Assembly: GCA_947175035.1 (NCBI GenBank)
Contig: CAMWLG010000001.1
Location: forward strand, 26,982-90,981
Direction: 5' to 3'
DNA: 64,000 nucleotides
Source of the DNA: an uncultured Lachnospiraceae bacterium
GTDB taxonomy: Bacteria > Bacillota > Clostridia > Lachnospirales > Lachnospiraceae
Below are positions 1 to 64,000 of the stretch, piece after piece; within the stretch, counting starts at the first letter, position 1; each line of letters starts with the position of its first letter. The notes beneath the pieces were generated by a model. It saw only the letters and a list, made by a program, of their open reading frames with translations. It had not been told where the DNA came from and did not search any database. Both the position numbers and the translations under genes were made by a program.

Positions 1-664
1 GACGAAGTTTATCAGCGAGCGGAACGTGCGGGAGGCGATTGTATCCGGCGACATGTTGGCGGAACACTTGCGGGAGAGGCTTTGTCAGGACGCGACGATA
101 CAGGAGTTCGGGTTGCAGGTGGTATCCCTGTCCATACTGGGAATCTCTGCCAAGCCGGATACCAGAAAGGCGCTTGAGGCGGCTACAAGAGAGGAAATAC
201 TAAAGCTTCAGGATGATGCGATTTATAAGAGAAGAAACGCTGCGATCGAGCAGGAGAGAATCGTGAAAGAGAATGAGCTGAACACGGAGATCAAGGTGGC
301 GGAGAAGGAGAAGCAGAAGCGGGAGAAAGAGATGGAGACCAAGCGGCTGGTTCAGGAAAAGCAGGCGGAATTGGATGCGAGAAAGCTGGAAAACGACATT
401 CGCTTGGAGGAGGAGAACCGAAAGCTGGTGGATCTGCAGACAGAGAACGAGAAGAAGAAATCGGATGCCAAGGCATATGATTCGGAGGTATTGTTAAAGA
501 CATTTGCGGGAATTGATCTGGAGGTGATCAAAGCATTGGCAGCCAGCGGAATGGACAGCAGGGCGCTGATTGCCAAGGCGTTCGTGGAGATTGGCGACAA
601 GGCAGGGAAGATCGGTACGCTGAATGTATCTCCGGATTTATTGGAAACGCTGATAAAACCTTGA
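1..664 (+). CDS. SPFH/band-7 (flotillin-like) protein, 5'-truncated by window edge
   Basis: The frame is open upstream of the listed GTG at 26 to the window edge. It shows an SPFH C-terminal core (FGLQVVSLSILGISAKPDTRKALEA) followed by an AE/KE-rich flotillin-like coiled coil. Confidence 0.8.
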   Translation, partial: TKFISERNVREAIVSGDMLAEHLRERLCQDATIQEFGLQVVSLSILGISAKPDTRKALEAATREEILKLQDDAIYKRRNAAIEQERIVKENELNTEIKVAEKEKQKREKEMETKRLVQEKQAELDARKLENDIRLEEENRKLVDLQTENEKKKSDAKAYDSEVLLKTFAGIDLEVIKALAASGMDSRALIAKAFVEIGDKAGKIGTLNVSPDLLETLIKP

Positions 665-673
665 TGGGGGTGA

Positions 674-1609
674 ATGGGAATGGACAGGGGTATGAATAAG
701 ATTGTGTTGGTCACAAGGAAGACCAGGCTGGAGGAGTTGGTTTATAAATATAACACCTTGGAGCAGGCAAAATTCTATATAGAGCATCTTGGGGTCGATT
801 TCTCGGATTATTTGGAGGAGGATCAAAGGTATCAACAGGCTGTGAAAGAGGTGCTGTCGGCGGCGGAGAGATTTGCCAGAGTGCAGGTAATTGACAGGTC
901 CTTTGTGCCCAATATGATCTTTGGCAGCGGGGATGTGGTGATTGCGGTGGGACAGGACGGACTGGTGGCGAACGTGATGAAGTACTTGGACGGACAGCCC
1001 CTTGTGGGAGTCAATCCAGACACCAAGAGGTGGGACGGGGTATTGCTTCCCTTTGAGCCAGGGCAGATGTCGGGGATGATTCCCAGCATTCTCGCGGGAA
1101 AATATCAGGTGAAGGATGTGACGATGGCACAGGCGGACACCGCGGACGGACAACGGATGCTGGCGGTAAACGATCTGTTTATCGGGTGTCGGACACATGC
1201 TTCTGCCCGATACCACATTATCTGCAACGGAAGCGGTGAGGATCAGTCCTCCAGCGGCATTATCGTCTCCACAGGCTTGGGCTCCACAGGGTGGTATGCG
1301 TCAGTGATAGAACAGGCAAGGCAGATCGCGGCATTCTTCCGCTGTGGGCAGATTCAGGCAAGTCCCTTGGCATGGGGGGCAGAGCGCCTCACCTTCGTGG
1401 TGAGAGAACCGTTTCCAAGCCGCGCCACACAGACGGGCATTGTGTTCGGTGCCATCGAAGGAAAGGATGATTTTCGCATCATATCCCAAATGCCGTCCGG
1501 CGGGGTTGTCTTTTCAGACGGCATGGAGGCTGACGCCATAGAATTCCACTCAGGAACAGAAATACGAATAGGAATTGCTGACAAAAGGGGGAAGTTAGTG
1601 GTATCATAG
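674..1609 (+). CDS. NAD kinase-like / diacylglycerol-kinase-fold protein
   Basis: GQDG (variant of the GGDG motif), NDLF, and SSGIIVSTGLGSTGW resembling the NADK DGxxxSTPxGSTxY motif. Confidence 0.75.
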   Translation: MGMDRGMNKIVLVTRKTRLEELVYKYNTLEQAKFYIEHLGVDFSDYLEEDQRYQQAVKEVLSAAERFARVQVIDRSFVPNMIFGSGDVVIAVGQDGLVANVMKYLDGQPLVGVNPDTKRWDGVLLPFEPGQMSGMIPSILAGKYQVKDVTMAQADTADGQRMLAVNDLFIGCRTHASARYHIICNGSGEDQSSSGIIVSTGLGSTGWYASVIEQARQIAAFFRCGQIQASPLAWGAERLTFVVREPFPSRATQTGIVFGAIEGKDDFRIISQMPSGGVVFSDGMEADAIEFHSGTEIRIGIADKRGKLVVS

Positions 1610-1642
1610 AAAGTGCAGTGACTGAGAGGAAAGGGGAATGGA

Positions 1643-2581
1643 ATGAAGAACGGCATGAAGGCGAATGATTTACAGAGTGCTCACGAAGAGCAGGAATTTT
1701 TGGAAAAATATGACATCACCCAATATGAGAGACCTTCCATCGCAGCGGATATCGCGGCGTTCTCAATCCTGGGGGAGGGAGAGAACCATAATTTTAGAAG
1801 GCTGCCGGAGAAAGCCTTGAAACTATTGTTAATCCAGAGGGCTTCCTATCCGTACAAGGGCTGTTGGGCACTTCCGGGAGGATTCTGCAAGCCGGGCGAG
1901 GATGTTGCGGACACGGCGAGGCGGGAACTGTACGAGGAGACCAATATCAACAATGCGGATCTGCGGCTTGTGGGAATCTTCGGGGAGACAGGGAGAGATC
2001 CCAGAGGATGGATCATTTCAAATACCTTTTTGGCGCTGATGAACGGGGAAAAGTGCAGGCTGCGGGCGGACACGGATGCCTGGGCGGCGGAATGGTTCTC
2101 CGTTGGGATTGCGCGGGAGGTGCTGCAAAAGGAGTGTACCAAGGAAAGCGCAAGGATACAGACCATATATCATTTAAGCCTGGAATGCGGGGATTCCGGG
2201 ATCAAACTTTCCGCGACGGTCAAGGAGGATAAGCGGTTTCAGGATTTTCACGAGAAAGTTCGGTATGAGATTATGGACAGTGACGGGCTTGCGTTTGACC
2301 ATGCCAAGATTATATTGCATGCGTTGCTCTCGCTTCAAAAACTGGCAGGGGAAGATATGACGGCGGTATTTCACTTCCTGCCTGAGCAATTCACCTTGAC
2401 AGAGCTTCAAAATGCGATGGAGTTGGTGCAGGGCAGGAAACTGTTGACTGCCAATTTCCGAAGAAAGATAGCGGATTATGTTGTGGAGACGGAAAAGTTG
2501 TCAGAGGGGGCGGGACATAGACCAGCCAAGTTGTTTGAACGGAATGTGGAAGCTTTTTACCAGGGAGGATGCGATGGATAA
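1643..2581 (+). CDS. NrtR-like NUDIX + winged-helix regulator
   Basis: WALPGGF, Nudix box GEDVADTARRELYEET, RDPRGW, LAFDHAKI, and a C-terminal wHTH (FTLTELQ...NFRRKI...HRPAKLF). Confidence 0.85.
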   Translation: MKNGMKANDLQSAHEEQEFLEKYDITQYERPSIAADIAAFSILGEGENHNFRRLPEKALKLLLIQRASYPYKGCWALPGGFCKPGEDVADTARRELYEETNINNADLRLVGIFGETGRDPRGWIISNTFLALMNGEKCRLRADTDAWAAEWFSVGIAREVLQKECTKESARIQTIYHLSLECGDSGIKLSATVKEDKRFQDFHEKVRYEIMDSDGLAFDHAKIILHALLSLQKLAGEDMTAVFHFLPEQFTLTELQNAMELVQGRKLLTANFRRKIADYVVETEKLSEGAGHRPAKLFERNVEAFYQGGCDG

Positions 2582-3014
2582 TAATGCAATGGATTTCAGT
2601 ACCGGTCAACTTATGAAGGAGCTTAGATTTACACGGATTATCTGTATTATTTCTTCCGTGCTGACGTTCTGTCTGTTGGTAGGCGGAGTGTTTCTGTATG
2701 GCAAAGTGCAGAAGCTGGCAGAGATCTGTGAGCCTGCGATAGAGAAGATATCTGATGTGGACGTGGAGAGTCTGAACGAGACTTTGGACAATGTGAATGC
2801 TTCTTTGGAAAGCATGGATTGGGAGCGGGTGGCAGATGTGTTGGATGAACTTGATGTGGATGCCCTTAACTCCGTGATAGAGGGACTGGACACAGAGGAG
2901 CTTACCGAAGCCTTGCAGAACTTGAATGCTATCGTGGAGAAAATCAAAGAACTCAATGAAAAAGTGAGCTCGTTTGGATCCATGTTCGGCGGAATATTTA
3001 ACCAGGGCCGATGA
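2574..3014 (+). CDS. Single-TM acidic helical-repeat hypothetical protein
   Basis: The ATG at 2574 follows GGAGG (2564-2568) and overlaps the NrtR stop. One TM helix, then DVESLNETL/DVDALNSVI/DTEELTEAL-like repeats. Confidence 0.7.
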   Translation: MDNNAMDFSTGQLMKELRFTRIICIISSVLTFCLLVGGVFLYGKVQKLAEICEPAIEKISDVDVESLNETLDNVNASLESMDWERVADVLDELDVDALNSVIEGLDTEELTEALQNLNAIVEKIKELNEKVSSFGSMFGGIFNQGR

Positions 3015-3035
3015 GCGAATTTATAGGGAGAAGAA

Positions 3036-4856
3036 ATGATGATAAAATTACTGCCGGAGAAAAAAGGAACCTTTCTGCGCGCGTCCCTGTCTGATGTCTG
3101 TAACTTTTCCTGTGAGTATTGTGCAAAGGATATGGGGATGGAGAATCATACGCCCAAGTGTATGAATGTAGACTTATTAAGTGCGGATGATTATATCCGG
3201 AATCTGGAAAGAATTGCAGCGCACGGATTTGAAATCATATCTTTTACAGGTGGGGAACCGCTGCTTTGCAAGGATTTTGCCCGGATTGCCGAGGCGGCAA
3301 GAGGGCTGTTTGGGGTCGTGGAAATTACAACCAACGGCTCAAAGTTATTGGAGCATATGGAAACAATCCGAAAATATGTGGATGTATTGAAGATATCCGT
3401 TGATGCAGTGGATGATGATCTGCGGGTAAAAATTACCCGCAATGCCGATGCCAGGGATACCCTACAGGTTGTGGAGACCTGCTGTAAAGCAAACATTGCA
3501 CAGATGGGACTGAATTTTGTCTATATGAAACAGAATGCGGAAGAGTTGTCCCGACTGATTGCATTTGTAAAAGAACTGAATCAGAAGTATCATACCAATA
3601 TTTATATCAGCGTTCTGGATTTGTATTATTCCAAAGAAAACGATGCGTTCTGGCGGGAGCAATTCGTCAATTTGAAAGAACTGAGACAGTCATTGGAAGC
3701 AAAGGGCATCACGGTTCACCAAAGACTGAGAGTCGGCTGTGATTCCTATTACTGCATCTGGGACGGAGTCAGGGTTAATATGAAAGACAGCATGTCCTGT
3801 ACGCACAGGAGCGAAATGTGTCAGGAATGTGAGTGTTATTGTCAGGAAGGTATCTACAGCCTGAAGCATTCCGCAAGCGGCTGGCTTAGCGTCTGCCCTT
3901 CCAACGATGTGAAACTCGGCGCCCTGCTTCAGGAAGATGATGCAGAACAACAGATTGACCGATTTGTGGACATTTTGAACCATCTTACAAGAGTTCCGGA
4001 TACCGGATGGAATTTTATGGAAAAGAACGGTCTGTGCGATCAGCCGCATTTGATGAAACCTCAAGTCAGAGAATGCCTTGCTCTTTACCATAATATTAAG
4101 AGGCGGGCGAGAACATACTGTGAGGAACACGGGTTTCTGGAGTTTGATACGCCCGTGCTCACAAAATATGCCGGAGAACCCTATAATCCGACATTTTCCG
4201 TTTCGGTGGAAGAAAAAGCGATGCATCTGGCCGACTCGCCGCAGGTGTACAAAATGCTCCTGATGCTTTCCGGCTATGACAGATACTATCAGTTTGCACA
4301 TTGTTTCCGGCCGATCGCACACGAAAATGCTTCGGACACGCATTTGCAGGAATTCATACAGCTTGATCTGGAGCTGCATGTGGATTCTCTCGACGAACTG
4401 ATGGAGCTTGCCGGAGACCTGCTTCAATCTATTTGTGGAGACACGCCCTTTGAATTGATACCACACCTGCCGCTGACGACCGGGAAAAAGGGCGTTCATG
4501 GTGGTATTATGCCGGAACATCATATCTTTGCAATGCCTGAAAATCTGAATATTGGTCAAAATCATACGCTTCCGGAACCGGCGGATCTGCTTCAGGTAAA
4601 GACAGAATCCTTCGATATTGTATTGAATGGTATGGAAGTGGGCGGCGGTGATATGCGTATTATGGATGCTGCCTTGCAGGAAGCCATGATGGATCTTTTT
4701 CAGGTGGACAAAAGGGCATACCGGGATTATCTGCAAGCGCTCGGCCGCTATCACGGCAGACCTTTTGGCGGATTTGCAATTGGTCTTGAACGGCTGGTCA
4801 TGGCCATGTCAGGCGTGCCGGATATTAGAGATACAACCCCTTTGATATCATGTTGA
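3036..4856 (+). CDS. Radical SAM (MoaA-like) domain fused to an AspRS-like class II aminoacyl-tRNA synthetase catalytic domain
   Basis: N-half: CNFSCEYC, FTGGEPLL, ITTNG and a C-terminal Cys cluster (CQECECYCQEG...C). C-half: GFLEFDTPVL, SPQVYKMLLMLSGYDRYYQFAHCFR, EFIQLDLE, HHIF, NGMEVGGGDMRI, GGFAIGLERL. Confidence 0.8.
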   Translation: MMIKLLPEKKGTFLRASLSDVCNFSCEYCAKDMGMENHTPKCMNVDLLSADDYIRNLERIAAHGFEIISFTGGEPLLCKDFARIAEAARGLFGVVEITTNGSKLLEHMETIRKYVDVLKISVDAVDDDLRVKITRNADARDTLQVVETCCKANIAQMGLNFVYMKQNAEELSRLIAFVKELNQKYHTNIYISVLDLYYSKENDAFWREQFVNLKELRQSLEAKGITVHQRLRVGCDSYYCIWDGVRVNMKDSMSCTHRSEMCQECECYCQEGIYSLKHSASGWLSVCPSNDVKLGALLQEDDAEQQIDRFVDILNHLTRVPDTGWNFMEKNGLCDQPHLMKPQVRECLALYHNIKRRARTYCEEHGFLEFDTPVLTKYAGEPYNPTFSVSVEEKAMHLADSPQVYKMLLMLSGYDRYYQFAHCFRPIAHENASDTHLQEFIQLDLELHVDSLDELMELAGDLLQSICGDTPFELIPHLPLTTGKKGVHGGIMPEHHIFAMPENLNIGQNHTLPEPADLLQVKTESFDIVLNGMEVGGGDMRIMDAALQEAMMDLFQVDKRAYRDYLQALGRYHGRPFGGFAIGLERLVMAMSGVPDIRDTTPLISC

Positions 4857-4881
4857 CATTTCCGTCAAATCATTGCATAAT
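4853..4881 (+). promoter_or_regulatory. Sigma70/SigA-type promoter for the hybrid kinase
   Basis: TTGACA-17 nt-CATAAT, 43 nt upstream of the ATG at 4925. Confidence 0.5.
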
Positions 4882-4924
4882 TAAATACTGAAAAAGACTG
4901 CTCAGAGCCAAAGGGAACATTGTT

Positions 4925-7774
4925 ATGTTGAACGTATTTCTTATCGCTGAAATCTTTGCAATTGTTATGATATATATCGCCATGGCGCTGTTGATTACGG
5001 ATGGCAGCGGCGCAAGGGAGCAGAAGCTGATGGGGTATTTTCTGTGCGGCTCCCTGATACAGAATGTAGGGTATTTTCTGGAATTGACCGCATCTACGCA
5101 GGAGACGGCGATTATATCTGTCAAAATGCAATATCTTGGCTCTATTTTTATCCCACTGTGCTATTGTTGGTTTATATACAGCTATTGTTACGCAAAGCCG
5201 CCCATGAAGTTATTGAGTGCGCTGGGCGTGATTGATTTTGGGCTGCTGTTGACGGTCTTTACACTGGACTGGCACAAGCTCTATTATAGGCAGATAGAGT
5301 GGCTGATGGCAGAGGATGGACATTATTATCTGAGTCTTGAATATGGATCCGGATATGTGGTGTTTCTCGTCTGTGGCTGTGTCATACCTTATTGTATGAC
5401 CATTTATTCGCTGTCCTCCGCTTGGGGGCGCAAAGACAACAGGAGATACAAGACAATTACGTGTCTGTCAATGCTTCCGGTGCTGGCGCTCTTGGCGTAT
5501 GCGGGCAAACTGACCTATGGGTTTGACCCAACCCCGTCGGTGTTGGGGCTGGTGCTCTCTCTGGTGGTCATCCTGATTTGGAGACAGAGGACTCGTGACT
5601 TTCGCTGGATGGCGGCGGAGGTGCTTTTGGACAGCATGAGCGACGGCGTGATTGCCATGGATACAGAGAATCGGATACTGAATTTTAATCGGGCGGCGGC
5701 AGAGATTTTCCCGGAACTTGGCACACATAAATTAGGTGATTTCATTGCAGATGTTAAGGGTTTTCCCGTGGATTTGCTGGAGGAGAATGCCAACAGGGAG
5801 TTTGACTTAAGCGACCGGCATTACGAGAGTCACACGAGGGTGATCCTGGATAAAAATAATCAGCCGCAGGGTAATGTCGTACTAATACTGGATGTGACAG
5901 ATACGAGGAATTATATAGAGGAGATCAAGCGCGTGAGGGAGCAGGCGGAGCGCGCGAATATGGCAAAGAGCGAATTCCTTGCCAATATGTCCCATGAGAT
6001 TCGCACCCCAATGAATGCTATAATAGGTTTGAGTGATATTATTATTGAGGAGAGCACCGGGAGGAAAATGTATACCTATGCCTGTGATATCAAGTCGGCG
6101 TCCCAGAATCTTCTTGCCATTATCAATGACATTTTGGATCTGTCCAAGGTGGAGGCGGGCAAGATGGAATTGGTGATGTCGGAGTATCACGTGAAAGCTG
6201 TCGTGGATGAAGTGGTACATATGATGGATATTGCAGCATCCCAGAGAGGGCTCTTGATGAAGTATGAGTATGATATGGGCATACCCAGCCGGTATTACGG
6301 GGATGAGGGCAGGATGAAACAGATTCTGATCAATCTGTTGAACAATGCCGTGAAATTCACCAAGGAAGGATATGTCAAGATTACCGTGGGCGGCAGACCC
6401 GGGCGGACACAGGACGAGGAGCTGTTGGTATTCCAGGTACAGGACACGGGATGCGGCATCAGGGAGGAAGATCAGGAGAAAATATTCGAGAATTTCAAAC
6501 AGGTTGACTCTAACAGGAATCGCAGCGCCGAGGGAACCGGGCTGGGGCTTTCTATCACCAGGCATCTGGTGCAGCTCATGGAGGGGGATATCTCGCTTCA
6601 GAGTGTCTACGGGGAGGGGACTACTTTTACAGTGACGATCCCTCAAAGAATCGTGGACAGACGTACCTTGGAGGAACTGCCGGGTGCTCCTGCCGTTATG
6701 GAGGAAAGGCTGGAGCCCTTTATCGCCCCCAATGTGAAGGTGCTGGTGGTGGATGACAATCTGATCAACAGAAAGGTCGCCAGAGGGTTTTTGAATACCT
6801 ATCAATTTGATTTGGCGGAGGCGGCCAGCGGCTTTGATGCAATAGAACTGGTAAAAAATACAAAATATGACATTGTTTTTATGGATCATATGATGCCTGA
6901 GATGGACGGAATCGAGACTGTGCGGAATATTCGCAGGGATTGCGGAGAGAATGGCACGAGTCCCATTTTCATAGCACTGACAGCAAATGCCATGGAGGGG
7001 GTTCGGGAGTTGTTCATTAAGAACGGTTTTCAGGATTTCCTGACCAAGCCTCTGGACAGAAAACAGTTAAACGAGGTATTGCTGAAGTGGATTCCCGAGG
7101 AGCGCAGGGAAGCGGTCGAGGCGCGAAACAACTGGCAGCGGGTCGAGAGTCATGGCGGGTTTCAGGACATCCGCATCGAGGGAATCGATATGGATGCCGT
7201 TGTGAAAAATCAGTCCGGTTCCGTGGAAGACTATGTGGAGCTTTTAAGTCTGTACGGCATGGATGGTAAGCGCAAGCTTCCCCTGCTAAAGGAACTCTGT
7301 GGTGCGAAGGATTACAAAAATTATGGGATAGAGGTGCACGCTCTAAAAAGTGCGTCGGCAAACGTGGGGGCAATGAGTCTTTCGGCGGCGGCAAAAGCGC
7401 ATGAGGAGGCGGCGAACCGTGAGGATGAAGAATTTATCGCGGGGCATTTTGAGGAGCTTACTGCCGCTTATGAAGAACAGCTTAAGTCGATTCAGGCTTT
7501 TCTGGACATGAGGGAAGGGAATGCCGGGGATGAGGAGAAGCTTCCTGAGATAGGCCGAAAGACCCTTATAGACAAGGTGCGGGAGGCGTTGGAGAGCCTG
7601 GAGCGTTTCCGTTCCAAGGAATGCGCCGCCAAGGTGGAGGAGCTGTTGCAGCACCGTCTCGATGAAGATACGAAATCAAGGCTGAAAGAAGTTCAATCGC
7701 AGTTGAAACTGTATGAAGATACCGAGGCGGAACATATGCTCGCTGAGATCATAAATATACTTGAAGAAAAATAG
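4925..7774 (+). CDS. Hybrid sensor histidine kinase (multi-TM N-terminus, PAS, HisKA, HATPase, REC, Hpt)
   Basis: H-box FLANMSHEIRTPMNAIIG, N-box LLNNAVKFT, G-boxes DTGCGI and GTGLGL, REC VLVVDD...FMDHMMP...KP, Hpt VHALKS. Confidence 0.92.
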   Translation: MLNVFLIAEIFAIVMIYIAMALLITDGSGAREQKLMGYFLCGSLIQNVGYFLELTASTQETAIISVKMQYLGSIFIPLCYCWFIYSYCYAKPPMKLLSALGVIDFGLLLTVFTLDWHKLYYRQIEWLMAEDGHYYLSLEYGSGYVVFLVCGCVIPYCMTIYSLSSAWGRKDNRRYKTITCLSMLPVLALLAYAGKLTYGFDPTPSVLGLVLSLVVILIWRQRTRDFRWMAAEVLLDSMSDGVIAMDTENRILNFNRAAAEIFPELGTHKLGDFIADVKGFPVDLLEENANREFDLSDRHYESHTRVILDKNNQPQGNVVLILDVTDTRNYIEEIKRVREQAERANMAKSEFLANMSHEIRTPMNAIIGLSDIIIEESTGRKMYTYACDIKSASQNLLAIINDILDLSKVEAGKMELVMSEYHVKAVVDEVVHMMDIAASQRGLLMKYEYDMGIPSRYYGDEGRMKQILINLLNNAVKFTKEGYVKITVGGRPGRTQDEELLVFQVQDTGCGIREEDQEKIFENFKQVDSNRNRSAEGTGLGLSITRHLVQLMEGDISLQSVYGEGTTFTVTIPQRIVDRRTLEELPGAPAVMEERLEPFIAPNVKVLVVDDNLINRKVARGFLNTYQFDLAEAASGFDAIELVKNTKYDIVFMDHMMPEMDGIETVRNIRRDCGENGTSPIFIALTANAMEGVRELFIKNGFQDFLTKPLDRKQLNEVLLKWIPEERREAVEARNNWQRVESHGGFQDIRIEGIDMDAVVKNQSGSVEDYVELLSLYGMDGKRKLPLLKELCGAKDYKNYGIEVHALKSASANVGAMSLSAAAKAHEEAANREDEEFIAGHFEELTAAYEEQLKSIQAFLDMREGNAGDEEKLPEIGRKTLIDKVREALESLERFRSKECAAKVEELLQHRLDEDTKSRLKEVQSQLKLYEDTEAEHMLAEIINILEEK

Positions 7775-7836
7775 TGATATGGTATAATATGACCATATTT
7801 ATGTTGTCTGTAATGGCAGCAGGAATGGAGGATGAA

Positions 7837-8223
7837 ATGGCGACAATATTGGCGGTGGATGACAGCCCTATCAATCTGGCGACGATTGAGCAGAAATTGA
7901 AGGACAGTTATGAGGTGATTCCCGTGAATTCCGGTTTTCGGGCTTTGCAATACCTCAAGTCAGAGAAGACGCCGGATTTGATTCTTCTGGATATCAGGAT
8001 GGCGGAGAAGGACGGAATAGAGACCTTGAAGGAGATTCGGGAGATGAGGGGCGGGGCGGATATTCCCGTGATAATGCTCACATCCCAAAATGACAAAGAA
8101 TCTATCATGGAAAGCCAGAAATTGGGAATTTATGATTATGTGCTGAAACCCTTTGATACAGCGGATTTGCACGACAGAATCCGACGTGCGCTGCAAAAGG
8201 CAAAAGAGGCTTCAAATGATTGA
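7837..8223 (+). CDS. Single-domain response regulator (REC)
   Basis: ILAVDD, LLDIRM, KPF. ATG at 7837 follows GGAGG. Confidence 0.88.
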   Translation: MATILAVDDSPINLATIEQKLKDSYEVIPVNSGFRALQYLKSEKTPDLILLDIRMAEKDGIETLKEIREMRGGADIPVIMLTSQNDKESIMESQKLGIYDYVLKPFDTADLHDRIRRALQKAKEASND

Positions 8224-8314
8224 CAAAAAAAAATAAATGGTTTATCATAGCAATAGTATACTAAGGCTCAAAGAACGTAGAAATGCGCTGCCTTGAGTTC
8301 GTGGGAGGCAAAAA

Positions 8315-9127
8315 GTGATTACCGATAGTGAATTTCAACGTATAGTGATGTACATGCATAAAAATTACGGCATAGACCTGAGCCAGAAAAAGGTTCTGGT
8401 GAGCGGTCGTTTGGAGAATTATCTCGCCCGCAATGGTTATGCGAGTTATGACGAGTACATGGCGAAGGTGGAGAAGAACCCTAATGGGCCGGAGGCCACG
8501 GATATTGTCAATGTACTGACTACCAATCATACATATTTTATGCGTGAGAGCGCTCATTTTGATTATTTGGCGCAGGTTGTGCTGCCGTGGGCAAAGATGA
8601 AAGCGGCGAGAGACAAAGATCTGCGTATATGGTGCGGCGCATCATCCACGGGGGAGGAACCATACACCCTCGCAATGGTGTTGCTTGATTTTTTTGGACT
8701 GGAACACAAGTCATGGGATACCAGGGTTTTGGCAACGGATGTGTCCACCAGAGTGTTGACGCATGCCACCAAGGGCATTTACCTCAAGGAGCAGGTTGAC
8801 CCCCTGCCCGCGAAGTGGAAGCAGCGGTATTTCAAGCAGATAAGTGCTGAAGAATACTCGGTGAAGGATGAGCTGAAACAGGAGGTAATTTTCCGGCAGT
8901 TTAATCTGATGAATCCATTCCCGTTCAAGAGGAAGTTTCATGTGGTCTTTCTGAGGAATGTGATGATTTATTTCCCCAGCGATGTCAAGGCGCAGTTGAT
9001 CCAGAAGATTTATGATTATACGGAGCCGGGCGGCTATCTGTTTATAGGCACCACGGAGAGTCTTGACCGGCACCAGAATCCATTCCAATATGTACAGCCA
9101 TCAATCTATAGAAAGCAGGGAGGCTGA
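8315..9127 (+). CDS. cheR: Chemotaxis protein methyltransferase CheR
   Basis: TTNHTYFMRE, IWCGASSTGEEPYTLAM, LATDVS, FLRNVMIYF. Confidence 0.95.
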   Translation: MITDSEFQRIVMYMHKNYGIDLSQKKVLVSGRLENYLARNGYASYDEYMAKVEKNPNGPEATDIVNVLTTNHTYFMRESAHFDYLAQVVLPWAKMKAARDKDLRIWCGASSTGEEPYTLAMVLLDFFGLEHKSWDTRVLATDVSTRVLTHATKGIYLKEQVDPLPAKWKQRYFKQISAEEYSVKDELKQEVIFRQFNLMNPFPFKRKFHVVFLRNVMIYFPSDVKAQLIQKIYDYTEPGGYLFIGTTESLDRHQNPFQYVQPSIYRKQGG

Positions 9128-9130
9128 TAT

Positions 9131-10153
9131 ATGAGACCAATTAGAGTGTTAGTTGTAGATGACTCCTTGATGTTCCGCAATATGCTTGTGAAGGGACTGG
9201 CTTCTGACCCTAATCTTGAGGTGGTGGCTCAGGCGGGGGATGCCTATGAAGCAAGGGATGCCATTATTAAATACAAACCGGATGTAATGACGCTTGACGT
9301 GGAGCTGCCGCGGATGAGCGGTATAGAGTTTTTGAGAAGGCTGATGCCCCAGTACCCGCTTCCTGTTGTCATGATCAGTTCTCTAAACGGCAAGGTCTTT
9401 GACGCTTTGGAGGCAGGGGCGGTTGACTTTGTCAACAAACCCAGCAATATGAATCAGGCGCAGCTCAATGATTTCCTGACACAGGAGCTCGCGGCAAAGG
9501 TTAAGATTGCATCCACGGCGAAGGTTGGGAAGCTGAAGCGCGTGGAGAACGACCCCATGATGGGTCATGCCAGTGTGGTTGGCAAGGACCGGATCATTGC
9601 CATCGGCGCTTCCACGGGAGGCACAGAGGCGATTTTCGAGGTTGTGAAGAGATTTAAGCGGGATATTCCGGGGGTTGTCATTGTGCAGCACATGCCGCCC
9701 GGATTCACCAAGATGTATGCGGATCGTCTGAACAACCAGTGTGAGGTGGCGGTGAAGGAGGCACAGACCGGCGACAGGGTGCTGCCGGGACAGGTGTTGA
9801 TCGCACCGGGTGATATGCAGATGCGTCTCGTCAAAGTGGGCGGGGTTTATCAGGTGGAATGCAAAGGAAATGAGAGAGTCAACGGGCATTGTCCTTCTGT
9901 GGATGTGTTGTTTAATTCCGTGGCGAAGCTGGCGGGCAAGAATGCCATTGGCGTGATCCTGACAGGTATGGGCGGAGACGGGGCCAAGGGGCTTCTGGAG
10001 ATGCGCAATGCCGGCGCCCAGACCATCGGACAGGATGAGGCGTCCTGCGTGGTCTATGGGATGCCCAAGGTTGCCTTTGATATCGGGGCAGTACAGTATA
10101 AGATGGATTTAGCGGCGATAGCAGGCAAGGTATACAGCCTGTTGAGCAAATAG
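9131..10153 (+). CDS. cheB: Chemotaxis response regulator protein-glutamate methylesterase CheB
   Basis: N-terminal REC plus IGASTGG, VQHMPPGFT, HCPSVDVLF, LTGMGGDGA. Confidence 0.96.
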   Translation: MRPIRVLVVDDSLMFRNMLVKGLASDPNLEVVAQAGDAYEARDAIIKYKPDVMTLDVELPRMSGIEFLRRLMPQYPLPVVMISSLNGKVFDALEAGAVDFVNKPSNMNQAQLNDFLTQELAAKVKIASTAKVGKLKRVENDPMMGHASVVGKDRIIAIGASTGGTEAIFEVVKRFKRDIPGVVIVQHMPPGFTKMYADRLNNQCEVAVKEAQTGDRVLPGQVLIAPGDMQMRLVKVGGVYQVECKGNERVNGHCPSVDVLFNSVAKLAGKNAIGVILTGMGGDGAKGLLEMRNAGAQTIGQDEASCVVYGMPKVAFDIGAVQYKMDLAAIAGKVYSLLSK

Positions 10154-10178
10154 AAAGTGGGAAAGGAGCAAGGTGCGG

Positions 10179-10568
10179 ATGAAAATTTTATTGGCAGAGG
10201 ATGATTTCGCCAGCCGGAAGTTTATGGATAAACAGCTGTCGCGTTACGGGGAATGTGATGTGATGGTAGACGGCGAAGAAGCAGTGGATGCCTTTATGAT
10301 GGCCTTGGAGGATGAACCGTACGATCTGGCATGTCTGGACGTGATGATGCCTGTTATGGATGGGTATCAGGTTCTGAAAGCGATCCGTGATATAGAGGCG
10401 CAGAAGGGCATACCCAAGAGCAAGCGTGTGAAAGTCATTATGACTACGGCGCTGAATGACGAGCGCAACGTGAAGATGGCGTTCGAGCTTGGGTGCGAAG
10501 CTTATGCGGGGAAACCTATCGATATGGAAAAGTTTGAAAAGGTGTTGAAGAAGCTGGAGCTGATTTAA
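10179..10568 (+). CDS. CheY-like single-domain response regulator
   Basis: ILLAEDD, LDVMMP, MTTA, KPI. Lies between cheB and cheA. Confidence 0.85.
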   Translation: MKILLAEDDFASRKFMDKQLSRYGECDVMVDGEEAVDAFMMALEDEPYDLACLDVMMPVMDGYQVLKAIRDIEAQKGIPKSKRVKVIMTTALNDERNVKMAFELGCEAYAGKPIDMEKFEKVLKKLELI

Positions 10569-10600
10569 CCGTCAGAGAAATCCTTTAGAATGGAGGAAGT

Positions 10601-12730
10601 ATGGCAGAAGAATTTAACACAGACAGTATGCTTTCCATGTTTTTGTACGAGAGCAACCAGGGTTTGGAAAAGCTGGAAGGCATTATTTTGGAAAAACAGG
10701 ATGCAGATTGCTTTGACGATGCCGATATCAATGAAATTTTCCGTATCATGCACACCATCAAGGGTTCATCCGCTGTTTTGATGTATGAAAACATCAAGAC
10801 CGCATCCCACAAGCTGGAGGATGTATTCTACTACCTGCGGGAATCCCATCCGGAAAACGTGCCTCACAAGGAGTTGGTGGAAAAGGTACTTGCCGTATCG
10901 GATTTCATCACAGGTGAGCTTGACAAAATCAAGGATGGCGACAACCCGGATGGCGATGAAAAAGAGTTGGTAGCGGATTTGGAGGAGTTTCTGGGAGAAC
11001 TCAAAGGCGAGATCAAGAAGCAGGGTATCAGGCTTCCCAAAGCGAATAAGCAGGAGGAGCCGACCCAGTTCTACATTACGCCTGTGGCGGAGCCGGACAG
11101 TCATTTTTATCGGATTGTGATTCGTTATCGGAGCGATACACAGATGAGTAATATCCGCGCCTACAGCGCCACTTATGCGCTGAAGGAAGTGGCGGAGGAT
11201 TTGCTCTATACGCCGGAGGACATTCTTTCCAACGAGGCAAGCCATGACAGCATTCTGGCGGAAGGCTTTCATATGCTCCTGCAGACGAAGGCTTCCAAGG
11301 AAGAGGTTATGGAGCTGATAGACAGCTCAGAGGCGGAAACGATTGATTTTGACGAGATTAACAGTACGGAGTACGGCAAGGCGCTGACAGAATTCGGACG
11401 GGAGGCACCGCCCATCGTCATTAATCTGGGTGATGAAAAGGGCGAGGCAAAGGGTGAAAAGCAGCAGGCGCCCATTGCTCCCGGCGACTATGTGGTGAAG
11501 TCCAAGGAGACAGGAAAGGGCAAGACCCTGGCGAAGAACCAGCCGAAACAGCAGGCCATCATCAGTGTGAATATTGAGAAGATGGATGCCCTCATGGACA
11601 TGATTGGAGAGCTGGTGATCGCGGAGGCAACAGTGCTGCAGAACCCGGATCTGAAGGTGCCGGGGTTGGATCTCACCAATTTCCAGAAGGCGGCAGCGCA
11701 GCTGGCAAAAAACACTACAGAGCTGCAGGATGTCATCATGTCCATGCGTATGATGCCCCTTACCAGTGTGTTCCAGAAGATGCGGCGTATTGTCTTCGAT
11801 GTTTCCAGAAAGCTGGGAAAGGATATTGAGTTTGAAGTGATCGGTGAGAACACGGAAGTGGATAAAAATATTATCGAACACATTTCCGACCCGCTGATGC
11901 ACCTTGTGAGAAACTCTGTAGACCACGGCATCGAGGATAACCCGGATCTGCGCACGGCCAACGGAAAGTCGGCGAAGGGTAAAATTACCCTGGAGGCGAA
12001 AAACGAAGGCGGCAAGGTATATATCAGCGTCAGGGATGACGGCAAAGGACTTAATAGAGAGAAACTTTATAACAAGGCGTTTGAGAACGGACTGATTGGC
12101 GACAAGCCCATGAGCGAGTTCTCGGATAAGGATATTTTCAAGTTCATCACACTGCCTGGTTTTTCCACCAAAGAGGAGGTAACGGAATACTCTGGGCGTG
12201 GAGTGGGAATGGATGTGGTGGTAAAAAATATCCAGTCCATCGGAGGACGCCTTGAGATTGACAGCGTTGAGGGACAGGGATCAGAGATGACTTTGGTCAT
12301 ACCGCTGACCCTTGCGATTATCAGCGGCATTGTGATACAGGTAGGCGAGGCGCCGTTTGTGATTGAGATGGCATCCATCAAAGAGTTCATCAGTGTGACT
12401 GAGGATGCCCTCATACAGGAACCCGGAGGAGAAGAGTATATTGTCCTGCGAGGCGACTGTTTCCCCTTTATCCGTCTGGGTGAAAAATACGACCTGCCGG
12501 GAGCAAAGAGCAAGCTGGAGGAAGGAATTGTAGCTGTCGTGGAGCACGAAGGGCAACAGATATGTATCCTGATCGACAAGATACTCCAGGAACAGGAAAT
12601 CGTGGTAAAGCCGATTCCTTCCTATGTTAAGAAAGTAAAGGGACTTTCGGGCTGTACCCAGCTTGGAGACGGAAGTATTGCTTTAATCCTGGATGTTGGA
12701 GGGTTGATGATAGAGGAGGAAAGGAGATAG
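10601..12730 (+). CDS. cheA: Chemotaxis histidine kinase CheA
   Basis: Hpt FRIMHTIKGSS, P3 MDMIGELVIA, HLVRNSVDHG, DDGKG, GFST, GRGVGMDVV, C-terminal CheW domain. Confidence 0.96.
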   Translation: MAEEFNTDSMLSMFLYESNQGLEKLEGIILEKQDADCFDDADINEIFRIMHTIKGSSAVLMYENIKTASHKLEDVFYYLRESHPENVPHKELVEKVLAVSDFITGELDKIKDGDNPDGDEKELVADLEEFLGELKGEIKKQGIRLPKANKQEEPTQFYITPVAEPDSHFYRIVIRYRSDTQMSNIRAYSATYALKEVAEDLLYTPEDILSNEASHDSILAEGFHMLLQTKASKEEVMELIDSSEAETIDFDEINSTEYGKALTEFGREAPPIVINLGDEKGEAKGEKQQAPIAPGDYVVKSKETGKGKTLAKNQPKQQAIISVNIEKMDALMDMIGELVIAEATVLQNPDLKVPGLDLTNFQKAAAQLAKNTTELQDVIMSMRMMPLTSVFQKMRRIVFDVSRKLGKDIEFEVIGENTEVDKNIIEHISDPLMHLVRNSVDHGIEDNPDLRTANGKSAKGKITLEAKNEGGKVYISVRDDGKGLNREKLYNKAFENGLIGDKPMSEFSDKDIFKFITLPGFSTKEEVTEYSGRGVGMDVVVKNIQSIGGRLEIDSVEGQGSEMTLVIPLTLAIISGIVIQVGEAPFVIEMASIKEFISVTEDALIQEPGGEEYIVLRGDCFPFIRLGEKYDLPGAKSKLEEGIVAVVEHEGQQICILIDKILQEQEIVVKPIPSYVKKVKGLSGCTQLGDGSIALILDVGGLMIEEERR

Positions 12731-12733
12731 CAC

Positions 12734-13249
12734 ATGGCGGATGAAGTAAAGGAAGAACTGCTGGAAGAAGATGCCTCAAAAGGAAAGTTTATGACGTTCC
12801 AGACAGGGAGGGAGTATTTCGGCATAAGCATCAGTTATGTAAGTGAAATCATCCAGATGCAGCCGATCACAGCGATACCCGAAGCAGAAGACTATATCAA
12901 AGGCCTGATTAATCTTCGTGGTAAGATTATTCCCGTGATTGATGTTCGTGTAAGGTTTAAGATGGATCCTATTGAATACACGGACAGAACATGTATTATT
13001 GTGATTGACGTAAAATCAACGGTGATTGGACTGATTGTGGAGAAGATAGCAGAGGTGGTCGATATTATGGAGGATGATGTTGTACCACCGCCCACGCTGG
13101 GAGGACATAAGGACAATGAGAAAAGCAAATATGTCTACGGTCTGGCGAGGACAGGAGATACCATGAAGCTGCTGTTAGATCCGGAAAAGCTGATTAAACA
13201 AGAGGACTTGGATATTCTTGAAGAGATTCAGGAAGAAGAACAATCATAA
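12734..13249 (+). CDS. cheW: Chemotaxis coupling protein CheW
   Basis: [29 protein letters not shown]. Confidence 0.95.
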
Positions 13250-13281
13250 AGAAAAACAATCATAAAGAAGGAGAGTTTACC

Positions 13282-15066
13282 ATGAAGAAGAATTTTTCAA
13301 TCAATGATATGCCTGTAAAAATCAAAATCAGAATGTTCACTATCGTGATGCTGGTGTTTATGGTCATCATCGCGGGAGTGGGCCTGTTTACTGCGACCAA
13401 CATCAACAAGGTTCGCAAGGACAGCTATGACAATTATGCCATGAGCCAGTATTATGTATCAAATGCTTTCACTAATTTTTCACAGATGGAGACCTACCTC
13501 AGAAATATCCTGTTCTATTACTATAATGACGCAGCGGGGGCGTCAAAACAGACTACCCTGATCGAACAGAATTACAACGAGATGGTAGAGAATTTTGCTA
13601 TGTTTGAGGCGAATCTGCCTGAGTTGGCTCCCGACATTAAGACCCAGTATGATAAGGTGAAGAATGCGGCGGATAAGTGGAAGTCTTCCATGGAAGACGA
13701 GATTCGGAAAGCAATGGGCGGCAACCAGCAGGGCGCAATCACGGAACTGCTAAATAACGGCAAGGCGTTGGCAGACACTGCAGAGGCGGAGACGGTTACG
13801 CTGATTAATATGCTGGCTGAGGATGCCAATGAGCATGATCAGGAAGTACACAACCAAATGATTGCGCTGATTGCTGTAATGTGTGCAGTTGCGCTGATCG
13901 CAATTTTCATCGGATTTGCATATGCGGCTGTGATGACACGTGCCATCACTCTTCCTATCGAGAAACTGACCGTTGCAGCCAAGAAGCTGGAGAACGGTGA
14001 TATAGACGTAGACTGTCAGAAGATTAACAATGATGACTTGGGCGACTTGATGGATGCGTTTGCACAAATGGCAAACGGTATTAAGGATCAGGTAAGAGTG
14101 GCTGACGTAGTGGCAAAGGGAGATTACACTGTAGACGTAAAGCTTCGCAGCGACAGGGATGTCCTTGGCAAAGCGCTGCAGAAGCTGGTGCATGACGAGA
14201 ACAGAACCTTGAGCAACATTAAAGAGGCCGGCGCTCAGATTACCGTAGGTTCCGAGCAGGTGGCAAATGCCAGCCAGGCTCTGGCGCAGGGTTCTACCGA
14301 GCAGGCAAGCGCAATTCAGCAGGTAACTGCTTCTATGGACGAGGTGACACAGCGCACCAAGGAGAACGCTACCGAGGCGGGTCAGGCAAGCAACTTGGTA
14401 CACAATATCAAGAATATGGCAGCGGAAGGCAACGAGCAGATGAAGTCCATGATCCAGGCTATGGACAGCATCAACGAGTCCTCCGAGACGATTTCCAAGA
14501 TTATCAAGACAATTGATGATATTTCCTTCCAGACCAATATCCTGGCTCTGAATGCTGCAGTTGAGGCTGCAAGAGCAGGCGTGCATGGCAAGGGCTTTGC
14601 AGTGGTGGCAGAAGAAGTCAGAAATCTGGCTGCCAAGAGTGCATCCGCTGCAGGTGAAACTGCTGAGATGATTGAGGATTCCATCCGCAAGGTGGCTACC
14701 GGTACCAAGATCGCAGAAGAAACTGCTAAGTCTCTGGATGCAATCGTGAAGTCCATTGATGAGATTGTGGTGCTGATCAGCAATATCACAGCTTCCTCCA
14801 ATGAGCAGGCGACAGCAATTTCCCAGATTGACCAGGCAATCTCCCAGGTATCCACAGTGGTACAGACCAATGCTGCTACCAGCGAGCAGTGTGCGGCAGC
14901 CAGCGAGGAGCTTTCCAACCAGGCGGTTACCCTTAGAAACCTTATCGGTCAGTATAAGCTGCTCACAAACGGTCAGGGCGGAGGATTTTCTTCTGACAGC
15001 TTTGGTATGTCCTCCTACAGCAGTGAGCCGGTGATTTCTTTAGAAGGCGACTTTAGCAAATATTAA
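13282..15066 (+). CDS. Methyl-accepting chemotaxis protein
   Basis: Two TM helices around a four-helix sensor, HAMP, and the signalling hairpin [34 protein letters not shown]. Confidence 0.95.
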
Positions 15067-15133
15067 ATTGAGTGGCGCGGGATGGCGTCAGATATCAATA
15101 GATAGATATGCATCTATCTACACCTATACCATT

Positions 15134-15165
15134 AAAAGGGACAGTTTAGCATAGCTGTCCCTTTT
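15134..15165 (+). terminator. Intrinsic (likely bidirectional) terminator after the MCP
   Basis: AAAAGGGACAG...CTGTCCCTTTT inverted repeat. Confidence 0.75.
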
Positions 15166-15196
15166 GAAGTTGTGCCCGAGGTGAGTGGGGCATTTG

Positions 15197-15225
15197 ATTG
15201 ACAGCAGATAGAGCCTATGTTACAC
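15197..15225 (+). promoter_or_regulatory. SigA-type promoter
   Basis: TTGACA-17 nt-TACACT upstream of the second hybrid kinase. Confidence 0.55.
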
Positions 15226-15324
15226 TGTGAATACAGATATATGTACTTAAAGTAGTACAATTTAGCAAAGACCATTGATATCAATCTCATGATGCAGACG
15301 ATTGGGAAATTTGTAGGAGCAGGG

Positions 15325-18264
15325 ATGAGAAAGACAGAAAAGAAGACGACAATCAGAATATTTACCACGGGAGTCTTGATACTTGCGATTATATTTGTGT
15401 TTGGCGGGTATATGCAGAGGAATTCCCAGCGTATAGCGCAGCAGAATGCAAGCTATATACAGAGCTCTACCATTGAAACGGCGGGATGGATTGCGGATAT
15501 TCTGGACAATGCCCGCAGCAGTATCAACAATATGGCAGGATTGTATGGGCAGACATTGACTAGCAGAGAGGTTAATACCGAGGATTTGAAGCAAATGGCG
15601 GATAGATCGCTGTTTGACTATGTGGAATTCATCAATGCGGATGGAATAGATATCAATGTGCAGGGAATTCGCGCAGATGTCTCTGACAGAACCTATTTTA
15701 TTAAGGGAATGCAGGGGGAGAGTGGTATGGATGGCGCATACGTCTCCAGGATCACGAATGAGAGGGATGTGATTTTCTATGCGCCTGTCAGATATCAGGG
15801 TGAGATTATCGGTGTGCTGACAGGGCATTACCGGGAGGAGCGCATGCGCGGGATCCTGAACACCGAGCTGTTTGGGGAACAGGCGCCTACTTTATTGTGC
15901 CTTGATGATGGTACGATTGTCGCTGGAATCGGTATGGATGCCCAGGGCGACAATGCCATGGATTATATAGGGAATGGGGTGACACCCCAGGAGGCAGAAG
16001 GCATTCGGAAGGCTCTGGCGGAGGAGGAGCAGTTTGCATTTTCCTACGACGGACCAGAGGGCGGTACATTGGCATATATTGCTTCGCTTCCCGGAAACCA
16101 GTGGACAATCATACAGTTTTTTCCGGTAGGTGCACTGGAGCGAATGCAGAGGAGGGCAAACGAGGCGGGCATGATCCTGCAGGTAGAGCTGATTGTCTTT
16201 TTCGCTGCCTATATGGTGTTTTTGCTGGTGCAGGAGTATCATCAGAAACGGAAGTTGTCCGAGGGAAAGCGGGAGGCGGAGAATATTGTCAAGGCGGTCA
16301 ACAGCCTCTTTTCCTATTTCGTTGTTGTGAATCTGGAAGAGGATAGCTATCAATATATGGGGGATCATTCCCAGGGTGTGGACGGGATTGCCGATGAGGG
16401 AAAATACACCGATTTTCTGGAATTTTTGGCGGACAAATTCGTGCCGGAATACGATATGGTGCCTATGACGACAGTTCTGTCTAAAGAGTATATCAGGGAG
16501 AATTTTCCGGCAACGGTTCCCTTTGAGAGGTACGAGTATCAGATTTTGAAGGGGCAGGAAAAAATGTGGGAGAGCATGGCGCTCATTGTGATCGAGCGAA
16601 AGGAAGGCCAACCCACCGCTGTCCTGTTGGCGATACAGGAGATCACGGGAACGAAGCAGAAGGAGCTGCGCACCCAGCAGGCACTGAAAGAGGCGTATCA
16701 GGCGGCGGAGGCGGCCAATCATGCCAAGAGTGAATTTCTGTCCCGCATGTCCCATGATATCCGCACACCCATGAATGCGATCATGGGCATGACAACCATA
16801 GCCGCCATGCATATGGATGACAGGGCGAGATTGGAGGACTGCCTTGGCAAAATTACGATTTCAAGCAAACATCTTCTTGGGTTGATCAACGAGGTGTTGG
16901 ATATGTCCAAGATCGAAAGCGGTAAGTTGGAGCTGATGGCTGGGGAGTTTGACCTGTCAAAGACGGTAAATGAGCTGTTGGGAATCTTTCATCCGCAGAT
17001 GGAACTCAAGCGGCAGAAGCTCTCTGTCACGCTGAGCGGGGTGACTCACGAGAGGGTGATCGGAGATGCCCAGAGGCTCTCACAGGTGCTGATAAATATC
17101 ATGGGAAATGCCATGAAGTTTACGCCCGAGGGCGGAAGCATCTCATTACATATCACTGAGCTTCCCTCTGACATTCCAGGGAGCGGATGCTACGAGTTTA
17201 TCGTCACCGACACCGGAATTGGGATGGATGAGGAATTTGCAGCAAAGATGTTTGAGCCGTTTTCGAGGGCGAATGATTCCAGAACGGGCAAGATTGAGGG
17301 AACCGGTCTGGGAATGTCAATTGCTAAAAGTATCGTCACCATGATGGATGGAGATATTCAGGTAAAGAGTCGGAAGGGAGAGGGAACCCAGATCAAGACA
17401 ACGGTGCTTTTGCCGTTTGTGATGGATGCGGAGGAGGAGTTGAATCAACTTGTGGGGAGTCGTGTCATGGTGGTGGATGCCGATCAGGCTGCCTGTGAAA
17501 ACGCATGTGATTTGCTCAATTCCATTCAGATGCCCGCTGTCTGGTTTACAGACGGAGACTTGGCGGTCAGTGAGTTGGTCAGAGACTATCAGGAGGGCGG
17601 AAGCTATGCGGCTGTTATTCTGGACTGGAAGATGCCGGGCAAGGATGGCGTGCAGGTGGCAAGGGAGATTCGGGAAAAGATAGGAGAGAATATTCCCTTC
17701 ATTATCCTCTCGGCGTATGATTGGTCTGCGATTGAGCAGGAAGCGCTGACTGCGGGTGTCGATGAATTTATCGAGAAGCCGCTGTTCAAATCCAGGTTAA
17801 TCTATGTGATGAAAAAGGTTCTTTTGGGACAGGCGGATGTCGAGAGCGAGCTGGATAACATTCTGGTGCAGGAGAAGCGTTTTGTGGGCAAGAGAATCCT
17901 GCTTGTTGAGGACAATGAGCTGAATATTGAGATAGCTGATGAACTTCTCACGATGGCCGGATTTATGGTGGATAAGGCTGTCAACGGACAGGAGGCAGTG
18001 GAGCGGCTTATGGGGACAGAGCCCGGAACCTATCAGCTTGTGTTGATGGATATTCAGATGCCGGTGATGAACGGGTATGATGCTGCAAAGGCTGTGAGAC
18101 AGTCAGAGCGTGAGGATCTGCAGATGCTTCCCATTATTGCAATGACGGCGGATGCATTTTCAGAGGATATCAAGAAGGCACAAAATGCGGGAATGAACGG
18201 GCATATCGCCAAACCGATCAATATTGACAAGCTGATGGAGACCCTGAAAGATTGGATTAACTAA
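15325..18264 (+). CDS. Hybrid sensor histidine kinase (Cache-like sensor, HisKA, HATPase, two REC domains)
   Basis: FLSRMSHDIRTPMNAIMG, IMGNAMKFT, DTGIG, GTGLG and two REC domains. The start is uncertain (15289 or 15325). Confidence 0.9.
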   Translation: MRKTEKKTTIRIFTTGVLILAIIFVFGGYMQRNSQRIAQQNASYIQSSTIETAGWIADILDNARSSINNMAGLYGQTLTSREVNTEDLKQMADRSLFDYVEFINADGIDINVQGIRADVSDRTYFIKGMQGESGMDGAYVSRITNERDVIFYAPVRYQGEIIGVLTGHYREERMRGILNTELFGEQAPTLLCLDDGTIVAGIGMDAQGDNAMDYIGNGVTPQEAEGIRKALAEEEQFAFSYDGPEGGTLAYIASLPGNQWTIIQFFPVGALERMQRRANEAGMILQVELIVFFAAYMVFLLVQEYHQKRKLSEGKREAENIVKAVNSLFSYFVVVNLEEDSYQYMGDHSQGVDGIADEGKYTDFLEFLADKFVPEYDMVPMTTVLSKEYIRENFPATVPFERYEYQILKGQEKMWESMALIVIERKEGQPTAVLLAIQEITGTKQKELRTQQALKEAYQAAEAANHAKSEFLSRMSHDIRTPMNAIMGMTTIAAMHMDDRARLEDCLGKITISSKHLLGLINEVLDMSKIESGKLELMAGEFDLSKTVNELLGIFHPQMELKRQKLSVTLSGVTHERVIGDAQRLSQVLINIMGNAMKFTPEGGSISLHITELPSDIPGSGCYEFIVTDTGIGMDEEFAAKMFEPFSRANDSRTGKIEGTGLGMSIAKSIVTMMDGDIQVKSRKGEGTQIKTTVLLPFVMDAEEELNQLVGSRVMVVDADQAACENACDLLNSIQMPAVWFTDGDLAVSELVRDYQEGGSYAAVILDWKMPGKDGVQVAREIREKIGENIPFIILSAYDWSAIEQEALTAGVDEFIEKPLFKSRLIYVMKKVLLGQADVESELDNILVQEKRFVGKRILLVEDNELNIEIADELLTMAGFMVDKAVNGQEAVERLMGTEPGTYQLVLMDIQMPVMNGYDAAKAVRQSEREDLQMLPIIAMTADAFSEDIKKAQNAGMNGHIAKPINIDKLMETLKDWIN

Positions 18265-18298
18265 AAGGGGATGTCGCACGAAGTGCGACATCCCTTTT
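18263..18298. terminator. Bidirectional terminator between convergent genes
   Basis: AAAAGGGGATGTCGCAC-GAA-GTGCGACATCCCTTTT. Confidence 0.85.
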
Positions 18299-18330
18299 GT
18301 GTTTAACTAATTGTTGTTTACGAGGCTAGA

Positions 18331-19599
18331 CTATTCATCCATATCAAGTACCAGATGCTGGGGAAGTCCATCTACGATGAACGGCTGGTAGTCTCCCTGA
18401 ATCAGGGGCTCAATGTAGTCGATAAATTCCTGAGTGATATAGTTGCCCTCCTCGTTTACCCACTCTCTAGGCACTAACTTCTCATTGTTGGCAATACGGT
18501 GTACATCATAGATGCCTGCGGAACTCATATAAGGATCGTCCGCAATACGGTCGATGACAACCATTTTGCCGGAATCGCCTTCGTCAGCGGCCTTTACAGC
18601 GGCACCGCCCACCATGAACGCCTCGTCAATATCTACGCGGGATGCCATGTGGGATGCGCTTCTCTGCAGGGTGGAGAACTCAATGCTTCTGGTCTTGCAG
18701 CCAAGCTCCGCACCGAGGAAGCTTGCCAGATATGCCGCAGTTCCCTGCAGCTGTTTGTGACCGAAAGCGTCCACATAATCAGCACCGCCGGACAACTCAC
18801 ATACATAGCGTCCGTCCGCCAGCTTAATGCCCTCGGAGACAACGACGACAACGGAATCCTTTTTCTCCAAAAGGGTTTTTACTTTCTTTAAGAATGTATC
18901 CACGTCAAAGACAAGCTCTGGAAGATAAATCAAGTCAGGCCCTTCGCACTCTTCTGTCTTGGCAAGGGCGGTAGCCCCGGTCAGCCAGCCGGCGTTGCGG
19001 CCCATAATCTCCAGGATAGTGATGTTTTTCTTGTTGTAGGTAAGCCCCAGAGCGTCACGGATGACTTCCTTGGTGGACGCTGCGATATATTTGGCAGCGC
19101 TGCCAAAACCGGGGGTGTGGTCGGTCAGAGCGAGGTCATTGTCGATCGTCTTGGGAACACCCAAAAACTTCTGAGTGTGTCCTTTTACAATAGCGTAATC
19201 GGACAGCTTCTTGATCGTGTCCATGGAATCGTTACCGCCAATGTAGATAAATGCCTCAATCTGCAGCTTTTCCAGAATCTGAAAGATTTTCTCATAAATA
19301 TCGGGATCTTCATGAATCTCAGGAAGCTTATATCTGCAGGAACCTAAGAATGCGGACGGAGTTCTCTTCAATAACTCAATATCCATATCAGAGTGAATCT
19401 GCGTGGAAAGATCCACATACCGCTCGTCAAGGAATCCCTGAATCCCGTGGAGCATCCCATATACAGTGTCAAATCCGCGCTCTTTTGCGGTTCTGTACAC
19501 ACCGGCCAGGCTGGAATTGATTACAGAGGTAGGACCGCCTGACTGTCCTACGATAAGATTGCGCTGTTTCGTTTTTGAAGTACTGCTTTTTTTGGCCAT
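18331..19599 (-). CDS. pfp: Phosphofructokinase, probably pyrophosphate-dependent
   Basis: GQSGGP, IGGNDS (Asp at the PPi-determining position), PKTIDND (Lys), EIMGRNAGWL. Confidence 0.85.
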   Translation of the reverse strand: MAKKSSTSKTKQRNLIVGQSGGPTSVINSSLAGVYRTAKERGFDTVYGMLHGIQGFLDERYVDLSTQIHSDMDIELLKRTPSAFLGSCRYKLPEIHEDPDIYEKIFQILEKLQIEAFIYIGGNDSMDTIKKLSDYAIVKGHTQKFLGVPKTIDNDLALTDHTPGFGSAAKYIAASTKEVIRDALGLTYNKKNITILEIMGRNAGWLTGATALAKTEECEGPDLIYLPELVFDVDTFLKKVKTLLEKKDSVVVVVSEGIKLADGRYVCELSGGADYVDAFGHKQLQGTAAYLASFLGAELGCKTRSIEFSTLQRSASHMASRVDIDEAFMVGGAAVKAADEGDSGKMVVIDRIADDPYMSSAGIYDVHRIANNEKLVPREWVNEEGNYITQEFIDYIEPLIQGDYQPFIVDGLPQHLVLDMDE

Positions 19600-19776
19600 A
19601 CTGGCATTACCTCCCTTAAAATTAACTCATTACTTCTATCTTACAAGGGAAATGCTTATCTTGCAAGAAAAATATGTGGGATAAAATGAAAAATTTTATT
19701 CCATTTCTTTAATTATAATGGTACTATTGCATAAAATGATACATAAAATGACACGAAAAAATAAGGAGGCATGTGT

Positions 19777-20751
19777 ATGTGTACAGCGATTGCTTTTGAA
19801 AATAAGGATTTTTACTTTGGAAGGAATCTTGATTTGGAGTATTCGTATTGTGAGGAGATTACCGTGACGCCGCGAAACTTCCCCTTCCGGTTTCGCAGGA
19901 TGGGGGAGATTGCCAGGCATTATGCCATGATTGGTGTGGCGTACAATCAGGAGAATTATCCTCTTTACTACGAGGCGACCAACGAGGCAGGACTTTCCAT
20001 GGCAGGGCTTAATTTCCCAGGCAATGCAGATTATAAGCCGATAGCGGAGGGAAAGGACAATGTGGCGCCTTTTGAGTTCATACCGTGGATACTGTGTGAT
20101 TGCGCGACGATTGCTCAGGCGAGGGAGAAGCTTGGACGCTTGAATCTGGCGGACATTTGCTTTAATGACCAATTGCCGGCATCTCCCCTGCATTGGATCA
20201 TCTCGGGCAGGGAGGGCTCTTTGACGGTGGAATCCGTAAAAGAAGGGCTAAAGGTTTATGACAATCCCGTGGGCGTGCTTACCAACAATCCGGAGTTTAC
20301 GTACCATATGACCAATCTGGACAATTATATGAGTCTGTCTGCTGAGCCTCCGGTGAACCATTTTTGCGGTAAGCTCAAGCTGGAGCCATATTCCCGTGGT
20401 ATGGGCGCTATGGGGCTGCCTGGGGACTTGTCCTCCGCTTCCCGCTTTGTGAAGGCGGCTTTCACAAAATTGAATTCCTGCTGCGGACCGTCGGAGTCGG
20501 AGAGTATCAGCCAGTTTTTCCATATCCTTGGAAGCGTGGCACAGCAGCGCGGGTGTGTCCATATGGGGGATGGAAAATACGAGATCACAGAGTATTCCAC
20601 ATGCTGCAACGTGGATCAGGGGATTTTCTACTACACGACCTATGAAAACAGCCAGATTACCGCCGTGGATATGAACCGGGAGAATCTGGACGGGTGCGGG
20701 CTGATTGCTTATCCCTTGCTTAAGGGGCAGAGGATTCTAATGCAGAACTGA
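19777..20751 (+). CDS. bsh: Choloylglycine hydrolase family (bile salt hydrolase / penicillin V acylase)
   Basis: MCTA with N-terminal Cys nucleophile, GRNLD, NEAGL, LTNNP, SRF. The ATG at 19777 has better SD spacing than 19771. Confidence 0.85.
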   Translation: MCTAIAFENKDFYFGRNLDLEYSYCEEITVTPRNFPFRFRRMGEIARHYAMIGVAYNQENYPLYYEATNEAGLSMAGLNFPGNADYKPIAEGKDNVAPFEFIPWILCDCATIAQAREKLGRLNLADICFNDQLPASPLHWIISGREGSLTVESVKEGLKVYDNPVGVLTNNPEFTYHMTNLDNYMSLSAEPPVNHFCGKLKLEPYSRGMGAMGLPGDLSSASRFVKAAFTKLNSCCGPSESESISQFFHILGSVAQQRGCVHMGDGKYEITEYSTCCNVDQGIFYYTTYENSQITAVDMNRENLDGCGLIAYPLLKGQRILMQN

Positions 20752-20873
20752 CATGGAATTGAAGGGGCATGAAACTTTTCTGTACTTTTCCAAAGAAATA
20801 TGTTACAATGGTTATATTCGTGGCGGAGGGCGGTCATAGGGACATTCATCCGACATGAGATTACTGAGGAAAT

Positions 20874-22022
20874 TTGTTATTGCAGGAAGATTTCCGGAAA
20901 GGGTGCGGACAAGTGGTCAAAAGAAAATATGTTCCCATACGGATAGCTCAGCCGGGCATGATAATCGATCAGGCAATCATTGACCGCGCAGGTCGTGTAT
21001 TGATTGCCCGCCGCACACCGTTGGAGGATTTCCATATTGATGCGCTGAAGAAAATGGGTGTGGGCGGCGTCTATATCAGAGAGGGCGAGGAGGACGAGGT
21101 GAAGGAGAATCCTGACCAGCCCGTCAAAGTGCCCGAAGCAGTCCAGAAGAAATATGATAAGATTAAGGTGGAGGATCCGGCAAAGGTCAAGATTTCTGAG
21201 AGTGTCAGGAACCGTGTTGCCCAAGGCATCCAATATCTCTATCAGGACACTCAGTCTCCTGACTTTACCAATGCGTCCCGCAGCATCACGGACGATTTGA
21301 TGAAGGCGATCTCGGACAACGAGGCGGTGGCGGTGGATATCAGCGCCCTGAAGGTCAGCGACGAGTATACCTTCAAGCACAGCGTGGATGTGGCGACCAT
21401 GTCCATGGTTGTCGCGCGCAAGTACGGTTTGACGGATAAGCAGGTGTATGATATAGGCATCACCGGATTGTTGCATGATATCGGGAAGTCGAAGATTCCC
21501 AACGAGGTGTTGAATAAGGCAGGAAAGCTGACAGACGAGGAGTTTGAGATCATGAGACAGCATTCCGTGTTCGGTTACCGTATCCTGGAGGACAAAGAGG
21601 ATATTTCCCAGGAGATTAAGCTGGGCGTGCTCCAACATCATGAAAAGACCAACGGCAGAGGCTATCCTATGAAGGTGGAGGGAGATAAGATCACCCTCTT
21701 TGCAAGGATTATCTCCGTTTCGGACATCTATGACGCGTTGGTGACAGAGCGTCCATATAAGAAGCCCTTCTCCCCCAGAGATGCCGTGGAGATGATCATG
21801 TCTATGACGGGAGAGTTGGATCTCAAGGTGATGCAATGCTTTATGGAGAGCGTGATCCTCTATCCTGTGGGGACGGACGTGGCGCTGAGCAATGGCGAGA
21901 CGGCCCGCGTGGTGGAGAATGCGAGTCATACGGTTCTTCGGCCCAAGGTCATGGGGCTGAGTACCGGAAAGGTGTACGATCTTGCCAATGACGTCAATTG
22001 TGCAAATATTATTATATTATAG
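20874..22022 (+). CDS. HD-GYP cyclic-dinucleotide phosphodiesterase
   Basis: HSVDV, LLHDIGK, HHEKTNGRGYP, SDIYDAL...RPYK. The start may be the GTG at 20913. Confidence 0.9.
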   Translation: MLLQEDFRKGCGQVVKRKYVPIRIAQPGMIIDQAIIDRAGRVLIARRTPLEDFHIDALKKMGVGGVYIREGEEDEVKENPDQPVKVPEAVQKKYDKIKVEDPAKVKISESVRNRVAQGIQYLYQDTQSPDFTNASRSITDDLMKAISDNEAVAVDISALKVSDEYTFKHSVDVATMSMVVARKYGLTDKQVYDIGITGLLHDIGKSKIPNEVLNKAGKLTDEEFEIMRQHSVFGYRILEDKEDISQEIKLGVLQHHEKTNGRGYPMKVEGDKITLFARIISVSDIYDALVTERPYKKPFSPRDAVEMIMSMTGELDLKVMQCFMESVILYPVGTDVALSNGETARVVENASHTVLRPKVMGLSTGKVYDLANDVNCANIIIL

Positions 22023-22197
22023 TTAAGAATATTATTGAGCAAGAGGGGCTGCCGCTTCACGATTTTTCATCGTTAAAGCGACGGCCCCTTGTTGTAGGCC
22101 TTCATAGGAAGAATCAAGGAATATGTCTGTCCTCATACACCTGTAGAAATTTGTCGCATATATTGTAATAAACAGGTATTTTGTCGGAGGACAGATT

Positions 22198-23121
22198 ATG
22201 GGATTTAAATATATTGTGTTGATTCTGTTGGGCATCCTGCTTCTTTTCGTGTTAATCCCATTGCTCCTGTTACTTGTGCGCAGGAAAAGGAGTAAAAGAA
22301 AAATTTGCGGGATGACCATGCAGGAGAAGGTTTGTAAGTTAAATGAACTGGCAGAACCCTTCGGGTTCATGTATATGCCGGAGCAGGATATTTTTATCAG
22401 CTGCAGGGATGCATGGCAGCGGGAGATGGGATACGAGACCTTGTTCGATCGGGCGGCGGTTGCGGCGCATATCGTGATTGACGCCCGCCCCGTGTACTTT
22501 GATTATGAGGGGAGGACTTGGCTGATTGAATTCTGGAAAGGTCAGTACGGGATAAACACGGGCGGCGAGGTAGGAGTCTATCATGCGGACACACTGGTCG
22601 CACCAGAAAAATACGAGGTGACTCATTTTGAGGCGGTAGATGATTTTGAGATGCCTTATATCAGGTGTCGACTGACGCGGGGGAGGGAGCTTCTCTATGA
22701 ATATGGAGATAAACATTGGTGGCTGACCGGATTTCGCGTGGGGATGTTTTCAAAGCCGAAGGACTTGACTCTCTATACCGCGATCAACTTTCCGTGTAGG
22801 GAAATGGCGGAGGCTTTTCTGAAGGGTTTGCAAAGGAGTGGGATGTATTGCCACTCTTATAGGATCTGCGGCAACAAGGTATGTGTGGATATGGTGAGGG
22901 GCGTGAAGGTCTCATGGTTTGAACGGATATGCAGGGTATGGGCACAGTGCTGTAACCGGCTCTCAGCAACGGCATACTGTATCATAACAAAACCTTTTCA
23001 AGACACGGCGGACAGGATGCTGTTCTTGTATTATCAGCTTCCATGGTGCTTTAGGAAAATGCTTTCCGCCAATAGAAAACGTTATCGCAGGTGCAGGAGG
23101 AAGAGATGTGGGATGTCATGA
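22198..23121 (+). CDS. DUF4474-like domain protein
   Basis: N-terminal TM, then DAWQREMGY...YFDYEGRTWLIEFWKGQYGINTGGEVGVY. Confidence 0.7.
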   Translation: MGFKYIVLILLGILLLFVLIPLLLLLVRRKRSKRKICGMTMQEKVCKLNELAEPFGFMYMPEQDIFISCRDAWQREMGYETLFDRAAVAAHIVIDARPVYFDYEGRTWLIEFWKGQYGINTGGEVGVYHADTLVAPEKYEVTHFEAVDDFEMPYIRCRLTRGRELLYEYGDKHWWLTGFRVGMFSKPKDLTLYTAINFPCREMAEAFLKGLQRSGMYCHSYRICGNKVCVDMVRGVKVSWFERICRVWAQCCNRLSATAYCIITKPFQDTADRMLFLYYQLPWCFRKMLSANRKRYRRCRRKRCGMS

Positions 23122-23905
23122 AAGAATTGACCGCGCGCTTGCTGGGGCGGTGCGGATACCGTTGAGCCATTGCAGCCGATATGTCCTGTTTAGTGATTGT
23201 CATCGCGGTCAGGGGACGTCAAATGATAATTTCCTCAAAAACCAACATTTATATAAGGCTGCTTTGGATTACTATCTGAGGAATTGTTTCTTTTATTTGG
23301 AGCTGGGGGACGGAGAGGAATTGTGGGAAAACCGCCGTGTCAGGCGGATTGAGAACTACTATGAAGAGGTTTATGGGCTGTTGTCCCGCTTTGAGATGCA
23401 AAGGCGATATATCAGGATCTATGGCAATCATGATATGGAACTGAGAGATGAGCTGCCGGAGGCAGTGATATTGAACAACAGAGAGGGAGGAAGGGATGTC
23501 TGCATGATACACGGGCATCAGGCGGATTACTTCAATTCCGTGTGTTGGCGCCTGTCGCGATTCCTGGTTCGCTACTTTTGGAAGCCGCTGGAGGGATTCG
23601 GGGTCAATGACCCGACCAGTGCGGCGAGGAACAATAAGAAGACAAAAAAGTATGAGAGGTGTATGGCCTCATGGACTGTAAAGAACGATGCCTATCTGGT
23701 GGCAGGTCATTCTCACCGCCCAAGGCTTCCGCAGCCAGGGGATCGGTATCTGAATGCCGGAAGCTGTGTGCATCCGGGCGGAATCACCTGCATTGAGATA
23801 GAGAATATGAATTTTACACTGGTAAGATGGGCGGTCCAGACGAGACATGATATGCTCCTGTATGTGGAGAGAGAGGTGCTTGCGGGACCGGTGGCAATTG
23901 AATAG
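23108..23905 (+). CDS. Calcineurin-like metallophosphoesterase
   Basis: SDCH, GDGEELWE, GNHD, HGH, GHSH. Confidence 0.85.
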   Translation: MGCHERIDRALAGAVRIPLSHCSRYVLFSDCHRGQGTSNDNFLKNQHLYKAALDYYLRNCFFYLELGDGEELWENRRVRRIENYYEEVYGLLSRFEMQRRYIRIYGNHDMELRDELPEAVILNNREGGRDVCMIHGHQADYFNSVCWRLSRFLVRYFWKPLEGFGVNDPTSAARNNKKTKKYERCMASWTVKNDAYLVAGHSHRPRLPQPGDRYLNAGSCVHPGGITCIEIENMNFTLVRWAVQTRHDMLLYVEREVLAGPVAIE

Positions 23906-23907
23906 GG

Positions 23908-25035
23908 TCAAGTGATTCCAGAGCGGACGGTGATACCGTTTACTTCGATGTTGCCGTCCAGCTCGATGACCAGACATTCTCTGCCGTCAATCTTGCGAGT
24001 GCCGATTAAATCTGTGCGGTCGGGGCTTACCTTGATGACCACGTCCGGCGTTTTCACGTCAAAGGAGCGGGCGTTGAACACATTGGTGGCATAGAGGGCG
24101 GTATCCTCCCCCGCTGCCTCGTAGATCCGGTCAAACTCCGCCAGCTTCTCGTTGGCGACACCGCTGCCGGCAAGCAGGGTTTTCACCTCGTTTTTGTCCA
24201 GAACAAGGGGGGCGGGTTCCTCCTTGTGCTCCTCCACCATCTCCTGAAGTTTCTCGTGTATATTTTTCACCATTTCCAGCTCGCAGGTCTCGCCCAAGGT
24301 CTCTTCGATCAGTGTTTGAAAGGTCTCTTTCTGAGCGCCGGCGGACATGGGGGTCGGACAGCCCAAAAGCTGTTCCATGAAGTTTTCTTTTAACTCTTCG
24401 GCATCCTTGGAATAGTACAGGGCGCTGTGGATATCCGCGCCGCGGTCGTTAAAGGCGGGAAAGAGGAATCCGGTTTCCGGCATCCCCACCACCCAGTCCC
24501 GCACACGGTTCTGAAAGACATTCTCCTCAGCGTTGTAGGAGAGCCCTGGCTTGGACAAGTCAACGGGGCAGATGCAGCAGAGTATGTATTCGTAGACTTC
24601 GTCAGAGGCGTCCTCCATATCCAGTCCGTCCAAGGTCTTGCCGGGAACGTCATAGACATCATGCACCAGCAGAATCAGATAATTGCCCACGTACTCATAG
24701 GTCTCAATGATTTTGTCATAGAGAGCCTCTAAGAGAACCTCGTCCTTTAATTTGCTGTCCCGCAGGCGGAGCATGAATTCCTGGGTGCCGCCGCTTGCCT
24801 CGGATTGCAGAGGAAACTCAAGGTTTAACAGGTTCTTGCCTAAGGTTCCAGTGAGACATTTGCGAAAAATCTCGAAATATTTGAACATCTCCTCCTCGGG
24901 CAGAGCGAGGAATGCCTGCCGGAAGTCTGTTTTTTTATTTTTTTCGCCATCCACGTAGCAGCCGCAGATGCGTGTGATGGAGCAGTTCTTGATGGTAAAA
25001 AGCTTTTTCAGTTCATTGATTTCCTGTTTTGTCAT
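23908..25035 (-). CDS. DUF4317-like family protein
   Basis: ITRICGCYVDGEK, YLILLVHDVYDVPGK, GFLFPAF: a conserved clostridial family recognised from memory. Confidence 0.75.
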   Translation of the reverse strand: MTKQEINELKKLFTIKNCSITRICGCYVDGEKNKKTDFRQAFLALPEEEMFKYFEIFRKCLTGTLGKNLLNLEFPLQSEASGGTQEFMLRLRDSKLKDEVLLEALYDKIIETYEYVGNYLILLVHDVYDVPGKTLDGLDMEDASDEVYEYILCCICPVDLSKPGLSYNAEENVFQNRVRDWVVGMPETGFLFPAFNDRGADIHSALYYSKDAEELKENFMEQLLGCPTPMSAGAQKETFQTLIEETLGETCELEMVKNIHEKLQEMVEEHKEEPAPLVLDKNEVKTLLAGSGVANEKLAEFDRIYEAAGEDTALYATNVFNARSFDVKTPDVVIKVSPDRTDLIGTRKIDGRECLVIELDGNIEVNGITVRSGIT

Positions 25036-25277
25036 ATTGTCTTTTCCTTCCGGTATTGCTTGTGATTATTGATAGTATACACCAAATTTTTCTTCTGGGC
25101 AATGATGAGATTTTCTGTAGAGAAAGAGAAAATGCTGTGTAAATCAGGGGAATGGTGTGAGAAAAATGTGGAATGCGGGCGGAACATGCGATGGGTTGGA
25201 GTTGATGTCAGAAAGCATCTCATTTTATAATGGGATGGAACAAATTATTGTTTTAATTTCAGACCGGAGGTAGTTTT

Positions 25278-25808
25278 ATGGAACAGTTGAATATCACTAC
25301 TGCAAAGGATAATGAAAAAGTATACAAAATTCTGGATAATCTGATGAACGCCAACAAGGAGTTTCAAATTATGATCACCGTGCCCTCAAACAGAAGCGGT
25401 AAGAGCGGCGCATCAGGTGAAACCGTGGCGGCGGAGATACCGAAGAAGGCAGTAGTGCGCGATCTGGAGCAGGATGTGACAGATATGATACATGAGATTG
25501 GCGTGCCGGCACATATCAAAGGTTATCAGTACCTTCGGGAGGCAATCATGATGTCCGTGGAGGATCCTACCATGATCAGCTCTATCACGAAGATTTTGTA
25601 TCCCACCATAGCAAAGCGTTTTCAGACCACACCCAGCCGTGTGGAGCGGGCGATCAGACATGCAATTGAGGTCGCGTGGAGCAGGGGGCGCATGGAGACT
25701 TTGGACGCGCTCTTTGGATACACGGTGGACACAGGCAAGGGAAAACCCACCAACTCGGAGTTTATTGCGTTGATTGCGGATCGTATCAGGCTTTCTTACA
25801 GAGATTAA
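25278..25808 (+). CDS. Spo0A C-terminal DNA-binding-domain protein without receiver domain
   Basis: [53 protein letters not shown]. Only about 55 aa of non-REC N-terminus. Confidence 0.85.
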
Positions 25809-25875
25809 AAAAAACTCTTTTCCAGTATGGGAAAATAGTGTATAATCTAATTATCATACGCGGGAGGGGTTTCAA

Positions 25876-27324
25876 ATGAAGAAAATTTTATTTGTGGCAT
25901 CAGAGGGTGTTCCTTTTATCAAGACGGGCGGTCTTGCAGATGTGGTGGGTTCTCTGCCCAAGTGTATCGACAAAAGGTATTTTGACGTGAGGGTGTTCCT
26001 GCCGAACTATTCTTGTATGAAGCAGGAGATGAAGGATAAGCTTCAATACATTACGCATTTCTATATGGACTACAATTGGCAGAATGTGTACGTGGGCATT
26101 ATGCAGGCAGAGGTGGACGGTGTTCTGTACTATTTTATTGATAATGAGAACTATTTTAGTGGATTCAAGCCTTACGGGGATGATCCCAGATGGGAGATCG
26201 AGAAGTACGCGTTTTTCTGTAAAGCGGTGCTGTCGGCGCTTCCCTTAGTGGATTTCAAACCGGATGTGATACATTGCCATGACTGGCAGACGGGTCTGAT
26301 TCCCGTGTATTTGAAGGAGCGGTTCCATGAAGGGGAATTTTTCAGGGGAATCAAGTCTGTCATCACGATTCACAATCTGAAATTCCAAGGGAAGTGGGAT
26401 CCCAAGACCGTGAGAAATATCACAGGGCTTCCCCAGCATTATTTTACGCCGGACAAATTGGAGGCGTATAAGGATGCCAATTTGTTAAAGGGCGGTATTG
26501 TGTTTGCGGATGCGGTGACGACAGTGAGCGATACCTATGCCGAGGAGATTAAGACTACATTTTACGGAGAGGGATTGGACGGGTTGCTTCGCGCCCGGAG
26601 CAAGGATTTGAGGGGGATTATCAACGGCATTGATTACGGTGAGTTTGACCCCGCGACGGACAAATATATTGTAAAGCAGTATGACGCTGTGAATTTCCGC
26701 AAGGAGAAAGTGAAGAACAAGCGTGCCCTGCAGGAAGAGCTTGGACTGATGCAGGATGACCGTAAGATGATGATTGGGTTGGTGTCCCGTCTGACGGATC
26801 AGAAGGGATTGGATCTGATCGCCTATGTGATGGATGAACTTTGTCAGGATGATGTTCAGCTGGTGGTGCTTGGCACCGGCGAGGAGCGTTATGAGAATAT
26901 GTTCCGTCATTTTGATTGGAAGTATGGCAACAAGGTGTCCGCCAACATCTATTATTCGGATGCTTTGTCTCACAAGATATATGCTTCCTGTGACGCATTC
27001 CTGATGCCGTCTCTGTTTGAGCCCTGTGGTCTGAGTCAGCTGATGGCTCTGCGGTATGGCACGGTGCCTATCGTGAGGGAGACAGGGGGACTTAAGGATA
27101 CCGTGCAGCCTTACAATGAATATGACGGGACGGGGACAGGATTCTCCTTTATAAATTATAATGCCCATGAGATGCTGAATACGATTCGTTATGCCGAGCG
27201 TATCTACTACGATAGAAAGCGCGAGTGGAACAAGATTGTTGACCGCGCTATGGCGGCGGATTTTTCATGGGGAGTGTCAGCCAGCAAATATCAGGAGATG
27301 TACGATTGGTTAATCGGGTACTAA
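25876..27324 (+). CDS. glgA: Glycogen synthase
   Basis: KTGGLADV, HCHDWQ, TIHNLKFQG, VSRLTDQKG, PSLFEPCGLSQ. Confidence 0.96.
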   Translation: MKKILFVASEGVPFIKTGGLADVVGSLPKCIDKRYFDVRVFLPNYSCMKQEMKDKLQYITHFYMDYNWQNVYVGIMQAEVDGVLYYFIDNENYFSGFKPYGDDPRWEIEKYAFFCKAVLSALPLVDFKPDVIHCHDWQTGLIPVYLKERFHEGEFFRGIKSVITIHNLKFQGKWDPKTVRNITGLPQHYFTPDKLEAYKDANLLKGGIVFADAVTTVSDTYAEEIKTTFYGEGLDGLLRARSKDLRGIINGIDYGEFDPATDKYIVKQYDAVNFRKEKVKNKRALQEELGLMQDDRKMMIGLVSRLTDQKGLDLIAYVMDELCQDDVQLVVLGTGEERYENMFRHFDWKYGNKVSANIYYSDALSHKIYASCDAFLMPSLFEPCGLSQLMALRYGTVPIVRETGGLKDTVQPYNEYDGTGTGFSFINYNAHEMLNTIRYAERIYYDRKREWNKIVDRAMAADFSWGVSASKYQEMYDWLIGY

Positions 27325-27330
27325 GGGAAA

Positions 27331-28992
27331 ATGTCAGATAGCAGGAAAGACAATGGATTTGTCCTGCAGGCAGGGATTCTTGCTGTGGCAGGTATTATAA
27401 GCAGAATTATAGGGCTCCTATATAGGAGCCCTTTAACTGCTGTCGTGGGAACCCTTGGCATGGGGTATTATCAAAAGGCGTATAATTATTACACCATTGT
27501 TCTTTTGATATCTTCCTACAGTATCCCCTCCGCAATTTCGAAGGTGATAGCCCAGAAGCTCGCGGTGAAGGAGTACCGCAACGCCCATAGGATTTTTTTG
27601 TGTGCCTTGGGATATGTGTTGGTGGTGGGAGGCGTCGCGAGTATGGTGCTGTTCTTCGGAGCGGGATTTTTTCTGGACAGTGAGACCGTGCCAGTACTTA
27701 GAACCTTTGCACCTACCATCTTTATCTATGGGATTCTCGGTGTATTAAGAGGATATTTTCAGGCGCACAGGAGTATGGTGCAGACTTCCGTGTCCCAGAT
27801 CTTGGAGCAGATCGTCAATGCAGCGGTGAGTGTCGGGGCAGCATGGCTGCTGATTCAGCATTTTATGGGGACTTTGGAGATGCCGGCTGGCGAGACGGAG
27901 CGGGTGAGCAGAGCCACCTATGGCGCGATCGGGAGCGCTCTGGGAACGGGAGCCGGGGTGGCTGTGGCGATGGTGTTTATGCTGGGTATTTATGCCCTGA
28001 ACCGCCGGATGATTCATCGGAGAATTCAACATGACAAGCATACAAATATGGAATCTTATGGGGAGATTGTCAAGACGATCACTATGGTGGTGACCCCTTT
28101 TATATTGAGCACCGCGGTCTATAATCTGAGTGACGTCATCAATTCCACGCTCTATACCGAGGTTCTTCCAGATTTAAAAGAGGTTGACAGTATCTTTTAT
28201 GTGGATAATTATGGAGTGTTCTCAAGTCTTGCGCAGACCATATCCAAGATTCCCATCGCCTTTGCAACTGCTATGGCGGCGGCGATGATTCCCACGGTAA
28301 CAGCCTCTATCGCCGCCAGGCGGTTCGATGAGACGAAAACCAAAATCGGTGTGGCGGTGAAGAGTACCATGGTGATCTCTATTCCCTCGGCGGTGGGTCT
28401 TTTCGTGTTGGCAAAGCCTGTGACAGCGCTGCTTTTCCCGTCCCAGTCGGATGAGACATTGACGTATGCGGGAATGCTCTTAATGTCCTTGGCGCTGTCG
28501 GTGGTATTCTATGCGTTGTCCACGCTCAACAGCAATGTGCTGCAGGGGTTGGGCAGGGTGAACGTGCCCATTGTGAATGCGGCGATTGCGTTGGCGGTGC
28601 AGACGGTGACCGTGTTCGTTCTGCTTCAGTATACAGCGCTGGATCTATATAGTCTGGCCATCGCAAACACCGTGTATTCCGGAATGATGTGTATTATGAA
28701 TCAATGGGCGGTGCGTAGAGCGGTGGGCTATAGACAGGAGTTGGTGAAGAGCTTTGGAATTCCTTTCCTGGCTTCGGCATTCATGGGATTGGCTGCATGG
28801 GCGGTGTACGAAGGGGTCTATTTGATGACCAAGTCCATGCGTGTGGCGGTGCTGCCTGCAATCGCGGTGGCGGTAGCGGTATATTTCGTGATGATGCTGG
28901 CGCTTCGGGGGCTTACAGAGGAGGAACTTCGGGGATTCCCCAAGGGATATTTGCTGGTTAAGATGGCGAAGAAGTGCAGGCTGCTTAGTTGA
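27331..28992 (+). CDS. SpoVB/MurJ-like polysaccharide flippase
   Basis: About 14 TM helices, RIIGLLYRSPL, LRGYFQ, SQILEQIV. Confidence 0.8.
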   Translation: MSDSRKDNGFVLQAGILAVAGIISRIIGLLYRSPLTAVVGTLGMGYYQKAYNYYTIVLLISSYSIPSAISKVIAQKLAVKEYRNAHRIFLCALGYVLVVGGVASMVLFFGAGFFLDSETVPVLRTFAPTIFIYGILGVLRGYFQAHRSMVQTSVSQILEQIVNAAVSVGAAWLLIQHFMGTLEMPAGETERVSRATYGAIGSALGTGAGVAVAMVFMLGIYALNRRMIHRRIQHDKHTNMESYGEIVKTITMVVTPFILSTAVYNLSDVINSTLYTEVLPDLKEVDSIFYVDNYGVFSSLAQTISKIPIAFATAMAAAMIPTVTASIAARRFDETKTKIGVAVKSTMVISIPSAVGLFVLAKPVTALLFPSQSDETLTYAGMLLMSLALSVVFYALSTLNSNVLQGLGRVNVPIVNAAIALAVQTVTVFVLLQYTALDLYSLAIANTVYSGMMCIMNQWAVRRAVGYRQELVKSFGIPFLASAFMGLAAWAVYEGVYLMTKSMRVAVLPAIAVAVAVYFVMMLALRGLTEEELRGFPKGYLLVKMAKKCRLLS

Positions 28993-29050
28993 TATGTTGG
29001 AATTGTAGATGATAAATATGCCGATATAGCTGATAATAGTTTGATTTTTA

Positions 29051-29098
29051 AAAAGGTTAGTTCACCACCTGCATCAACGAGCGGTGAACTAACCTTTT
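29051..29098. terminator. Bidirectional terminator
   Basis: AAAAGGTTAGTTCACC...GGTGAACTAACCTTTT, a perfect 16-bp inverted repeat. Confidence 0.85.
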
Positions 29099-29105
29099 CT
29101 TTAGT

Positions 29106-30464
29106 TTAAATCACTTTGAATCTTGCAATTTCCTTTTTCAACGCATTCGACACATCATCATTCACAGAGGTATAGTCCTGTATCTGGGACATATTGGAGG
29201 CCAAGCCGCTAATGGTATCGGAAAGCTGTGCGGTTCGGCTGCTCTGTTCCTCGATCACGCTGGAAATCTTGTTGAGGCTGATATCCACCTCCCGCGCCGA
29301 ATTTGCCAAAAAGATGGATTTATTATTGAAATTGGTCATCATTTCTTCCATGGTGTCCGCATCCTTAAAATAATCCTTGGAACTGTCAACAAATTGGTCA
29401 TAATCATTTAAAACTTCATTGATGACATAGTCAAGCAATTTCTCTGAGGCGGCAGCTAAACTCTCCACGGAAGCGGTCACTTCGTTGCTGATTTGCTGGA
29501 TGCTGTTGGCGGTGTTCCGGCTGTTTTCCGCGAGCGCCCTGATCTCGTCTGCAACGACAGCAAAACCTTTGCCCGCCTCACCTGCTCTTGCCGCCTCGAT
29601 AGAAGCGTTTAACGCAAGAAGATTTGTTTGACTTGCGATAGAGAGGATTTCCCCTGTCAGGTCAGCAATGGCATTGACAGTCTTACTGTCTCTGACGGAG
29701 GATTTTAAATCTGCCTCCAATGTGGTGGTAATGTTTTGTGCCTTCTCTTTGCTGGAACCGGCTATGTCCCTGATGTGATCCGCCCTGGCCTTCATCTGGG
29801 TGGTATAGTCCTTGCCGGAGATCGCTTCTGCTGAGATATCTTTGCTGTTTTGATTCAATACCCGCATATCGGAAGCAATATTCGTAATCCGATTGGCAAT
29901 TTCCTGCATCTCCACACACAGGTTCTGTGTTTCGGCGGAAACTTTTCCCGTGTCGCTTGTGGATTCTGAGACGCTGCTAAGTATGCTTTGCGCGGAATCA
30001 TCCAGAGAGACGGAATGATTCTTGATATGTCGCATGGTTTCCTGAAGCTTTTCCAAAAAAAGATTAATGGCAAAGGCAAGTTTCCCAATCTCGTCAACCT
30101 TGTTGGTGGATATCCGATCGCCCAAATCTCCCTCGCCGCTCTTTAGTTTTGTGATCAAAACATCAAGCTGGTGATTAATTTTGTGTAGTGGATATACAAT
30201 GCACAAATAGGAAATGATAATGGTGACAATGACCATTAAAAGCTGTAATGCCGATATGATTCCATTGGCGGAAAGTCCTGATGTAATCTCATCTGACATG
30301 CTCAGCATTGTGGCTGCCGCCGCCGTGTCCGCTGTTGTCGCCGCTGTTTGCAGTTCACTTCTGATTCGCTGAAGCCTGGATGTGCTGCTGACATTTACGG
30401 CAATGGTCAAAATAAAGATAATGATTAATGGCAGCATAAGCTTTGATGTGATGTGTTTACGCAT
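29106..30464 (-). CDS. Methyl-accepting chemotaxis protein
   Basis: Two TM helices, [41 protein letters not shown] at 30464 follows AGGGGG. Confidence 0.92.
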
Positions 30465-30627
30465 AAAAACCCCCTTGCTATAAATCTTTTTCTTGATTGC
30501 CGCAGCTGGGCTGTTCCCCGCTGGCGACAAGAATATTATAGCACATTATACCGCCATATTGTAGTATGTTTTAAAGAATTTGAAGATTTTTAGTAGAATT
30601 AAGGTTACTTTTTACGGTGTAACAAAT

Positions 30628-32430
30628 TTAAGCCTCCACCAGATGTATCCCCTCGATATCCCCAGACGCCATCATTGAAAAATTCGTGTAATAGACCACA
30701 AATCCGGGTTTGGCGCCGCTTGGCTTTTTCACGTGCTTTTTCTGGATATAGTCGATCTCCACTTTGTCTGCGCCGCGCCCCTTGGAATAGTAGGCGGCGA
30801 GTTTTGCGGCCTCCTCAAAGGTGCGGTCGGGAAGTTCTTCTATGCCCTCCGATTTTACGACCACATGGGAGCCGGGCATGCCCTTGGCATGGAACCACCA
30901 GTCGTTTCCGGTGGCAAATTGGAAGGTCAGCTCGTCGTTCTGGTAATTATTTTTGCCCACATACATATGAAAACCGTCGCTGCTAAGGTAATGGAAGGGC
31001 TTGCTGGTAATCTTGGCTTTCTTGGGGGCACCCTTTTTGCCGCTTCCCTGTCGGCCCAAATCCCTGCGACGGATATAGCCACTCTCTATCAGTTCCTCCT
31101 TGATTTCCACCAAATCCTCCTCCAACATGGCAATATCCAAGGCGGCGTTGATGGACTCTAAGTGGTCAATCTCCGCCTTTACCTCCTCCGTCAGTGCGGA
31201 GAGGGCTTCATAGGTGCGCTTTAATTTATTGTATTTCTCAAAATACCGTTTGGCATTGTCTGTGGCGGAGAGTGTCTCGTCTAAGGGAATCGTGACAGGT
31301 TCGTTGGTGTAATAATTTACAACTTCGATAGATTTGTCCCCAGGGTTCGCACTGTATCCGTAAGTGTTTAACAGTTCCCCGTAAATGCGGTATTTTTCCC
31401 TCTTTTCCGTGTCCTTCATCTGATGGAGCTGCAAATCGTATTTCTTGACATCACGCTCCAGAGCAGTCTGTACGATACGGCGAAGGTCTGCGGATTTCTG
31501 GCGGATGCGGGTGAGAGCGTTTTTCTCCGCATAATAAGTCTCCAAAAGAGCGGACATGGCGGGGAAACGGACACAATGCTCTGCTTTGTCCTGACGGCTG
31601 TCTGTAGTGCCGGATTCGTACATTGTCAGAGGAATCGCTGCAAATTCCACGGGCTGCTTGCCCTGATAGGCGATGCAGGGCTCGAATCCACCCCTTCGGA
31701 TGGTGTCTGCCAATTCTTCCAATACCAAATACAGCCGATGGAAGTCCGCCTCTGCGAATGCCGCGGTGGAAGCTTCCCCGTCCAGCCCTGCCCGAAAGCA
31801 CAATTCCTGCGCCAAGAGCGGGGAAATGCCGGTAAAACTCCCATAGACCGCCTTGAAGAGCGGCTGGGGCTTGGCGAATATGGTCTGGTAAAATGTTTGA
31901 TAGTCCGTGTTCAGCACGTCCAGCTTGTCTTGGGTCTGGGCAATGTGGTAGGTCTTGCCGGGCAGTACCTCCCGCACACTGCTGACCGCGGCGGAGACAC
32001 GCTTGATACTGTCAATGATACGGTTTTCCTCGTCACAGAAAATAATGTTGCTGTGCTTTCCCATGATCTCCACCACCAGCGTTTTGCGGCACAAATCCCC
32101 CATCTCGTCCAGATGTTCTATATCAATATGGATGATGCGCTCCAATCCCGGCTGGGAAATGCCCGTGATGCGCCCATTCTGTAGATGTTTCCGGAGCAGC
32201 ATACAGAAATTTGGAGCAGTCATGGGACTTGGTTTATTACTTTCCGTGAGGTAAATCAGCGGCAGGGATGCCCCAGCGGAGATGAAAAGGCGCTTTTGAC
32301 CATCCGATGTCTTGATGGTTAAGAGCAGCTCGTCCTCCTCGGGCTGGGCAATCTTGTAGATTCGCCCGCCCAGAAGTTCCTTTTTCAATTCCCACACTAC
32401 GTTTGCTATGGTTACACCGTCAAATGCCAT
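30628..32430 (-). CDS. rqcH: Rqc2/RqcH (NFACT, FbpA-like) ribosome quality-control protein
   Basis: MAFDG, FCMLLRKHL, EIMGKHSNII, VGKNNYQND, WFHAKGMPGSHV, VKKPSGAKPGFV. Confidence 0.92.
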   Translation of the reverse strand: MAFDGVTIANVVWELKKELLGGRIYKIAQPEEDELLLTIKTSDGQKRLFISAGASLPLIYLTESNKPSPMTAPNFCMLLRKHLQNGRITGISQPGLERIIHIDIEHLDEMGDLCRKTLVVEIMGKHSNIIFCDEENRIIDSIKRVSAAVSSVREVLPGKTYHIAQTQDKLDVLNTDYQTFYQTIFAKPQPLFKAVYGSFTGISPLLAQELCFRAGLDGEASTAAFAEADFHRLYLVLEELADTIRRGGFEPCIAYQGKQPVEFAAIPLTMYESGTTDSRQDKAEHCVRFPAMSALLETYYAEKNALTRIRQKSADLRRIVQTALERDVKKYDLQLHQMKDTEKREKYRIYGELLNTYGYSANPGDKSIEVVNYYTNEPVTIPLDETLSATDNAKRYFEKYNKLKRTYEALSALTEEVKAEIDHLESINAALDIAMLEEDLVEIKEELIESGYIRRRDLGRQGSGKKGAPKKAKITSKPFHYLSSDGFHMYVGKNNYQNDELTFQFATGNDWWFHAKGMPGSHVVVKSEGIEELPDRTFEEAAKLAAYYSKGRGADKVEIDYIQKKHVKKPSGAKPGFVVYYTNFSMMASGDIEGIHLVEA

Positions 32431-32609
32431 ATGTGATCAAGTCCTTCCTATTCCAACCGGTTTTATATCCGGTTCTCTATTTCGTTTCGGGTTGTACCAT
32501 TGGATTCTATTCTATCAAAACTGGTGTAAAATATCAATGTTGTTTGGAATTGAACAAAAATTCCCGTAACAATCCAAGCTTCAATGGAAGTTGGGTTGGC
32601 ACAAGGGAC

Positions 32610-32763
32610 GGCTGGCATAGGTATACGTTCTAGCCGCGACACGCTCCCGCTCCGTGAAAAACGTAACGGATGCTAGGCTCGACGAGCTGCTATGCAGCTC
32701 ATTACCTCGCCAAGCACCGACGTTTTTCAAGGGTCGCTTGTAGAACATATACCTATGCCAGCC
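32610..32763 (-). ncRNA. Putative structured RNA / ssDNA hairpin element, copy 1
   Basis: 23-bp outer stem (32610-32632 with 32741-32763; the single non-Watson-Crick pair is G-U on the minus strand) enclosing a 94-nt core shared with copy 2. Confidence 0.5.
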
Positions 32764-32969
32764 TGTTCCTGCGCACTTACAATATCATTAACTTAAGTTT
32801 ATTATAGTTGAAATTTGTTATTCAGCACTATGAATTATCGGTGCTTTCAAGTACAAACAGTAGTATCTTAAAGTTAATGACATTGGTATACCTAGCTAAT
32901 AACAATTTAGCCTGCAATAGCAATTTTATTATGTATGCTTTACTAACTGATACTGCTTTGCCACGATCA

Positions 32970-33123
32970 GCTGATGGATGGGTATTGTTCCTATGAAGGC
33001 CTTTGAAAAACGTCGGCGCTTAGCGAGGTAATGAGCTGCAAGGCAGCTCATCGAGCTTAGCGTCCGTTACGTTTTTCACAGAGCGGGAGCGTGCCTGAAT
33101 AGGAATAATGCTCATCCGTCAGC
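32970..33123 (+). ncRNA. Putative structured RNA / ssDNA hairpin element, copy 2
   Basis: 25-bp outer stem (32970-32994 with 33099-33123; all four non-Watson-Crick pairs are G-U on the plus strand) enclosing a core (33000-33093) that matches 85/94 nt to the reverse complement of 32640-32733. Confidence 0.5.
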
Positions 33124-33318
33124 GTGACTTGCTGCAAGTCAGAACAGCTACGACTAAAAGTATTCCTTCTTGACATTTGTGGAGCTATAAAATATAATGA
33201 AATAGTCAAGTTGTTGTTTTATGTCAAGAAAATAACTGAAAAAATAGAAATATATTTTCAATTCGACAATTAAACCACATTGTGGCATTATCTGTACAAA
33301 TCGGGGGACAAAGGGTGC

Positions 33319-34236
33319 ATGGACGGGAAAGGACAGGGGAACAACCATAAAGAAATCAGTTTTGACGAGTTTCCGTATTTGGCAGAGCGTATCACGATTG
33401 GGCAGCCCTTGAGCGGCGGCGTCCACGTGATGCGTTGGTATGAAAATTTGCGTTTTCTTTATATTTTGGAAGGCAGGGCGGAGGTACAACTGCTGGATGG
33501 AAAGGTCGGACTTACCGCTGGGCAGGGCATTTTTATCAATCAAAGCGTGGTACATTTGGTGGAGGGATTGGAGCTTTGTCAATATGATAGTTTTTCTTTT
33601 CCGGCATATTTTTTGGGATTCTATGAGAGAAGCCCCATGCAGGAGATGGCGGAGCGATTGGTGAGGAACAGACAGCTTCCGGTCTATGTGTTTGACGGGG
33701 AACAGGATTGGCATTGGCGGGTGCTGTCGGGCTTGCGCAGACTTGGCTCCCTGAAAGAGAACGCGTCCGAACTGTATCCTTATGAAGTGTCGGTGCTGTT
33801 GGTGAATATGTGGCTGGAGATGCAGAGGAATATCGAGCTTCCGCCCAAGAAACGGGAGAGTGCGGTCTATGTCCGCATGCAGAAATTTCTTTATTTCATC
33901 GGACAGCATTTCAGGGAGGACGTGACCTTGGAGGAGCTTGCCGCCAGCGCCGGCGTGAGTAAATCGGAATGTCTGCGGTGTTTTAAGCAGAGTCTGGACA
34001 CGACACCCTACAAATATCTTATGGATTATCGTCTTGCCAAGGCGACGGATTTGCTGCGGGGGACTGACAGGCAGATCAGTGAAATTGCGATTTTGACAGG
34101 ATTTGAACAGTCCAGCTACTTTGGCAAATGTTTTCGGGAGAGGTTGGGATGTACTCCTAAGGAGTATCGGAAACAATTTAGTGAAAAAACTTCAAAAACT
34201 TATAAGAAAACTGTTTCCAAGCGGACAAATATTTGA
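33319..34236 (+). CDS. AraC-family transcriptional regulator
   Basis: N-terminal cupin; C-terminal LEELAASAGVSKSECLRCFK...ISEIAILTGFEQSSYFGKCFR. Confidence 0.92.
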   Translation: MDGKGQGNNHKEISFDEFPYLAERITIGQPLSGGVHVMRWYENLRFLYILEGRAEVQLLDGKVGLTAGQGIFINQSVVHLVEGLELCQYDSFSFPAYFLGFYERSPMQEMAERLVRNRQLPVYVFDGEQDWHWRVLSGLRRLGSLKENASELYPYEVSVLLVNMWLEMQRNIELPPKKRESAVYVRMQKFLYFIGQHFREDVTLEELAASAGVSKSECLRCFKQSLDTTPYKYLMDYRLAKATDLLRGTDRQISEIAILTGFEQSSYFGKCFRERLGCTPKEYRKQFSEKTSKTYKKTVSKRTNI

Positions 34237-34303
34237 TACAATTATGAGTACATAGAAATGAGTCGGGCTGACATCAGAGCAGACGGACGGAAATGGAGGA
34301 AAT

Positions 34304-34972
34304 ATGAGATATTATTTTGAGTCAGAGATTGAGAAAAAGGACAATGGCTACATGATTCGTATTCCTTTTAATATCTGGGAGGTTTGTAAGCAGAGAGAGG
34401 TAATCAAGGCGGACGTGGTTCTGGACAACAAGATTATCGACTGCGAGTTGTTGCCCAGAGAAAAGGGCAATTATGAGATCCATATCCCTGATGCGGACGT
34501 GGTGAGCGTGGAATTGGGATCTCCTCACAAGATTTTGCTTCATGTAAACGGTTCCCTGATTCGCATGGATCAGAACAGTCCCTATAGTTTTGAGAACCCT
34601 ATCCGCAAGATTGACAGCGTGGATGTTATCATCCAGCCGGAGGACGGTTTATGTGGTCAGGCATGCGTAGCTATGCTCGCAGGAGTTACCATTGCAGAGG
34701 TGATCACGGTTATGGACTGCAGGGAGTGGCAGGCTACCATGGGACGCGTGATTTCCGCATTGAATTATTACGGTATTGATCACACAGATATCATCAACTA
34801 CACCGAGGGACGCGATGTTGTGCTGCCCAAGTGCTGTGTCATGATGGAGAAGATGGGACGTTTCTGTCACTATCTCGTGCACTATGATGGCAAGTTCTAT
34901 GATTCCAATCTGGGTGTTTTGGATGAGTACGATATGAGCAAGCTGCTTGGCTATTTGGAGATCAAGTGTTAA
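34304..34972 (+). CDS. Small beta-barrel (DUF1905-like) + peptidase C39-like domain protein
   Basis: C-terminal half has Q...CGQACVAMLAG, HYLV and YD (papain-like Cys-His-Asp). Confidence 0.55.
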   Translation: MRYYFESEIEKKDNGYMIRIPFNIWEVCKQREVIKADVVLDNKIIDCELLPREKGNYEIHIPDADVVSVELGSPHKILLHVNGSLIRMDQNSPYSFENPIRKIDSVDVIIQPEDGLCGQACVAMLAGVTIAEVITVMDCREWQATMGRVISALNYYGIDHTDIINYTEGRDVVLPKCCVMMEKMGRFCHYLVHYDGKFYDSNLGVLDEYDMSKLLGYLEIKC

Positions 34973-35000
34973 ACGCTTTTTGAAAATTGATACGCGCTAA

Positions 35001-35038
35001 AAAAGTCCGGTCGGCGGTAAAGCCTCGACCGGACTTTT
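35001..35038. terminator. Bidirectional terminator
   Basis: AAAAGTCCGGTCG...CGACCGGACTTTT. Confidence 0.85.
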
Positions 35039-35048
35039 CAGTTGCTTC

Positions 35049-35855
35049 TTATTTCGATGGAATCATCTTATCCATCTTGAGAATATGGTTGGTTAACCAT
35101 GCCAGCAGGAATTCAATTAACTCCTCCAAATAATCCGTCTGGTTCTCGTCGATTTCCTGGAGATTGAGATTTTCCAGCCGTTTTGTGAACGTGTCGTGGG
35201 CGATCCGTTGATGGGCAAGCCCGTCGTAATGAATGGATTCCATGTACTGTTCTTCATCCTTAAAATGCTTCTTTGTATATGCCTGAAGCTCATTCAGGAT
35301 ATGTACGATTTCATCATATTTATCATGCAGGAATTCCGCATGGATGGCATCATTTGTCTTTCGGATAATCTCAAAAAGCTTCGCATGCTCCTCGTCTATC
35401 AGTTTGATACCGGTCATATATTTCTCTGTAAATGTGAAGGCATCTTCCTGTCTGTCTTTCTCCGTGAACTTTCCGATCATGGTATCGCTGCCCAGAATAT
35501 GACGGTACAGCCATCTGGCCATCAGTGCCAACAGTTCACGGGTTTTGGACTCGCATTCCGAGTCGGGGATATCATCAATGTCAATGTCGTTTATCATAGC
35601 CGTGAAAGCTTCGTGTTCCTCCCGCTGCAGCGGCAATGCCGGATCATCGATTCGTTCCATATAAGCTTCCTCGTGGGCAAAATGGTTCCGGGCATAAGAT
35701 TGCAGTTTCAGCAGGAGCGTATTCAAGGAATCTTTGGATGCCCCGGAGCTCTCCAGAAATTGTGCGTTGTCATTTAAAAGCTGGAACAATTCGCGGTGCT
35801 CCTCGTCAATCTCCTTGATGCCAATCTTGCAGTCGTCAGTAAAATGATATATCAT
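35049..35855 (-). CDS. Tandem two-domain bacteriohemerythrin
   Basis: Two copies of IDEEH...HFxxEExYM...H...F...WLxxHIL. Confidence 0.88.
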   Translation of the reverse strand: MIYHFTDDCKIGIKEIDEEHRELFQLLNDNAQFLESSGASKDSLNTLLLKLQSYARNHFAHEEAYMERIDDPALPLQREEHEAFTAMINDIDIDDIPDSECESKTRELLALMARWLYRHILGSDTMIGKFTEKDRQEDAFTFTEKYMTGIKLIDEEHAKLFEIIRKTNDAIHAEFLHDKYDEIVHILNELQAYTKKHFKDEEQYMESIHYDGLAHQRIAHDTFTKRLENLNLQEIDENQTDYLEELIEFLLAWLTNHILKMDKMIPSK

Positions 35856-36117
35856 GCGGTCTCCTTTCGCCTAATGGTCTGCATGGTTTGGAGAAACTTC
35901 CTCCGGAATGAACAATGTTGTTATAACCTTATTATAAAGAATGCATGAGATAAGTGCAAGAATTTATAAACTAATTATAAAATCTTATTTTTAGTGACTG
36001 AAAGAGAAAATGAGAGAAAATAATAGTATTAGAGAGAAAACAAGAGAATAGAATATCTAAATATATCTGAATTCATTTGCAAAGCTCCGCATATAAAACT
36101 AATATATGTTTTAGTGA

Positions 36118-36144
36118 TTAGCACTCAAATCAAAAGAGTGCTAA
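36118..36144 (+). promoter_or_regulatory. CIRCE element (HrcA operator)
   Basis: TTAGCACTC-aaatcaaaa-GAGTGCTAA, an exact consensus directly upstream of groES. Confidence 0.97.
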
Positions 36145-36190
36145 CAAGTTGAAACAAGGACAATAAAAGTCAGTATAAGGAGGCAATATC

Positions 36191-36475
36191 ATGAAATTAG
36201 TACCTTTGGGTGACAGAGTGGTTTTGAGACAATTGGTGGCAGAGGAGACAACCAAGTCCGGTATCGTTCTTCCCGGACAGAATAAGGAGAAGCCCCAGCA
36301 GGCGGAGGTCATTGCGGTGGGCCCCGGCGGAATGGTGGATGGCAAAGAAGTCAAGATGGAAGTCAAAGTCGGCGATAATGTCATTTTTTCCAAGTATTCC
36401 GGAAACGAGGTCAAGGTGGAAGAGGACGAATATATCATCGTAAGGCAGAATGATATTCTGGCAATCGTTAAATAG
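36191..36475 (+). CDS. groES: Co-chaperonin GroES
   Basis: LVPLGDRVV, TKSGIVLP, VIAVGPG, FSKYSG. Confidence 0.98.
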   Translation: MKLVPLGDRVVLRQLVAEETTKSGIVLPGQNKEKPQQAEVIAVGPGGMVDGKEVKMEVKVGDNVIFSKYSGNEVKVEEDEYIIVRQNDILAIVK

Positions 36476-36501
36476 CATTTAGGACAATCATATTATTTTA
36501 A

Positions 36502-38139
<1,638 letters not shown>

Positions 38140-38175
38140 GCAGACAGTTCCAATAATTTTTCATAAAGAGACTAT

Positions 38176-38215
38176 GAGAGCATCTACCATTATGATATGG
38201 TGGGTGCTCTTTTTT
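38176..38215 (+). terminator. Terminator after groEL
   Basis: GAGAGCATCTACCAT...ATGGTGGGTGCTCT followed by a T-tract. Confidence 0.75.
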
Positions 38216-38365
38216 GATGCGCAGAGCTGATCAATCTTCCTGATTCGATTTTTCATCATTATTTCACATACTTATACTTGAATATCTTCTTTTAAACGAA
38301 TATACTAAAATAAGGATAATAAGAAAAAGTGATTTTGGAAAAGATAAAGAGATAGAAAGGAAAGC

Positions 38366-38617
38366 GTGAATAGAATGAAGATTGACAAGGAGCGACTTTA
38401 TGCCCCCATTAAATTCATACGGAAGATTTGGTTTCGGATCAAAATATATCACAGGGAATCCCAATGGCGCGCTATGACATGCAGTTCCTGCTTTACAATG
38501 TTTCCACATTCTTTTTATCTCACGCATACCCCGGAGGAGATCGAGCGCATTACGGCGGAGGAGCTGGCGGAGCTGACGGAAATGATAGAGCAGTTCAGGA
38601 AGCGGAATAACCCTTGA
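38366..38617 (+). CDS. Small hypothetical protein
   Basis: 83-aa ORF with a purine-rich upstream region; no recognised motif. Confidence 0.4.
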   Translation: MNRMKIDKERLYAPIKFIRKIWFRIKIYHRESQWRAMTCSSCFTMFPHSFYLTHTPEEIERITAEELAELTEMIEQFRKRNNP

Positions 38618-38684
38618 CAATGAAAATAGGGGGGGTATAATTGATTCGTATTTATAAAAAAACGAATGCGAAGGAGAGGGAATC

Positions 38685-39245
38685 ATGGGTTTATTTGGTT
38701 TGTTTGGCAAGAAGGAGAATGAGGATCCGTCCGTTTCACTTCCTATGACGGAGAAGGAGAAATTTGTGGTGGGCACCTATGCGCTTTGGTCGGAGTATTG
38801 CGGCGGCAGTGCTCAGTATATCGGCGGTTATGTGAAAAACCGTTCCAATGCGAGCATGGTGCGGGGCGTGCTGAACAGGGACTGGATGGTGAACAATAAA
38901 GATAGCGGTGTCGATATGGTCAACTACATATTGGATCATGCCGGCGAGGATGAGGCGGCGCAGAAGAAACTGGCCTTTGACTGTGCAAGTGCCTGCAATA
39001 TGTGCGGCAGAATGTATATTGGCGGCTATCTGACCAGAGAAGAGGCCATGGAGCTTGCCCTCAAAGCGGCAAGGGAGATTCAGAAACACTACAACTCTTG
39101 GGAGGAGTATTATCAGGCATATATCGAGGGAACGGCATCCGGTTCCAACGTGCAGGATTCCATTGCGAAGTTCCAGCCGATTCTGGAAAAAGTGAGGGGC
39201 ATGGCGGACGGGCCTTTTAGTGTAGACTGGAACACAGCGCTGTAG
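38685..39245 (+). CDS. DUF1266-like protein
   Basis: LNRDWMV...FDCASACNMCG..YIGGYLTREEA...IQKHYNSWEEYYQAYIEG. SD AAGGAG present. Confidence 0.6.
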   Translation: MGLFGLFGKKENEDPSVSLPMTEKEKFVVGTYALWSEYCGGSAQYIGGYVKNRSNASMVRGVLNRDWMVNNKDSGVDMVNYILDHAGEDEAAQKKLAFDCASACNMCGRMYIGGYLTREEAMELALKAAREIQKHYNSWEEYYQAYIEGTASGSNVQDSIAKFQPILEKVRGMADGPFSVDWNTAL

Positions 39246-39262
39246 TTGAGGTCAGGGACAAC

Positions 39263-39772
39263 ATGGAATCTGAAAATCAAAATAATATGATTGATCCGGA
39301 GAACAGTCCGCGGGGAAAAGCTGCCATGGAGAATTTTCTGGCCGGGTATAATTGTACCCAGGCGGTGACGCTTGCCTTTGCGGACTTATTTGAGATGGAT
39401 GAGAGGACATTGCTCCGCATGAGCTCTTCCTTTGGCGGGGGAATGGGGAGACTTCGGGAGGTGTGTGGTACGGTGTCCGGCATGTTTCTGGTAGCCGGGC
39501 TCCTCTACGGATACGACGACCCGAAGGCATTTGACGAGAAGGCGGAGCATTATGGGCGTATCCAGGAACTTGCAGGGCGTTTCAAAGCCTGTCAGGGCAG
39601 TATCGTATGCAGGGAACTGCTGGGGCTCTCAGGGGCGGACAGTCCCGTGCCGGAGCGACGCACACAGGAGTATTATAAAAAACGCCCCTGTGGACAGCTT
39701 GCCGGGCTTGCTGCCGCGATCTTAGAACAATTTATAGAAGAAAATCCCATAGAATCTGGGAAAACAGAGTAA
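39263..39772 (+). CDS. C-GCAxxG-C-C family putative redox protein
   Basis: NCTQAV, GGGMG...VCGTVSG, CRELL, C. Confidence 0.85.
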   Translation: MESENQNNMIDPENSPRGKAAMENFLAGYNCTQAVTLAFADLFEMDERTLLRMSSSFGGGMGRLREVCGTVSGMFLVAGLLYGYDDPKAFDEKAEHYGRIQELAGRFKACQGSIVCRELLGLSGADSPVPERRTQEYYKKRPCGQLAGLAAAILEQFIEENPIESGKTE

Positions 39773-39783
39773 AATGAGAATAA

Positions 39784-41133
<1,350 letters not shown>

Positions 41134-41162
41134 GTAACAGTTCATGAGGACTGAACTGTTAC
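41134..41162 (+). terminator. Hairpin after eno
   Basis: GTAACAGTTCA-tgaggac-TGAACTGTTAC. Confidence 0.65.
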
Positions 41163-41170
41163 TACAGTGA

Positions 41171-41228
41171 TTTTGCCGGAACTACTTGAATATAACTAAG
41201 CTGCAGAGGTTTTTGATCTTTGCAGCTT
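41171..41228 (+). repeat. Bipartite direct repeat, copy 1 (motif A + hairpin motif B)
   Basis: TTTTGCCGGAAcTACTTGAAT (41171-41191) and TAAGCTGCAGAGGTTTTTGatCTTTGCAGCTT (41197-41228); both recur at 45355-45491. Confidence 0.75.
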
Positions 41229-41433
41229 TTTCCAGTGCGATTACCGCTGTTTGCAAAGCGAGTATGACAGCATTCTCAAAGAGAAATCTGACAACGGAAC
41301 AGGGTAAAACAGAGAGAAAGAAATTTAATGTAAATTTTATTGTAAACATAAACACTTTTCTGTATAATTAAGGTGTGACAGGAGTAATCTATATTGTCTA
41401 TTGTCACAGATTTTAAGAAACCGAGGTGATAAG

Positions 41434-42309
41434 GTGTCGGACGATACAAAGCAGACACAGGAAGTCAATGTTACACGTTACATGGCAAAGCGTACCGCAA
41501 AAAACAGTGTGTTCCTTGACCTTTTTCAAAATAAAAGTTATCTGCTAAAGCTGTATAAAACGCTTCACCCGGAGGACACCACGGCGACAGAGGATTCATT
41601 GACTGATGTAACAATAGAAAACGTGCTGACCGATAATCTTTATAACGATTTGGGATTTATTGTCAACAATAAGCTGATGATTCTCGTAGAAGCACAGTCT
41701 ACATGGACAATGAATATTTTGGTAAGAGTTTTGCTATATTTGGCGCAAAGTTATCACGAATATTTTCAGCGCACCAACCAAAACTATTACAAAAGCAAGA
41801 AAGTGAAAGTGCCGAAGCCCGAACTTTATGTGATTTTTACAGGAACCAAAGGGCGAAAACCCGATAAAATATCTTTGTCACAAGAATTTTTTGAGGGTGC
41901 AGATATCGACATTGAGGTAAAAGCAAAGGTTATCTATGAAAGCGATAAGGACGACATTATCAATCAGTATATTATTTTCTGTAAAGTTTTTAATGAGCAG
42001 ACAAAACAGCATGGAATGACACAAAAGGCAGTTATGGAAACAATTCGCATATGCAGGGACAGGAATGTGTTAAGGGAATATTTAGCGCAGAGAGAAAAGG
42101 AGGTTGTGACGATTATGATGAGTTTGTTTGATGAAGAACAGATCATGAAATCATTTATCAGAAGCGAAAGGCATGATGCAGACAGGGAAACCGCAGAAAG
42201 AATGATAAGGAAAGGTAAAATGTCACTGGAAGATATTGCGGATTGTGTTCCGTCATTGTCATTTGACGAATTAAAGGAGATTGAAGCCGAGATTATGCAG
42301 ATGGCATAA
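41434..42309 (+). CDS. Rpn-family / PD-(D/E)XK nuclease (transposase_31-like)
   Basis: KNSVFLDLF, NDLGF, ILVEAQS, PKPELYVIFTG and a helical C-terminal tail. Likely GTG start at 41434. Confidence 0.8.
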   Translation: MSDDTKQTQEVNVTRYMAKRTAKNSVFLDLFQNKSYLLKLYKTLHPEDTTATEDSLTDVTIENVLTDNLYNDLGFIVNNKLMILVEAQSTWTMNILVRVLLYLAQSYHEYFQRTNQNYYKSKKVKVPKPELYVIFTGTKGRKPDKISLSQEFFEGADIDIEVKAKVIYESDKDDIINQYIIFCKVFNEQTKQHGMTQKAVMETIRICRDRNVLREYLAQREKEVVTIMMSLFDEEQIMKSFIRSERHDADRETAERMIRKGKMSLEDIADCVPSLSFDELKEIEAEIMQMA

Positions 42310-42360
42310 TTAACAAAACAATTTAATATCAAAATAACACGCACCCGCGGATGCGTTGGT

Positions 42361-42402
42361 AAAAGCGTATGGAACAGTAAAATGTAACCATGCGCTTTTT
42401 TT
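42361..42402 (+). terminator. Terminator after the Rpn gene
   Basis: AAAAGCGTATGG...CCATGCGCTTTTTTT. Confidence 0.7.
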
Positions 42403-42514
42403 GCGCCCAAAAGGAGCTTAACGGGCACGCTGCCTCGTCAATAAAAGATTGACAGGGCGGCTCGGGGGGTAAAATGAAGGTGCAAAAAATGTAAAAATAC
42501 AAAGGAGGTATTCT

Positions 42515-44134
42515 ATGAAAAGAATGTCAAAGAAGACCAGTGTGTGGCTGGTATTGGCACTTGTTGTGACGATCGTTCTGTCGAATAACAGCGTGCTGAC
42601 TGCAAAAGCAGAGAGTGTAAATGACAACGCTTACGATAAATACCACGCTGATAAATACGAAGACATGAACACGTTGAATGCGACCGTAACCGTAAAGACC
42701 AACATCCTGAAGGTGAAAGCGAACAACGCAGCACAGACGGTCAAGCCTTCCAAAGTGGTGGTGAACGGGAAAGCCCTGAAGTTGAACAAGGACTATACGG
42801 TGTCTTATCAGGTTTACACTTCCGAGTGGGAAGACATCGCGAACGTTACCAAGACGGGATTGTATAGAATTTGCGTCAATGGTATTGGAAAATACAGCGG
42901 CGTTTGCACCAAGAGAATCTACGTGTACGACCCGGTTCAGAGAATCCCCGTGTCCGCTTTCAAGATTAAGGTGAACAAAATGCGCTACACTGGCAAGCCC
43001 GTCACCTCCGGCGCGGTGAAGAGCGTGAAGTACAAGAACAACGAGCTGATCGAGGGCAGGGACTATGCCGTGACGTACTTGGATAATGGAAACAGCAACA
43101 CCGGTATCGTAAGGATCACCGGAATTTCCGATGTGGGTTATGTTGGCGAAAAAGAAGTGAAGTACCAGATCACCGGTATGGTAAAGATCAGCAGCGCGAA
43201 AGTGACTGGAATCACGGCCAAGACTTATGATGGCGGTAACGAAGTGACTCAGGATATGTCAAAGGTGAAGCTGACCTATAAGGGCGAGACGCTTGTTCAG
43301 GGTGTTGACTATATCGTACAGTCCTATACGAACAACACGAAAGTTGGCACGGCCAAAATGGTGATCGCGGGTAAGGGTAAGTATTACGGAACCGTCACCA
43401 AGACCTTCAAAATCAACAAGATCAAGCTGACCAAGGATATGCTCGACGAAAAAACGATTGCGGTGAAGCACACGGGAAAAGCGGTAAAGCCTGACGTGAT
43501 GCTTTCCAATGACGGAACCAAGCTTGTAAAAGGCGTTGACTACACGCTGGCTTACAAGAACAACGTGAAAATGTCAGACAAGGCAGTGATCACGGTAAAG
43601 GGCAAAGGCAACTACACGGGAAGCTTCAAGGTGAACTTCGTGATTACCGACAAGGACATTGTGGAACAGCCCGACGAGGACGAGAAACCCACGGACGGCT
43701 CCGGTGAAAGTGAAAAGCCCTCCGAAGGCTCCGATGAAAGTGAAAAGCCCTCCGAAGGCTTCGGTGAAGGCGAAAAGCCCTCCGAAGGCGACAGCGGGGA
43801 CGAGGCTGGAGAGTCAAAGCCCGATGACAATGGCACAGGTGACGGCGATGACGTAAAAGCTCCTAAAAAGGTTCTGCACGTGAACGGCGTGGAAGTGGAA
43901 GTTCCTGAAAAGCCGATTGCATTTAGCATTTGTAACTGTAATCAGGCAATGCCAGTTTTTGTATACGGTTTAGCTGATGAAGAATATGAAGCCTGGTATG
44001 CTCACTCAGATCAACATCTGATGAATGGTGAACCTACTAATTATACTTCTATGTCATATGAAAAGATTTTAAAGTATGGCGATATTACAGAAGACATGGC
44101 ATTCCAGCCTTTGACATTCTTCAAGCTGAAATGA
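42515..44134 (+). CDS. Secreted/surface protein with about four Ig-like repeats, an acidic linker and a Cys/His C-terminal module
   Basis: Signal peptide; repeats LKLNKDYTVSY / LIEGRDYAVTY / LVQGVDYIVQSY / LVKGVDYTLAY; ESEKPSEG repeats; CNC...H..QH tail. Confidence 0.75.
   Translation: MKRMSKKTSVWLVLALVVTIVLSNNSVLTAKAESVNDNAYDKYHADKYEDMNTLNATVTVKTNILKVKANNAAQTVKPSKVVVNGKALKLNKDYTVSYQVYTSEWEDIANVTKTGLYRICVNGIGKYSGVCTKRIYVYDPVQRIPVSAFKIKVNKMRYTGKPVTSGAVKSVKYKNNELIEGRDYAVTYLDNGNSNTGIVRITGISDVGYVGEKEVKYQITGMVKISSAKVTGITAKTYDGGNEVTQDMSKVKLTYKGETLVQGVDYIVQSYTNNTKVGTAKMVIAGKGKYYGTVTKTFKINKIKLTKDMLDEKTIAVKHTGKAVKPDVMLSNDGTKLVKGVDYTLAYKNNVKMSDKAVITVKGKGNYTGSFKVNFVITDKDIVEQPDEDEKPTDGSGESEKPSEGSDESEKPSEGFGEGEKPSEGDSGDEAGESKPDDNGTGDGDDVKAPKKVLHVNGVEVEVPEKPIAFSICNCNQAMPVFVYGLADEEYEAWYAHSDQHLMNGEPTNYTSMSYEKILKYGDITEDMAFQPLTFFKLK
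43697..43786 (+). repeat. 3 x 30-bp in-frame tandem repeat
   Basis: GGCTCCGGTGAAAGTGAAAAGCCCTCCGAA-type unit three times, encoding GSGESEKPSE. Confidence 0.9.
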
Positions 44135-44135
44135 C

Positions 44136-44175
44136 AGTAAGGGGGGTAATCAACACCCCCTTACTATTTTTCTCT
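44136..44175 (+). terminator. Terminator after the surface protein
   Basis: AGTAAGGGGG...CCCCCTTACT plus a T-tract. Confidence 0.8.
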
Positions 44176-44302
44176 TTTTTTCTTGATTCGCATACGCGAA
44201 TCAAGAACCCGGGGTCAAGCCCCCTCACCCGGTTCATTTATAAAAAATTTAGAAAGAAATGATGTTTTGCTTCCACATACATCATACAAGGAGAAAGAAA
44301 AG

Positions 44303-45175
44303 ATGAGCTTAGAATATACAAATGAAATCTGTGGCGAAGATAAAAACTTGATAAAAAATTATTTTGATGCAACAGGGGTTGATTTTGACAAGTATGTAAT
44401 TCCATTAGATCATAAATATGAACATGTTCTTACAGAGGAAGAGGAAAAGAAGTTAGAAGAGGGAAAACCTCTTTTTTCGGACTTGCAGGAAGGGCGTTGC
44501 GGGGCTGCACTCGCCTATATCAACAAAAGTACTGTTACAGAGGGTACAAGACCCAGAATCAAGTCTGCCCCATCCGGTTTTCCGACAGAAGAGAAGTATG
44601 TAGATGTGATCTTGCAGCGCTGCCATCTGATCGGATGTCAGTTGTTAAAAAGAAGAGGGAAGGAAGAGGATGATAAAGATGCAAATCTGAAAAGAATATT
44701 TACCGGTACTCGTTTTATGAATAATATCATGCTTTACTATGAAAAGCAGGTCGCTGAATATGTAGATGAAACAGACAATTGCGTATTATATCGTGTGCCC
44801 CCCTGTTTTGGGGACGCAAATAAGCTCGCTTATGGTGTTCAAATAGAGGCAAAGTTCTTTGATCAAGGAAAAGAGGAAGATAAAGAGAAGTCATTTAATA
44901 TTTTTGTGTGTAACAAGCAGCCGGGTATTGTTTTGAATTATGTCACGGGAGAGATTTGTCCTAAGGAATCAAAAGATATGATAAACGCAATGTTGGAAAA
45001 AGAGAGTATTTATGTGCTAAATAAGAGAAAGAAGAGATGTCATCTAAAAGGTTGTGCCAGTCTTGATTATAGTAATAGAACTATTGGGGATGACAGAAAG
45101 CGAGATCAATTGGAAAAAGCCAAATATCATTTTTGTGCGATTTGTGATTTGATACCTAGACGTGATGTTCTTTAA
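44303..45175 (+). CDS. DNA/RNA non-specific endonuclease (EndA/NucA-like) with C-terminal Ada-like Zn module
   Basis: GRCGAALA, RCHLIG, FTGTRFMN..M..YE, LYRV, GVQIEA; tail H..GC...C..C. ATG at 44303 follows AAGGAG. Confidence 0.8.
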   Translation: MSLEYTNEICGEDKNLIKNYFDATGVDFDKYVIPLDHKYEHVLTEEEEKKLEEGKPLFSDLQEGRCGAALAYINKSTVTEGTRPRIKSAPSGFPTEEKYVDVILQRCHLIGCQLLKRRGKEEDDKDANLKRIFTGTRFMNNIMLYYEKQVAEYVDETDNCVLYRVPPCFGDANKLAYGVQIEAKFFDQGKEEDKEKSFNIFVCNKQPGIVLNYVTGEICPKESKDMINAMLEKESIYVLNKRKKRCHLKGCASLDYSNRTIGDDRKRDQLEKAKYHFCAICDLIPRRDVL

Positions 45176-45354
45176 GATAACTGGCAGCCCCATTTTTTTT
45201 GCGGTGATAAATTCACGAAGACAGGAAACGCGCCGGACAGTGTCCGCCCGTGAAGGAAAGTATGGGAATTAGAAACCCAAATTCAAATTTTAAGGAGGTG
45301 CTGAGTAAATTAGAAAGGGACTGCTGACGGAATGAATGACGAAATACGGGGTAT

Positions 45355-45491
45355 TTTTGCCGGAATTACTTGAATTACTAATAGCCGTGAATTATAATGA
45401 TAAAACGGAGATGAACATTTGACGGCTGATAGACATTGTGAGAGATGACCTTATCATAAATAAGCTGCAGAGGTTTTTGCCTTTGCAGCTT
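45355..45491 (+). repeat. Bipartite direct repeat, copy 2
   Basis: Motif A' at 45355-45375 (20/21 identical to copy 1) and motif B' at 45461-45491, separated by 85 nt instead of 5 nt. Confidence 0.75.
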
Positions 45492-45533
45492 ATTTTGCGG
45501 CAGGAGCGACAAATCAAGGGGGAAGTCAATAAA

Positions 45534-45887
45534 ATGCTATGTGAAAAATGTAAAACACAAATGATTTATTTTCGTGAGAATTCAGTACAAGGGTGGACAT
45601 GTCCGGTTTGTGGCTGGGAAATATTAACAACATTTATTGATCAAATACATCAAGATATGACAGAATACAGTATATGCACAAAAAGAATTACGAATATTGA
45701 TCAAGACAAAATCAAGGTAATTTCCAAAATATCAGGGGTTAATTATATTGTTGCTAAGCAAATGCTTGAAAAAGAAGGTATTTGTATATTAAAAGCAAAA
45801 GCTATAGATATCCAAAAAGCAATATATGAGTTAGAAAAGGTAAATATACCATTTGAAGTAACCCCTGAGGTATCCTGGAATTATTGA
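45534..45887 (+). CDS. Zn-ribbon + L7/L12-C-terminal-like hypothetical protein
   Basis: CEKC...CPVCGW; SD AGGGGG; AT-rich. Confidence 0.65.
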   Translation: MLCEKCKTQMIYFRENSVQGWTCPVCGWEILTTFIDQIHQDMTEYSICTKRITNIDQDKIKVISKISGVNYIVAKQMLEKEGICILKAKAIDIQKAIYELEKVNIPFEVTPEVSWNY

Positions 45888-45921
45888 AATTGCGGAAGAA
45901 TCGATATAAGGAAGCAGAACT

Positions 45922-46207
45922 GTGGATAATATAATTTTTGAAAAATATGGCAAGATAATGAGCTTATTGAATTAAAAATATCTGCTAAATCAGAATTTGT
46001 TTCAGCTTATCAATGTGTTTATTGCCGGCTGACTGGTCAGGGCATGTAAAAATTGAAGTTGATGTTGAAATAGCTGATAATGACACACGAGATCATAGAT
46101 GTTGCTTTTATGTAAATAGTGAATTGGGGTTAATAGAGCAGTTAGGCATGTCATTAAAAGACTTGATAACAGAGCAAGTGGGATATGAAGTATGTTTGTG
46201 TAGGTAA
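45922..46207 (+). pseudogene. Degraded hypothetical gene
   Basis: GTG start with SD. Three consecutive protein-like frames (VDNIIFEK / IWQDNELIELKISAKSEF / LLPADWSGHVKIEVDVE) are joined only through frameshifts. Confidence 0.45.
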
Positions 46208-46260
46208 TTCATAAAAGCCTTGAAATATAATAAGATTCTGTAGATTGGGGAAAAGATAAA

Positions 46261-46737
46261 ATGATAAAAATTTACCGAACACATGATATGCCTCTGAAAT
46301 TCAATGTAGATACTCTGAGAGGGATGAAGCTGGATAATACGTGTTTTCACAGATGTTTACTAAATAATTTTAATATGTCTAATGCAAGTTTTGTAGGCTG
46401 CGATTTTTGTTCGGCAAAAATGCGAAAATCGGATTTTAACCATTCTAATTTTGATGAAAGTAGATTAATTATGGTGGAAGGAAATTCGAACTTTGATTAC
46501 TGCACATTTAAGAAAGCATTAGTATTACACAATAATTTTTGCGGTTCTTCATTCCAATATGCAGATTTTTCTGATTCAGTAATTAAAAACGACGATTTTT
46601 CCAAATGTGACTTAAGAGGTGCTAAAATCACATGTGATGGATTAGAAAGCTGTTCGTGGATAGATGCGATATACGATGACTCTACCTTGTGGCAGGAAGA
46701 TTTTAAGGCGTATGAATATGGGGCAATAAAAGTCTGA
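46261..46737 (+). CDS. Pentapeptide repeat protein
   Basis: A/S-x-F/L-x-x repeats (ASFVG CDFCS AKMRK SDFNH SNFDE; ADFSD; CDLRGAKI). Confidence 0.85.
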   Translation: MIKIYRTHDMPLKFNVDTLRGMKLDNTCFHRCLLNNFNMSNASFVGCDFCSAKMRKSDFNHSNFDESRLIMVEGNSNFDYCTFKKALVLHNNFCGSSFQYADFSDSVIKNDDFSKCDLRGAKITCDGLESCSWIDAIYDDSTLWQEDFKAYEYGAIKV

Positions 46738-46768
46738 AGTAACCTACATACAAAAGGGCGGTGATGAA

Positions 46769-47134
46769 ATGAATTCTAAGTGGGGATTATATCCATGGTT
46801 TATAGCACATGGTGCTGATTTGATATATCCTGCTGATTTGGAGGCTTTTATACAAGAGGATCCCTATTGTAAGGTGTTTGAATGTATAGAAGAAAGCGAC
46901 TATATAACATTAAGGTACAATAACAATTGCTTTAGAGTGAAGGATAAGTTGTTTGAAATTGTGCCAGCTCCAAAATATAGTTTTGGAGAAATTGTGAAAA
47001 TTAAAGAATCGGGAGAAGAGGCTATTATAAGAGATATTATATGGCATTATAAGAGACACGAGCCCTATTACTACTTAATATCTATTAAAGGCAAAAAGAA
47101 GTCAAAAAGATACTTTGAATCAGATTTCGAGTAA
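46769..47134 (+). CDS. Hypothetical protein (SH3-like, toxin-locus-associated type)
   Basis: WGLYPWF...; intact AT-rich ORF with SD GGCGGTG. Confidence 0.65.
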   Translation: MNSKWGLYPWFIAHGADLIYPADLEAFIQEDPYCKVFECIEESDYITLRYNNNCFRVKDKLFEIVPAPKYSFGEIVKIKESGEEAIIRDIIWHYKRHEPYYYLISIKGKKKSKRYFESDFE

Positions 47135-47219
47135 AGTATACTTAAACCCAAACACAGAGTTTGAGACAAAAATAGCACAATGACAAATCAATAAATTGAA
47201 ATAGAAAGACAGGTGACTT

Positions 47220-47771
47220 ATGGATAAAGAAATAAGAGCAGTATATACAAACAATACAATCAGAGTATATCAGGCATATAATAAATTTATTGCAAATGAA
47301 GCAGTTGCGAAAGGAACATTTGGAAGTAATTTCAAACGGGATAGAATGACATGGATAAAACCCTCATTTCTATGGATGATGTATCGATGTGGTTGGGCGA
47401 CAAAAGAAAATCAAGAATGTGTATTAGCTATTGATATGAAAAGAACAGCCTTTGATTATCTTGTAAATAATGCGGTTATGTCAACGTATCAAGAAGAACT
47501 TTATGGTAGTTATGAGGAATGGAAAACATTAATACATACTTCGGATATTCGAGTGCAGTGGGACCCTGAGCGGGATATCTATGGAAACCCGTTAAAATAT
47601 CGTTCTTTACAGCTTGGTTTAAGAGGAGAAGCAATCAGTAAATATGTGGAAGAATGGATAGTAAATGTGACGGATATTACACATTACGTCTTGGAACTGA
47701 AGGATATGATTTCTGTTAAGAAGGATATATCGGAATTGTTGCCTGACGAAAAGGTATATCAAATAAGCTAA
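47220..47771 (+). CDS. DUF4291-like family protein
   Basis: IRVYQAY, RMTWIKPSFLWMMYRCGW, VRVQWDPERD-like motif, RSLQLGL. Confidence 0.85.
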   Translation: MDKEIRAVYTNNTIRVYQAYNKFIANEAVAKGTFGSNFKRDRMTWIKPSFLWMMYRCGWATKENQECVLAIDMKRTAFDYLVNNAVMSTYQEELYGSYEEWKTLIHTSDIRVQWDPERDIYGNPLKYRSLQLGLRGEAISKYVEEWIVNVTDITHYVLELKDMISVKKDISELLPDEKVYQIS

Positions 47772-47914
47772 TGTAGGCAATTTCTGTGGTAGATGATGGG
47801 GCGTATGATTTTACGGTCTTTACAGTTGATATCCATTGCATTATTTGTAGAAAGTACACATGTCTACTCATAGTACTGAACTGTAGTTTTGGGAAGTATC
47901 CGGAGAATAGGATT

Positions 47915-48700
47915 ATGATAGAGTTTATTAAGGATAATAAGATTGAATTTCAACTAAATACAGATTTGCAAGGCATTGAGGACATACTTATGTATATTAA
48001 AGAGCTAAATAATAAAAATGTAAAATCTCCAAAAATATTATATTCAGGGACTACAAGGAATTTTGAAATAGAACTTGATACTGATGTAGATGAACTGATA
48101 ATTAGCAAAGATGTTGTAAAGATATATATGGACGATGAAGAACTGGAGTATTTTGAAGAAAGGTTAAAAGATGCCTTAATAAGTAGATGTTTTTATCCAG
48201 CAGAAATGTTTGAAAAAAAATATAAAAACAATTATGCGACTATATACTGCGATGTAACTATGAAATACTTGTTATTGCAGTTCGAGGAAGAAAAATTTTG
48301 GTTTGAATTAGATGATGAGGGATATGCATATCGTCAGATTGTATCGGATGAATATAACCAGATGCATGTTTCGTGTTTGGAGGATTGCCTTGTGGAAGAT
48401 CCAATTAATGAAGAGGATATAGACGGAAGTATTATTCATTTGACGGAGCAAGAATTTGATACTTTATGGCAATCTGTCTTAAAAAAGTACAGGAAGCAAT
48501 GGGAAGGCATTAAAAAGAGATATCCTGTCGGGGCTTACGTTCAAGGAGTGAATAGTTATTCTTATCCGCAAGGGACTATTATTAGAGGCAATGATTTTAT
48601 TGCAATATATACAGGTGATGAGCCCTTTTGTCTTAACAAATTAGTTCAATACAAAGTAAAAGCATATGATGATATGGATATGTGGTTGGTAGTTGGGTAA
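47915..48700 (+). CDS. Hypothetical, apparently a two-gene fusion (immunity-like)
   Basis: Likely start ATG 47915. An internal in-frame ATG at 48260 begins a distinct MKYLLLQFEEE...YAYRQI domain. Confidence 0.6.
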   Translation: MIEFIKDNKIEFQLNTDLQGIEDILMYIKELNNKNVKSPKILYSGTTRNFEIELDTDVDELIISKDVVKIYMDDEELEYFEERLKDALISRCFYPAEMFEKKYKNNYATIYCDVTMKYLLLQFEEEKFWFELDDEGYAYRQIVSDEYNQMHVSCLEDCLVEDPINEEDIDGSIIHLTEQEFDTLWQSVLKKYRKQWEGIKKRYPVGAYVQGVNSYSYPQGTIIRGNDFIAIYTGDEPFCLNKLVQYKVKAYDDMDMWLVVG

Positions 48701-48821
48701 ATGCAATGTCAGAAAAAAGCCATAAAACTGAAAAAAGCGATATGGAGGTGTATTGGAGCATAGTATCACAGATAAAAAATAAGCTGTAAATAGAAATACT
48801 GGAAAGGCTTGGTAAATTATA

Positions 48822-49274
48822 ATGCAGAATACCATATCTAGAGAAAAGGCAATTCAATTAATTAGTGAAATACGCGACGTTGTTGAAAGAAAAGTAGAGT
48901 TATCCAAGTATTACGGAAGTGCTTTTTTAGAAAGTAATGAGGAAAAAACAGAATTGGAGATAGAAATACAAGGTGTTAGTAACGGCTTTTTATCAGAGAT
49001 ATTATGTGCAATTACAGGCTATGATATTGAAGTTTGTGGAGAAGTGGAAAAGTTGTTCCCATGTCCTTGTTGTGGACTTAGAACATTAACCGAAATTTAT
49101 AATTTAAATGAAGGAACCGGTTATGATATATGTCCCTATTGTAATTGGGAAGATGATGGAACTACTGATATAAAAGATTATAGGTCCATTAATAGAGGAA
49201 GCATAGAGGATTATCGTAATAAAATCCAAAAAAATCATAACAAATATTATATAAATAAATGGTTTGAACAGTGA
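48822..49274 (+). CDS. CPCC cysteine-rich domain protein
   Basis: FPCPCCGLRTL...YDICPYCNWEDDG. Confidence 0.85.
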   Translation: MQNTISREKAIQLISEIRDVVERKVELSKYYGSAFLESNEEKTELEIEIQGVSNGFLSEILCAITGYDIEVCGEVEKLFPCPCCGLRTLTEIYNLNEGTGYDICPYCNWEDDGTTDIKDYRSINRGSIEDYRNKIQKNHNKYYINKWFEQ

Positions 49275-49352
49275 AATCAAACATAGATAAAACAATGAAA
49301 AACTACGAGGCATTTGAAAAAGGGTTTTGGATAGATGAGGGAGAGAATGCGA

Positions 49353-50081
49353 ATGAAAATCATTAAAAATACCATATTTATCTTATTGTTTCTAATCTTA
49401 AGTATTTCCACCGCTCTTTTGATATATCTGCACTTTTTTGCATCAAATGACAATGACCTTTCCGGGGAGTGGACTGCAGAGCTGGACATGACGGAGCAGG
49501 CCGCTGTCACAGCCCTCAGCTGGCTGCAGGACATAGAAGCCGTCTCCATATCTCTGGAGGATATGGAGGCCTATATGCAGGATTTGACCATTCAGGTGAA
49601 TCTGACTTTGGAGCAGACCGCCCGTTCTGAGGGAACCTTCCACTGCCGTATCCTGCCGGAAAGCTATGATGCCTGCAATCAGGCTGCCTACGAGGCATTT
49701 GCCGTGGCTTTTCGGGAGCTTGCGGCCGAGAGGCTTCGCATGGCGGGCTATACGGAAGGCACAGACGAGGAATCCGTCGAGGCTCTTGTAACCGAGACTT
49801 TTGGGATGTCCACGGTCGCCTATCTGATGACTTGCGGGCCGGCGCTGCTGCCTTCCATGGAAGAACTACAGGCCCAATATGACGGCAGTGGCACCTATAA
49901 AGCCGAAGAAGACATTCTGACCAGACAGTTTGACTCCGGAGCGTCTGTCACCACAAAGACGGAAGGCTATATCCGAAAGGATTCTATCCTGATTTTGTCC
50001 GAGGAGACCGATTCTGTTTCCTTTGGTTTCTTATCGGATCATTATCCCATGATATACACTTTGGAACAAACCCAGGATTAA
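49353..50081 (+). CDS. Membrane-anchored hypothetical protein
   Basis: N-terminal TM; GC higher than its neighbours. Confidence 0.7.
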   Translation: MKIIKNTIFILLFLILSISTALLIYLHFFASNDNDLSGEWTAELDMTEQAAVTALSWLQDIEAVSISLEDMEAYMQDLTIQVNLTLEQTARSEGTFHCRILPESYDACNQAAYEAFAVAFRELAAERLRMAGYTEGTDEESVEALVTETFGMSTVAYLMTCGPALLPSMEELQAQYDGSGTYKAEEDILTRQFDSGASVTTKTEGYIRKDSILILSEETDSVSFGFLSDHYPMIYTLEQTQD

Positions 50082-50122
50082 TCATTTGAGATGCGTGGGA
50101 AATGCACAGAAAGGAAGATTCA

Positions 50123-51589
50123 ATGAAAACAATCCTACATAAAATAAGTTTCTTAATAACAGGTTCCCTTATATTGCCCGCAATCCTGGTCTGTTCAACT
50201 TTGCCGATCAGAACAGCCGCGAGCTTCGAGATTTCCGGGAATTGTCAGGCACAGGCGGATAACGGTGACACATACACTGTAAAAACCCTGGATTATGATT
50301 ACGATCACAACACATATATCTCCCTGCGGGACATAGCCATGATCCTTAAGGATACGGACAAAGCCTTTTCTCTGGAAATCACGAAAAATACGGTCTCCCT
50401 GAATGTGGGAAATGCCTACACGCCCGTGGGAGAGGAAAATGTCCCTTGGGAAAGCGGCAGAAACCCAGACATTTCTCTGCGGCGAAACGAATTCAAGGTA
50501 AGCGGACAAAAGGTATCTTATCATACCCTGATTGTGAGACAGTCCTCCGGCTATTACGATTGTTTTATGATGGCGGCAGATATCGCCATGATCCTAGATG
50601 CGGACATCACTGTTTCCGATTCAGGCTCTTTGGAGATACACACACAGGAGCCTTTCAGCATCTCACCTGTTTCGTTGGAGCAGGCGGGCTATTTTTACGG
50701 TGTCAACAGCGTGCTGGTAGGAGATGCCACCACAGGGGAAATCTATTATCAGTATCAGTCCGAAGCGGCCTACCCCATAGCCAGCACCTCCAAGCTTATG
50801 ACTTGTCTTCTGGCTATGGATGCCATCTCGGCAGGTCAGATCACCCTTGAGGAACAGGTCACTATTTCTAATGCCGCTCAGGCGCTGGCCGTCTCAGGCG
50901 ATGGAGTGCTTCCATTGGAAGCCGGAAAACAGATTAGCGTACAGGAGCTTTTGCAGGGTGCCCTTCTGCCTTCCAGCAATGAATGCGCATTGTGCCTGGC
51001 TGAAACTATCGCTGGTTCGGAGGAAGCTTTTGTCCGAATGATGAATCAGAAAGCGCTGGATCTGGGACTTTCCCAGGCGGTCTTTTACAACTGCCACGGT
51101 CTGCCCTCCTACACGGAGGATACGGTTCCCTCAAAACGTCAGAACCGTATGAGTGCAGAGGATATGTTCTGGCTGGTATCTTACCTTTTGAAAGTTTATC
51201 CCCAGATCACGGACATCACTTCGCTGGAAAGTGTTGTCTTACCGTCTCTTGACCTTGAAGTGCGCAATACCAATCCGATTCTGCACAATCTGCCCGGAGT
51301 CACCGGCTTGAAAACCGGAACTACCAACAAAGCCGGAGCCTGTCTGGTCACTTCCCTGACTGTGGGTGACGGAGCCTTGGGACATGATCTGGTAGTTATT
51401 GTTCTGGGTACTGAGGATTCCATAGAGAGGGGGCGCGTTTCGGAATTGTTGGCCAGATACGCCCGGCAGACCTTTTATGCGGGCATAGAAACAGTGGAAG
51501 ACGGAGCATCTGCAAGGCCCTCTGAAAATCTGCCCATACACGCCGAGGCAGCAGTGGATTGGATTCTTCGGACTGCAAGAAAGCATTAA
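50123..51589 (+). CDS. D-alanyl-D-alanine carboxypeptidase (peptidase S11)
   Basis: IASTSKLMT (SxxK), PSSNE (SxN), GLKTGTT (KTG); signal peptide. Confidence 0.88.
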   Translation: MKTILHKISFLITGSLILPAILVCSTLPIRTAASFEISGNCQAQADNGDTYTVKTLDYDYDHNTYISLRDIAMILKDTDKAFSLEITKNTVSLNVGNAYTPVGEENVPWESGRNPDISLRRNEFKVSGQKVSYHTLIVRQSSGYYDCFMMAADIAMILDADITVSDSGSLEIHTQEPFSISPVSLEQAGYFYGVNSVLVGDATTGEIYYQYQSEAAYPIASTSKLMTCLLAMDAISAGQITLEEQVTISNAAQALAVSGDGVLPLEAGKQISVQELLQGALLPSSNECALCLAETIAGSEEAFVRMMNQKALDLGLSQAVFYNCHGLPSYTEDTVPSKRQNRMSAEDMFWLVSYLLKVYPQITDITSLESVVLPSLDLEVRNTNPILHNLPGVTGLKTGTTNKAGACLVTSLTVGDGALGHDLVVIVLGTEDSIERGRVSELLARYARQTFYAGIETVEDGASARPSENLPIHAEAAVDWILRTARKH

Positions 51590-51667
51590 TCGGCAGGATT
51601 GCCGACGACAGTGCTGCATAGGTACAATATAGGCACTATATTTTTCAAATATCAAAAGGAAAGAAAA

Positions 51668-52108
51668 ATGGAAATTATTATTGGTGAAGAGAACGTCAAC
51701 TTAGGAGATGGCGGTCAGATTACCGGAGAAATTTATTTTAAAATAAATGATTATTACTTTCCGGAAAGAAGATGGAATGATTTTTTTGTAACTATTTTAC
51801 AGTGGTGGGTTCATAATTACATAACTGCAATTAGATCTAATTCATACACGTTTGAATTTCATTTTATGGATGGTCCGTATTCGGTAAAAGCAGTTTTAAT
51901 AGAAAAAAATTTGTACGAAATTCGGTTGTTAATGACAAATGAAAATAATAATACAGAGATTGTGACAACACATGTTTGCCCAAAAGAACTGCAAGATATG
52001 TTAATAAAGGCATGTAAAAGGGCTTTTAAAGTACTATGGTTAGCAGAGATACCAAGTGATAAGGCTGTCGGGTTAAAAAGCTTATATGAGGAATTAAAAA
52101 AGTTATAA
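51668..52108 (+). CDS. Immunity-like hypothetical protein
   Basis: YFPERRWNDFFVTILQWW...FHFMDGPY; AT-rich. Confidence 0.6.
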   Translation: MEIIIGEENVNLGDGGQITGEIYFKINDYYFPERRWNDFFVTILQWWVHNYITAIRSNSYTFEFHFMDGPYSVKAVLIEKNLYEIRLLMTNENNNTEIVTTHVCPKELQDMLIKACKRAFKVLWLAEIPSDKAVGLKSLYEELKKL

Positions 52109-52227
52109 TCAAGCACATAATCTTGCTTTTTATGATTAGATTGAACTCTGTGATGATATGGAAGTTCCTGAAAATGGGTGTTATGTTAAGGAAACTGGCA
52201 TTATTATGGAGTAATGGGGAATATGAA

Positions 52228-52632
52228 ATGATAAATAAGATTATTGATAATATTACAACTTTGTTTGTGTTTATAATGACATGCGTAGTTAGTTTTGTTT
52301 TATCAGTAGCCCAAAGTAATGATGTCAATCTTAGTGGCAGAGATTTATTGATTTTTTTAATTGGATTTTGGGGAAGTGTGATATGTATAACAATACGATA
52401 TGTGTTTTTGTATTTGGAAGCAATAAAGCAAAATAGAGTAATTAAAAAGATATTTATGCTATTGTACTTAATAGTAGGAAGCGGTATGTTTATACTGATG
52501 TTGATAGTAGTTTTTCAATTAAGTGATTTTTCACTGAAACATGATGTTTTATCGTATTACAATGCATATCAAGTTTTTATGCTGTTGTCGTTAATATTCC
52601 AGTGGTTAGGAGAAAAGTTATTTGAAAAATAG
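52228..52632 (+). CDS. Four-TM membrane hypothetical protein
   Basis: Four hydrophobic segments; AT-rich. Confidence 0.6.
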   Translation: MINKIIDNITTLFVFIMTCVVSFVLSVAQSNDVNLSGRDLLIFLIGFWGSVICITIRYVFLYLEAIKQNRVIKKIFMLLYLIVGSGMFILMLIVVFQLSDFSLKHDVLSYYNAYQVFMLLSLIFQWLGEKLFEK

Positions 52633-52793
52633 TGTATCAAAGCTGTGGCATAACTGCTTTGAAAACTATACTTGTGTTCAAATAATTCATGATTTTGCAT
52701 CTGAAGGATGGGAACAACGTGCTGAGTACAATGATTTTGGGGACTGGATGTTGAGGATATCCAAGGTAAAAATAGCATTTGGAGGTAAGGGGT

Positions 52794-53257
52794 TTGAAAA
52801 TAAATAAATTGAGATTAAAGGATATTTTAAAAGATTACGAAGTCTGGGAACAGGAGTTTGAATATGCAGAAGTACCAGGTATTGCTGAAATATTTGGCTA
52901 TTATATCGTTTTTTTCGACCTGCAAAAGATTTATGCAATACAGTGGCTATTTCTATTTCGTCTGACGAATATGTAGAAACCTCACTAATTCCTTTTGCAA
53001 ATTTAGTTTTGAGGGCTTTGGATATGAACCTGAAATTTGGTGAAAGCACCCTTGAAGAAATCAATAGTATATACGGTACTGCTGATTGGAAGGATGATAT
53101 TTTTGTAGATGGGTATAGATATCATTATTTGATAAAACCTGATCTGCTGATGGTATTTACAATTAGGAAAAAAGTATTATGGGGTTTGGAGATTTTTACG
53201 GACGAGGAGATGGTTAAGGACATTGCTGATGATAGAAGATTGGATGCTATTTGGTGA
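52794..53257 (+). pseudogene. Frameshifted paralog of 57868..58332
   Basis: Split into ORFs 52779..52976 and 52943..53257 by a T7 run (52909-52915); the intact reading needs T8. Confidence 0.75.
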
Positions 53258-53380
53258 AAGCTTAGTTTTCAACGTTTTCTGGTAATCAGCTTATCATGAT
53301 ACGATAATAGGACAGCCTGCTCTTCACCACCCGCCTCAACGGAGCTTTCACAGCCTTTGTCCAGAGAAGGAAATGAATAT

Positions 53381-53758
53381 ATGATAATACGATATTTTGT
53401 TTATGCACAACAAAAAGATGAATCTATAGAAATAGTAGAAGATACATTAAAGATAATAGATGGCGATATTGTTTTAAAGGAATATTTAGTTATTGAGCCA
53501 TATTGGAAAATTGATGGCATGTATACGGTTGAACTAGGTATAAAATTTAATGACAAAACAAAACAAATCAAATCCTTTTTGGATAATTTATCAGATTACT
53601 GGATAACGTTTGGAGAGCCGGTGGATGAGATATTAACGTCTCAAAAAGGACAAAACTGCTATATTAAAGACAATAGAATAGAAATGATTAATATTTTTTT
53701 TGAGTTATCAAGTGATTCAAGATATAATGATACTGGTTTACAAATTGGCAAGCTTTGA
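53381..53758 (+). CDS. Immunity-like hypothetical protein
   Basis: IEPYWKIDG motif; AT-rich intact ORF. Confidence 0.6.
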   Translation: MIIRYFVYAQQKDESIEIVEDTLKIIDGDIVLKEYLVIEPYWKIDGMYTVELGIKFNDKTKQIKSFLDNLSDYWITFGEPVDEILTSQKGQNCYIKDNRIEMINIFFELSSDSRYNDTGLQIGKL

Positions 53759-53854
53759 AAATCATTTCTTTTTTATATTCATAATGTCATAAAGATACAT
53801 TTGGCTGGAAATATACTTACTGTATATCCCCAAAAGTAGCAGGAGGCTGTTGTA

Positions 53855-54193
53855 ATGAATTTTTATATAGGGAATTCAATAGATGAGATTAATTTCCAAG
53901 ATGACAACGTAGAATTTTCCGATGAGTTGCAACATTTTATCTATAAAATGGATATGAGAGGACAAGTGTCTATTGACGTGAGTAAATTGTGCCAGATTGA
54001 TCCCTATGATAATGTTAAAGTTTCTAAAAAAGATTTGCCTCAAATAACCGAAATATGCAATTATATTTTAGGCACAGAATTGCTTCAGAATTATAAGGGA
54101 CCAGATGAAGGCAGACAAATGTTGCAAGATTTATTAGAGATTACACAAAAAGCAATGTCAAGCGATTCAGGACTAGTTTCGATAGGAGATTAA
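53855..54193 (+). CDS. Immunity-like hypothetical protein
   Basis: SD AGGAGG; LCQIDPYD; ends in GLVSIGD. Confidence 0.65.
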   Translation: MNFYIGNSIDEINFQDDNVEFSDELQHFIYKMDMRGQVSIDVSKLCQIDPYDNVKVSKKDLPQITEICNYILGTELLQNYKGPDEGRQMLQDLLEITQKAMSSDSGLVSIGD

Positions 54194-54311
54194 TGATTGC
54201 CCCGTATATTTTATAGGTGGTGAATGATATCAACTTTGGTTTGATGTTGATGGTAATTATGCTGGATTAAAATGGAGTGGTCATACTTTAATGTTGTTGG
54301 GAGGAGACGAG

Positions 54312-55238
54312 ATGGATTTAAATATTAATTCACCATCATATTATACACAAGAGTACGGTGTTGATGATGATATATATTGGATGTGTAGAGAATTATCAAA
54401 CTTTGTCAAAGAGAAAAAATATAGTGATGTAATAAATATTATTGGCATAGTGCCAATTATTGCCCCCGCATCAGTTATAGAAAAAGGACTTTGTAAAGCG
54501 CATAAGAGGTGTGAACCTAAATCTGGTTTTGCCTCAGTAAGTCTACAGATTGATTATGAGGAATATGTTAACGCTGATACTGCTAATAAAAAGAGATTGA
54601 TTATAGACAACATATTATCGTCGGTAAAAGCTGTTTCCCAAAAGGGAAAAATAGATTATTGTTTATTTGCAGAAGATGTTCGAACTTTTTGTGAGAATAA
54701 TGGGGTAATGAATAAAACCATGATAAGATTGAAGGATATTAAGCAATTAGGATTATTTATTACGTGGAGATTATTATATTTAGGTGTACAAAGTGGTCAC
54801 ATTGAAACAGAGGAAGTTATCGAATATGCTATAGAAAAATTAGAGGAAGGGAGTGAACGAGAAGAAATACGTGAATTAGCAGGAGCATATGCGGAAGAGC
54901 ATGAGGAAATCTGCAATGTTTTGTGGAAATTGACCGAGCAAGAAGATACTCAAAATGATATTGAAAACAGAAAAATAAGAGCTGTTATCGTGAGTAGGGT
55001 ATTAAAAACTAAAAATAAAAATTGTATTAATGGGTTAATGGATATAACAGATTTGTGGATTGAATTGGGGTATCCGGATGATTCCCCACATATCATTCAG
55101 GGAAAGGGAAATTGCGTATCACCTAGTGAATATTATACGATGGATAATTACAATTTCCTTTATGAAAAGAATGTAGAGTGGTTGAAAATGGAACTTGAGG
55201 ATTTAAGAAAAAACAACAAAAATAATTATTCTTTTTAA
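54312..55238 (+). CDS. Fused immunity-like protein (Imm-type N-half + DUF2247-like C-half)
   Basis: N-half MDLNINSPSYY; internal ATGs at 54708 and 54720 start a C-half with ITWRLLYLG...WIELGYPDD. Confidence 0.6.
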   Translation: MDLNINSPSYYTQEYGVDDDIYWMCRELSNFVKEKKYSDVINIIGIVPIIAPASVIEKGLCKAHKRCEPKSGFASVSLQIDYEEYVNADTANKKRLIIDNILSSVKAVSQKGKIDYCLFAEDVRTFCENNGVMNKTMIRLKDIKQLGLFITWRLLYLGVQSGHIETEEVIEYAIEKLEEGSEREEIRELAGAYAEEHEEICNVLWKLTEQEDTQNDIENRKIRAVIVSRVLKTKNKNCINGLMDITDLWIELGYPDDSPHIIQGKGNCVSPSEYYTMDNYNFLYEKNVEWLKMELEDLRKNNKNNYSF

Positions 55239-55270
55239 AATTTTCATTAGGGAAACGCTGATTAGATTAG

Positions 55271-55627
55271 TTGCTTACTTCTTATGAGCAATTAATGCGT
55301 GATAGAGGAATTCCATCTACACTGACACCCGAAGAGAAGACGCTGTGTTGTGCACTGGATCTTCGGATGCAATATGAGGGTGGCACACCTTCTGTTGAAA
55401 CTCCTACTTTTAATGGTAATTCACGACCTTGGGATAATGGAGCAACGCCAAATTCCATATATGAGCAGTTTAATAGACAAGATTTTGACCATCCGCATTT
55501 TGTTAAAAATACTCAACAGTATTATCAACCGCACGAGCATAGTTACCATTACAATGAGAATGGTTATAGGGATGGTATATGGGATGGACCTCTTACACCA
55601 GGATATAATAATCTTCCTACACAATAA
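55271..55627 (+). CDS. Probable orphan polymorphic-toxin C-terminal fragment
   Basis: TTG start without a clear SD; G/P/N-rich (PNSIYEQ...RQDFDHPH...QPHEH...GP); directly upstream of an immunity-like gene. Confidence 0.4.
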   Translation: MLTSYEQLMRDRGIPSTLTPEEKTLCCALDLRMQYEGGTPSVETPTFNGNSRPWDNGATPNSIYEQFNRQDFDHPHFVKNTQQYYQPHEHSYHYNENGYRDGIWDGPLTPGYNNLPTQ

Positions 55628-55641
55628 GGAGAATTGATACA

Positions 55642-56679
55642 ATGAGTTATTTTTTATTTGGTTCTTTTAATTCAGTATATGATAAAGAATTATTAGAACA
55701 AGTGAAGTCATATGCATCTGAAAAAAACATTTATATCTGGTTCGGTGAGGAAATAACGTTTTACAAAGAGATACATAGAATGTTGGAAGAGCAGAAATCG
55801 GATGGAAACATTAAATTTGCGATTACATCAGAAAACCAACCTTGTAATAGTAGTGATGTACTTTTTCCCTTCGATAAATTTTCTAGTGATGTACTGTTTG
55901 CAGATGAATCCAGAAATTTTTACAAACAGTGTTGCAAGGATAACATAAATATATTATTCGACTGTTTGAAATATCTAATTGACTCATTGCATATTAGACA
56001 GGTAGAAATATTTGTTGTTGAAGGATATGATGATATTTTTCGAAAAAAAGTATGCAGCATTGATGAACTAAAACAAGATTTCCTTTGTCAAGTAGAGGAT
56101 AAAGTAGCGATAGAATCTTGTATTTATCGTGTAAAGCTGCTTGACAACTCGAGTTTCTATATTCAGGCTGGTAATCCTATGATACAATGTATAGCAGATC
56201 GCAATGATAAATCTTTGGCGGATGCGATTGAAAGTATGTTTCTTCTAAAGACAGAGAGTGCTGTACTGATGTGGAATCATATAAGCATTCCTTTATCATA
56301 TAAATATGATATTAGTTATATGATGGAAGACATTTTGATGTTGCTAAACATGCTGCAAAGCAGAGAAAAAGGAGAACTTACAATATGTTGGTTGCCTGAT
56401 ACTTTCAGATGTGACTGGACAATTAGGTGGGACACGGAAGAATTGAGTATTCATTCGCGATGGGAAAATACAGTTGGCAATTTAGAAAGGCTTTTAAATG
56501 AAAGACCTATTATATCTCTTAAGAAGGATGACTTTATAAAAGAGTGGAAGAGCATTTTGGGTATTGTAATTTCCAGCCTAAAAAAATGTGGATATGATGT
56601 AAAGGAGATAAAAGGTATGAAACAGTTAATTGAACAGTATAAAGGTATTATTGGAAATGGAATTTTATATAGTAGATGA
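55642..56679 (+). CDS. Hypothetical, apparently a two-gene fusion (immunity-like)
   Basis: SD AAGGAG. The sequence character changes at ...KLLDNSS|FYIQAGNP (about 56140-56160). Confidence 0.55.
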   Translation: MSYFLFGSFNSVYDKELLEQVKSYASEKNIYIWFGEEITFYKEIHRMLEEQKSDGNIKFAITSENQPCNSSDVLFPFDKFSSDVLFADESRNFYKQCCKDNINILFDCLKYLIDSLHIRQVEIFVVEGYDDIFRKKVCSIDELKQDFLCQVEDKVAIESCIYRVKLLDNSSFYIQAGNPMIQCIADRNDKSLADAIESMFLLKTESAVLMWNHISIPLSYKYDISYMMEDILMLLNMLQSREKGELTICWLPDTFRCDWTIRWDTEELSIHSRWENTVGNLERLLNERPIISLKKDDFIKEWKSILGIVISSLKKCGYDVKEIKGMKQLIEQYKGIIGNGILYSR

Positions 56680-56692
56680 GGTGATACATTTT

Positions 56693-57355
56693 ATGGAAGT
56701 GAAAAAGACAATTGAAATCATGTTGTTACAATTTTTATCGGGTGAAATATCTAAAGAAGCTCTTTACGGTTGGGCAGTAAATATATTACATAAAATGCTT
56801 AAAGGAGATATTTTTGAGATAAAGAATTTAGAGATTTGGGGGATAATCACAAAATTAGTAGAAGTAAGTGAAAGTGACATTGATGATCGCTACTGTACTG
56901 AATCAGTACATAACATTTTGAATGTGTTATCAGGAGAAGAATGTGATGTATTTTCTTTTGTCATGCAAATTCCACAGAAATACATAGTTAATAACTTATT
57001 GGGTTTAGATAAACTTATAAATAAGTATTATTCGGATAAGCCTCTATTGGAAGATGAAATTCAGAATTTAAAATTATTATCTCAAAAGAAAATAGGTACA
57101 TGTAGTACGATTAATAGTCTTTTAGAATTTCAAATTATTGAAATATTGAAATTAGGATATACTTTTTTTGATGAGAATAATCTTAAATTCGATCTTAAGA
57201 GTTCAATATTTATAAGTGAAGAAGCGGCAATAAACTTTGAAGAGCGTGTGATATTAAAAGTGAGTGATTTATACAAATGCTATAAAGGCGAGAAAAGTTT
57301 TTTTGTTTCCGTACTGTACAATAATGGAATTGGAAATGTTTCCATACAGGTATAA
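56693..57355 (+). CDS. Hypothetical protein
   Basis: SD GAGGTG before ATG 56693; AT-rich intact ORF. Confidence 0.6.
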   Translation: MEVKKTIEIMLLQFLSGEISKEALYGWAVNILHKMLKGDIFEIKNLEIWGIITKLVEVSESDIDDRYCTESVHNILNVLSGEECDVFSFVMQIPQKYIVNNLLGLDKLINKYYSDKPLLEDEIQNLKLLSQKKIGTCSTINSLLEFQIIEILKLGYTFFDENNLKFDLKSSIFISEEAAINFEERVILKVSDLYKCYKGEKSFFVSVLYNNGIGNVSIQV

Positions 57356-57414
57356 ATGAAAATGTTTTCAATCACCCATCTGAGATGGGGAAACGAGATG
57401 AAAGAGGTATAAGT

Positions 57415-57810
57415 ATGGATGATATTTTCTATATGAGTCCTAAAAATATTAAAATAGAGGATATCGATGAAACTGCCAAAAGAGTAAGTGTTAAAAAGAC
57501 TTTTATTCCCCAATCAAAAGATGTCTTAGAGGTGGAATATTGTGATGGAGTTATGGCAAATTGGTTTTGTATGAGCCTAGAAGATTTTCAGGAATTAGAG
57601 GATACGCAGTTTTTGAGTGACAATAAAATAAAATCAATTTTTTGTATTTCCCATCATCCCAGTAGCTTTCCGGTAATATTGCCTCATATAAAAATATTGC
57701 TACAAGAGTATGGTGGTTGGATTGGAAATGATGCAGAAGGTTTTCAACCCTGCTTTAACATAGGGAATATAGATTTATGGCCTTGCTTAAACGAAATGAA
57801 AAGGACTTAG
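57415..57810 (+). CDS. Hypothetical protein
   Basis: SD GAGGT before ATG 57415. Confidence 0.6.
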   Translation: MDDIFYMSPKNIKIEDIDETAKRVSVKKTFIPQSKDVLEVEYCDGVMANWFCMSLEDFQELEDTQFLSDNKIKSIFCISHHPSSFPVILPHIKILLQEYGGWIGNDAEGFQPCFNIGNIDLWPCLNEMKRT

Positions 57811-57867
57811 CTAAAATCTAATAATTATGACTGAGTAGATAAATCCCTTACTCTGGAGGTAAAGGTT

Positions 57868-58332
57868 TTGAAAATAAATGAATTGAGGTTAAAGAATATT
57901 TTAAAGGATTACGACGTCTGGGAACAGGAATTTGAATATGCAGAAGTATCAGGTATTGCTGAAATATTTGGCTATCATATTGTGTTTTTTCGACCTCAAA
58001 AAAATTTATGTAATACAGTGGCTATTAATTTTCAACTTCAAGAGATAGAAGACACCTTACGAATTCATGTTGTTCATGTTGCAAATTTAGTTTTGATGGC
58101 TATGGGTATCAACGTAAAATTTGGAGAAACCACCATTGAAGAAATCAATAGCATTTATGGTACTGCTGATTTTATGGATGACCCGTGTTTGTATGATTCG
58201 ATTACATATTATTATTTGATTAACCCTGATTTGTTGATGGCATTTACAATCACGGGAAAAGTATTATTGGGTTTGGAGATTGTTGCGGACGAGGAGATGG
58301 TTAAGGACATTGTATCGGATGCTATTTATTGA
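57868..58332 (+). CDS. Immunity-like hypothetical protein (intact paralog of 52794..53257)
   Basis: TTG start after GGAGGT; shares its N- and C-terminal sequence with the upstream copy. Confidence 0.7.
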   Translation: MKINELRLKNILKDYDVWEQEFEYAEVSGIAEIFGYHIVFFRPQKNLCNTVAINFQLQEIEDTLRIHVVHVANLVLMAMGINVKFGETTIEEINSIYGTADFMDDPCLYDSITYYYLINPDLLMAFTITGKVLLGLEIVADEEMVKDIVSDAIY

Positions 58333-58534
58333 AAGCCTAGTTGTCATATTAATGGGGCCACTTTTAGGATTTGTGGCATACATAGAGGAACCTGGAGTTT
58401 TGAGATTATTTTTTAGATGTTGGAACATCGTCCTCAATAGTTTTCACCATGTAGTATGTATGATATAATAAGAGGGATCAAAGAGGAACAATGTCATTGA
58501 TTGCAGGTTTTAATATTAACAGGGGGTGTAAGTC

Positions 58535-59326
58535 ATGGAAATACTATATGTCAGAGGATGTCCATATGAAGACAATGAGGGTGAAGTTCTTAATTTACAT
58601 ATCAGGCTGGATGAAGGAGATGTTCTCACGGAAGGCGGAAATATTCAAATTGAGATGATGGATGACTCTGTAATTGAAAGAGAAGTTAAAATCATCAATC
58701 CCCAATGGGCAGGAGATTACGCAGCAGTTTGCGAAGAGGCAAAACAATGGAAGCAGTCAGGGGAAACATTGAAAGAAATAAAGGGACCGGGGGAGTGGGA
58801 TATTGTGGTCATGCATGTCCCGTATCATGAGGTGAAAACGCAGGAGGAGATACAAGGCAGGGACGCTATGGATGAATTCCTGGAGGATTTGAACAGTAAA
58901 GTCTGTATTTCACCATTTAAAGAACTTGATGCCGGTGAGAAGAGTATTCATGACTTTGTGGTGGAGGGGTATTCTGTTCCAGCCAAGGTCATAGCATATC
59001 TGCGGACTGAGAATTTTTATATGATGAGTCTGGGGCTATATGAACATCCTTTTAAACCGGGAACAACTCTGTGCGGGCCATATACATATACTGACGGATA
59101 TTATTACTGGGACAGGGATACTTGGAAATATGTGTTGAAATACCATGTGACACTGCCCCAGGAATTTATTGATCATGTCATGTCGGATGCGGGAACAAAG
59201 TTTCTGGAAGAACAGACGGGACAAAGCAACTCATGGGCGGACAGGATTAAGGAGCTGAAAGAGCAGGAAGGTACATTATGCCTTTTGCCGGAAGATGCGG
59301 GAAATATGGAATTGGAGGATTTTTAA
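58535..59326 (+). CDS. Two-domain hypothetical protein
   Basis: C-half TDGYYYWDRDTWKYVLKYHVTLPQEF, a motif type I associate with toxin-locus genes. Confidence 0.65.
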   Translation: MEILYVRGCPYEDNEGEVLNLHIRLDEGDVLTEGGNIQIEMMDDSVIEREVKIINPQWAGDYAAVCEEAKQWKQSGETLKEIKGPGEWDIVVMHVPYHEVKTQEEIQGRDAMDEFLEDLNSKVCISPFKELDAGEKSIHDFVVEGYSVPAKVIAYLRTENFYMMSLGLYEHPFKPGTTLCGPYTYTDGYYYWDRDTWKYVLKYHVTLPQEFIDHVMSDAGTKFLEEQTGQSNSWADRIKELKEQEGTLCLLPEDAGNMELEDF

Positions 59327-59420
59327 AGTAGAAAGAATAAATGCGCTAATGTAACAGTTAGTGCATTTTTCTGATGAAAGCAGTTGAAATTTTGATAAGC
59401 GAGATGTAAAGGTAATAATA

Positions 59421-59771
59421 ATGGATTGGATAAGTAGCATAAGTAACATGGATAATACAATACATGATATTTGTATAAAAGATTCTTGCTTGATTGTATA
59501 TATCAAAACATGGGATCAGAAAATTAGGCAAATTACCTTTTCGGACTATTATGCTTTCAAAGAAAAAAATTCTATAGGTAGGGAGATAGGAGATATACTA
59601 ATTCAAACAAACTCTACACTGTTAGAAGAATTGAAAGAAGATATTGTAAATGGTGATGGCACAATCGATGAAATAGCAGATGTCAAAAGTATGGTATTTT
59701 ATGATTCGTGGAACGAAATGATACTTTTGGAGGTTTTAGGCAAAAACATAACGTATAGTGACTGCGTTTAA
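59421..59771 (+). CDS. Immunity-like hypothetical protein
   Basis: Intact AT-rich ORF containing HDxxI. Confidence 0.6.
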   Translation: MDWISSISNMDNTIHDICIKDSCLIVYIKTWDQKIRQITFSDYYAFKEKNSIGREIGDILIQTNSTLLEELKEDIVNGDGTIDEIADVKSMVFYDSWNEMILLEVLGKNITYSDCV

Positions 59772-59873
59772 GCTGTTTATTGCATTTCCGCTATAGTCAT
59801 TTGGAAATGGTGAATGCCGGACGAATGCGACTTCCCATGCTTGCTTACAACTTATATTAGGATGGTGATTGTG

Positions 59874-60392
59874 ATGGAAAAAGTAAAATTATATAACAGT
59901 ATAATTGATACAAATATTCAACATAAACTCCCTGAGGCAGGCTGGTGTACGGATTTGGTTCAATATGCCACATATAAATGCGGAATAGAAGGGATGATAT
60001 CAACAGCTTTTTTATTTTGTCCGGAGATTGTTGAAGTGAAGGGTTATATTTTTATAAAACAATTTTTTAATTGTGCTGAAGGCAAAGAACTGGAATATTT
60101 GAAAAGCTTGGAAGAACAGTACCAATATAATAAAAAGGATATTGAAATGAGTGTTAATTCGTGCAGCATTGGAGATTTCTTTGTAGGGGATACAAGAGAG
60201 TTGATGGATGATGACGATATCATTTCCCAATTTGCACATGCCTTGGTTTACTTTTGGAAGTGCAGGGTGCGGGATCTTTTTCCTGAAAGAAATATTGTAG
60301 TTGAATTGGGATACGAATTAATGGGCGAGTTGGGTTTAAGTATTACATTGTATGAAGACACTTCTTCCCATACTGGAAGGAATGGTATATAA
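59874..60392 (+). CDS. Immunity-like hypothetical protein
   Basis: FLFCPEIVEVKGYIF...FPERNIVVE; SD GGATGG. Confidence 0.6.
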   Translation: MEKVKLYNSIIDTNIQHKLPEAGWCTDLVQYATYKCGIEGMISTAFLFCPEIVEVKGYIFIKQFFNCAEGKELEYLKSLEEQYQYNKKDIEMSVNSCSIGDFFVGDTRELMDDDDIISQFAHALVYFWKCRVRDLFPERNIVVELGYELMGELGLSITLYEDTSSHTGRNGI

Positions 60393-60446
60393 TAGGTATA
60401 AAATGCGATTGGATGCCATTGGATTTGGCAGGAAAGGAAAAGGAAT

Positions 60447-61175
60447 ATGGTCAATATCACACATTCAAGGATGAATCGTTTTAATTATAAGACATGGACA
60501 AGATATTTTATGGCGAACGACAAGAAACGGCTTCAGATAGATTTTTCCGGAGAAAAGGAGCTCACGGAAGCAGAAAAAAAGCTGATTTTTCCGTCAATCC
60601 AAGCATTCCAGAAAGGGGAAGGCTCCGACGGCGCTTTTCTTATGCGTGCAGTGGAAGATTTTGCTTATAAGAATCATAAGGAAGGATACATAGAGGCCAT
60701 GCGGCAGTTTGTGAAAGAGGAGAACTGGCATTCGGCATATCTGAAAAAATATATGGATCATTATGGCGTGAAGTCTAAAGACCGCACTTTTTTGGATGAA
60801 TGCTTTCGCAAATTGAGAAAGCTTGGAGGGATAAAGTGTGAAATCACGGTACTGGTAACTGCGGAAATGATCGCACTGACTTACTATGATGCATTGTCCC
60901 GGTGTACAGCGTCCCCTGCGCTGAAAGCGATCTGTGCGCAGATGCTGCATGATGAATTGCCGCATATTATGTTCCAGTCTTATACGCTCAGTCAAATAGG
61001 AAATGGGTGGTTTGACCAGGTATTGAGAGTGTTCTTTATGACTGCCACGCTGCTGACGGTATGGATTGCTTTTCATGAGGTATATCTTCATGGGGGATAT
61101 AATTTCTCCCGGTATATCAGAGAAAATATGGGGTATTTGAGACAATCCATATTTTTGACAAGACAATCTAAATAA
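60447..61175 (+). CDS. Ferritin-like diiron-carboxylate protein
   Basis: FQKGE, EENWH, AEMIA..YY, DELPH (paired ExxH motifs). Confidence 0.8.
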   Translation: MVNITHSRMNRFNYKTWTRYFMANDKKRLQIDFSGEKELTEAEKKLIFPSIQAFQKGEGSDGAFLMRAVEDFAYKNHKEGYIEAMRQFVKEENWHSAYLKKYMDHYGVKSKDRTFLDECFRKLRKLGGIKCEITVLVTAEMIALTYYDALSRCTASPALKAICAQMLHDELPHIMFQSYTLSQIGNGWFDQVLRVFFMTATLLTVWIAFHEVYLHGGYNFSRYIRENMGYLRQSIFLTRQSK

Positions 61176-61188
61176 AAACATAGCGTGC

Positions 61189-61365
61189 TTGACAAACAAA
61201 ACTTTTGCTGTTAGACTATGTAACAGTTATCGGAGGACTTATAATCGTAAGTATAAGACCGGATAAGATAACGGATATACAGTTTGTCGGAGGGTTCCTT
61301 TTGCGTATGAAAGTGCCGGATAAGAAGACTGTCCCTGTTCGTCTTTCTTGTCCGGTCTTTTTGTT
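61189..61365 (+). promoter_or_regulatory. Promoter and putative attenuator leader of the MATE gene
   Basis: TTGACA-17 nt-TAGACT (61189-61217); terminator hairpin 61316-61355 plus T-tract; competing strand at 61255-61268. Confidence 0.55.
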
Positions 61366-61382
61366 TGTCAGGAGGAAGAACG

Positions 61383-62717
61383 ATGCATTTGCTGGATGGA
61401 AAAATCAAACCAATCTATTTCAGGTATTTGTCAGCCGCCTTTGGAAGCGCCATGATCACTTCGGTGTATTCGCTTGTGGATATGGCGATGGTCGGACAGT
61501 ACCAAGGGCCGGACGGGACTGCTGCATTGGCGGTTGTCGCCCCTGTGTGGAATGTCGTTTACAGCCTGGGGCTGCTGATGGGGATTGGCGGTTCTGTCAT
61601 TTTTAGTACGGTTAGAGGGCAGGGAACACAGAAAACCATAAATGAGAACGAATATTTTACAGTCTCCGTCATTGGATCTGTCCTGCTTGCTGTCCTGTCG
61701 TGGCTGGCAATTCTATTTTTTGAGAAGCCGATTTTGCTGTTTTTTGGTGCGGACAGCACTCTGCTTCCGTTGGCTGAGTCCTATTTGACGCCCATCAAAC
61801 CGGTTATCCCGTTATTCCTGTTTAATCAAATGCTGGCTGCCTTTCTGCGGAATGACGACCATCCCGGGCTTGCCACTGCCGGTGTCCTGGCGGGCGGACT
61901 GCTCAATGTGATCGGTGACTATGTTTTTGTATTTACTTTTGATATGGGGATTTTTGGTGCTGGGCTTGCGACCGCATCCGGAGCCGTTGTATCTTTTCTT
62001 GTGATGCTGTTCCATTTCCGCTCTGAACAAAATACACTGGTTCTCCAAAAGCCTGCCGGAACTATGGAAAAGTTGAGGGAAATATCGGTTACCGGTTTTT
62101 CGGCATTTTTTATTGACATTGCAATGGGAATTTTGACAGTGCTTTTCAATCGTCAGATCATGAAATATTTAGGAAGCAATGCACTTGCGGTTTATGGCCC
62201 GATCATAAATGTGAGTACCATTGTTCAATGCTGCGCCTATAGCGTGGGGCAGGCGGCACAACCGATCATTTCCATCAATTTTGGTGCGAAGAAATGGCAG
62301 CGTATTAAAGAGACCCTGCGTTATGCCCTTTATACCGTTGGTGTATTCAGCATATTTTGGACTGCACTCAGCCTGATTTTTCCCAATCTGTACATTTATA
62401 TTTTCATGAAGCCGACGGAAGCCATACTGGAGATTGCCCCGGCGATTATCCGTTGTTACAGCATTTCCTTTCTTTTGCTGCCCCTGAATATCTTTTCCAC
62501 GTATTATTTTCAGGTGTTGATGAAGCCGAAAGCCGCTTTTTATGTATCTGTGTTCAGGGGGTGTATCATCAGCGGGATTTTGATCATGTTGCTTCCAATC
62601 GTGGCAGGTGCTGATTCCATATGGTTTGCTATGCCGGTGACGGAACTGTTAGTTGCCATTTATGTAGTGTTTATGATGAGCAAATATACAAGGGCATTAT
62701 CGGAAGAGGAGTCATGA
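61383..62717 (+). CDS. MATE-family efflux transporter
   Basis: About 12 TM helices, YSLVDMAMVG, LAVVAPV, FLRND, NVIGDYVF. ATG at 61383 follows AGGAGG. Confidence 0.92.
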   Translation: MHLLDGKIKPIYFRYLSAAFGSAMITSVYSLVDMAMVGQYQGPDGTAALAVVAPVWNVVYSLGLLMGIGGSVIFSTVRGQGTQKTINENEYFTVSVIGSVLLAVLSWLAILFFEKPILLFFGADSTLLPLAESYLTPIKPVIPLFLFNQMLAAFLRNDDHPGLATAGVLAGGLLNVIGDYVFVFTFDMGIFGAGLATASGAVVSFLVMLFHFRSEQNTLVLQKPAGTMEKLREISVTGFSAFFIDIAMGILTVLFNRQIMKYLGSNALAVYGPIINVSTIVQCCAYSVGQAAQPIISINFGAKKWQRIKETLRYALYTVGVFSIFWTALSLIFPNLYIYIFMKPTEAILEIAPAIIRCYSISFLLLPLNIFSTYYFQVLMKPKAAFYVSVFRGCIISGILIMLLPIVAGADSIWFAMPVTELLVAIYVVFMMSKYTRALSEEES

Positions 62718-62727
62718 TGAACAAAGC

Positions 62728-63060
62728 TCATAGTCTGTTTTTGACCCCCCATTCACACATGGAATCAAGAATGGGGATCAGTGTTTTGCCGCGGTCTGTA
62801 AGGGAATATTCTACTTTAGGTGGAATCTGGGGGTATTCTTCACGGTGGACAAGTTGATCAGCCTCCAGTTCCTTCAAAGTGGAGCTGAGGGTTTTATAGG
62901 AAATCTCCCCAATATATTTTTTCATTTCATTAAAGCGGACGACGCCAAATTCCATAAGGGTATAAAGAATTGTCATTTTGTATTTTCCGTTAATCAGGGA
63001 CAATGTATAGCTGAAACCGGTTGTCTCCAGGCATTCCTGTGATATACAGCGTTCGTTCAT
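62728..63060 (-). CDS. HxlR-family winged-helix regulator
   Basis: INGKYKMTIL, RFNEM, ISYKTLSSTLKELE, YPQIPPKVEYSLT. ATG at 63060 follows AAAGGAG. Confidence 0.92.
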   Translation of the reverse strand: MNERCISQECLETTGFSYTLSLINGKYKMTILYTLMEFGVVRFNEMKKYIGEISYKTLSSTLKELEADQLVHREEYPQIPPKVEYSLTDRGKTLIPILDSMCEWGVKNRL

Positions 63061-63208
63061 TTTCACACTCTCCTTTAGGTAAGTATATAACTTCAATGTA
63101 AGTATCGCACCTGAATGTGCGTACTTGTTTTGCGGCTTATTCTTGCTACAATTATAATATCGACAGCAGGAAAAGTCAATTCTGCAGGAAACAAGGAGGA
63201 TATTGATC

Positions 63209-63754
63209 ATGAGTAAAAAGATTGTTGTTATCACTGGAAGTCCCCGCAAAAACGGAAACAGCTTTGCCATGACGGATGCGTTTATCAAGGCGGCGGAAGA
63301 GAAGGGGCACACCATTACCCGTTTTGATGCCGCTATGCAAAAAGTAGGAGGCTGCCATGCCTGTGAGACTTGTTATTCCACAGGGAAAGCCTGTACATTT
63401 GATGATGATTTCAACACGATAGCGCCGGCAATTCTGGAAGCAGATGTGATTGTGTTTACCATGCCGGTTTACTGGTATTCCATCCCGGCGCAGATCAAGG
63501 GTGTCATTGACCGTATCTTTTCCCTGGTTGTTGGCGGTAAGGATATTGCAGGCAAGGAATGTGCGTTGATCACCTGCTGTGAGGAAGAGGATATGTCCGT
63601 CATGGATGGAGTCCGTATACCCATTGAGCGTATGTGTGCCCTGAACAAATGGAAGATGGTCGGCGAGGTGTTGATTCCCGGCGTACTGAATGTTGGGGAT
63701 ATCGACAAGACAGATGGATGCAAAAAAGCGGCTGCTTTGGCTGATGCGATTTAA
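63209..63754 (+). CDS. Flavodoxin-family / iron-sulfur flavoprotein (NADPH-dependent FMN reductase-like)
   Basis: GSPRKNGNS, CHACETC...C, PVYWY..PAQIKGVIDR. Divergent from the HxlR gene. Confidence 0.88.
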   Translation: MSKKIVVITGSPRKNGNSFAMTDAFIKAAEEKGHTITRFDAAMQKVGGCHACETCYSTGKACTFDDDFNTIAPAILEADVIVFTMPVYWYSIPAQIKGVIDRIFSLVVGGKDIAGKECALITCCEEEDMSVMDGVRIPIERMCALNKWKMVGEVLIPGVLNVGDIDKTDGCKKAAALADAI

Positions 63755-63781
63755 GCAAGGCGGACTGAGAGCCCGAGTCCC

Positions 63782-63813
63782 GAGCCACCCGTTCTTTACG
63801 GGTGGTTCTTTTT
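63782..63813 (+). terminator. Terminator after the flavodoxin gene
   Basis: GAGCCACCCGT-tcttt-ACGGGTGGTTC plus a T-tract. Confidence 0.8.
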
Positions 63814-63833
63814 GATATTTTGTATATAGGGTG

Positions 63834-63891
63834 TTGACAATTTGGTTTACTTGATGTAAACTTACAATTAAGAGGTCTACATAGTGTAAAC
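63834..63891 (+). promoter_or_regulatory. Promoter with two palindromic operator-like sites
   Basis: TTGACA-17 nt-TAAACT; GTTTAC-N5-GTAAAC (63845-63861) and GTCTAC-N5-GTAAAC (63875-63891). Confidence 0.55.
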
Positions 63892-63973
63892 CTAAAGCCG
63901 TCAGACGGAAGGTGGATTTTCTAGAGATCAGTACATCTTCCAGGGACAGGATCGAAAAGATGAGGAGGAAAGT

Positions 63974-64000
63974 ATGGGAGATTTTAAACTTGCGGAGACA
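63974..64000 (+). CDS. Start of a CDS running off the window (MGDFKLAET...)
   Basis: SD GAGGAGG, then ATG at 63974. Confidence 0.5.

Follow-up and report, generated by a model that had tools for sequence, protein, structure and literature searches.

A single reading frame in the genome of an uncultured Lachnospiraceae bacterium joins a MoaA-like radical SAM domain to the catalytic core of a bacterial-type aspartyl-tRNA synthetase (AspRS). With a probability of roughly 55%, this is a genuine, selected fusion of an uncharacterised two-enzyme module, which is controlled by NrtR within a clostridial NAD-salvage/ADP-ribose regulon. The window, that is, the whole stretch of DNA analysed (64,000 nucleotides), carries the fused gene as the last of a five-gene operon (Table 1). 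A preliminary description made from the letters alone had claimed one 606-aa ORF with these two domains, and an uninterrupted frame of this architecture was found by ORF scan, Pfam and structure models. A ribosome-binding site, GGGAGAAG, lies directly 5′ of the ORF.

Table 1. Features of the fused gene and of its operon (positions in the window unless a contig is named)
Feature	Position	Strand	Remarks
Operon promoter TTGACA-17-TATCAT with three tandem candidate NrtR operator sites	G000:C1:26546-26609		outside the window
SPFH/Band-7 gene, 3′ part (operon gene 1)	2..664	+	begins at G000:C1:26626, 356 nt ahead of the window
Diverged NAD-kinase-like protein, 311 aa (operon gene 2)	674..1609	+	motifs GQDG, STGLGSTGW
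NrtR-type regulator, NUDIX + winged-helix, 312 aa	1643..2581	+	Nudix box nearly intact (RELYEETN)
Small membrane-anchored coiled-coil protein, 178-aa ORF	2478..3014	+	true start probably later
Fused radical SAM/AspRS-like ORF, 606 aa (P0001)	3036..4856	+	stop codon 4854-4856
MoaA-like radical SAM domain, residues 1-335	3036..4040	+	Pfam PF04055, PDB profile, Foldseek, invariant columns
SAM-binding [4Fe-4S] ligands C22-x3-C26-x2-C29 (CNFSCEYC)	3099..3122	+	invariant, n = 51 sequences
Auxiliary-cluster region	3738..3896	+	invariant C235, C262, C265, C269, C287
Bacterial-type AspRS catalytic core, residues 339-606	4050..4853	+	class II motifs 1-3, intact Asp/ATP pocket

The N-terminal half belongs to the radical SAM superfamily by its CX3CX2C and GGE motifs and by a Pfam match to Radical_SAM over residues 18-177 (E 3e-23; 83.1 bits, cut-off 29.5). 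All the motifs first noticed by eye are present, namely CNFSCEYC, GGEP (residues 72-75), TTNG (98-101) and the auxiliary Cys residues, which are spaced as C262-x2-C265-x3-C269 ... C287. The latter are embedded in K250-D-S...T256-H-R258 and Y268-C-Q-E-G-I-Y-S-L-K-H-S, two motifs common to a sister clade, and a family hallmark, G34-M-E-N37-H-T-P40, stands right behind the SAM cluster. MoaA is the best PDB profile match of this half (3.7e-19), and the MoaA structures 2fb2 and 1tv7 are its top Foldseek matches (TM 0.65-0.70, E 2e-15), in agreement with an overall MoaA fold. After MoaA, its nearest neighbours in profile and fold searches are all nucleotide or NDP-sugar enzymes. The pLDDT of the structure model is 88.3 for the whole protein and 94.2 for the radical SAM domain alone, and the nearest fold of the C-terminal half is AspRS.

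In this C-terminal half, Pfam places tRNA-synt_2 above its cut-off (residues 339-606, E 4e-47), and neither tRNA_anti-codon (PF01336) nor GAD (PF02938) has a Pfam match in the fused protein. Alignment to E. coli AspRS (1c0a) covers only AspRS residues 129-249 and 441-551, within which E171, S193-P-Q195, K198, R217, F229, Q231, D233, E235, H448-H449, D475, E482, the GGG stretch, R489 and R537 are kept. As had been proposed, the protein thus keeps the Asp/ATP pocket but lacks the OB and GAD domains; the pocket residues are conserved throughout the ligase family. Motif 2 is indeed present, but the preliminary description missed its three-residue insertion: the motif reads FRPIAHE, with Glu at R+5 and not at R+2, an arrangement that is invariant in the family. 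Two further signatures of the ligase family, HH-I-F-A-x-P and YG-x-x-KPD-L/I-R, are of the bacterial AspRS type, and an additional 34-aa deletion in the AspRS-like part is restricted to the fused clade.

Among 185,579 species genomes, the radical SAM and AspRS-like parts adjoin in every one of the 22-23 loci found, in about two dozen gut anaerobes; one carrier, Mobilisporobacter senegalensis DSM 26537, is cultured. Six species-level genomes have the parts fused, and in 16 they are two separate genes, adjacent or overlapping; such split pairs often overlap in different frames. The fused form recurs in independent assemblies (loci L017-L021 and protein clusters P0002-P0011), with about ten fused 90%-identity clusters drawn from NCBI, ENA and Logan, and so is neither unique to this assembly nor a one-off lost stop codon. 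That the enzyme is a single polypeptide is therefore real, but it is the derived state of a two-gene module that is predicted to be NrtR-regulated. Both halves are under purifying selection, with dN/dS of 0.07-0.20 against five orthologues at dS up to about 1.5. No third conserved component was found around the loci, since the unknown 270-330-aa neighbours are unrelated to one another and only NrtR recurs; a MATE exporter adjoins the pair in two loci. A defence or mobile-element origin was considered and rejected: the PADLOC matches are generic, and 50,697 phage and 72,556 plasmid records hold no homologue of the pair, only ordinary aspS.

The window's genome has a single NrtR gene, which is the one in the operon, and possesses pncA and pncB. 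No MoaA above cut-off was detected in it, the fused ORF being the best, sub-threshold match. The coiled-coil protein ends 21 nt ahead of the fused gene and is seen only here and in L021, and an Rfam search of the window returned no regulatory RNA. Across carriers, 16 of 23 loci have an NrtR gene beside the pair, and a candidate operator, the 25-bp palindrome TGWTAWTAWCA-N3-TGWTAWTAWCA, precedes the pair in 18 of the 19 loci that could be assessed. In the split loci with upstream sequence (14/14), it abuts a TTGACA/TATAAT promoter 5′ of the pair. The same palindrome heads recognised NAD operons in carrier genomes, in the sets pncA, Prs-like, pncB, nadE, fusion and nrtR; PARG, pnuC and nadR; nrtR, pncA, pncB and kptA; and SPFH, NADK-like and nrtR. 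Its pattern gives 35 forward matches in 19 genomes versus five with a reversed control, and the top three hits of its position weight matrix in the 3.55 Mb genome of the window lie just ahead of the SPFH-to-fusion operon. One fused orthologue, that at L017, has neither an operator nor an NrtR gene nearby. Since the pair and the NAD operons have the operator in common and the best sites of the genome are at the pair's own operon, the pair is, by this shared predicted operator, a member of the clostridial NrtR regulon for NAD and ADP-ribose. In Clostridium, the NrtR regulon was described as nrtR-pncA-pncB-nadD-nadE (Rodionov et al., 2008; PMC2330246), and that study already records NrtR-regulated genes without explanation, nrtX and nrtY. 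Some regulators of the NrtR family govern genes outside NAD metabolism, such as AraR in the Bacteroides account of PMC4666351.

For the module as a whole, the following scheme is proposed. NAD turnover would raise ADP-ribose, which would release NrtR from the operator and allow the module to be made. The ligase half would form L-aspartyl-AMP, from which an acceptor other than tRNA would receive the aspartyl group. The radical SAM half would direct 5′-deoxyadenosyl radical chemistry at the sugar moiety of a substrate of the nucleotide type, in the manner of its closest structural relatives (MoaA, viperins, BlsE, AbmM and DesII); both the specificity for aspartate and the order of the two reactions are provisional. 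Predicted control by NrtR within the NAD/ADP-ribose regulon makes a small molecule related to NAD the likely acceptor. Our guess for the substrate is an NAD-derived ribonucleotide, with ADP-ribose first and then NaAD, NAD or NMN, the aspartyl adenylate itself being the other candidate. Against the scheme, the residues that bind the GTP triphosphate in MoaA are lost from the radical SAM half: among the GTP residues of S. aureus MoaA, only R17 is kept, with K69, R71 and N124 replaced by I, F and K, respectively. The predicted operator ahead of the pair suggests that the module serves a step in NAD or ADP-ribose metabolism that has not been described.

A sister clade of radical SAM proteins has the same unusual active-site motifs as the radical SAM half and adjoins LysRS-type paralogues together with RmlD-like/HAD, aminotransferase and glycosyltransferase genes. 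Its clusters are of the sugar-nucleotide tailoring kind and also carry a gene for peptidase S66, the family to which MccF, which confers immunity to microcin C, belongs. This radical SAM subfamily thus pairs repeatedly with class IIb aminoacyl-tRNA synthetase (aaRS) paralogues and does so in connection with sugar-nucleotide chemistry, and partners of two independent origins, AspRS-type and LysRS-type, suggest a general partnership that has so far gone unrecognised. More distant AspRS-like relatives occur in a biosynthetic cluster of Streptomyces and, as a ligase of 41% identity, next to a CHAT protease on a mobile element, so the ligase family as such is not bound to NAD.

The regulon raises the question of whether the pair makes the pyridine ring itself. 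Such an O2-independent de novo route would combine Asp-AMP with a small carbon unit by radical C-C bond formation to give nicotinate, quinolinate, NaMN or NaAD, bypassing NadB and NadA. The pyridine ring is naturally made from aspartate, the pair falls within the NAD regulon, and 12 of the 23 carriers, among them every genome with the fused form, lack nadA, nadB and nadC. In addition, the fusion gene shares an operon with pncB and nadE in L018, L020 and L039, where pncA-pncB adjoin it. The remaining 11 carriers, however, already have complete nadABC, and the nadABC-less carriers examined (the window's own genome, L018, L020 and L039) own salvage genes. Niacin auxotrophy is common in Lachnospiraceae, but of the 401 genera in this family only 3 have the pair, a rarity that also precludes phyletic-profile statistics, and neither a conserved third enzyme nor a donor of a C3 unit accompanies the pair. 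We therefore consider this route unlikely, and it is just as doubtful that aspartyl-AMP is the substrate of the MoaA-like half and that a nicotinate ring is built or re-attached on ribose or ADP-ribose to yield a precursor of the NaMN/NaAD type. A simple replacement of NadA, NadB, NadC or NadD is ruled out by the division of nadABC among carriers and by the presence of NadD in 23/23. A Prs-like (c10) gene in 7/23 and an NADK-like gene in 4/23 carriers do not strictly co-occur with the pair either.

Modification of a macromolecule is quite improbable. Here the AspRS-like half would aspartylate a protein, for example an EF-P-like factor, or a nucleoside of tRNA or other RNA, while its radical SAM partner would act on the target site, either preparing it or modifying it further. 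Precedents are found among anticodon-less aaRS paralogues (EpmA for EF-P, GluQRS for queuosine). The radical SAM domain sits N-terminally, where AspRS has its OB domain. On the other hand, no conserved target gene lies beside the pair, the radical SAM half resembles MoaA rather than the lysine-aminomutase type, and the protein scores 49.8 with the EpmA model (TIGR00462), whose cut-off is 286.9. The motif-2 loop, with which AspRS touches the acceptor end of its tRNA, has been remodelled, and a repressor responding to NAD or ADP-ribose has no obvious tie to translation factors. Ligation to a protein, peptide or RNA, which the preliminary description had offered, is not supported, as nothing ties the pair to EF-P, peptides or RNA.

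No better chance is given to a role in making an antiviral nucleotide or an aminoacyl-nucleotide antimetabolite. In this reading, depletion of NAD would be the sign of infection or competition, and the module would respond by forming either a viperin-like modified nucleotide or a stabilised analogue of aspartyl adenylate, of the microcin C or albomycin type. The N-terminal half does match PADLOC pVip models (E 2.6e-23), but only over residues 18-181 or 18-224, which is the generic radical SAM core, and its score with the viperin model NF038283 is 76.6 against a cut-off of 180. Likewise, the peptidase S66 gene of the sister clade, the MATE exporter and the ligase beside the CHAT protease would fit, but no defence genes surround the pair, neither an immunity gene nor a second AspRS is linked to it, and phage and plasmid records lack it; the operator is one common to housekeeping salvage genes.

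It is very unlikely that the protein is an AsnA-like amidating enzyme, activating the aspartate β-carboxylate to make asparagine or to supply an amide nitrogen, for example for an NH3-dependent NadE, with the radical SAM half unrelated or accessory. AsnA is itself an AspRS-derived catalytic core, and nadE overlaps the start of the fusion gene by 4 nt in L018 and L019. However, the AsnA models give only 49 (NF005052, cut-off 368) and 46.1 bits (NF005054, cut-off 309), as compared with 145-147 bits for bacterial AspRS models, the bacterial AspRS signatures are kept, and this reading does not account for the fact that the ligase always comes with a radical SAM enzyme. Finally, a non-functional ORF created by an assembly frameshift or a recent stop loss has a negligible chance, for although the halves are separate genes overlapping in different frames in most relatives, the recurrence of the fusion, the deletion common to its clade and the low dN/dS of both halves all speak against it.

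The preferred reading, an NrtR-controlled module that was fused under selection, would add an undescribed reaction to NAD biosynthesis and salvage, two areas of bacterial metabolism that are regarded as completely charted. It would also extend the short list of aaRS paralogues working off tRNA (EpmA, AsnA, HisZ, GluQRS and aa:CP ligases), and it bears on predictions of niacin auxotrophy in models of gut and rumen microbiomes. Were the de novo route true after all, aspartate, ATP and SAM would yield a pyridine precursor without NadA, NadB and NadC, and gut anaerobes that seem to be niacin auxotrophs would be prototrophs. An aminoacyl adenylate as the substrate of radical chemistry, of the Asp type here and of the Lys type in the sister clusters, would represent a new enzyme logic. 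The system is easy to test, as it offers two proteins or one fused protein, defined candidate substrates, a cultured carrier and a predictable regulatory signal.

Comparison with known systems supports the earlier claim that no characterised family has this architecture, since every NCBIfam equivalog score of the fused protein is far under its cut-off and a description of the module was not found in literature searches (radical SAM with NrtR, NAD or aaRS-like; Clostridium butylicum aspartate/formate route). The radical SAM half is like MoaA in LRxSxxxxCNxxCxYC, GGEP, TTNG and a C-terminal Cys-rich auxiliary region, but has extra invariant Cys residues and the unique G-M-E-N-H-T-P loop. Its scores stay below the MoaA cut-offs (TIGR02666, 105.3 versus 284.05; TIGR02668, 102.5 versus 325.25), and the fused protein has no Pfam match to Mob_synth_C (PF06463), which true MoaA sequences carry. 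The ligase half is like AspS in motifs 1-3, the Asp pocket (Q195, K198, D233, R489, H448), the ATP pocket, HHxFxxP and YGxxKPDLR, but differs in its missing OB and GAD domains and its remodelled motif-2 loop, with AspRS scores of 146.8 (NF001750, cut-off 443) and 145.4 (TIGR00459, cut-off 373.85). AsnA and the archaeal AsnA-like synthetase are similarly stand-alone class IIb cores activating aspartate for a small-molecule acceptor, whereas the ligase family described here branches from bacterial-type AspRS and always has a radical SAM partner.

ErdS is a fungal AspRS-DUF2156 fusion that makes ergosteryl-aspartate; it is a complete, tRNA-dependent AspRS and uses Asp-tRNA. It resembles the present protein in joining AspRS to a second enzyme and, as is proposed here too, in placing aspartate onto a non-protein acceptor, whereas the present AspRS part has lost its tRNA-binding domains and has a radical SAM enzyme as its companion. 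EpmA (GenX/PoxA) is derived from LysRS, and EpmB (YjeK) is a PLP-dependent lysine 2,3-aminomutase; together they serve the β-lysylation of EF-P. Like that pair, the module unites an anticodon-less class IIb aaRS paralogue, which would form an aminoacyl adenylate for a non-tRNA acceptor, with a radical SAM partner, so that the idea of an Asp-activating counterpart with a radical SAM partner fits, but the analogy is formal only. Here the ligase is derived from AspRS, the other half is MoaA-like with an auxiliary cluster and without any aminomutase family among its radical SAM matches, the two are obligate neighbours or fused, and they show predicted NrtR control and no link to EF-P. The predicted regulation, in turn, is that of the known NrtR regulons, with a regulator of Nudix and winged-helix domains, a promoter-overlapping palindrome and the targets pncA, pncB, nadE, pnuC and nadR, and what the module would bring to them is a radical SAM and an aaRS-like gene, neither of which is among the NrtR targets of PMC2330246.

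The window holds, as the preliminary description had claimed, one uninterrupted ORF joining a radical SAM domain to an AspRS-like ligase, and all the motifs named there were found in it. Two Pfam domains exceed their cut-offs in the 606-aa protein, Radical_SAM (residues 18-177) and tRNA-synt_2 (residues 339-606); neither an anticodon-binding OB domain nor a GAD domain is found. Alignment of the C-terminal half to E. coli AspRS (PDB 1c0a) covers residues 129-249 and 441-551 of the latter only, which bears out the reported loss of both domains, and the reported Asp/ATP pocket is indeed retained (in 1c0a numbering, E171, S193/Q195/K198, R217, F229, Q231, D233, E235, H448/H449, D475, E482, the GGG turn, R489, and R537). 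A difference absent from that description lies in motif 2, whose sequence FRPIAHE contains an insertion of three residues, with Glu at R+5, and is invariant family-wide. AlphaFold predicts the structure with high confidence, pLDDT being 88.3 over the full length and 94.2 for the radical SAM domain alone. In Foldseek, the C-terminal half matches AspRS best, and the N-terminal half matches MoaA (TM 0.65-0.70), then viperin-like enzymes, SkfB, BlsE, AbmM, and DesII; nearly all of these neighbors of the radical SAM half carry out chemistry on the sugar moiety of a nucleotide or NDP-sugar. No curated NCBIfam family claims the protein; bacterial AspRS is the top model (about 146 bits) and MoaA the second (105 bits), both far under their curated cut-offs. 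Identity with MoaA is further rejected by the lack of a Mob_synth_C domain and by altered GTP-binding residues, and the window's genome has no true MoaA. Viperin, whose model also scores far below its curated cut-off, is likewise rejected. An antisense ORF inside the ligase half is taken as spurious, because homology and dN/dS favor the forward frame.

The preliminary description had proposed a search for fused homologs, and these exist in independent assemblies, so that the fusion is not unique to this one. A protein search of NCBI, ENA, and Logan assemblies gave about ten fused clusters with 75-90% identity and, in greater number, stand-alone radical SAM proteins with 46-66% identity. Among 185,579 species, each represented by one genome, 22-23 true loci were found, all within Lachnospiraceae, Oscillospiraceae, Ruminococcus, or unclassified Bacillota. 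Most carriers are MAGs from the gut or rumen, and the module, which is rare (3 of 401 sampled Lachnospiraceae genera), is also present in Mobilisporobacter senegalensis DSM 26537 and Robinsoniella. The radical SAM and ligase parts lie side by side in every locus, as two adjacent or overlapping genes in sixteen and fused in six, which form one clade with a common 34-aa deletion. Against five fused orthologs (dS 0.3-1.5), the window's copy has a dN/dS of 0.07-0.12 in the radical SAM half and of 0.13-0.20 in the ligase half. These low values and the recurrence mark the fusion as a fixed, selected Rosetta-stone event, as opposed to a lost stop codon or misassembly. As far as sequence tells, the module has two active-looking catalytic centers and two obligately paired parts. 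Stand-alone ligases retain YG-x-x-KPD-L/I-R, the segment preceding the GAD domain in bacterial AspRS, and the ligase family thus derives from bacterial AspRS, having lost the OB and GAD domains.

The only neighbor of the module to recur (16 of 23 loci) is an NrtR-type regulator, which combines Nudix and winged-helix domains and whose gene usually lies directly downstream and is upstream in the window and in L021. The contig of the latter (JAMPHH010000083.1), labeled as a Muribaculum sp. MAG, matches the window from nrtR to cheA with 89% identity and full synteny and is most likely a mis-binned Lachnospiraceae contig. A 25-bp palindrome, TGWTAWTAWCA-N3-TGWTAWTAWCA, is conserved upstream, abutting a TTGACA/TATAAT promoter. 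Every one of the 14 split loci with upstream sequence has it before the radical SAM gene, whether nrtR is adjacent or not, and it also precedes pncA in L018, L020, and L039, three loci in which the operon runs pncA, Prs-like gene, NAPRTase-family gene, nadE, fusion, and then nrtR. A genome-wide pattern search of 19 carrier genomes gave 35 forward matches vs. 5 for a reversed control pattern. Further sites precede operons of microbial PARG, pnuC, and nadR; of an nrtR paralog, pncA, pncB, and kptA; of pncA, Prs-like gene, and pncB, followed by nadE or nrtR; and of SPFH, NADK-like, and nrtR genes. These operons agree with published clostridial NrtR regulons, whose regulator has ADP-ribose as its known effector (PMC2330246). 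Thus, the module belongs to a predicted NrtR-type regulon otherwise holding genes for NAD salvage and ADP-ribose handling.

Some of these loci show further peculiarities. The adjacent nrtR is missing in L020 and L039, and a roughly 290-aa gene of unknown family stands right after the fusion (11794-12660 and 10848-11735 (-), respectively), which is truncated to 217 aa in L039; this gene may have broken up the operon as a mobile element. Within salvage operons under NrtR control (L018 6915-9192, L071, L072), the PRPP-synthetase-like gene, divergent, about 270 aa long and with weak Pribosyltran matches only, is positioned between pncA and the NAPRTase/NAMPT-family gene. The pair resembles Adps and Namat of phage NARP1, which rebuild NAD from ADP-ribose (10.1101/2024.02.11.579819), and by this analogy a bacterial recycling of ADP-ribose to NaAD via the pair, with PncA and NadE, is conceivable.

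In the window's own genome, a position-weight matrix made from 22 operator sites, run over the whole 3.55-Mb assembly, gave its best scores to three tandem sites, and no other site exceeded 15 bits. These overlap a TTGACA-17-TATCAT promoter immediately 5' of the SPFH gene and head a five-gene operon ending with the fusion, with intergenic gaps of 9, 33, and 21 nt and no convincing terminator within it. The genome also carries pncA, pncB, a pnuC-like gene, a PARG-like gene, and kptA. The SPFH/NAD-kinase-like/nrtR operon recurs under an NrtR operator in three other genomes, G409 (L070), G414 (L073), and G401, and it may be the counterpart of the unexplained nrtX-nrtY of Rodionov et al. (2008). 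The histidine kinase and chemotaxis region downstream has a promoter-like site of its own; it seems ordinary and without relation to the fusion.

Features of the fusion locus (window positions unless a contig is given)
Feature	Position	Strand	Remarks
Operator (three tandem sites)	G000:C1:26546-26609		window's own genome and contig; about 375-435 bp before window start
SPFH/Band-7 gene, 3' part	2-664	+	begins 356 nt upstream of window
NAD-kinase-like protein	674-1609	+	diverged; GQDG and STGLGSTGW motifs; Pfam NAD_kinase only E 0.038
NrtR	1643-2581	+	Nudix box nearly intact
Small membrane/coiled-coil protein	2478-3014	+	frame overlaps end of nrtR as listed
Fused radical SAM/AspRS-like ORF	3036-4856	+	single open frame, 606 codons; good ribosome-binding site
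Antisense ORF	3690-4754	-	354 aa, GTG start
Promoter-like site	4853-4881
Hybrid histidine kinase, then chemotaxis set	4925-15066	+	directly downstream of fusion; kinase 7TM, PAS, HisKA, HATPase, REC, Hpt; then REC, CheR, CheB, REC, CheA, further genes

With the radical SAM domain as query, a profile search recovered a sister clade at 35-42% identity (L080, L081-L085, and L038), which has the same uncommon active-site motifs, G-M-E-N following the SAM cluster, KDS..T.R, and C..C..YCQEG..KHS..G...CP. Its clusters contain a B12-binding radical SAM enzyme, an RmlD-like/HAD fusion, and an aminotransferase, and sometimes peptidase S66, a GT2-like (GT2/MGS-like) transferase, or an Orn/DAP decarboxylase. 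Four of six sister loci carry a class IIb aaRS paralog of LysRS type, under LysRS cut-offs, and one of these paralogs lacks the anticodon domain. With the AspRS type in the module and the LysRS type here, this radical SAM subfamily appears to have paired with class IIb aaRS paralogs of two independent origins. The gene company of the sister clade is that of sugar-nucleotide tailoring, in agreement with the Foldseek neighbors of the radical SAM half; the cluster, conserved and apparently undescribed, resembles a route to a sugar or nucleoside decorated with an amino acid. Two other AspRS-like ligases were encountered. P0209 (L078/L079 4859-9975; 41% identity), anticodon-less and without a radical SAM partner, is encoded by a gene overlapping the end of that for a 1049-aa CHAT-domain protein and preceding a metallo-beta-lactamase-fold gene; the element around them also carries a DUF927 primase-like gene, and the locus may be a conflict system. 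P0211 of Streptomyces (L076 2565-13560; 34% identity) stands first in a cluster with an AMP-binding enzyme, FAD oxidoreductase, PIG-L deacetylase, UDP-glucose dehydrogenase, and aminotransferase, probably an amino-sugar natural-product pathway.

ADP-ribose is the NDP-sugar of NAD metabolism. We read the module, with a probability of roughly 0.55, as a pair of enzymes that acts on a small molecule in NAD/ADP-ribose metabolism by way of Asp-AMP. The ligase half would make L-aspartyl-AMP and pass the aspartyl group to a non-tRNA nucleophile, and the radical SAM half would abstract H from the ribose or aspartyl part of a nucleotide-type substrate. Candidates for this substrate are NAD-derived ribonucleotides, with ADP-ribose as the foremost though tentative choice, and the adenylate itself. 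It is improbable that the module instead provides a NadAB-independent route to the pyridine ring. The window's genome lacks nadA, nadB, and nadC, and NadA, NadB, and NadC are all present in 11 of the 23 carriers and all absent in 12. Replacement of a canonical NAD enzyme is rejected, as no gap is filled and NadD occurs in 23/23 carriers; so is any dependence of the module on the Prs-like or NADK-like regulon genes in these genomes. Modification of a macromolecule in the manner of EpmAB is improbable as well, and the EpmA model is far under its curated cut-off for the 606-aa ORF. Production of an aminoacyl-nucleotide antimetabolite has an equally slim chance, and no defense, phage, or plasmid association of the module was found. 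AsnA-like amidation is highly unlikely, the AsnA model also scoring far under its cut-off, and the chance of an artifact is negligible.

In the literature searched, no description was found of the radical SAM/AspRS-like architecture, nor of any NrtR regulon that includes a radical SAM or aaRS-like gene, and database names for these proteins go no further than 'radical SAM protein', 'MoaA', or 'amino acid--tRNA ligase-related protein'. No curated family claims the protein either, and the preliminary description had likewise not recognized the architecture from any characterized enzyme. A new reaction class is a real, though unproven, possibility for the enzyme pair, whose general scheme, an aaRS-paralog ligase working with a radical SAM partner, is already known.

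Follow-up and report, generated by a model that had tools for sequence, protein, structure and literature searches.

Several families of short, non-coding and intergenic repeats present in tens of copies are known in bacteria, and those closest to the repeat analysed here are ERIC/IRU and YPAL in Enterobacteria, Correia/NEMIS in Neisseria, bcr1 in the Bacillus cereus group and RUP/BOX in pneumococcus. The resemblance extends to their architecture and genomic context: the whole unit forms one long imperfect hairpin, modular variants carry internal insertions, both orientations are found, units can lie in operons, and some of them have terminal inverted repeats and target duplications. In contrast to these ERIC-type repeats, the Lachnospiraceae repeat is conserved at its centre (in approximately 130 genera), while its arms and termini vary between subfamilies or even from one copy to the next. 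Further, its arms are near perfect over 25 to > 100 bp, its units nest in other hairpins, it has no sequence similarity to the ERIC-type families and it lacks a known parent insertion sequence. Hairpin-forming intergenic MITE-like repeats have been reviewed (PMC3184786).

The REP, BIME and REPIN sequences associated with RAYT (PMC3333891, PMC2817692) share other features with this repeat, as they are found at high copy number both as single units and as inverted doublets with variable linkers (mosaic), and form imperfect hairpins with a conserved asymmetry. However, REPs and REPINs measure 20-40 nt, whereas the Lachnospiraceae units span ~150-300 nt, do not co-occur with RAYT, are in some cases flanked by 9-11-bp duplications and reside in a Firmicutes host. 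A third parallel is provided by IS1397, ISKpn1 and IS110-family elements in REPs (PMC1525189, PMC12288879), which insert in the loop of a pre-existing hairpin and leave the host stem on both sides, as is the case at loci L155, L156, L091 and L226 of the present study. These elements are autonomous, encode their own transposase and have specific REP targets, whereas the Lachnospiraceae unit is a non-coding hairpin with varied targets, such as terminator-like hairpins, other repeats and non-hairpin sites. Lastly, template switching is an established mechanism by which inverted repeats are homogenised and expanded (PMC8604942, PMC13100816, PMC5941160). At quasi-palindromes, it explains Watson-Crick swaps without G-U intermediates as well as the outward perfection of arms (PMC8604942, PMC13100816, PMC5941160, PMC7202029), as in the left flank of L226; being a general mutational process, however, it accounts neither for dispersal nor for a conserved asymmetric core.

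By analogy with these systems, the repeat described here appears to work like a hairpin-forming MITE-, ERIC- or REPIN-type repeat that also targets loops for insertion, in the way that IS1397 targets REPs (PMC1525189), and whose inverted repeats are homogenised through template switching (PMC8604942, PMC13100816). It has the descriptive characters of a MITE, as it is < ~600 bp, non-coding, multi-copy, dispersed and bounded by terminal inverted repeats. It is unusual in that the centre and not the ends is conserved family-wide, and in that units nest into ever longer palindromes. We consider it probable that the two similar cores present at the locus under study are the centres of hairpin modules A and B of one composite repeat, and that this repeat belongs to a Lachnospiraceae-wide family of long hairpins that behaves as non-autonomous mobile DNA. 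Selfish DNA is a more likely identity for it than a dedicated regulatory RNA.

The composite repeat in the window

The window, i.e., the whole stretch of 64,000 nt that was analysed, comes from an uncultured Lachnospiraceae bacterium whose genome (G000, hereafter the source genome; 3.55 Mb in 151 contigs) was searched by BLAST and nhmmer. It contains a non-coding, palindromic composite element of 586 bp (~590 bp), an A-B doublet located at 32566..33151, whose ends were placed by comparison with homologous A, B and A-B copies elsewhere (C26:15196-15425, C42:27804-28214 and C16:37976-38446). The termini of this copy are degenerate. The left terminal inverted repeat (32566..32579, plus strand) was read from the sequence as GTAACAATCCAAGC, compared to GTAACAGTTCAGYC in the family consensus of A and B unit termini. 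On the right side, the 3' tail of module B (33128..33151, plus strand) includes a degenerate terminal inverted repeat that reads GCAAGTCAGAACAGCTAC, compared to the consensus GCAAGGCTGAACTGTTAC, as deduced from the alignment of B-copy 3' ends and from a survey of terminal repeats.

The module A hairpin unit (32566..32769) has its sense on the minus strand and matches C1:59588-59748 (minus) by nhmmer; a BLAST search with positions 32600-32769 retrieved ~10 other A copies. Its outer stem is a 31-nt inverted repeat with 87% complementarity, in which 32610..32640 is the 3' arm and 32733..32763 the 5' arm on the sense (minus) strand. Core copy 1 (32640..32733, minus strand), which was delimited by inverted-repeat search and folding, matches the covariance model R1 at 32632-32739 (minus) with 82.2 bits. 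Within it, a side mini-hairpin GC-GGGA-GC (32643-32650, minus strand) forms part of a rod with fixed bulges and a variable apical hairpin.

Module A is followed by an AT-rich spacer of 116 nt (32770..32885), private to the window copy and without any other BLAST match in the genome, which contains a weak inverted repeat of its own (32780-32809 / 32856-32885, 73% complementary). In C42 and C8, modules A and B abut directly with no spacer between them. An alignment of 13 B copies with their flanks revealed a 5' extension that is conserved among B copies (32886..32961, plus strand) and bears an internal end-like motif, TAACAATTTAGCC, at 32900-32912 (plus strand). The module B hairpin unit itself (32962..33127, sense on the plus strand) matches C1:59943-60108 (plus) by nhmmer, and folding assigned its outer-stem arms to ~32966-33000 and 33093-33127 (plus strand). 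Core copy 2 (33000..33093, plus strand), also recognised by inverted-repeat search and folding, matches R1 at 32994-33101 (plus) with 87.9 bits and carries its side mini-hairpin GC-GGGA-GC at 33083-33090 (plus strand).

The similarity of the two cores had been described in an initial annotation of this DNA, and that description held in all its details. Positions 33000-33093 match the reverse complement of 32640-32733 at 85 of 94 nt (90%) in an inverted-repeat search, which is far above chance (BLAST E = 2.5e-31). Reading of both sequences placed the nine differences at core positions 3, 18, 23, 42, 43, 51, 58, 63 and 81: three pairs of positions are compensatory swaps (3/81, T-A vs. C-G; 18/63, C-G vs. 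T-A; 23/58, A-T vs. G-C), and the remainder consist of a U-A vs. U-G change at 33/51 and of two loop positions. Each core is also enclosed, as annotated, by a long closing stem of its own. The idea that these stems were of unrelated sequence had to be abandoned, as they represent two arm subfamilies, A and B, of one family; they can be aligned beside the core (GTTCTA / GTTCCTAT) and both recur elsewhere in the genome.

Rfam, to which the initial annotation had pointed, yielded no match to positions 31500-34500 at E <= 10, nor to six further copies at other loci at E <= 1. A description of the repeat family was not found in the searchable literature. Among possible identities of the core, a likeness to parS, cre and DnaA boxes was rejected since, by eye, only half-sites match, and a likeness to a CRISPR repeat (GGGAGCGTG) was judged to be coincidental.

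Fold and covariation of the core

Since the arm types could not be aligned as whole units (MAFFT/RNAalifold), the seed alignment and the covariance model R1 (27 base pairs) were confined to the core. In the core alignment of 71 distinct sequences, which was fitted to the model and consequently favours pairing, 96.8% of the cells were paired. Double changes were present in 25 of the 27 pairs (284 cells), while one-sided changes, found in only 29 cells, were approximately ten-fold rarer and G-U pairs accounted for ~1.6% of the cells. Neither shuffled nor slid controls came near the observed covariation values. The core thus modelled is an asymmetric rod of ~75-95 nt with three constant bulges and a variable apical hairpin. 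The side mini-hairpin has the form G(C/U)-GNRA-(G/A)C, and its 2-bp stem covaries from C-G to U-A with both intermediates present. Mini-hairpins of the GCGAAAGC type are very stable as DNA as well, and therefore the GNRA loop is not specific to RNA.

The initial annotation had taken the preserved fold as a sign of selection on a single-stranded structure. The strong covariation agrees with this proposal, but the changes are nearly all from one Watson-Crick pair to another and the strand asymmetry is modest. Such near-pure Watson-Crick swaps fit better with the copying of one DNA arm from the other than with stepwise RNA evolution, and arm recopying of this type would mimic RNA covariation. Strictly Watson-Crick "covariation" is a warning in its own right, in that compensatory changes within a palindromic DNA repeat do not prove RNA.

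With regard to strand, the sense strand gave the more stable fold in both units of the window (-95.9 vs. -90.3 kcal/mol for the minus and plus strands of A; -103.7 vs. -88.3 kcal/mol for the plus and minus strands of B). The same was true for 24 of 28 copies in the source genome (mean -5.8 kcal/mol) and for 81 of 104 copies elsewhere (mean -4.1 kcal/mol), and G-U pairs numbered 250 on the sense strand vs. 176 on the antisense strand. This asymmetry is in part inherited from the shared core. It leaves room, together with the G-U excess, for a strand-specific role as RNA or as single-stranded DNA, which counts against our best explanation, as does the persistence of the bulges and of the side hairpin despite the proposed homogenisation of the arms.

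A structured non-coding RNA, or cis-acting RNA modules such as mRNA stabilisers, insulators or RNase III substrates, maintained by selection at the RNA level and copied by duplication, would account for the strong covariation of the core, the conserved asymmetric bulges, the GNRA-type side loop with its covarying stem and the excess of stability and G-U pairs on the sense strand. It would also suit the copies located in other species inside the groES-groEL, atpA-atpG and infB-rbfA junctions, which are empty in the source genome; these copies must be transcribed, so the hairpin is sometimes part of an mRNA. We nevertheless regard this RNA reading as unlikely. Among pairs of co-directional genes, the sense strand of the repeat agreed with the direction of the genes 33 times and opposed it 24 times, which argues against a transcript-strand-specific function and also against a strong replication-strand bias. 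Neither a promoter nor a terminator belonging to the repeat was found, and no Rfam family covers it. To the scarcity of G-U pairs and of one-sided changes and the DNA stability of the side loop are added the arms, which differ from copy to copy, the nesting of elements and a presence that differs between sister species.

The position of the window copy is also unfavourable to a cis-regulatory leader, another possibility raised in the initial annotation. The element sits between two divergent predicted promoters of the rqcH/AraC-type pair, one on the minus strand (32537-32509) and that of the other divergent gene on the plus strand (33170-33198; a perfect TTGACA-17-TATAAT, 12/12 match), both of which lie outside the element on its gene sides. 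Both cores are hence upstream of the predicted promoters and in neither 5' UTR, and this, along with the unbiased orientation to flanking genes, contradicts a leader. The element is merely lodged between divergent promoters, and there is no evidence that it controls rqcH or the AraC-type gene.

Copies, arms and termini

The dispersed copies foreseen in the initial annotation were indeed found. By BLAST and nhmmer, the source genome contains ~29 hairpin units of ~165 nt, whose sense strand can be read from the score, and diverged copies were detected by BLAST in 9 of 25 species of its genus. Four arm types were distinguished in the source genome, A (~10 copies), B (~13), C (4) and D (3). The units are modular, with an optional 20-nt hairpin insert on the 5' side, three kinds of apical hairpin and the side mini-hairpin on the 3' side. 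The A(-)/B(+) doublet was observed at >= 7 sites, i.e., the window and C8, C16, C22, C42, C62 and C102, with partial doublets in C7 and C108; single units are dispersed as well, not just inverted doublets. All copies of the source genome are intergenic, in divergent, convergent and co-directional contexts, and the units contain no ORF. As they flank unrelated genes in all orientations, they are not tied to one gene class.

A scan for the exact pattern using one genome per species returned > 110 stretches. Nearly all of the matches listed were labelled Lachnospiraceae, with a few records labelled only "uncultured bacteria", and most were from Acetatifactor-like MAGs of roe deer, rabbit, mouse, buffalo and sheep guts. 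R1 matched in 130 of 401 Lachnospiraceae genera, usually with many copies in each and with several complete genomes among the positives, compared to 0 genomes outside the family among 399 Clostridia genomes. BLAST searches of plasmid and phage collections gave no match to the element. This appears to be an undescribed family of DNA repeats, present in many copies in the genomes of roughly one third of the Lachnospiraceae genera.

Such a distribution within a family that is among the most abundant gut commensals, at tens of copies per genome, has practical consequences. In annotation, the repeat can pass for an ncRNA, a riboswitch-like leader, a terminator, an invertible promoter or a CRISPR-like repeat, and it may break metagenome assemblies. 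Near-perfect hairpins of 150-300 nt between genes, even inside essential operons, could affect mRNA stability, termination and replication. On the other hand, strains might be typed with the repeat, much as is done by REP-, ERIC- or BOX-PCR.

The distribution also bears on whether the repeats are DNA sites that serve the host, at which a nucleoid protein, a topoisomerase or a replication protein would bind or structure the DNA, in line with proposals made for BIMEs, and which are kept by chromosomal selection and not by mobility. The conservation of the core sequence across the family, the intergenic location of all copies and the symmetric motifs TTGAAAAACGT / ACGTTTTTCA would be in keeping with such a role. 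We consider it very unlikely, however, because the distribution is patchy even within the genus, copy number per genome ranges from 1 to > 38, the loci lack conservation between species, and deletion remnants occur, one of them in the source genome (C7:47673-47727) and another at locus L228 described below.

Each unit consists of the conserved core, a pair of long near-perfect arms and subfamily-specific termini, the arms varying by subfamily or by single copy. In other genomes, the same core was found within near-perfect, copy-specific arms of 25 to > 100 bp. Among the ~38 copies of G041, homology is arranged in nested layers, symmetrically around the core: the inner layers are common to copies, and the outer layers are private yet still self-complementary. 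At L045, a whole unit lies in opposite orientation in the apical loop of another unit. The outer arm of L079 includes the last three codons and the stop codon of polC, and the polC of the source genome has the same C-terminus without the element; native sequence can thus form part of an arm. Inverted duplication of the native flank was considered as the only source of outer arms. This was weakened by the finding that empty sites already hold a stem, and it was kept as a secondary process, as seen in the left flank of L226 and the polC stop codon within an arm.

Alignment of copies with their flanks gave the termini of A, B and A-B units of the source genome as GTAACAGTTCAG(Y)C ... G(R)CTGAACTGTTAC, with GTAAC(A/T)(G/A)TTCAG at the ends. 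The latter motif is also present at the ends of core-less repeats of 153 nt and 174 nt in the same genome, which have clear 8-bp AT-rich duplications, and GTAAC...GTTAC ends were found on minis of 29-61 nt, one of them in the window (41134-41162). Similarly, the CAATGTCATTTAGTT end of G041 occurs on hairpin units, on an 80-nt mini and on a 723-nt core-less palindrome. Terminal inverted repeats are therefore shared among copies as in MITEs, of the GTAAC type in the source genome and of the CAATGTCATTTAGTT type in G041. Since both types of ends also bound core-less repeats, the termini are not core-specific. Moreover, the core is more conserved than the termini, which is the reverse of ordinary MITEs and a further point against our best explanation.

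Insertion sites and proposed mobilisation

MITEs of the IS66 / ISBst12 type have ends that begin with GTAA and produce an 8-bp duplication, according to ISfinder descriptions. The A and B units and their 153-nt and 174-nt siblings, with GTAAC...GTTAC ends and, in the siblings, 8-bp duplications, resemble an IS66-derived MITE in this respect. On the other hand, no IS66-type DDE gene was detected in the G000 assembly; within the genus such genes were found in 21 of 61 genomes, and none of ten IS66-type loci had the GTAACAGTTCAG (GTAAC) ends. In addition, the ends of arm subfamilies elsewhere are quite unlike these, and their duplications measure 9-11 bp. The search for a mobilising enzyme was extended to the intervals between end pairs, which contained no transposase in G000 (where housekeeping genes are located) or in G041, and to the solitary ends of G041, which correspond to minis or truncated repeats. 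Short contigs with IS21-like and other ORFs were looked at for the ends only, and none has them. In G000, G041 and the IS66 loci of the genus, no autonomous insertion sequence was thus found whose ends match and which could be the partner of the repeat. This absence is weak evidence, since most assemblies are MAGs, and MAGs often lack insertion sequences.

The occurrence of single units and inverted doublets, as in REPINs or BIMEs, and of imperfect hairpins with conserved extrahelical bases brings to mind REP/REPIN-like units moved by a RAYT (Y1/HUH), or palindrome-associated elements of the IS200/IS605 type. This is a most improbable reading, and it is largely refuted already: PF01797 (Y1/RAYT) is absent from the copy-rich genomes G000, G041 and G349 and present in the element-free G042, G044 and G059, the 9-11-bp target duplications of some copies are not a product of Y1 transposition, no strand bias was observed, and the units are 4-6 times longer than REPs. 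An identity as an IS200/IS605-type element was rejected on similar grounds (duplications at some copies, no orientation bias and no Y1 association).

According to the reading we prefer, that of a non-autonomous mobile hairpin, the units would be moved by a putative enzyme encoded elsewhere. Some copies are indeed located in the loop of a pre-existing small hairpin, or in the apical loop of another copy, and the host stem thereby becomes their new outer layer. The arms would be kept complementary by recopying of one DNA arm from the other through polymerase template switching at quasi-palindromes, and the mobilising machinery, or else a host factor, may recognise the conserved asymmetric core on folded single-stranded DNA or on a cruciform.

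Direct repeats of >= 9 nt at symmetric positions were found in 7 of 101 copies, compared to ~1.3 in controls. The target duplications, of 9-11 bp, adjoin shared termini, e.g., CAATGTCATTTAGTT in L155, L156 and L064. When the element and one repeat copy were removed in silico from L155, L156 and L091, the reconstructed site was a small hairpin with the duplication at its loop, and two of these hairpins resemble terminators; the same reconstruction gave no such hairpin for L064, L113 and L119. The window copy, the remaining A-B doublets and the polymorphic loci L219 and L220 showed no target duplication, and most copies have no recognisable one. As most copies lack a duplication, and L219 and L220 contain extra non-palindromic DNA, classical cut-and-paste transposition is not demonstrated. 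A T-rich tract borders one end on its outer side in 33 of 95 copies, compared to 15 of 95 in controls.

These sites may also be viewed in terms of a new, structure-guided mobile element, in which the core, as folded single-stranded DNA or as a cruciform, would be recognised by a putative hairpin-specific enzyme. Cleavage would take place at the foot of the stem that happens to surround the core, and the excised unit would be inserted preferentially into loops of terminators, of other repeats or of its own kind; termini would then be arbitrary and palindromes would grow layer by layer. The conservation of the core over 130 genera while arms and termini vary, the nested symmetric homology of G041, the insertions in hairpin loops and in the apex of another unit, the T-rich tract and the lack of target duplication in most copies are all consistent with this. 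Yet copies of a subfamily share termini (CAATGTCATTTAGTT) and 9-11-bp duplications, like ordinary inverted-repeat transposons, and the same termini on core-less repeats imply that mobilisation by such ends does not require the core. L219, L113 and L119 are moreover non-hairpin insertion sites, and no candidate enzyme was found in the searches described above. We regard this structure-guided reading as unlikely. If it is true that the core is the recognition module of a hairpin-seeking mobilisation system, this would represent a new transposition logic.

Of the three options in the initial annotation, the data best support the third, in which a mobile, non-autonomous hairpin element inserts into palindromes. 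Besides the ~29 dispersed copies in every gene context, it rests on a presence that differs between sister species and on empty sites, reconstructed or observed, that form small hairpins whose loop received the insertion. Empty sites from MAGs of the same genus, with flanks 70-86% identical and intergenic DNA that could not be aligned, only show that the source genome lacks the element at those loci. A look-up of exact flanking proteins, aimed at strain-level empty sites, led back to the same assembly or a near-identical one, or gave no match at all.

Filled and empty sites were compared between G303 and G768, two sister species of another genus whose flanks are 89-98% identical. Out of 15 G303 loci, 11 were filled at the same place in G768 and 4 differed, being shorter, empty or truncated. 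At L226, the small hairpin GGGCG-GAAATTA-CGCCC, with a T-rich tract behind it, is intact in G768, and the G303 element lies inside the loop of this hairpin. In the filled allele, the left flank is changed at 4 positions, all of them towards complementarity with the unchanged right flank. Two processes are supported by this locus, the entry of a unit into a hairpin loop and the recopying of an arm from its partner. At L219 and L220, the extra G303 DNA comprised a hairpin unit together with a non-palindromic stretch of 40-95 nt, and the insertion site does not form a hairpin. At L228, G768 retains only the 3' part of the core, i.e., a deletion remnant.

Copies within operons and next to RNA leaders

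In other species, the hairpin element was located within the groES-groEL, atpA-atpG and infB-rbfA junctions (loci L070, L043 and L075, respectively). In the genome of the window, the counterpart junctions (C1:63462-63481, C50:13737-13802 and C9:55585, where C-numbers denote contigs) are short or overlapping, so that essential operons tolerate a hairpin of approximately 200 nt at these positions. Further, in two Acetatifactor species, orthologous copies (L065 and L082) occupy the interval that separates a T-box-type terminator from the start of pheS. The apical hairpins of these two copies differ, and the arm carries a compensated C-G to U-A change. At the pheS position of the window genome, only the T-box leader is present. 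In this genome, an FMN riboswitch (112 bits) was also detected directly downstream of the A-B doublet on C16 (L002 1985-2118, at ~38.5 kb of the contig).

Deletion derivatives and the spacer of the window copy

Two deletion derivatives were identified. At C7:47673-47727 of the window genome, the A arms are kept and the core was lost between short CGT repeats. In the G768 allele of the G303 locus L228 (C15:~3170-3260), these genomes being sister species of another genus, nothing but the core's 3' end is left. The two cases point to instability of the palindromes.

Modules A and B of the window copy are separated by an AT-rich spacer private to this copy (32770-32885), which contains a weak inverted repeat of 30 nt (32780-32809/32856-32885, 73% complementary). 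This spacer may be a decayed remnant of another hairpin insertion.

Core-less repeats sharing the element termini

Two further repeat families in the window genome, of 153 nt (at least six copies) and 174 nt (at least ten copies), lack the core and share the GTAAC(A/T)(G/A)TTCAG ends. Their target duplications are clean, AT-rich and 8 bp long (AATATTTT, ATCTGTTT, AAATTGCT). Examples of core-less repeats in this genome are found at C14:14427-14579, C52:4027-4200 and C3:46959-47038. Within the window, a 29-nt palindrome (41134-41162) is composed solely of the two terminal repeats (GTAACAGTTCATGAGGACTGAACTGTTAC), with ends identical to those of the A/B units, and is closely followed by reported repeat/hairpin motifs (41171-41228).

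In G041, another genome with its own arm subfamily, a giant core-less palindrome of 723 nt (C73, L202 976-1698) has the ends of the G041 hairpin units (CAATGTTATTTAGTTAAG) and is flanked on either side by CCACTTT(C)GG. An unrelated repeat, consisting of two direct copies of GGGGGAGTGGGGATAGATATCCTCTATAAGGGTGACTTGCCAC followed by a partial inverted copy, adjoins a truncated mini-repeat on C65 (L204 1170-1330).

Follow-up and report, generated by a model that had tools for sequence, protein, structure and literature searches.

Acquired interbacterial defence clusters of the AID and rAID-1 types neutralise T6SS effectors of Gram-negative Bacteroidales and are carried on mobile elements, and the rAID-1 clusters have a tyrosine recombinase and repeats between their genes. 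Further known systems are WapA of Bacillus subtilis and the orphan rhs-CT/rhsI modules that follow main rhs genes. The AID and rAID-1 clusters of Bacteroidales were reportedly described by Ross et al. in 2019. They are mentioned in PMC10470768 and 10.1101/2025.05.03.651265, and WapA/Rhs in Gram-positives is treated in PMC12704120. Garrett et al. reported strings of esaG/tsaI T7SS immunity paralogues in Firmicutes (2022; PMC9484751). Zhang, de Souza, Anantharaman, Iyer and Aravind described heterogeneous polyimmunity loci and polyimmunity proteins, of which Imm44 and DUF2247/Imm38 are typical locus members; they reported extended loci of this kind in Firmicutes and noted that extended arrays and fused polyimmunity proteins tend not to co-occur (2012, Biol Direct 7:18; PMC3482391).

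In this study, we analysed a window, that is, the whole stretch of 64,000 nucleotides from an uncultured gut Lachnospiraceae bacterium, in which ~21 small AT-rich genes lie on the same strand at 45534-60392 (Table 1; genes are named by their first position). The region is very probably a heterogeneous polyimmunity locus, a store of mutually unrelated immunity genes that lacks toxins and was acquired horizontally. Loci of this kind are well described, and the system is not new; the sequence-only reading had taken it as a Firmicute equivalent of the Bacteroidales clusters, and such loci have been known in Firmicutes since 2012 (PMC3482391).

As in the loci of Zhang et al., structurally unrelated immunity genes stand here in tandem, co-oriented and closely spaced without an adjacent toxin, Imm44 and DUF2247/Imm38 are present, immunity domains are fused, and the content varies between relatives. 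Unlike in those loci, most families here (45534, 53381, 53855, 55642N/C, 57868 and 59448) are outside the 2012 catalogue and Pfam, a native gene pair interrupts the row, an extended array is combined with fusion proteins, and no XerC/D-type recombinase is adjacent to the array. The AID and rAID-1 clusters likewise hold orphan immunity genes of gut bacteria against toxins that the bearer does not make, with signs of interspecies transfer and variable content, but the toxins relevant here are of the RHS/PT-HINT class and come from Gram-positives, and searches for a recombinase, a junction repeat or mobile-element genes gave nothing. The orphan rhs modules share the toxin class; the genome's own RHS locus on contigs C78, C119 and C105 has their layout, 57868 is a paralogue of an immunity gene in that locus, and the 55271 stub is left over from one of these modules, whereas the window has no main rhs gene and a toxin-tip fragment precedes only one of ~20 genes. 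The esaG/tsaI strings are also tandem immunity genes of Firmicutes that exceed the encoded toxins and evolve by recombination, but they are homogeneous arrays of one family against T7SS/LXG-type toxins, whereas here nearly every gene belongs to another family and LXG and WXG100 are absent.

Layout and integrity of the array

The row of co-oriented, small AT-rich genes was confirmed by the ORF listing and the public gene calls for the identical contig, which give 23 plus-strand genes in succession at 45438-60392, and by the GC profile (0.31-0.38 at 44-49 kb and 52-60 kb, ~0.48 in the flanks). The exception within the array is a block of 0.44-0.50 at 49353-51589, which holds a membrane protein/PBP pair with a GC of 0.50. 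The membrane protein is present in 18 of 60 genomes of the genus and adjoins the PBP gene in all four that were fetched, and the pair shows 90.6% nucleotide identity to the closest species. It is native, does not consist of immunity genes, and splits the array into sub-array A (45.5-49.3 kb) and sub-array B (51.6-60.4 kb).

Table 1. Features of the array, with the native pair between its two parts
Feature	Position	Strand	Basis or remark
117-aa Zn-ribbon protein, immunity-type, unclassified family	45534..45887	+	first gene of sub-array A
158-aa pentapeptide-repeat protein, immunity-type	46261..46737	+	Pfam Pentapeptide E 2e-11
121-aa DUF6960 protein, immunity-type	46769..47134	+	Pfam DUF6960 E 2e-17
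183-aa DUF4291 protein	47220..47771	+	Pfam DUF4291 E 1e-71
261-aa protein, no family assigned, candidate fusion	47915..48700	+	N-terminal ~112 aa immunity-type
150-aa CPCC zinc-ribbon protein	48822..49274	+	Pfam Cys_rich_CPCC E 5e-9
Native pair: membrane protein (242 aa) and Peptidase_S11 D-Ala-D-Ala carboxypeptidase (PBP, 488 aa)	49353..51589	+	Pfam Peptidase_S11 E 6e-53
146-aa protein, first gene of sub-array B	51668..52108	+	no family match
152-aa hydrophobic protein, probably membrane	52174..52632	+	several hydrophobic stretches in translation
Frameshifted pseudogene, paralogue of 57868-58332	52794..53257	+	tblastn, two frames
125-aa immunity-type protein, unclassified family	53381..53758	+	homologue context (L054)
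112-aa immunity-type protein, unclassified family	53855..54193	+	homologue contexts
308-aa polyimmunity protein, Imm44 + DUF2247 (Imm38) fusion	54312..55238	+	Pfam Imm44 E 2e-8, DUF2247 E 2e-27
RHS toxin C-terminal-domain stub, 118 codons, TTG start, no SD	55271..55627	+	C-terminal matches
345-aa protein, two immunity-type genes fused in frame (N half 1-165, C half ~170-345)	55642..56679	+	standalone homologues
220-aa protein, weakly toxin-linked	56693..57355	+	distant homologues
131-aa protein	57415..57810	+	distant homologues
154-aa immunity-type protein, unclassified family	57868..58332	+	three copies in genome
263-aa protein, GC 0.43	58535..59326	+	202 homologues
107-aa immunity-type protein, unclassified family	59448..59771	+	homologue in L095
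172-aa protein, last array gene	59874..60392	+	no family match

Intergenic gaps in the array measure 13-373 nt, and SD-like motifs were found 5' of ~15 of 22 array starts, which agreed with the claim that most ORFs have their own SD. Terminator-like sites over 41.1-61.0 kb were not more frequent than in shuffled sequence. The CPCC, DUF4291, DUF2247 and pentapeptide assignments were confirmed by Pfam; the family-model search gave no match for 52174. RHS repeats and PT-HINT had zero matches in the window, where no full-length toxin had been noted. No recombinase was found at the array, and no repeated sequence between cassettes or at junctions.

Two to three gene fusions and one frameshifted paralogue occur among the array genes, and here too the earlier claims held. 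The paralogue belongs to a direct repeat (52780-53271 and 57854-58346; 84-87% nucleotide identity). In tblastn, residues 1-45 were encoded at 52794-52928 and residues 40-151 at 52910-53233; this copy is split over two frames and is therefore a pseudogene. The component halves of the fusions occur as standalone genes in other genomes. Imm44 and DUF2247 are separate genes elsewhere, and the fusion of the two was found in 0 of 69 metagenome loci. The N half of 55642 has 94% identity to a standalone 166-aa gene in another genus (g87, L023), its C half has 43-57% identity to standalone genes of ~175 aa in six genomes, and the fusion junction is visible in the DNA. No homologue of 47915 was detected in 400 genera of the family, and this gene is a possible fusion because its N-terminal ~112 residues are of the immunity type.

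Toxin genes beside the homologues

It had been proposed that homologues would be found beside toxin genes, and 10-11 array genes have homologues directly 3' of toxins, as judged from one to three contexts per family with the exception of Imm44: 45534, 46261, 46769, the N part of 47915, 53381, 53855, both halves of 54312, the C half of 55642, 57868 and 59448, with the N half of 55642 linked via its stub. Pfam matched nothing in several of the upstream "toxin" ORFs, which were called from their position, from visual reading of RHS-core motifs or from similarity to one another. Three immunity families each co-vary with one conserved toxin-tip family across genera. Among the suggested LXG, RHS and WXG cognates, RHS/PT-HINT toxins were observed next to the homologues, and LXG and WXG100 had no match in the genome. 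The genome itself encodes an RHS protein of >4572 aa with a Sec signal, and its RHS locus is fragmented over the three contigs named above.

Homologues of 45534 (35-48% identity) start at or over the stop codon of the upstream ORF in three genera (L052, L053 and L056), in L052 within an RHS locus, and these upstream ORFs have a common C-terminal toxin-like domain (40-55% identity). A homologue of 46261 (51% identity) was found in a PT-HINT toxin module (L026) with the order toxin, 55642C-type gene, pentapeptide gene and RHS fragment. Those of 46769 lie directly 3' of an ORF ending in an RHS core (L050, 66% identity) and of a 319-aa ORF (L055), and both upstream ORFs carry a common 148-aa C-terminal domain (59% identity). 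The N-terminal 112 residues of 47915 show 54% identity to a 121-aa ORF on a human-gut contig (L122); this ORF belongs to an RHS locus and lies directly 3' of a 362-aa ORF that has no Pfam match and is RHS-related by eye only.

For sub-array B, a homologue of 53381 (40% identity, L054) is flanked by a PT-HINT+Ntox17 toxin ORF on one side and an orphan 903-aa RHS ORF on the other, and homologues of 53855 were found within an RHS locus (L030, 33% identity), next to toxin-like ORFs (L062) and close to the end of a contig (L051, 61% identity). Standalone Imm44 homologues lie directly 3' of RHS proteins of 2058 aa (L035) and 2892 aa (L093) and of a PT-HINT toxin (L034); RHS repeats were present upstream of Imm44 homologues in at least 16 of 45 assessable metagenome loci, and a homologue of the DUF2247 half follows an RHS ORF in L081. 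Two 55642C-type genes follow toxin tips (L026 and L030) that are 77% identical to each other. The paralogue of 57868 on contig C105 (66% identity) starts 3 nt past the stop codon that ends a PT-HINT toxin ORF, and two more orphan toxin/immunity modules come after it. The homologue of 59448 (88% identity) is directly 3' of a 360-aa ORF in a human-gut contig (L095); Pfam gave no match for this ORF, and the RHS-core end motif at its start was read by eye only.

The last ~53 residues of the 55271 stub match the extreme C-termini of proteins of 136-613 aa, several of which carry RHS repeats or PT-HINT; a weak Ntox24 match also occurs among them. The stub also matches the C-terminus of a 397-aa ORF (L099), whose initial RHS-like repeat motif was read by eye.

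Toxin linkage is weak or absent for about eight genes: 48822, 51668, 52174, 56693, 57415, 59874, the DUF4291 gene and 58535. A full-length homologue of 48822 (66% identity) is in another low-GC array of ~20 genes (L049), with two short ORFs judged by eye to be toxin tails. The homologues of 51668 are weak, the best (30% identity, L057) being a solitary low-GC gene; the only one of 59874 is a 61-aa fragment (57% identity, L039), and those of 57415 reach 22-27% identity, with housekeeping genes in the sole context examined (L042). Homologues of 56693 (31-40% identity) occur in two loci (L032 and L036) with transposase-like ORFs and ORFs bearing RHS-core-like motifs, as read by eye, and are not directly adjacent to the latter. 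In 9 of 10 other genomes the DUF4291 gene stands alone among housekeeping genes, with Tpt1/KptA sometimes near, and the family is predicted to be ADP-ribosyltransferase-like (PMC12522546). Its product is probably an enzyme of the ART fold rather than a classical immunity protein, and the immunity role assigned to it found no support in toxin linkage. The 202 homologues of 58535 are all hypothetical and without Pfam match, and in six of six contexts examined they were solitary, with toxins absent nearby; this is probably not an immunity gene. Both genes look like unrelated passengers. The description as an array of immunity-like genes holds for most of the row, which also includes the two native genes and one toxin-tip stub.

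Turnover between species and alternative explanations

The turnover comparison covers different species only. The closest species retains only the DUF6960 tail, the DUF4291 gene (95% amino acid identity) and the last 210 nt of 47915 (98.6% identity), together with a different cassette; it has an unrelated 136-aa ORF at the position of 48822 and no sub-array B. This remnant adjoins the membrane protein/PBP pair, on another contig. Since the closest species keeps remnants only, the content turns over, in agreement with an acquired, variable array that is not syntenically fixed. The common pieces show 92-98.6% nucleotide identity, against 74-82% for core genes, and one cassette reaches 94% in another genus. 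A hot spot downstream of eno had been suggested but is not conserved; island genes follow eno in 0 of 12 congeneric species.

Alternatively, the row might derive from the orphan toxin-tip/immunity modules that once followed a main rhs gene in a conventional RHS locus, of which deletions of the main gene and nearly all tips left an eroded tail; it would then be a decaying remnant and not a selected defence store. The stub survives 14 nt before an immunity-type gene, its last 64 nt accompany that gene at 94% nucleotide identity in another genus, a pseudogene is present, and alternating orphan tips and immunity genes as in the RHS loci of this genome (C105) and of human-gut contigs (L081 and L122) could yield such a row. 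However, no trace of RHS repeats or PT-HINT is left in the window, tblastn with 19 toxin tips found no second stub, the frames are intact in 20 of 21 small genes, the in-frame fusions and short gaps would fit maintained expression, and the array surrounds a native gene pair instead of lying behind an rhs gene. We regard this explanation as unlikely; it overlaps with the polyimmunity reading because an origin from RHS modules is part of the latter.

A generic island of accessory or anti-phage defence genes, or the cargo of a prophage or ICE, in which a few immunity-family genes would be incidental, is a very improbable reading of the region. The low GC, the patchy distribution, six PHROG families of unassigned function (each matched by one protein), an SMC_N/AAA_23 gene adjoining the 263-aa gene in one contig, and two genes just upstream, an EndA/Endonuclea_NS_2-type nuclease (25.5 bits; Pfam cut-off 27) and a possible PD-(D/E)XK gene, are compatible with it. 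Against this, PADLOC models matched 0 of 24 proteins, the family-model search of the region was negative for integrase, phage structural and conjugation genes, and a defence island would not account for the toxin-adjacent homologues of half the genes.

An Rpn nuclease had been placed at the head of the array; this gene, 3.2 kb upstream, has no Pfam or NCBIfam match, its alignment with RpnA of E. coli is confined to a 26-residue ExQS motif (E 0.055), and its 90%-identity relatives are in unrelated contexts, so that it can be called Rpn only tentatively, and it does not recurrently accompany arrays. A 24-nt direct repeat at 41192 and 45456 brackets only the Rpn/surface-protein/nuclease block, which therefore looks like a separate insertion. 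A recombinase-driven platform of the rAID-1 or integron type, in which this nuclease captures cassettes, is hardly credible: the ExQS motif, the 24-nt repeat and an Rpn-like fragment near another small array (L047) speak for it, but that repeat does not enclose the array, repeats between cassettes were not found, and the structure model of the "Rpn" product is too poor to use (pLDDT 47).

Proposed origin and role of the polyimmunity locus

Under the polyimmunity reading, the cassettes most likely started as toxin-tip/immunity modules of RHS loci and would have been joined by ordinary or illegitimate recombination. The toxin parts may have been lost afterwards, leaving the one stub at 55271, and some joins may have fused neighbouring immunity genes into polyimmunity proteins. 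Along with this route of assembly, we infer expression as an operon and protection of the bearer: each immunity protein would bind and neutralise one family of C-terminal toxin domains, and the toxins would be RHS/YD-repeat polymorphic toxins (WapA-like, PT-HINT-processed) of competing Lachnospiraceae.

Layout and gene content of the array

Sequence comparison gives good support for reading the array (45534-60392) as a fairly large polyimmunity locus, predicted to act against RHS toxins. A heterogeneous polyimmunity locus has been defined as a run of co-oriented, closely spaced and mutually unrelated genes without a toxin and with strain-variable content (PMC3482391). Imm44 and DUF2247/Imm38 are listed among the members of such loci and fused polyimmunity proteins were described (PMC3482391), and Zhang et al. 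stated that extended polyimmunity loci occur in Firmicutes (2012, PMC3482391). The array likewise has at least four unrelated immunity families in tandem, a common orientation with small gaps, no toxin apart from a tip stub and, at the species level, a content that differs from that of a close relative. It is a known kind of locus and no new kind of system.

The host assembly comprises 3.55 Mb in 151 contigs (92.7% complete), with the window on contig C1. The ORF listing and public gene calls showed an unbroken run of genes, all on the plus strand, with intergenic gaps of 13-373 nt and an SD-like motif at about 15 of the 22 starts. The GC content is 0.31-0.38 over 44-49 kb and 52-60 kb, against about 0.48 outside, and rises again to 0.44-0.50 at 49353-51589, where a membrane-protein/PBP pair separates sub-array A (45.5-49.3 kb) from sub-array B (51.6-60.4 kb). 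The frequency of terminator-like sites over 41.1-61.0 kb did not exceed that of shuffled sequence. The mean pairwise identity of the 24 proteins of the array region is about 11%, and the small ORFs of the array other than those assigned in the table had no match in Pfam or NCBIfam. These data confirmed the co-oriented, low-GC array of small genes, with pentapeptide, DUF4291, CPCC and DUF2247 members, that the sequence-only reading had described.

Its claims of a duplicated paralogue, a pseudogene and gene fusions also held. One family only is duplicated, and one of the two copies is frameshifted. Both halves of 54312 exist as separate genes in other genomes. In 55642-56679, the N-terminal half has a 94%-identical counterpart in another genus, where it forms a gene of its own (166 aa), and the C-terminal half matches standalone genes of about 175 aa in 6 genomes; at the junction in the DNA, an in-frame join replaces the stop of the first gene and the start of the second. 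47915 is likely a third fusion gene; its first 112 aa match a separate gene of 121 aa.

Features of the array region, the toxin context of their homologues, and their counterparts in the closest species, G049 (L-numbers, fetched loci with homologues in other genomes or metagenome contigs)
Feature	Position	Assignment	Toxin context of homologues	Counterpart in G049
eno	39805-41133	upstream of the 4.2-kb three-gene block that precedes the array
Bipartite motif, first copy	41168-41232	just past the eno terminator
Three-gene block, gene 1	41401-42309	302-aa "Rpn" gene
Three-gene block, gene 2	42515-44134	539-aa secreted repeat protein
Three-gene block, gene 3	44303-45175	290-aa EndA-like nuclease
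Bipartite motif, second copy	45353-45491	just before the first array gene
45534	45534		family starts at or over the stop of upstream ORFs in 3 genera; one within an RHS locus
46261	46261	pentapeptide repeats (Pfam)	behind PT-HINT toxin (L026)
46769	46769	DUF6960 (Pfam)	behind ORF ending in RHS core (L050)	last 90 nt
47220	47220	DUF4291 (Pfam)		92% nt
47915, N part	47915		behind ORF similar to that of L095, RHS relation read by eye (L122)	last 210 nt of 47915, 98.6%
48822	48822	CPCC (Pfam)		unrelated 136-aa ORF in its place
PBP	50123	Peptidase_S11 (Pfam)
Duplicated family, frameshifted copy	52794-53257
53381	53381		behind PT-HINT+Ntox17 toxin (L054)
53855	53855		inside RHS locus (L030)
54312, Imm44 half	54312	Imm44+DUF2247 fusion (Pfam)	behind 2058-aa RHS protein (L035), PT-HINT toxin (L034) and 2892-aa RHS protein (L093)
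54312, DUF2247 half	54312	DUF2247 = Imm38	behind RHS ORF (L081)
Toxin-tip stub	55271-55627	118 codons
55642, C half	55642-56679		behind PT-HINT toxin (L026)
Duplicated family, other copy	57868-58332
59448	59448		88%-identical copy behind ORF opening with RHS-core end motif, read by eye (L095)
Gene after the array	60447-61175	242-aa protein

Toxin genes beside the homologues

In a search for homologues, the concatenated array proteins served as queries against 400 genera of the family, and about 40 contexts were fetched; two candidates were scored per genome, so the homologue counts are lower bounds. The distribution was patchy, with homologues in at least 24 of 401 and at least 32 of 401 genomes (own genome counted), and 5 or 6 array genes had no useful homologues. 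Imm44, DUF2247/Imm38 and at least eight other unrelated families have homologues directly behind RHS/PT-HINT toxin tips, the C-terminal toxin domains of these proteins. Three immunity families (45534, DUF6960 and the C half of 55642) are each paired with one conserved toxin-tip family across genera (tips 40-55%, 59% and 77% identical), as cognate pairs would be expected to be. The tips concerned are those of L052, L053 and L056 for 45534, of L050 and L055 for DUF6960, and of L026 and L030 for the C half of 55642.

On contig C105 of the same genome, a 66% paralogue of 57868 begins 3 nt after the stop of a PT-HINT toxin ORF and is followed by two further orphan toxin/immunity modules, one with Endonuclea_NS_2. 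A scan of genome contigs for the 57868 family gave three loci, two of which encode 403-405-aa fusion proteins in housekeeping contexts. An additional scan for Imm44 homologues covered one metagenome collection, where RHS repeats lie upstream in at least 16 of the 45 loci with at least 1.5 kb of upstream sequence. A custom PT-HINT HMM, whose positive controls worked, found no PT-HINT in 69 metagenome loci, and RHS repeats alone were therefore counted there.

The window itself has no RHS_repeat, PT-HINT or LXG match, in agreement with the earlier observation that a full-length toxin is missing. Its single tip stub starts with TTG, lacks an SD and ends 14 nt before 55642. The last ~53 residues of the stub match the extreme C-termini of 136-613-aa proteins, several of them with RHS repeats or PT-HINT, and a sub-threshold Ntox24 signal is present. 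The final 64 nt accompany the next immunity gene in a genome of another genus, with 94% nucleotide identity. Judging from these matches and this co-travel, the array cassettes most likely originate from RHS toxin-tip/immunity modules. A search of the array gaps with 19 toxin tips gave no more stubs.

The other-genus copy (L023:4300-5200; genus g87, G146:C29) is a lone transferred cassette consisting of the stub tail and the 166-aa gene, 94% identical in nucleotides to the window. Short tandem repeats rich in TTTTCATGAAA lie on both sides of it, for example TTTTCATGAAAAGAGTGGAGA three times upstream, and may be an insertion-site signature.

The sequence-only reading had looked to LXG, RHS or WXG toxins as neighbours of the homologues. 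The RHS part stood, with PT-HINT alongside, but LXG and WXG100 had no match in the own genome at its 92.7% completeness. Contig C78 of this genome encodes a protein longer than 4572 aa that combines a Sec signal with fn3, PKD, DUF6531 and 17 or more RHS repeats, and additional RHS pieces are found on C119 and C105. The toxins predicted to matter for the array belong to the RHS/PT-HINT class and not to T7SS.

Turnover between species and genes outside the immunity reading

Cassette turnover, rather than fixed synteny, was borne out between species: G049 keeps only remnants and one different cassette, and sub-array B is absent from it. The remnants adjoin the membrane-protein/PBP pair, which is 90.6% identical in nucleotides to that of the window, and the eno gene of G049 (77.7%) sits elsewhere, away from them. 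The two genomes share 74-82% identity over core segments, whereas shared island pieces are 92-98.6% identical between species and a single cassette is 94% identical between genera. As the island pieces are more alike than the two genomes, their nucleotide identity points to recent exchange. An exact look-up of one array protein matched only the window's own contig. The suggestion of a hot spot downstream of eno failed, since island genes follow eno in none of the 12 congeneric species compared; synteny after eno is not conserved in these congeners, so no empty site is definable.

Four human-gut metagenome contigs (L093, L095, L116, L122) share one site in the chromosome, upstream of a 643-aa gene in convergent orientation. 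The contents of the site vary from a 2892-aa RHS gene with an Imm44-type gene, through orphan modules with transposases, to no RHS, and clearly illustrate how an RHS locus turns over between related strains.

Some genes of the region do not belong to the immunity reading. The membrane protein of the 49353-51589 pair occurs in 18 of the 60 congeneric genomes, and the pair (GC 0.50) is adjacent in all four fetched genomes; these are native genes, not immunity genes. The 263-aa product of 58535 has 202 homologues, all hypothetical; the six contexts covered are unrelated and toxin-free. In 9 other genomes DUF4291 stands alone among housekeeping genes, sometimes near Tpt1/KptA; a recent survey predicted an ADP-ribosyltransferase-like protein and gave NUDIX, Macro and Tpt1 as its neighbours (PMC12522546). 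In several genomes DUF6960 is followed by a gene for an ART-fold enzyme (window 46769-47771; L055:1422-2349; L068:6649-7376), which is DUF4291 in the window and G049 and Tpt1/KptA in L055. The two may form a two-part immunity, binder plus repair, against one uncharacterised RHS toxin tip. Directly after the array, the 242-aa protein is ferritin-like by eye and has a hydrophobic tail; it had no Pfam match and no homologue among 40 related genomes (24 of the same genus), and its gene may be part of the acquired region.

A longer bipartite motif, TTTTGCCGGAAyTACTTGAAT followed by the hairpin AAGCTGCAGAGG-TTTTTG-CCTTTGCAGCTT, includes the 24-nt direct repeat found at 41192 and 45456. As the two copies of the motif bracket only the 4.2-kb block, the block resembles an insertion of its own, after the eno terminator, whose flanks were duplicated. 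The 302-aa gene, which the sequence-only reading took for an Rpn nuclease gene, has more than 6400 family members in the database. Across Lachnospiraceae, the best 120 of these share 82-91% identity, and every one that bears a name is called "hypothetical". Such conservation between genera suggests that the gene is mobile or under strong constraint. It had no Pfam or NCBIfam match even at E 5 and no PDB match, and a plasmid tblastn was negative. Comparison with E. coli RpnA, a PD-(D/E)XK recombination-promoting nuclease, by hhalign aligned only 26 residues around ExQS (E 0.055, not significant), and its AlphaFold model (pLDDT 47) is too poor for a fold search. Relatives at 90% identity neighbour HTH regulators and metK. 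The secreted repeat protein has a 65% paralogue in the same genome (C38:30516-32189) and many weaker relatives there, and two similar proteins close an immunity array of another genus (L049:13200-16633). No signal peptide was seen in the nuclease, which looks cytoplasmic, lacks a trafficking domain and has a cysteine-rich tail; its EndA/Endonuclea_NS_2 match is weak (Pfam 25.5 bits, cut-off 27), and its PDB matches are 4qgo and 3owv (E 1e-3). The same fold also serves as an RHS toxin tip on C105.

Possible assembly route and comparison with known systems

Orphan rhs-CT/immunity arrays have a main rhs gene upstream and a tip fragment before each immunity gene, whereas the window has no RHS repeats and one stub. 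The rAID-1 loci carry an adjacent tyrosine recombinase and conserved inter-cassette repeats, and the array has neither: no ORF of 41-61 kb has a recombinase domain, as the sequence-only reading held for tyrosine recombinases, and no integron- or rAID-like repeat is common to the cassette junctions. The AID systems of Bacteroidales confer immunity to T6SS effectors and are carried on mobile elements, whereas the predicted cognates of the array are Lachnospiraceae RHS/PT-HINT toxins, and domain searches and PHROGs revealed no mobile-element genes in the region. T7SS immunity strings of the EsaG/TsaI type are tandem paralogues of one family in genomes with LXG/T7SS toxins; the array has a single duplicated family in a genome without LXG or WXG100, and an LXG/T7SS link was rejected. 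An anti-phage or prophage reading was also rejected, as PADLOC detected none of the 24 proteins and PHROGs returned unknown-function families only.

For the polyimmunity locus, we tentatively consider a route, itself rather doubtful, in which Lachnospiraceae would swap single immunity cassettes across species and genera without a dedicated recombinase or mobile element, via RHS modules that shed their toxin part. The toxin-tip/immunity modules would integrate by short homology and then lose the toxin part, and neighbouring immunity genes would sometimes be welded into multi-domain antidotes. If this is true, the array would be a Gram-positive functional counterpart of the Bacteroidales AID, made by a different route.

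The array adds a large polyimmunity example, of about 20 genes, from gut Lachnospiraceae. To our knowledge, few toxin/antidote pairs of Gram-positive gut anaerobes have been studied. The practical value of the array lies in concrete, uncatalogued candidate toxin/immunity pairs, as 6-8 families without Pfam assignment are tied to specific RHS/PT-HINT tips and are directly testable. The near-identity of single cassettes across genera suggests that immunity genes move among gut Firmicutes, much as they do among Bacteroidales.
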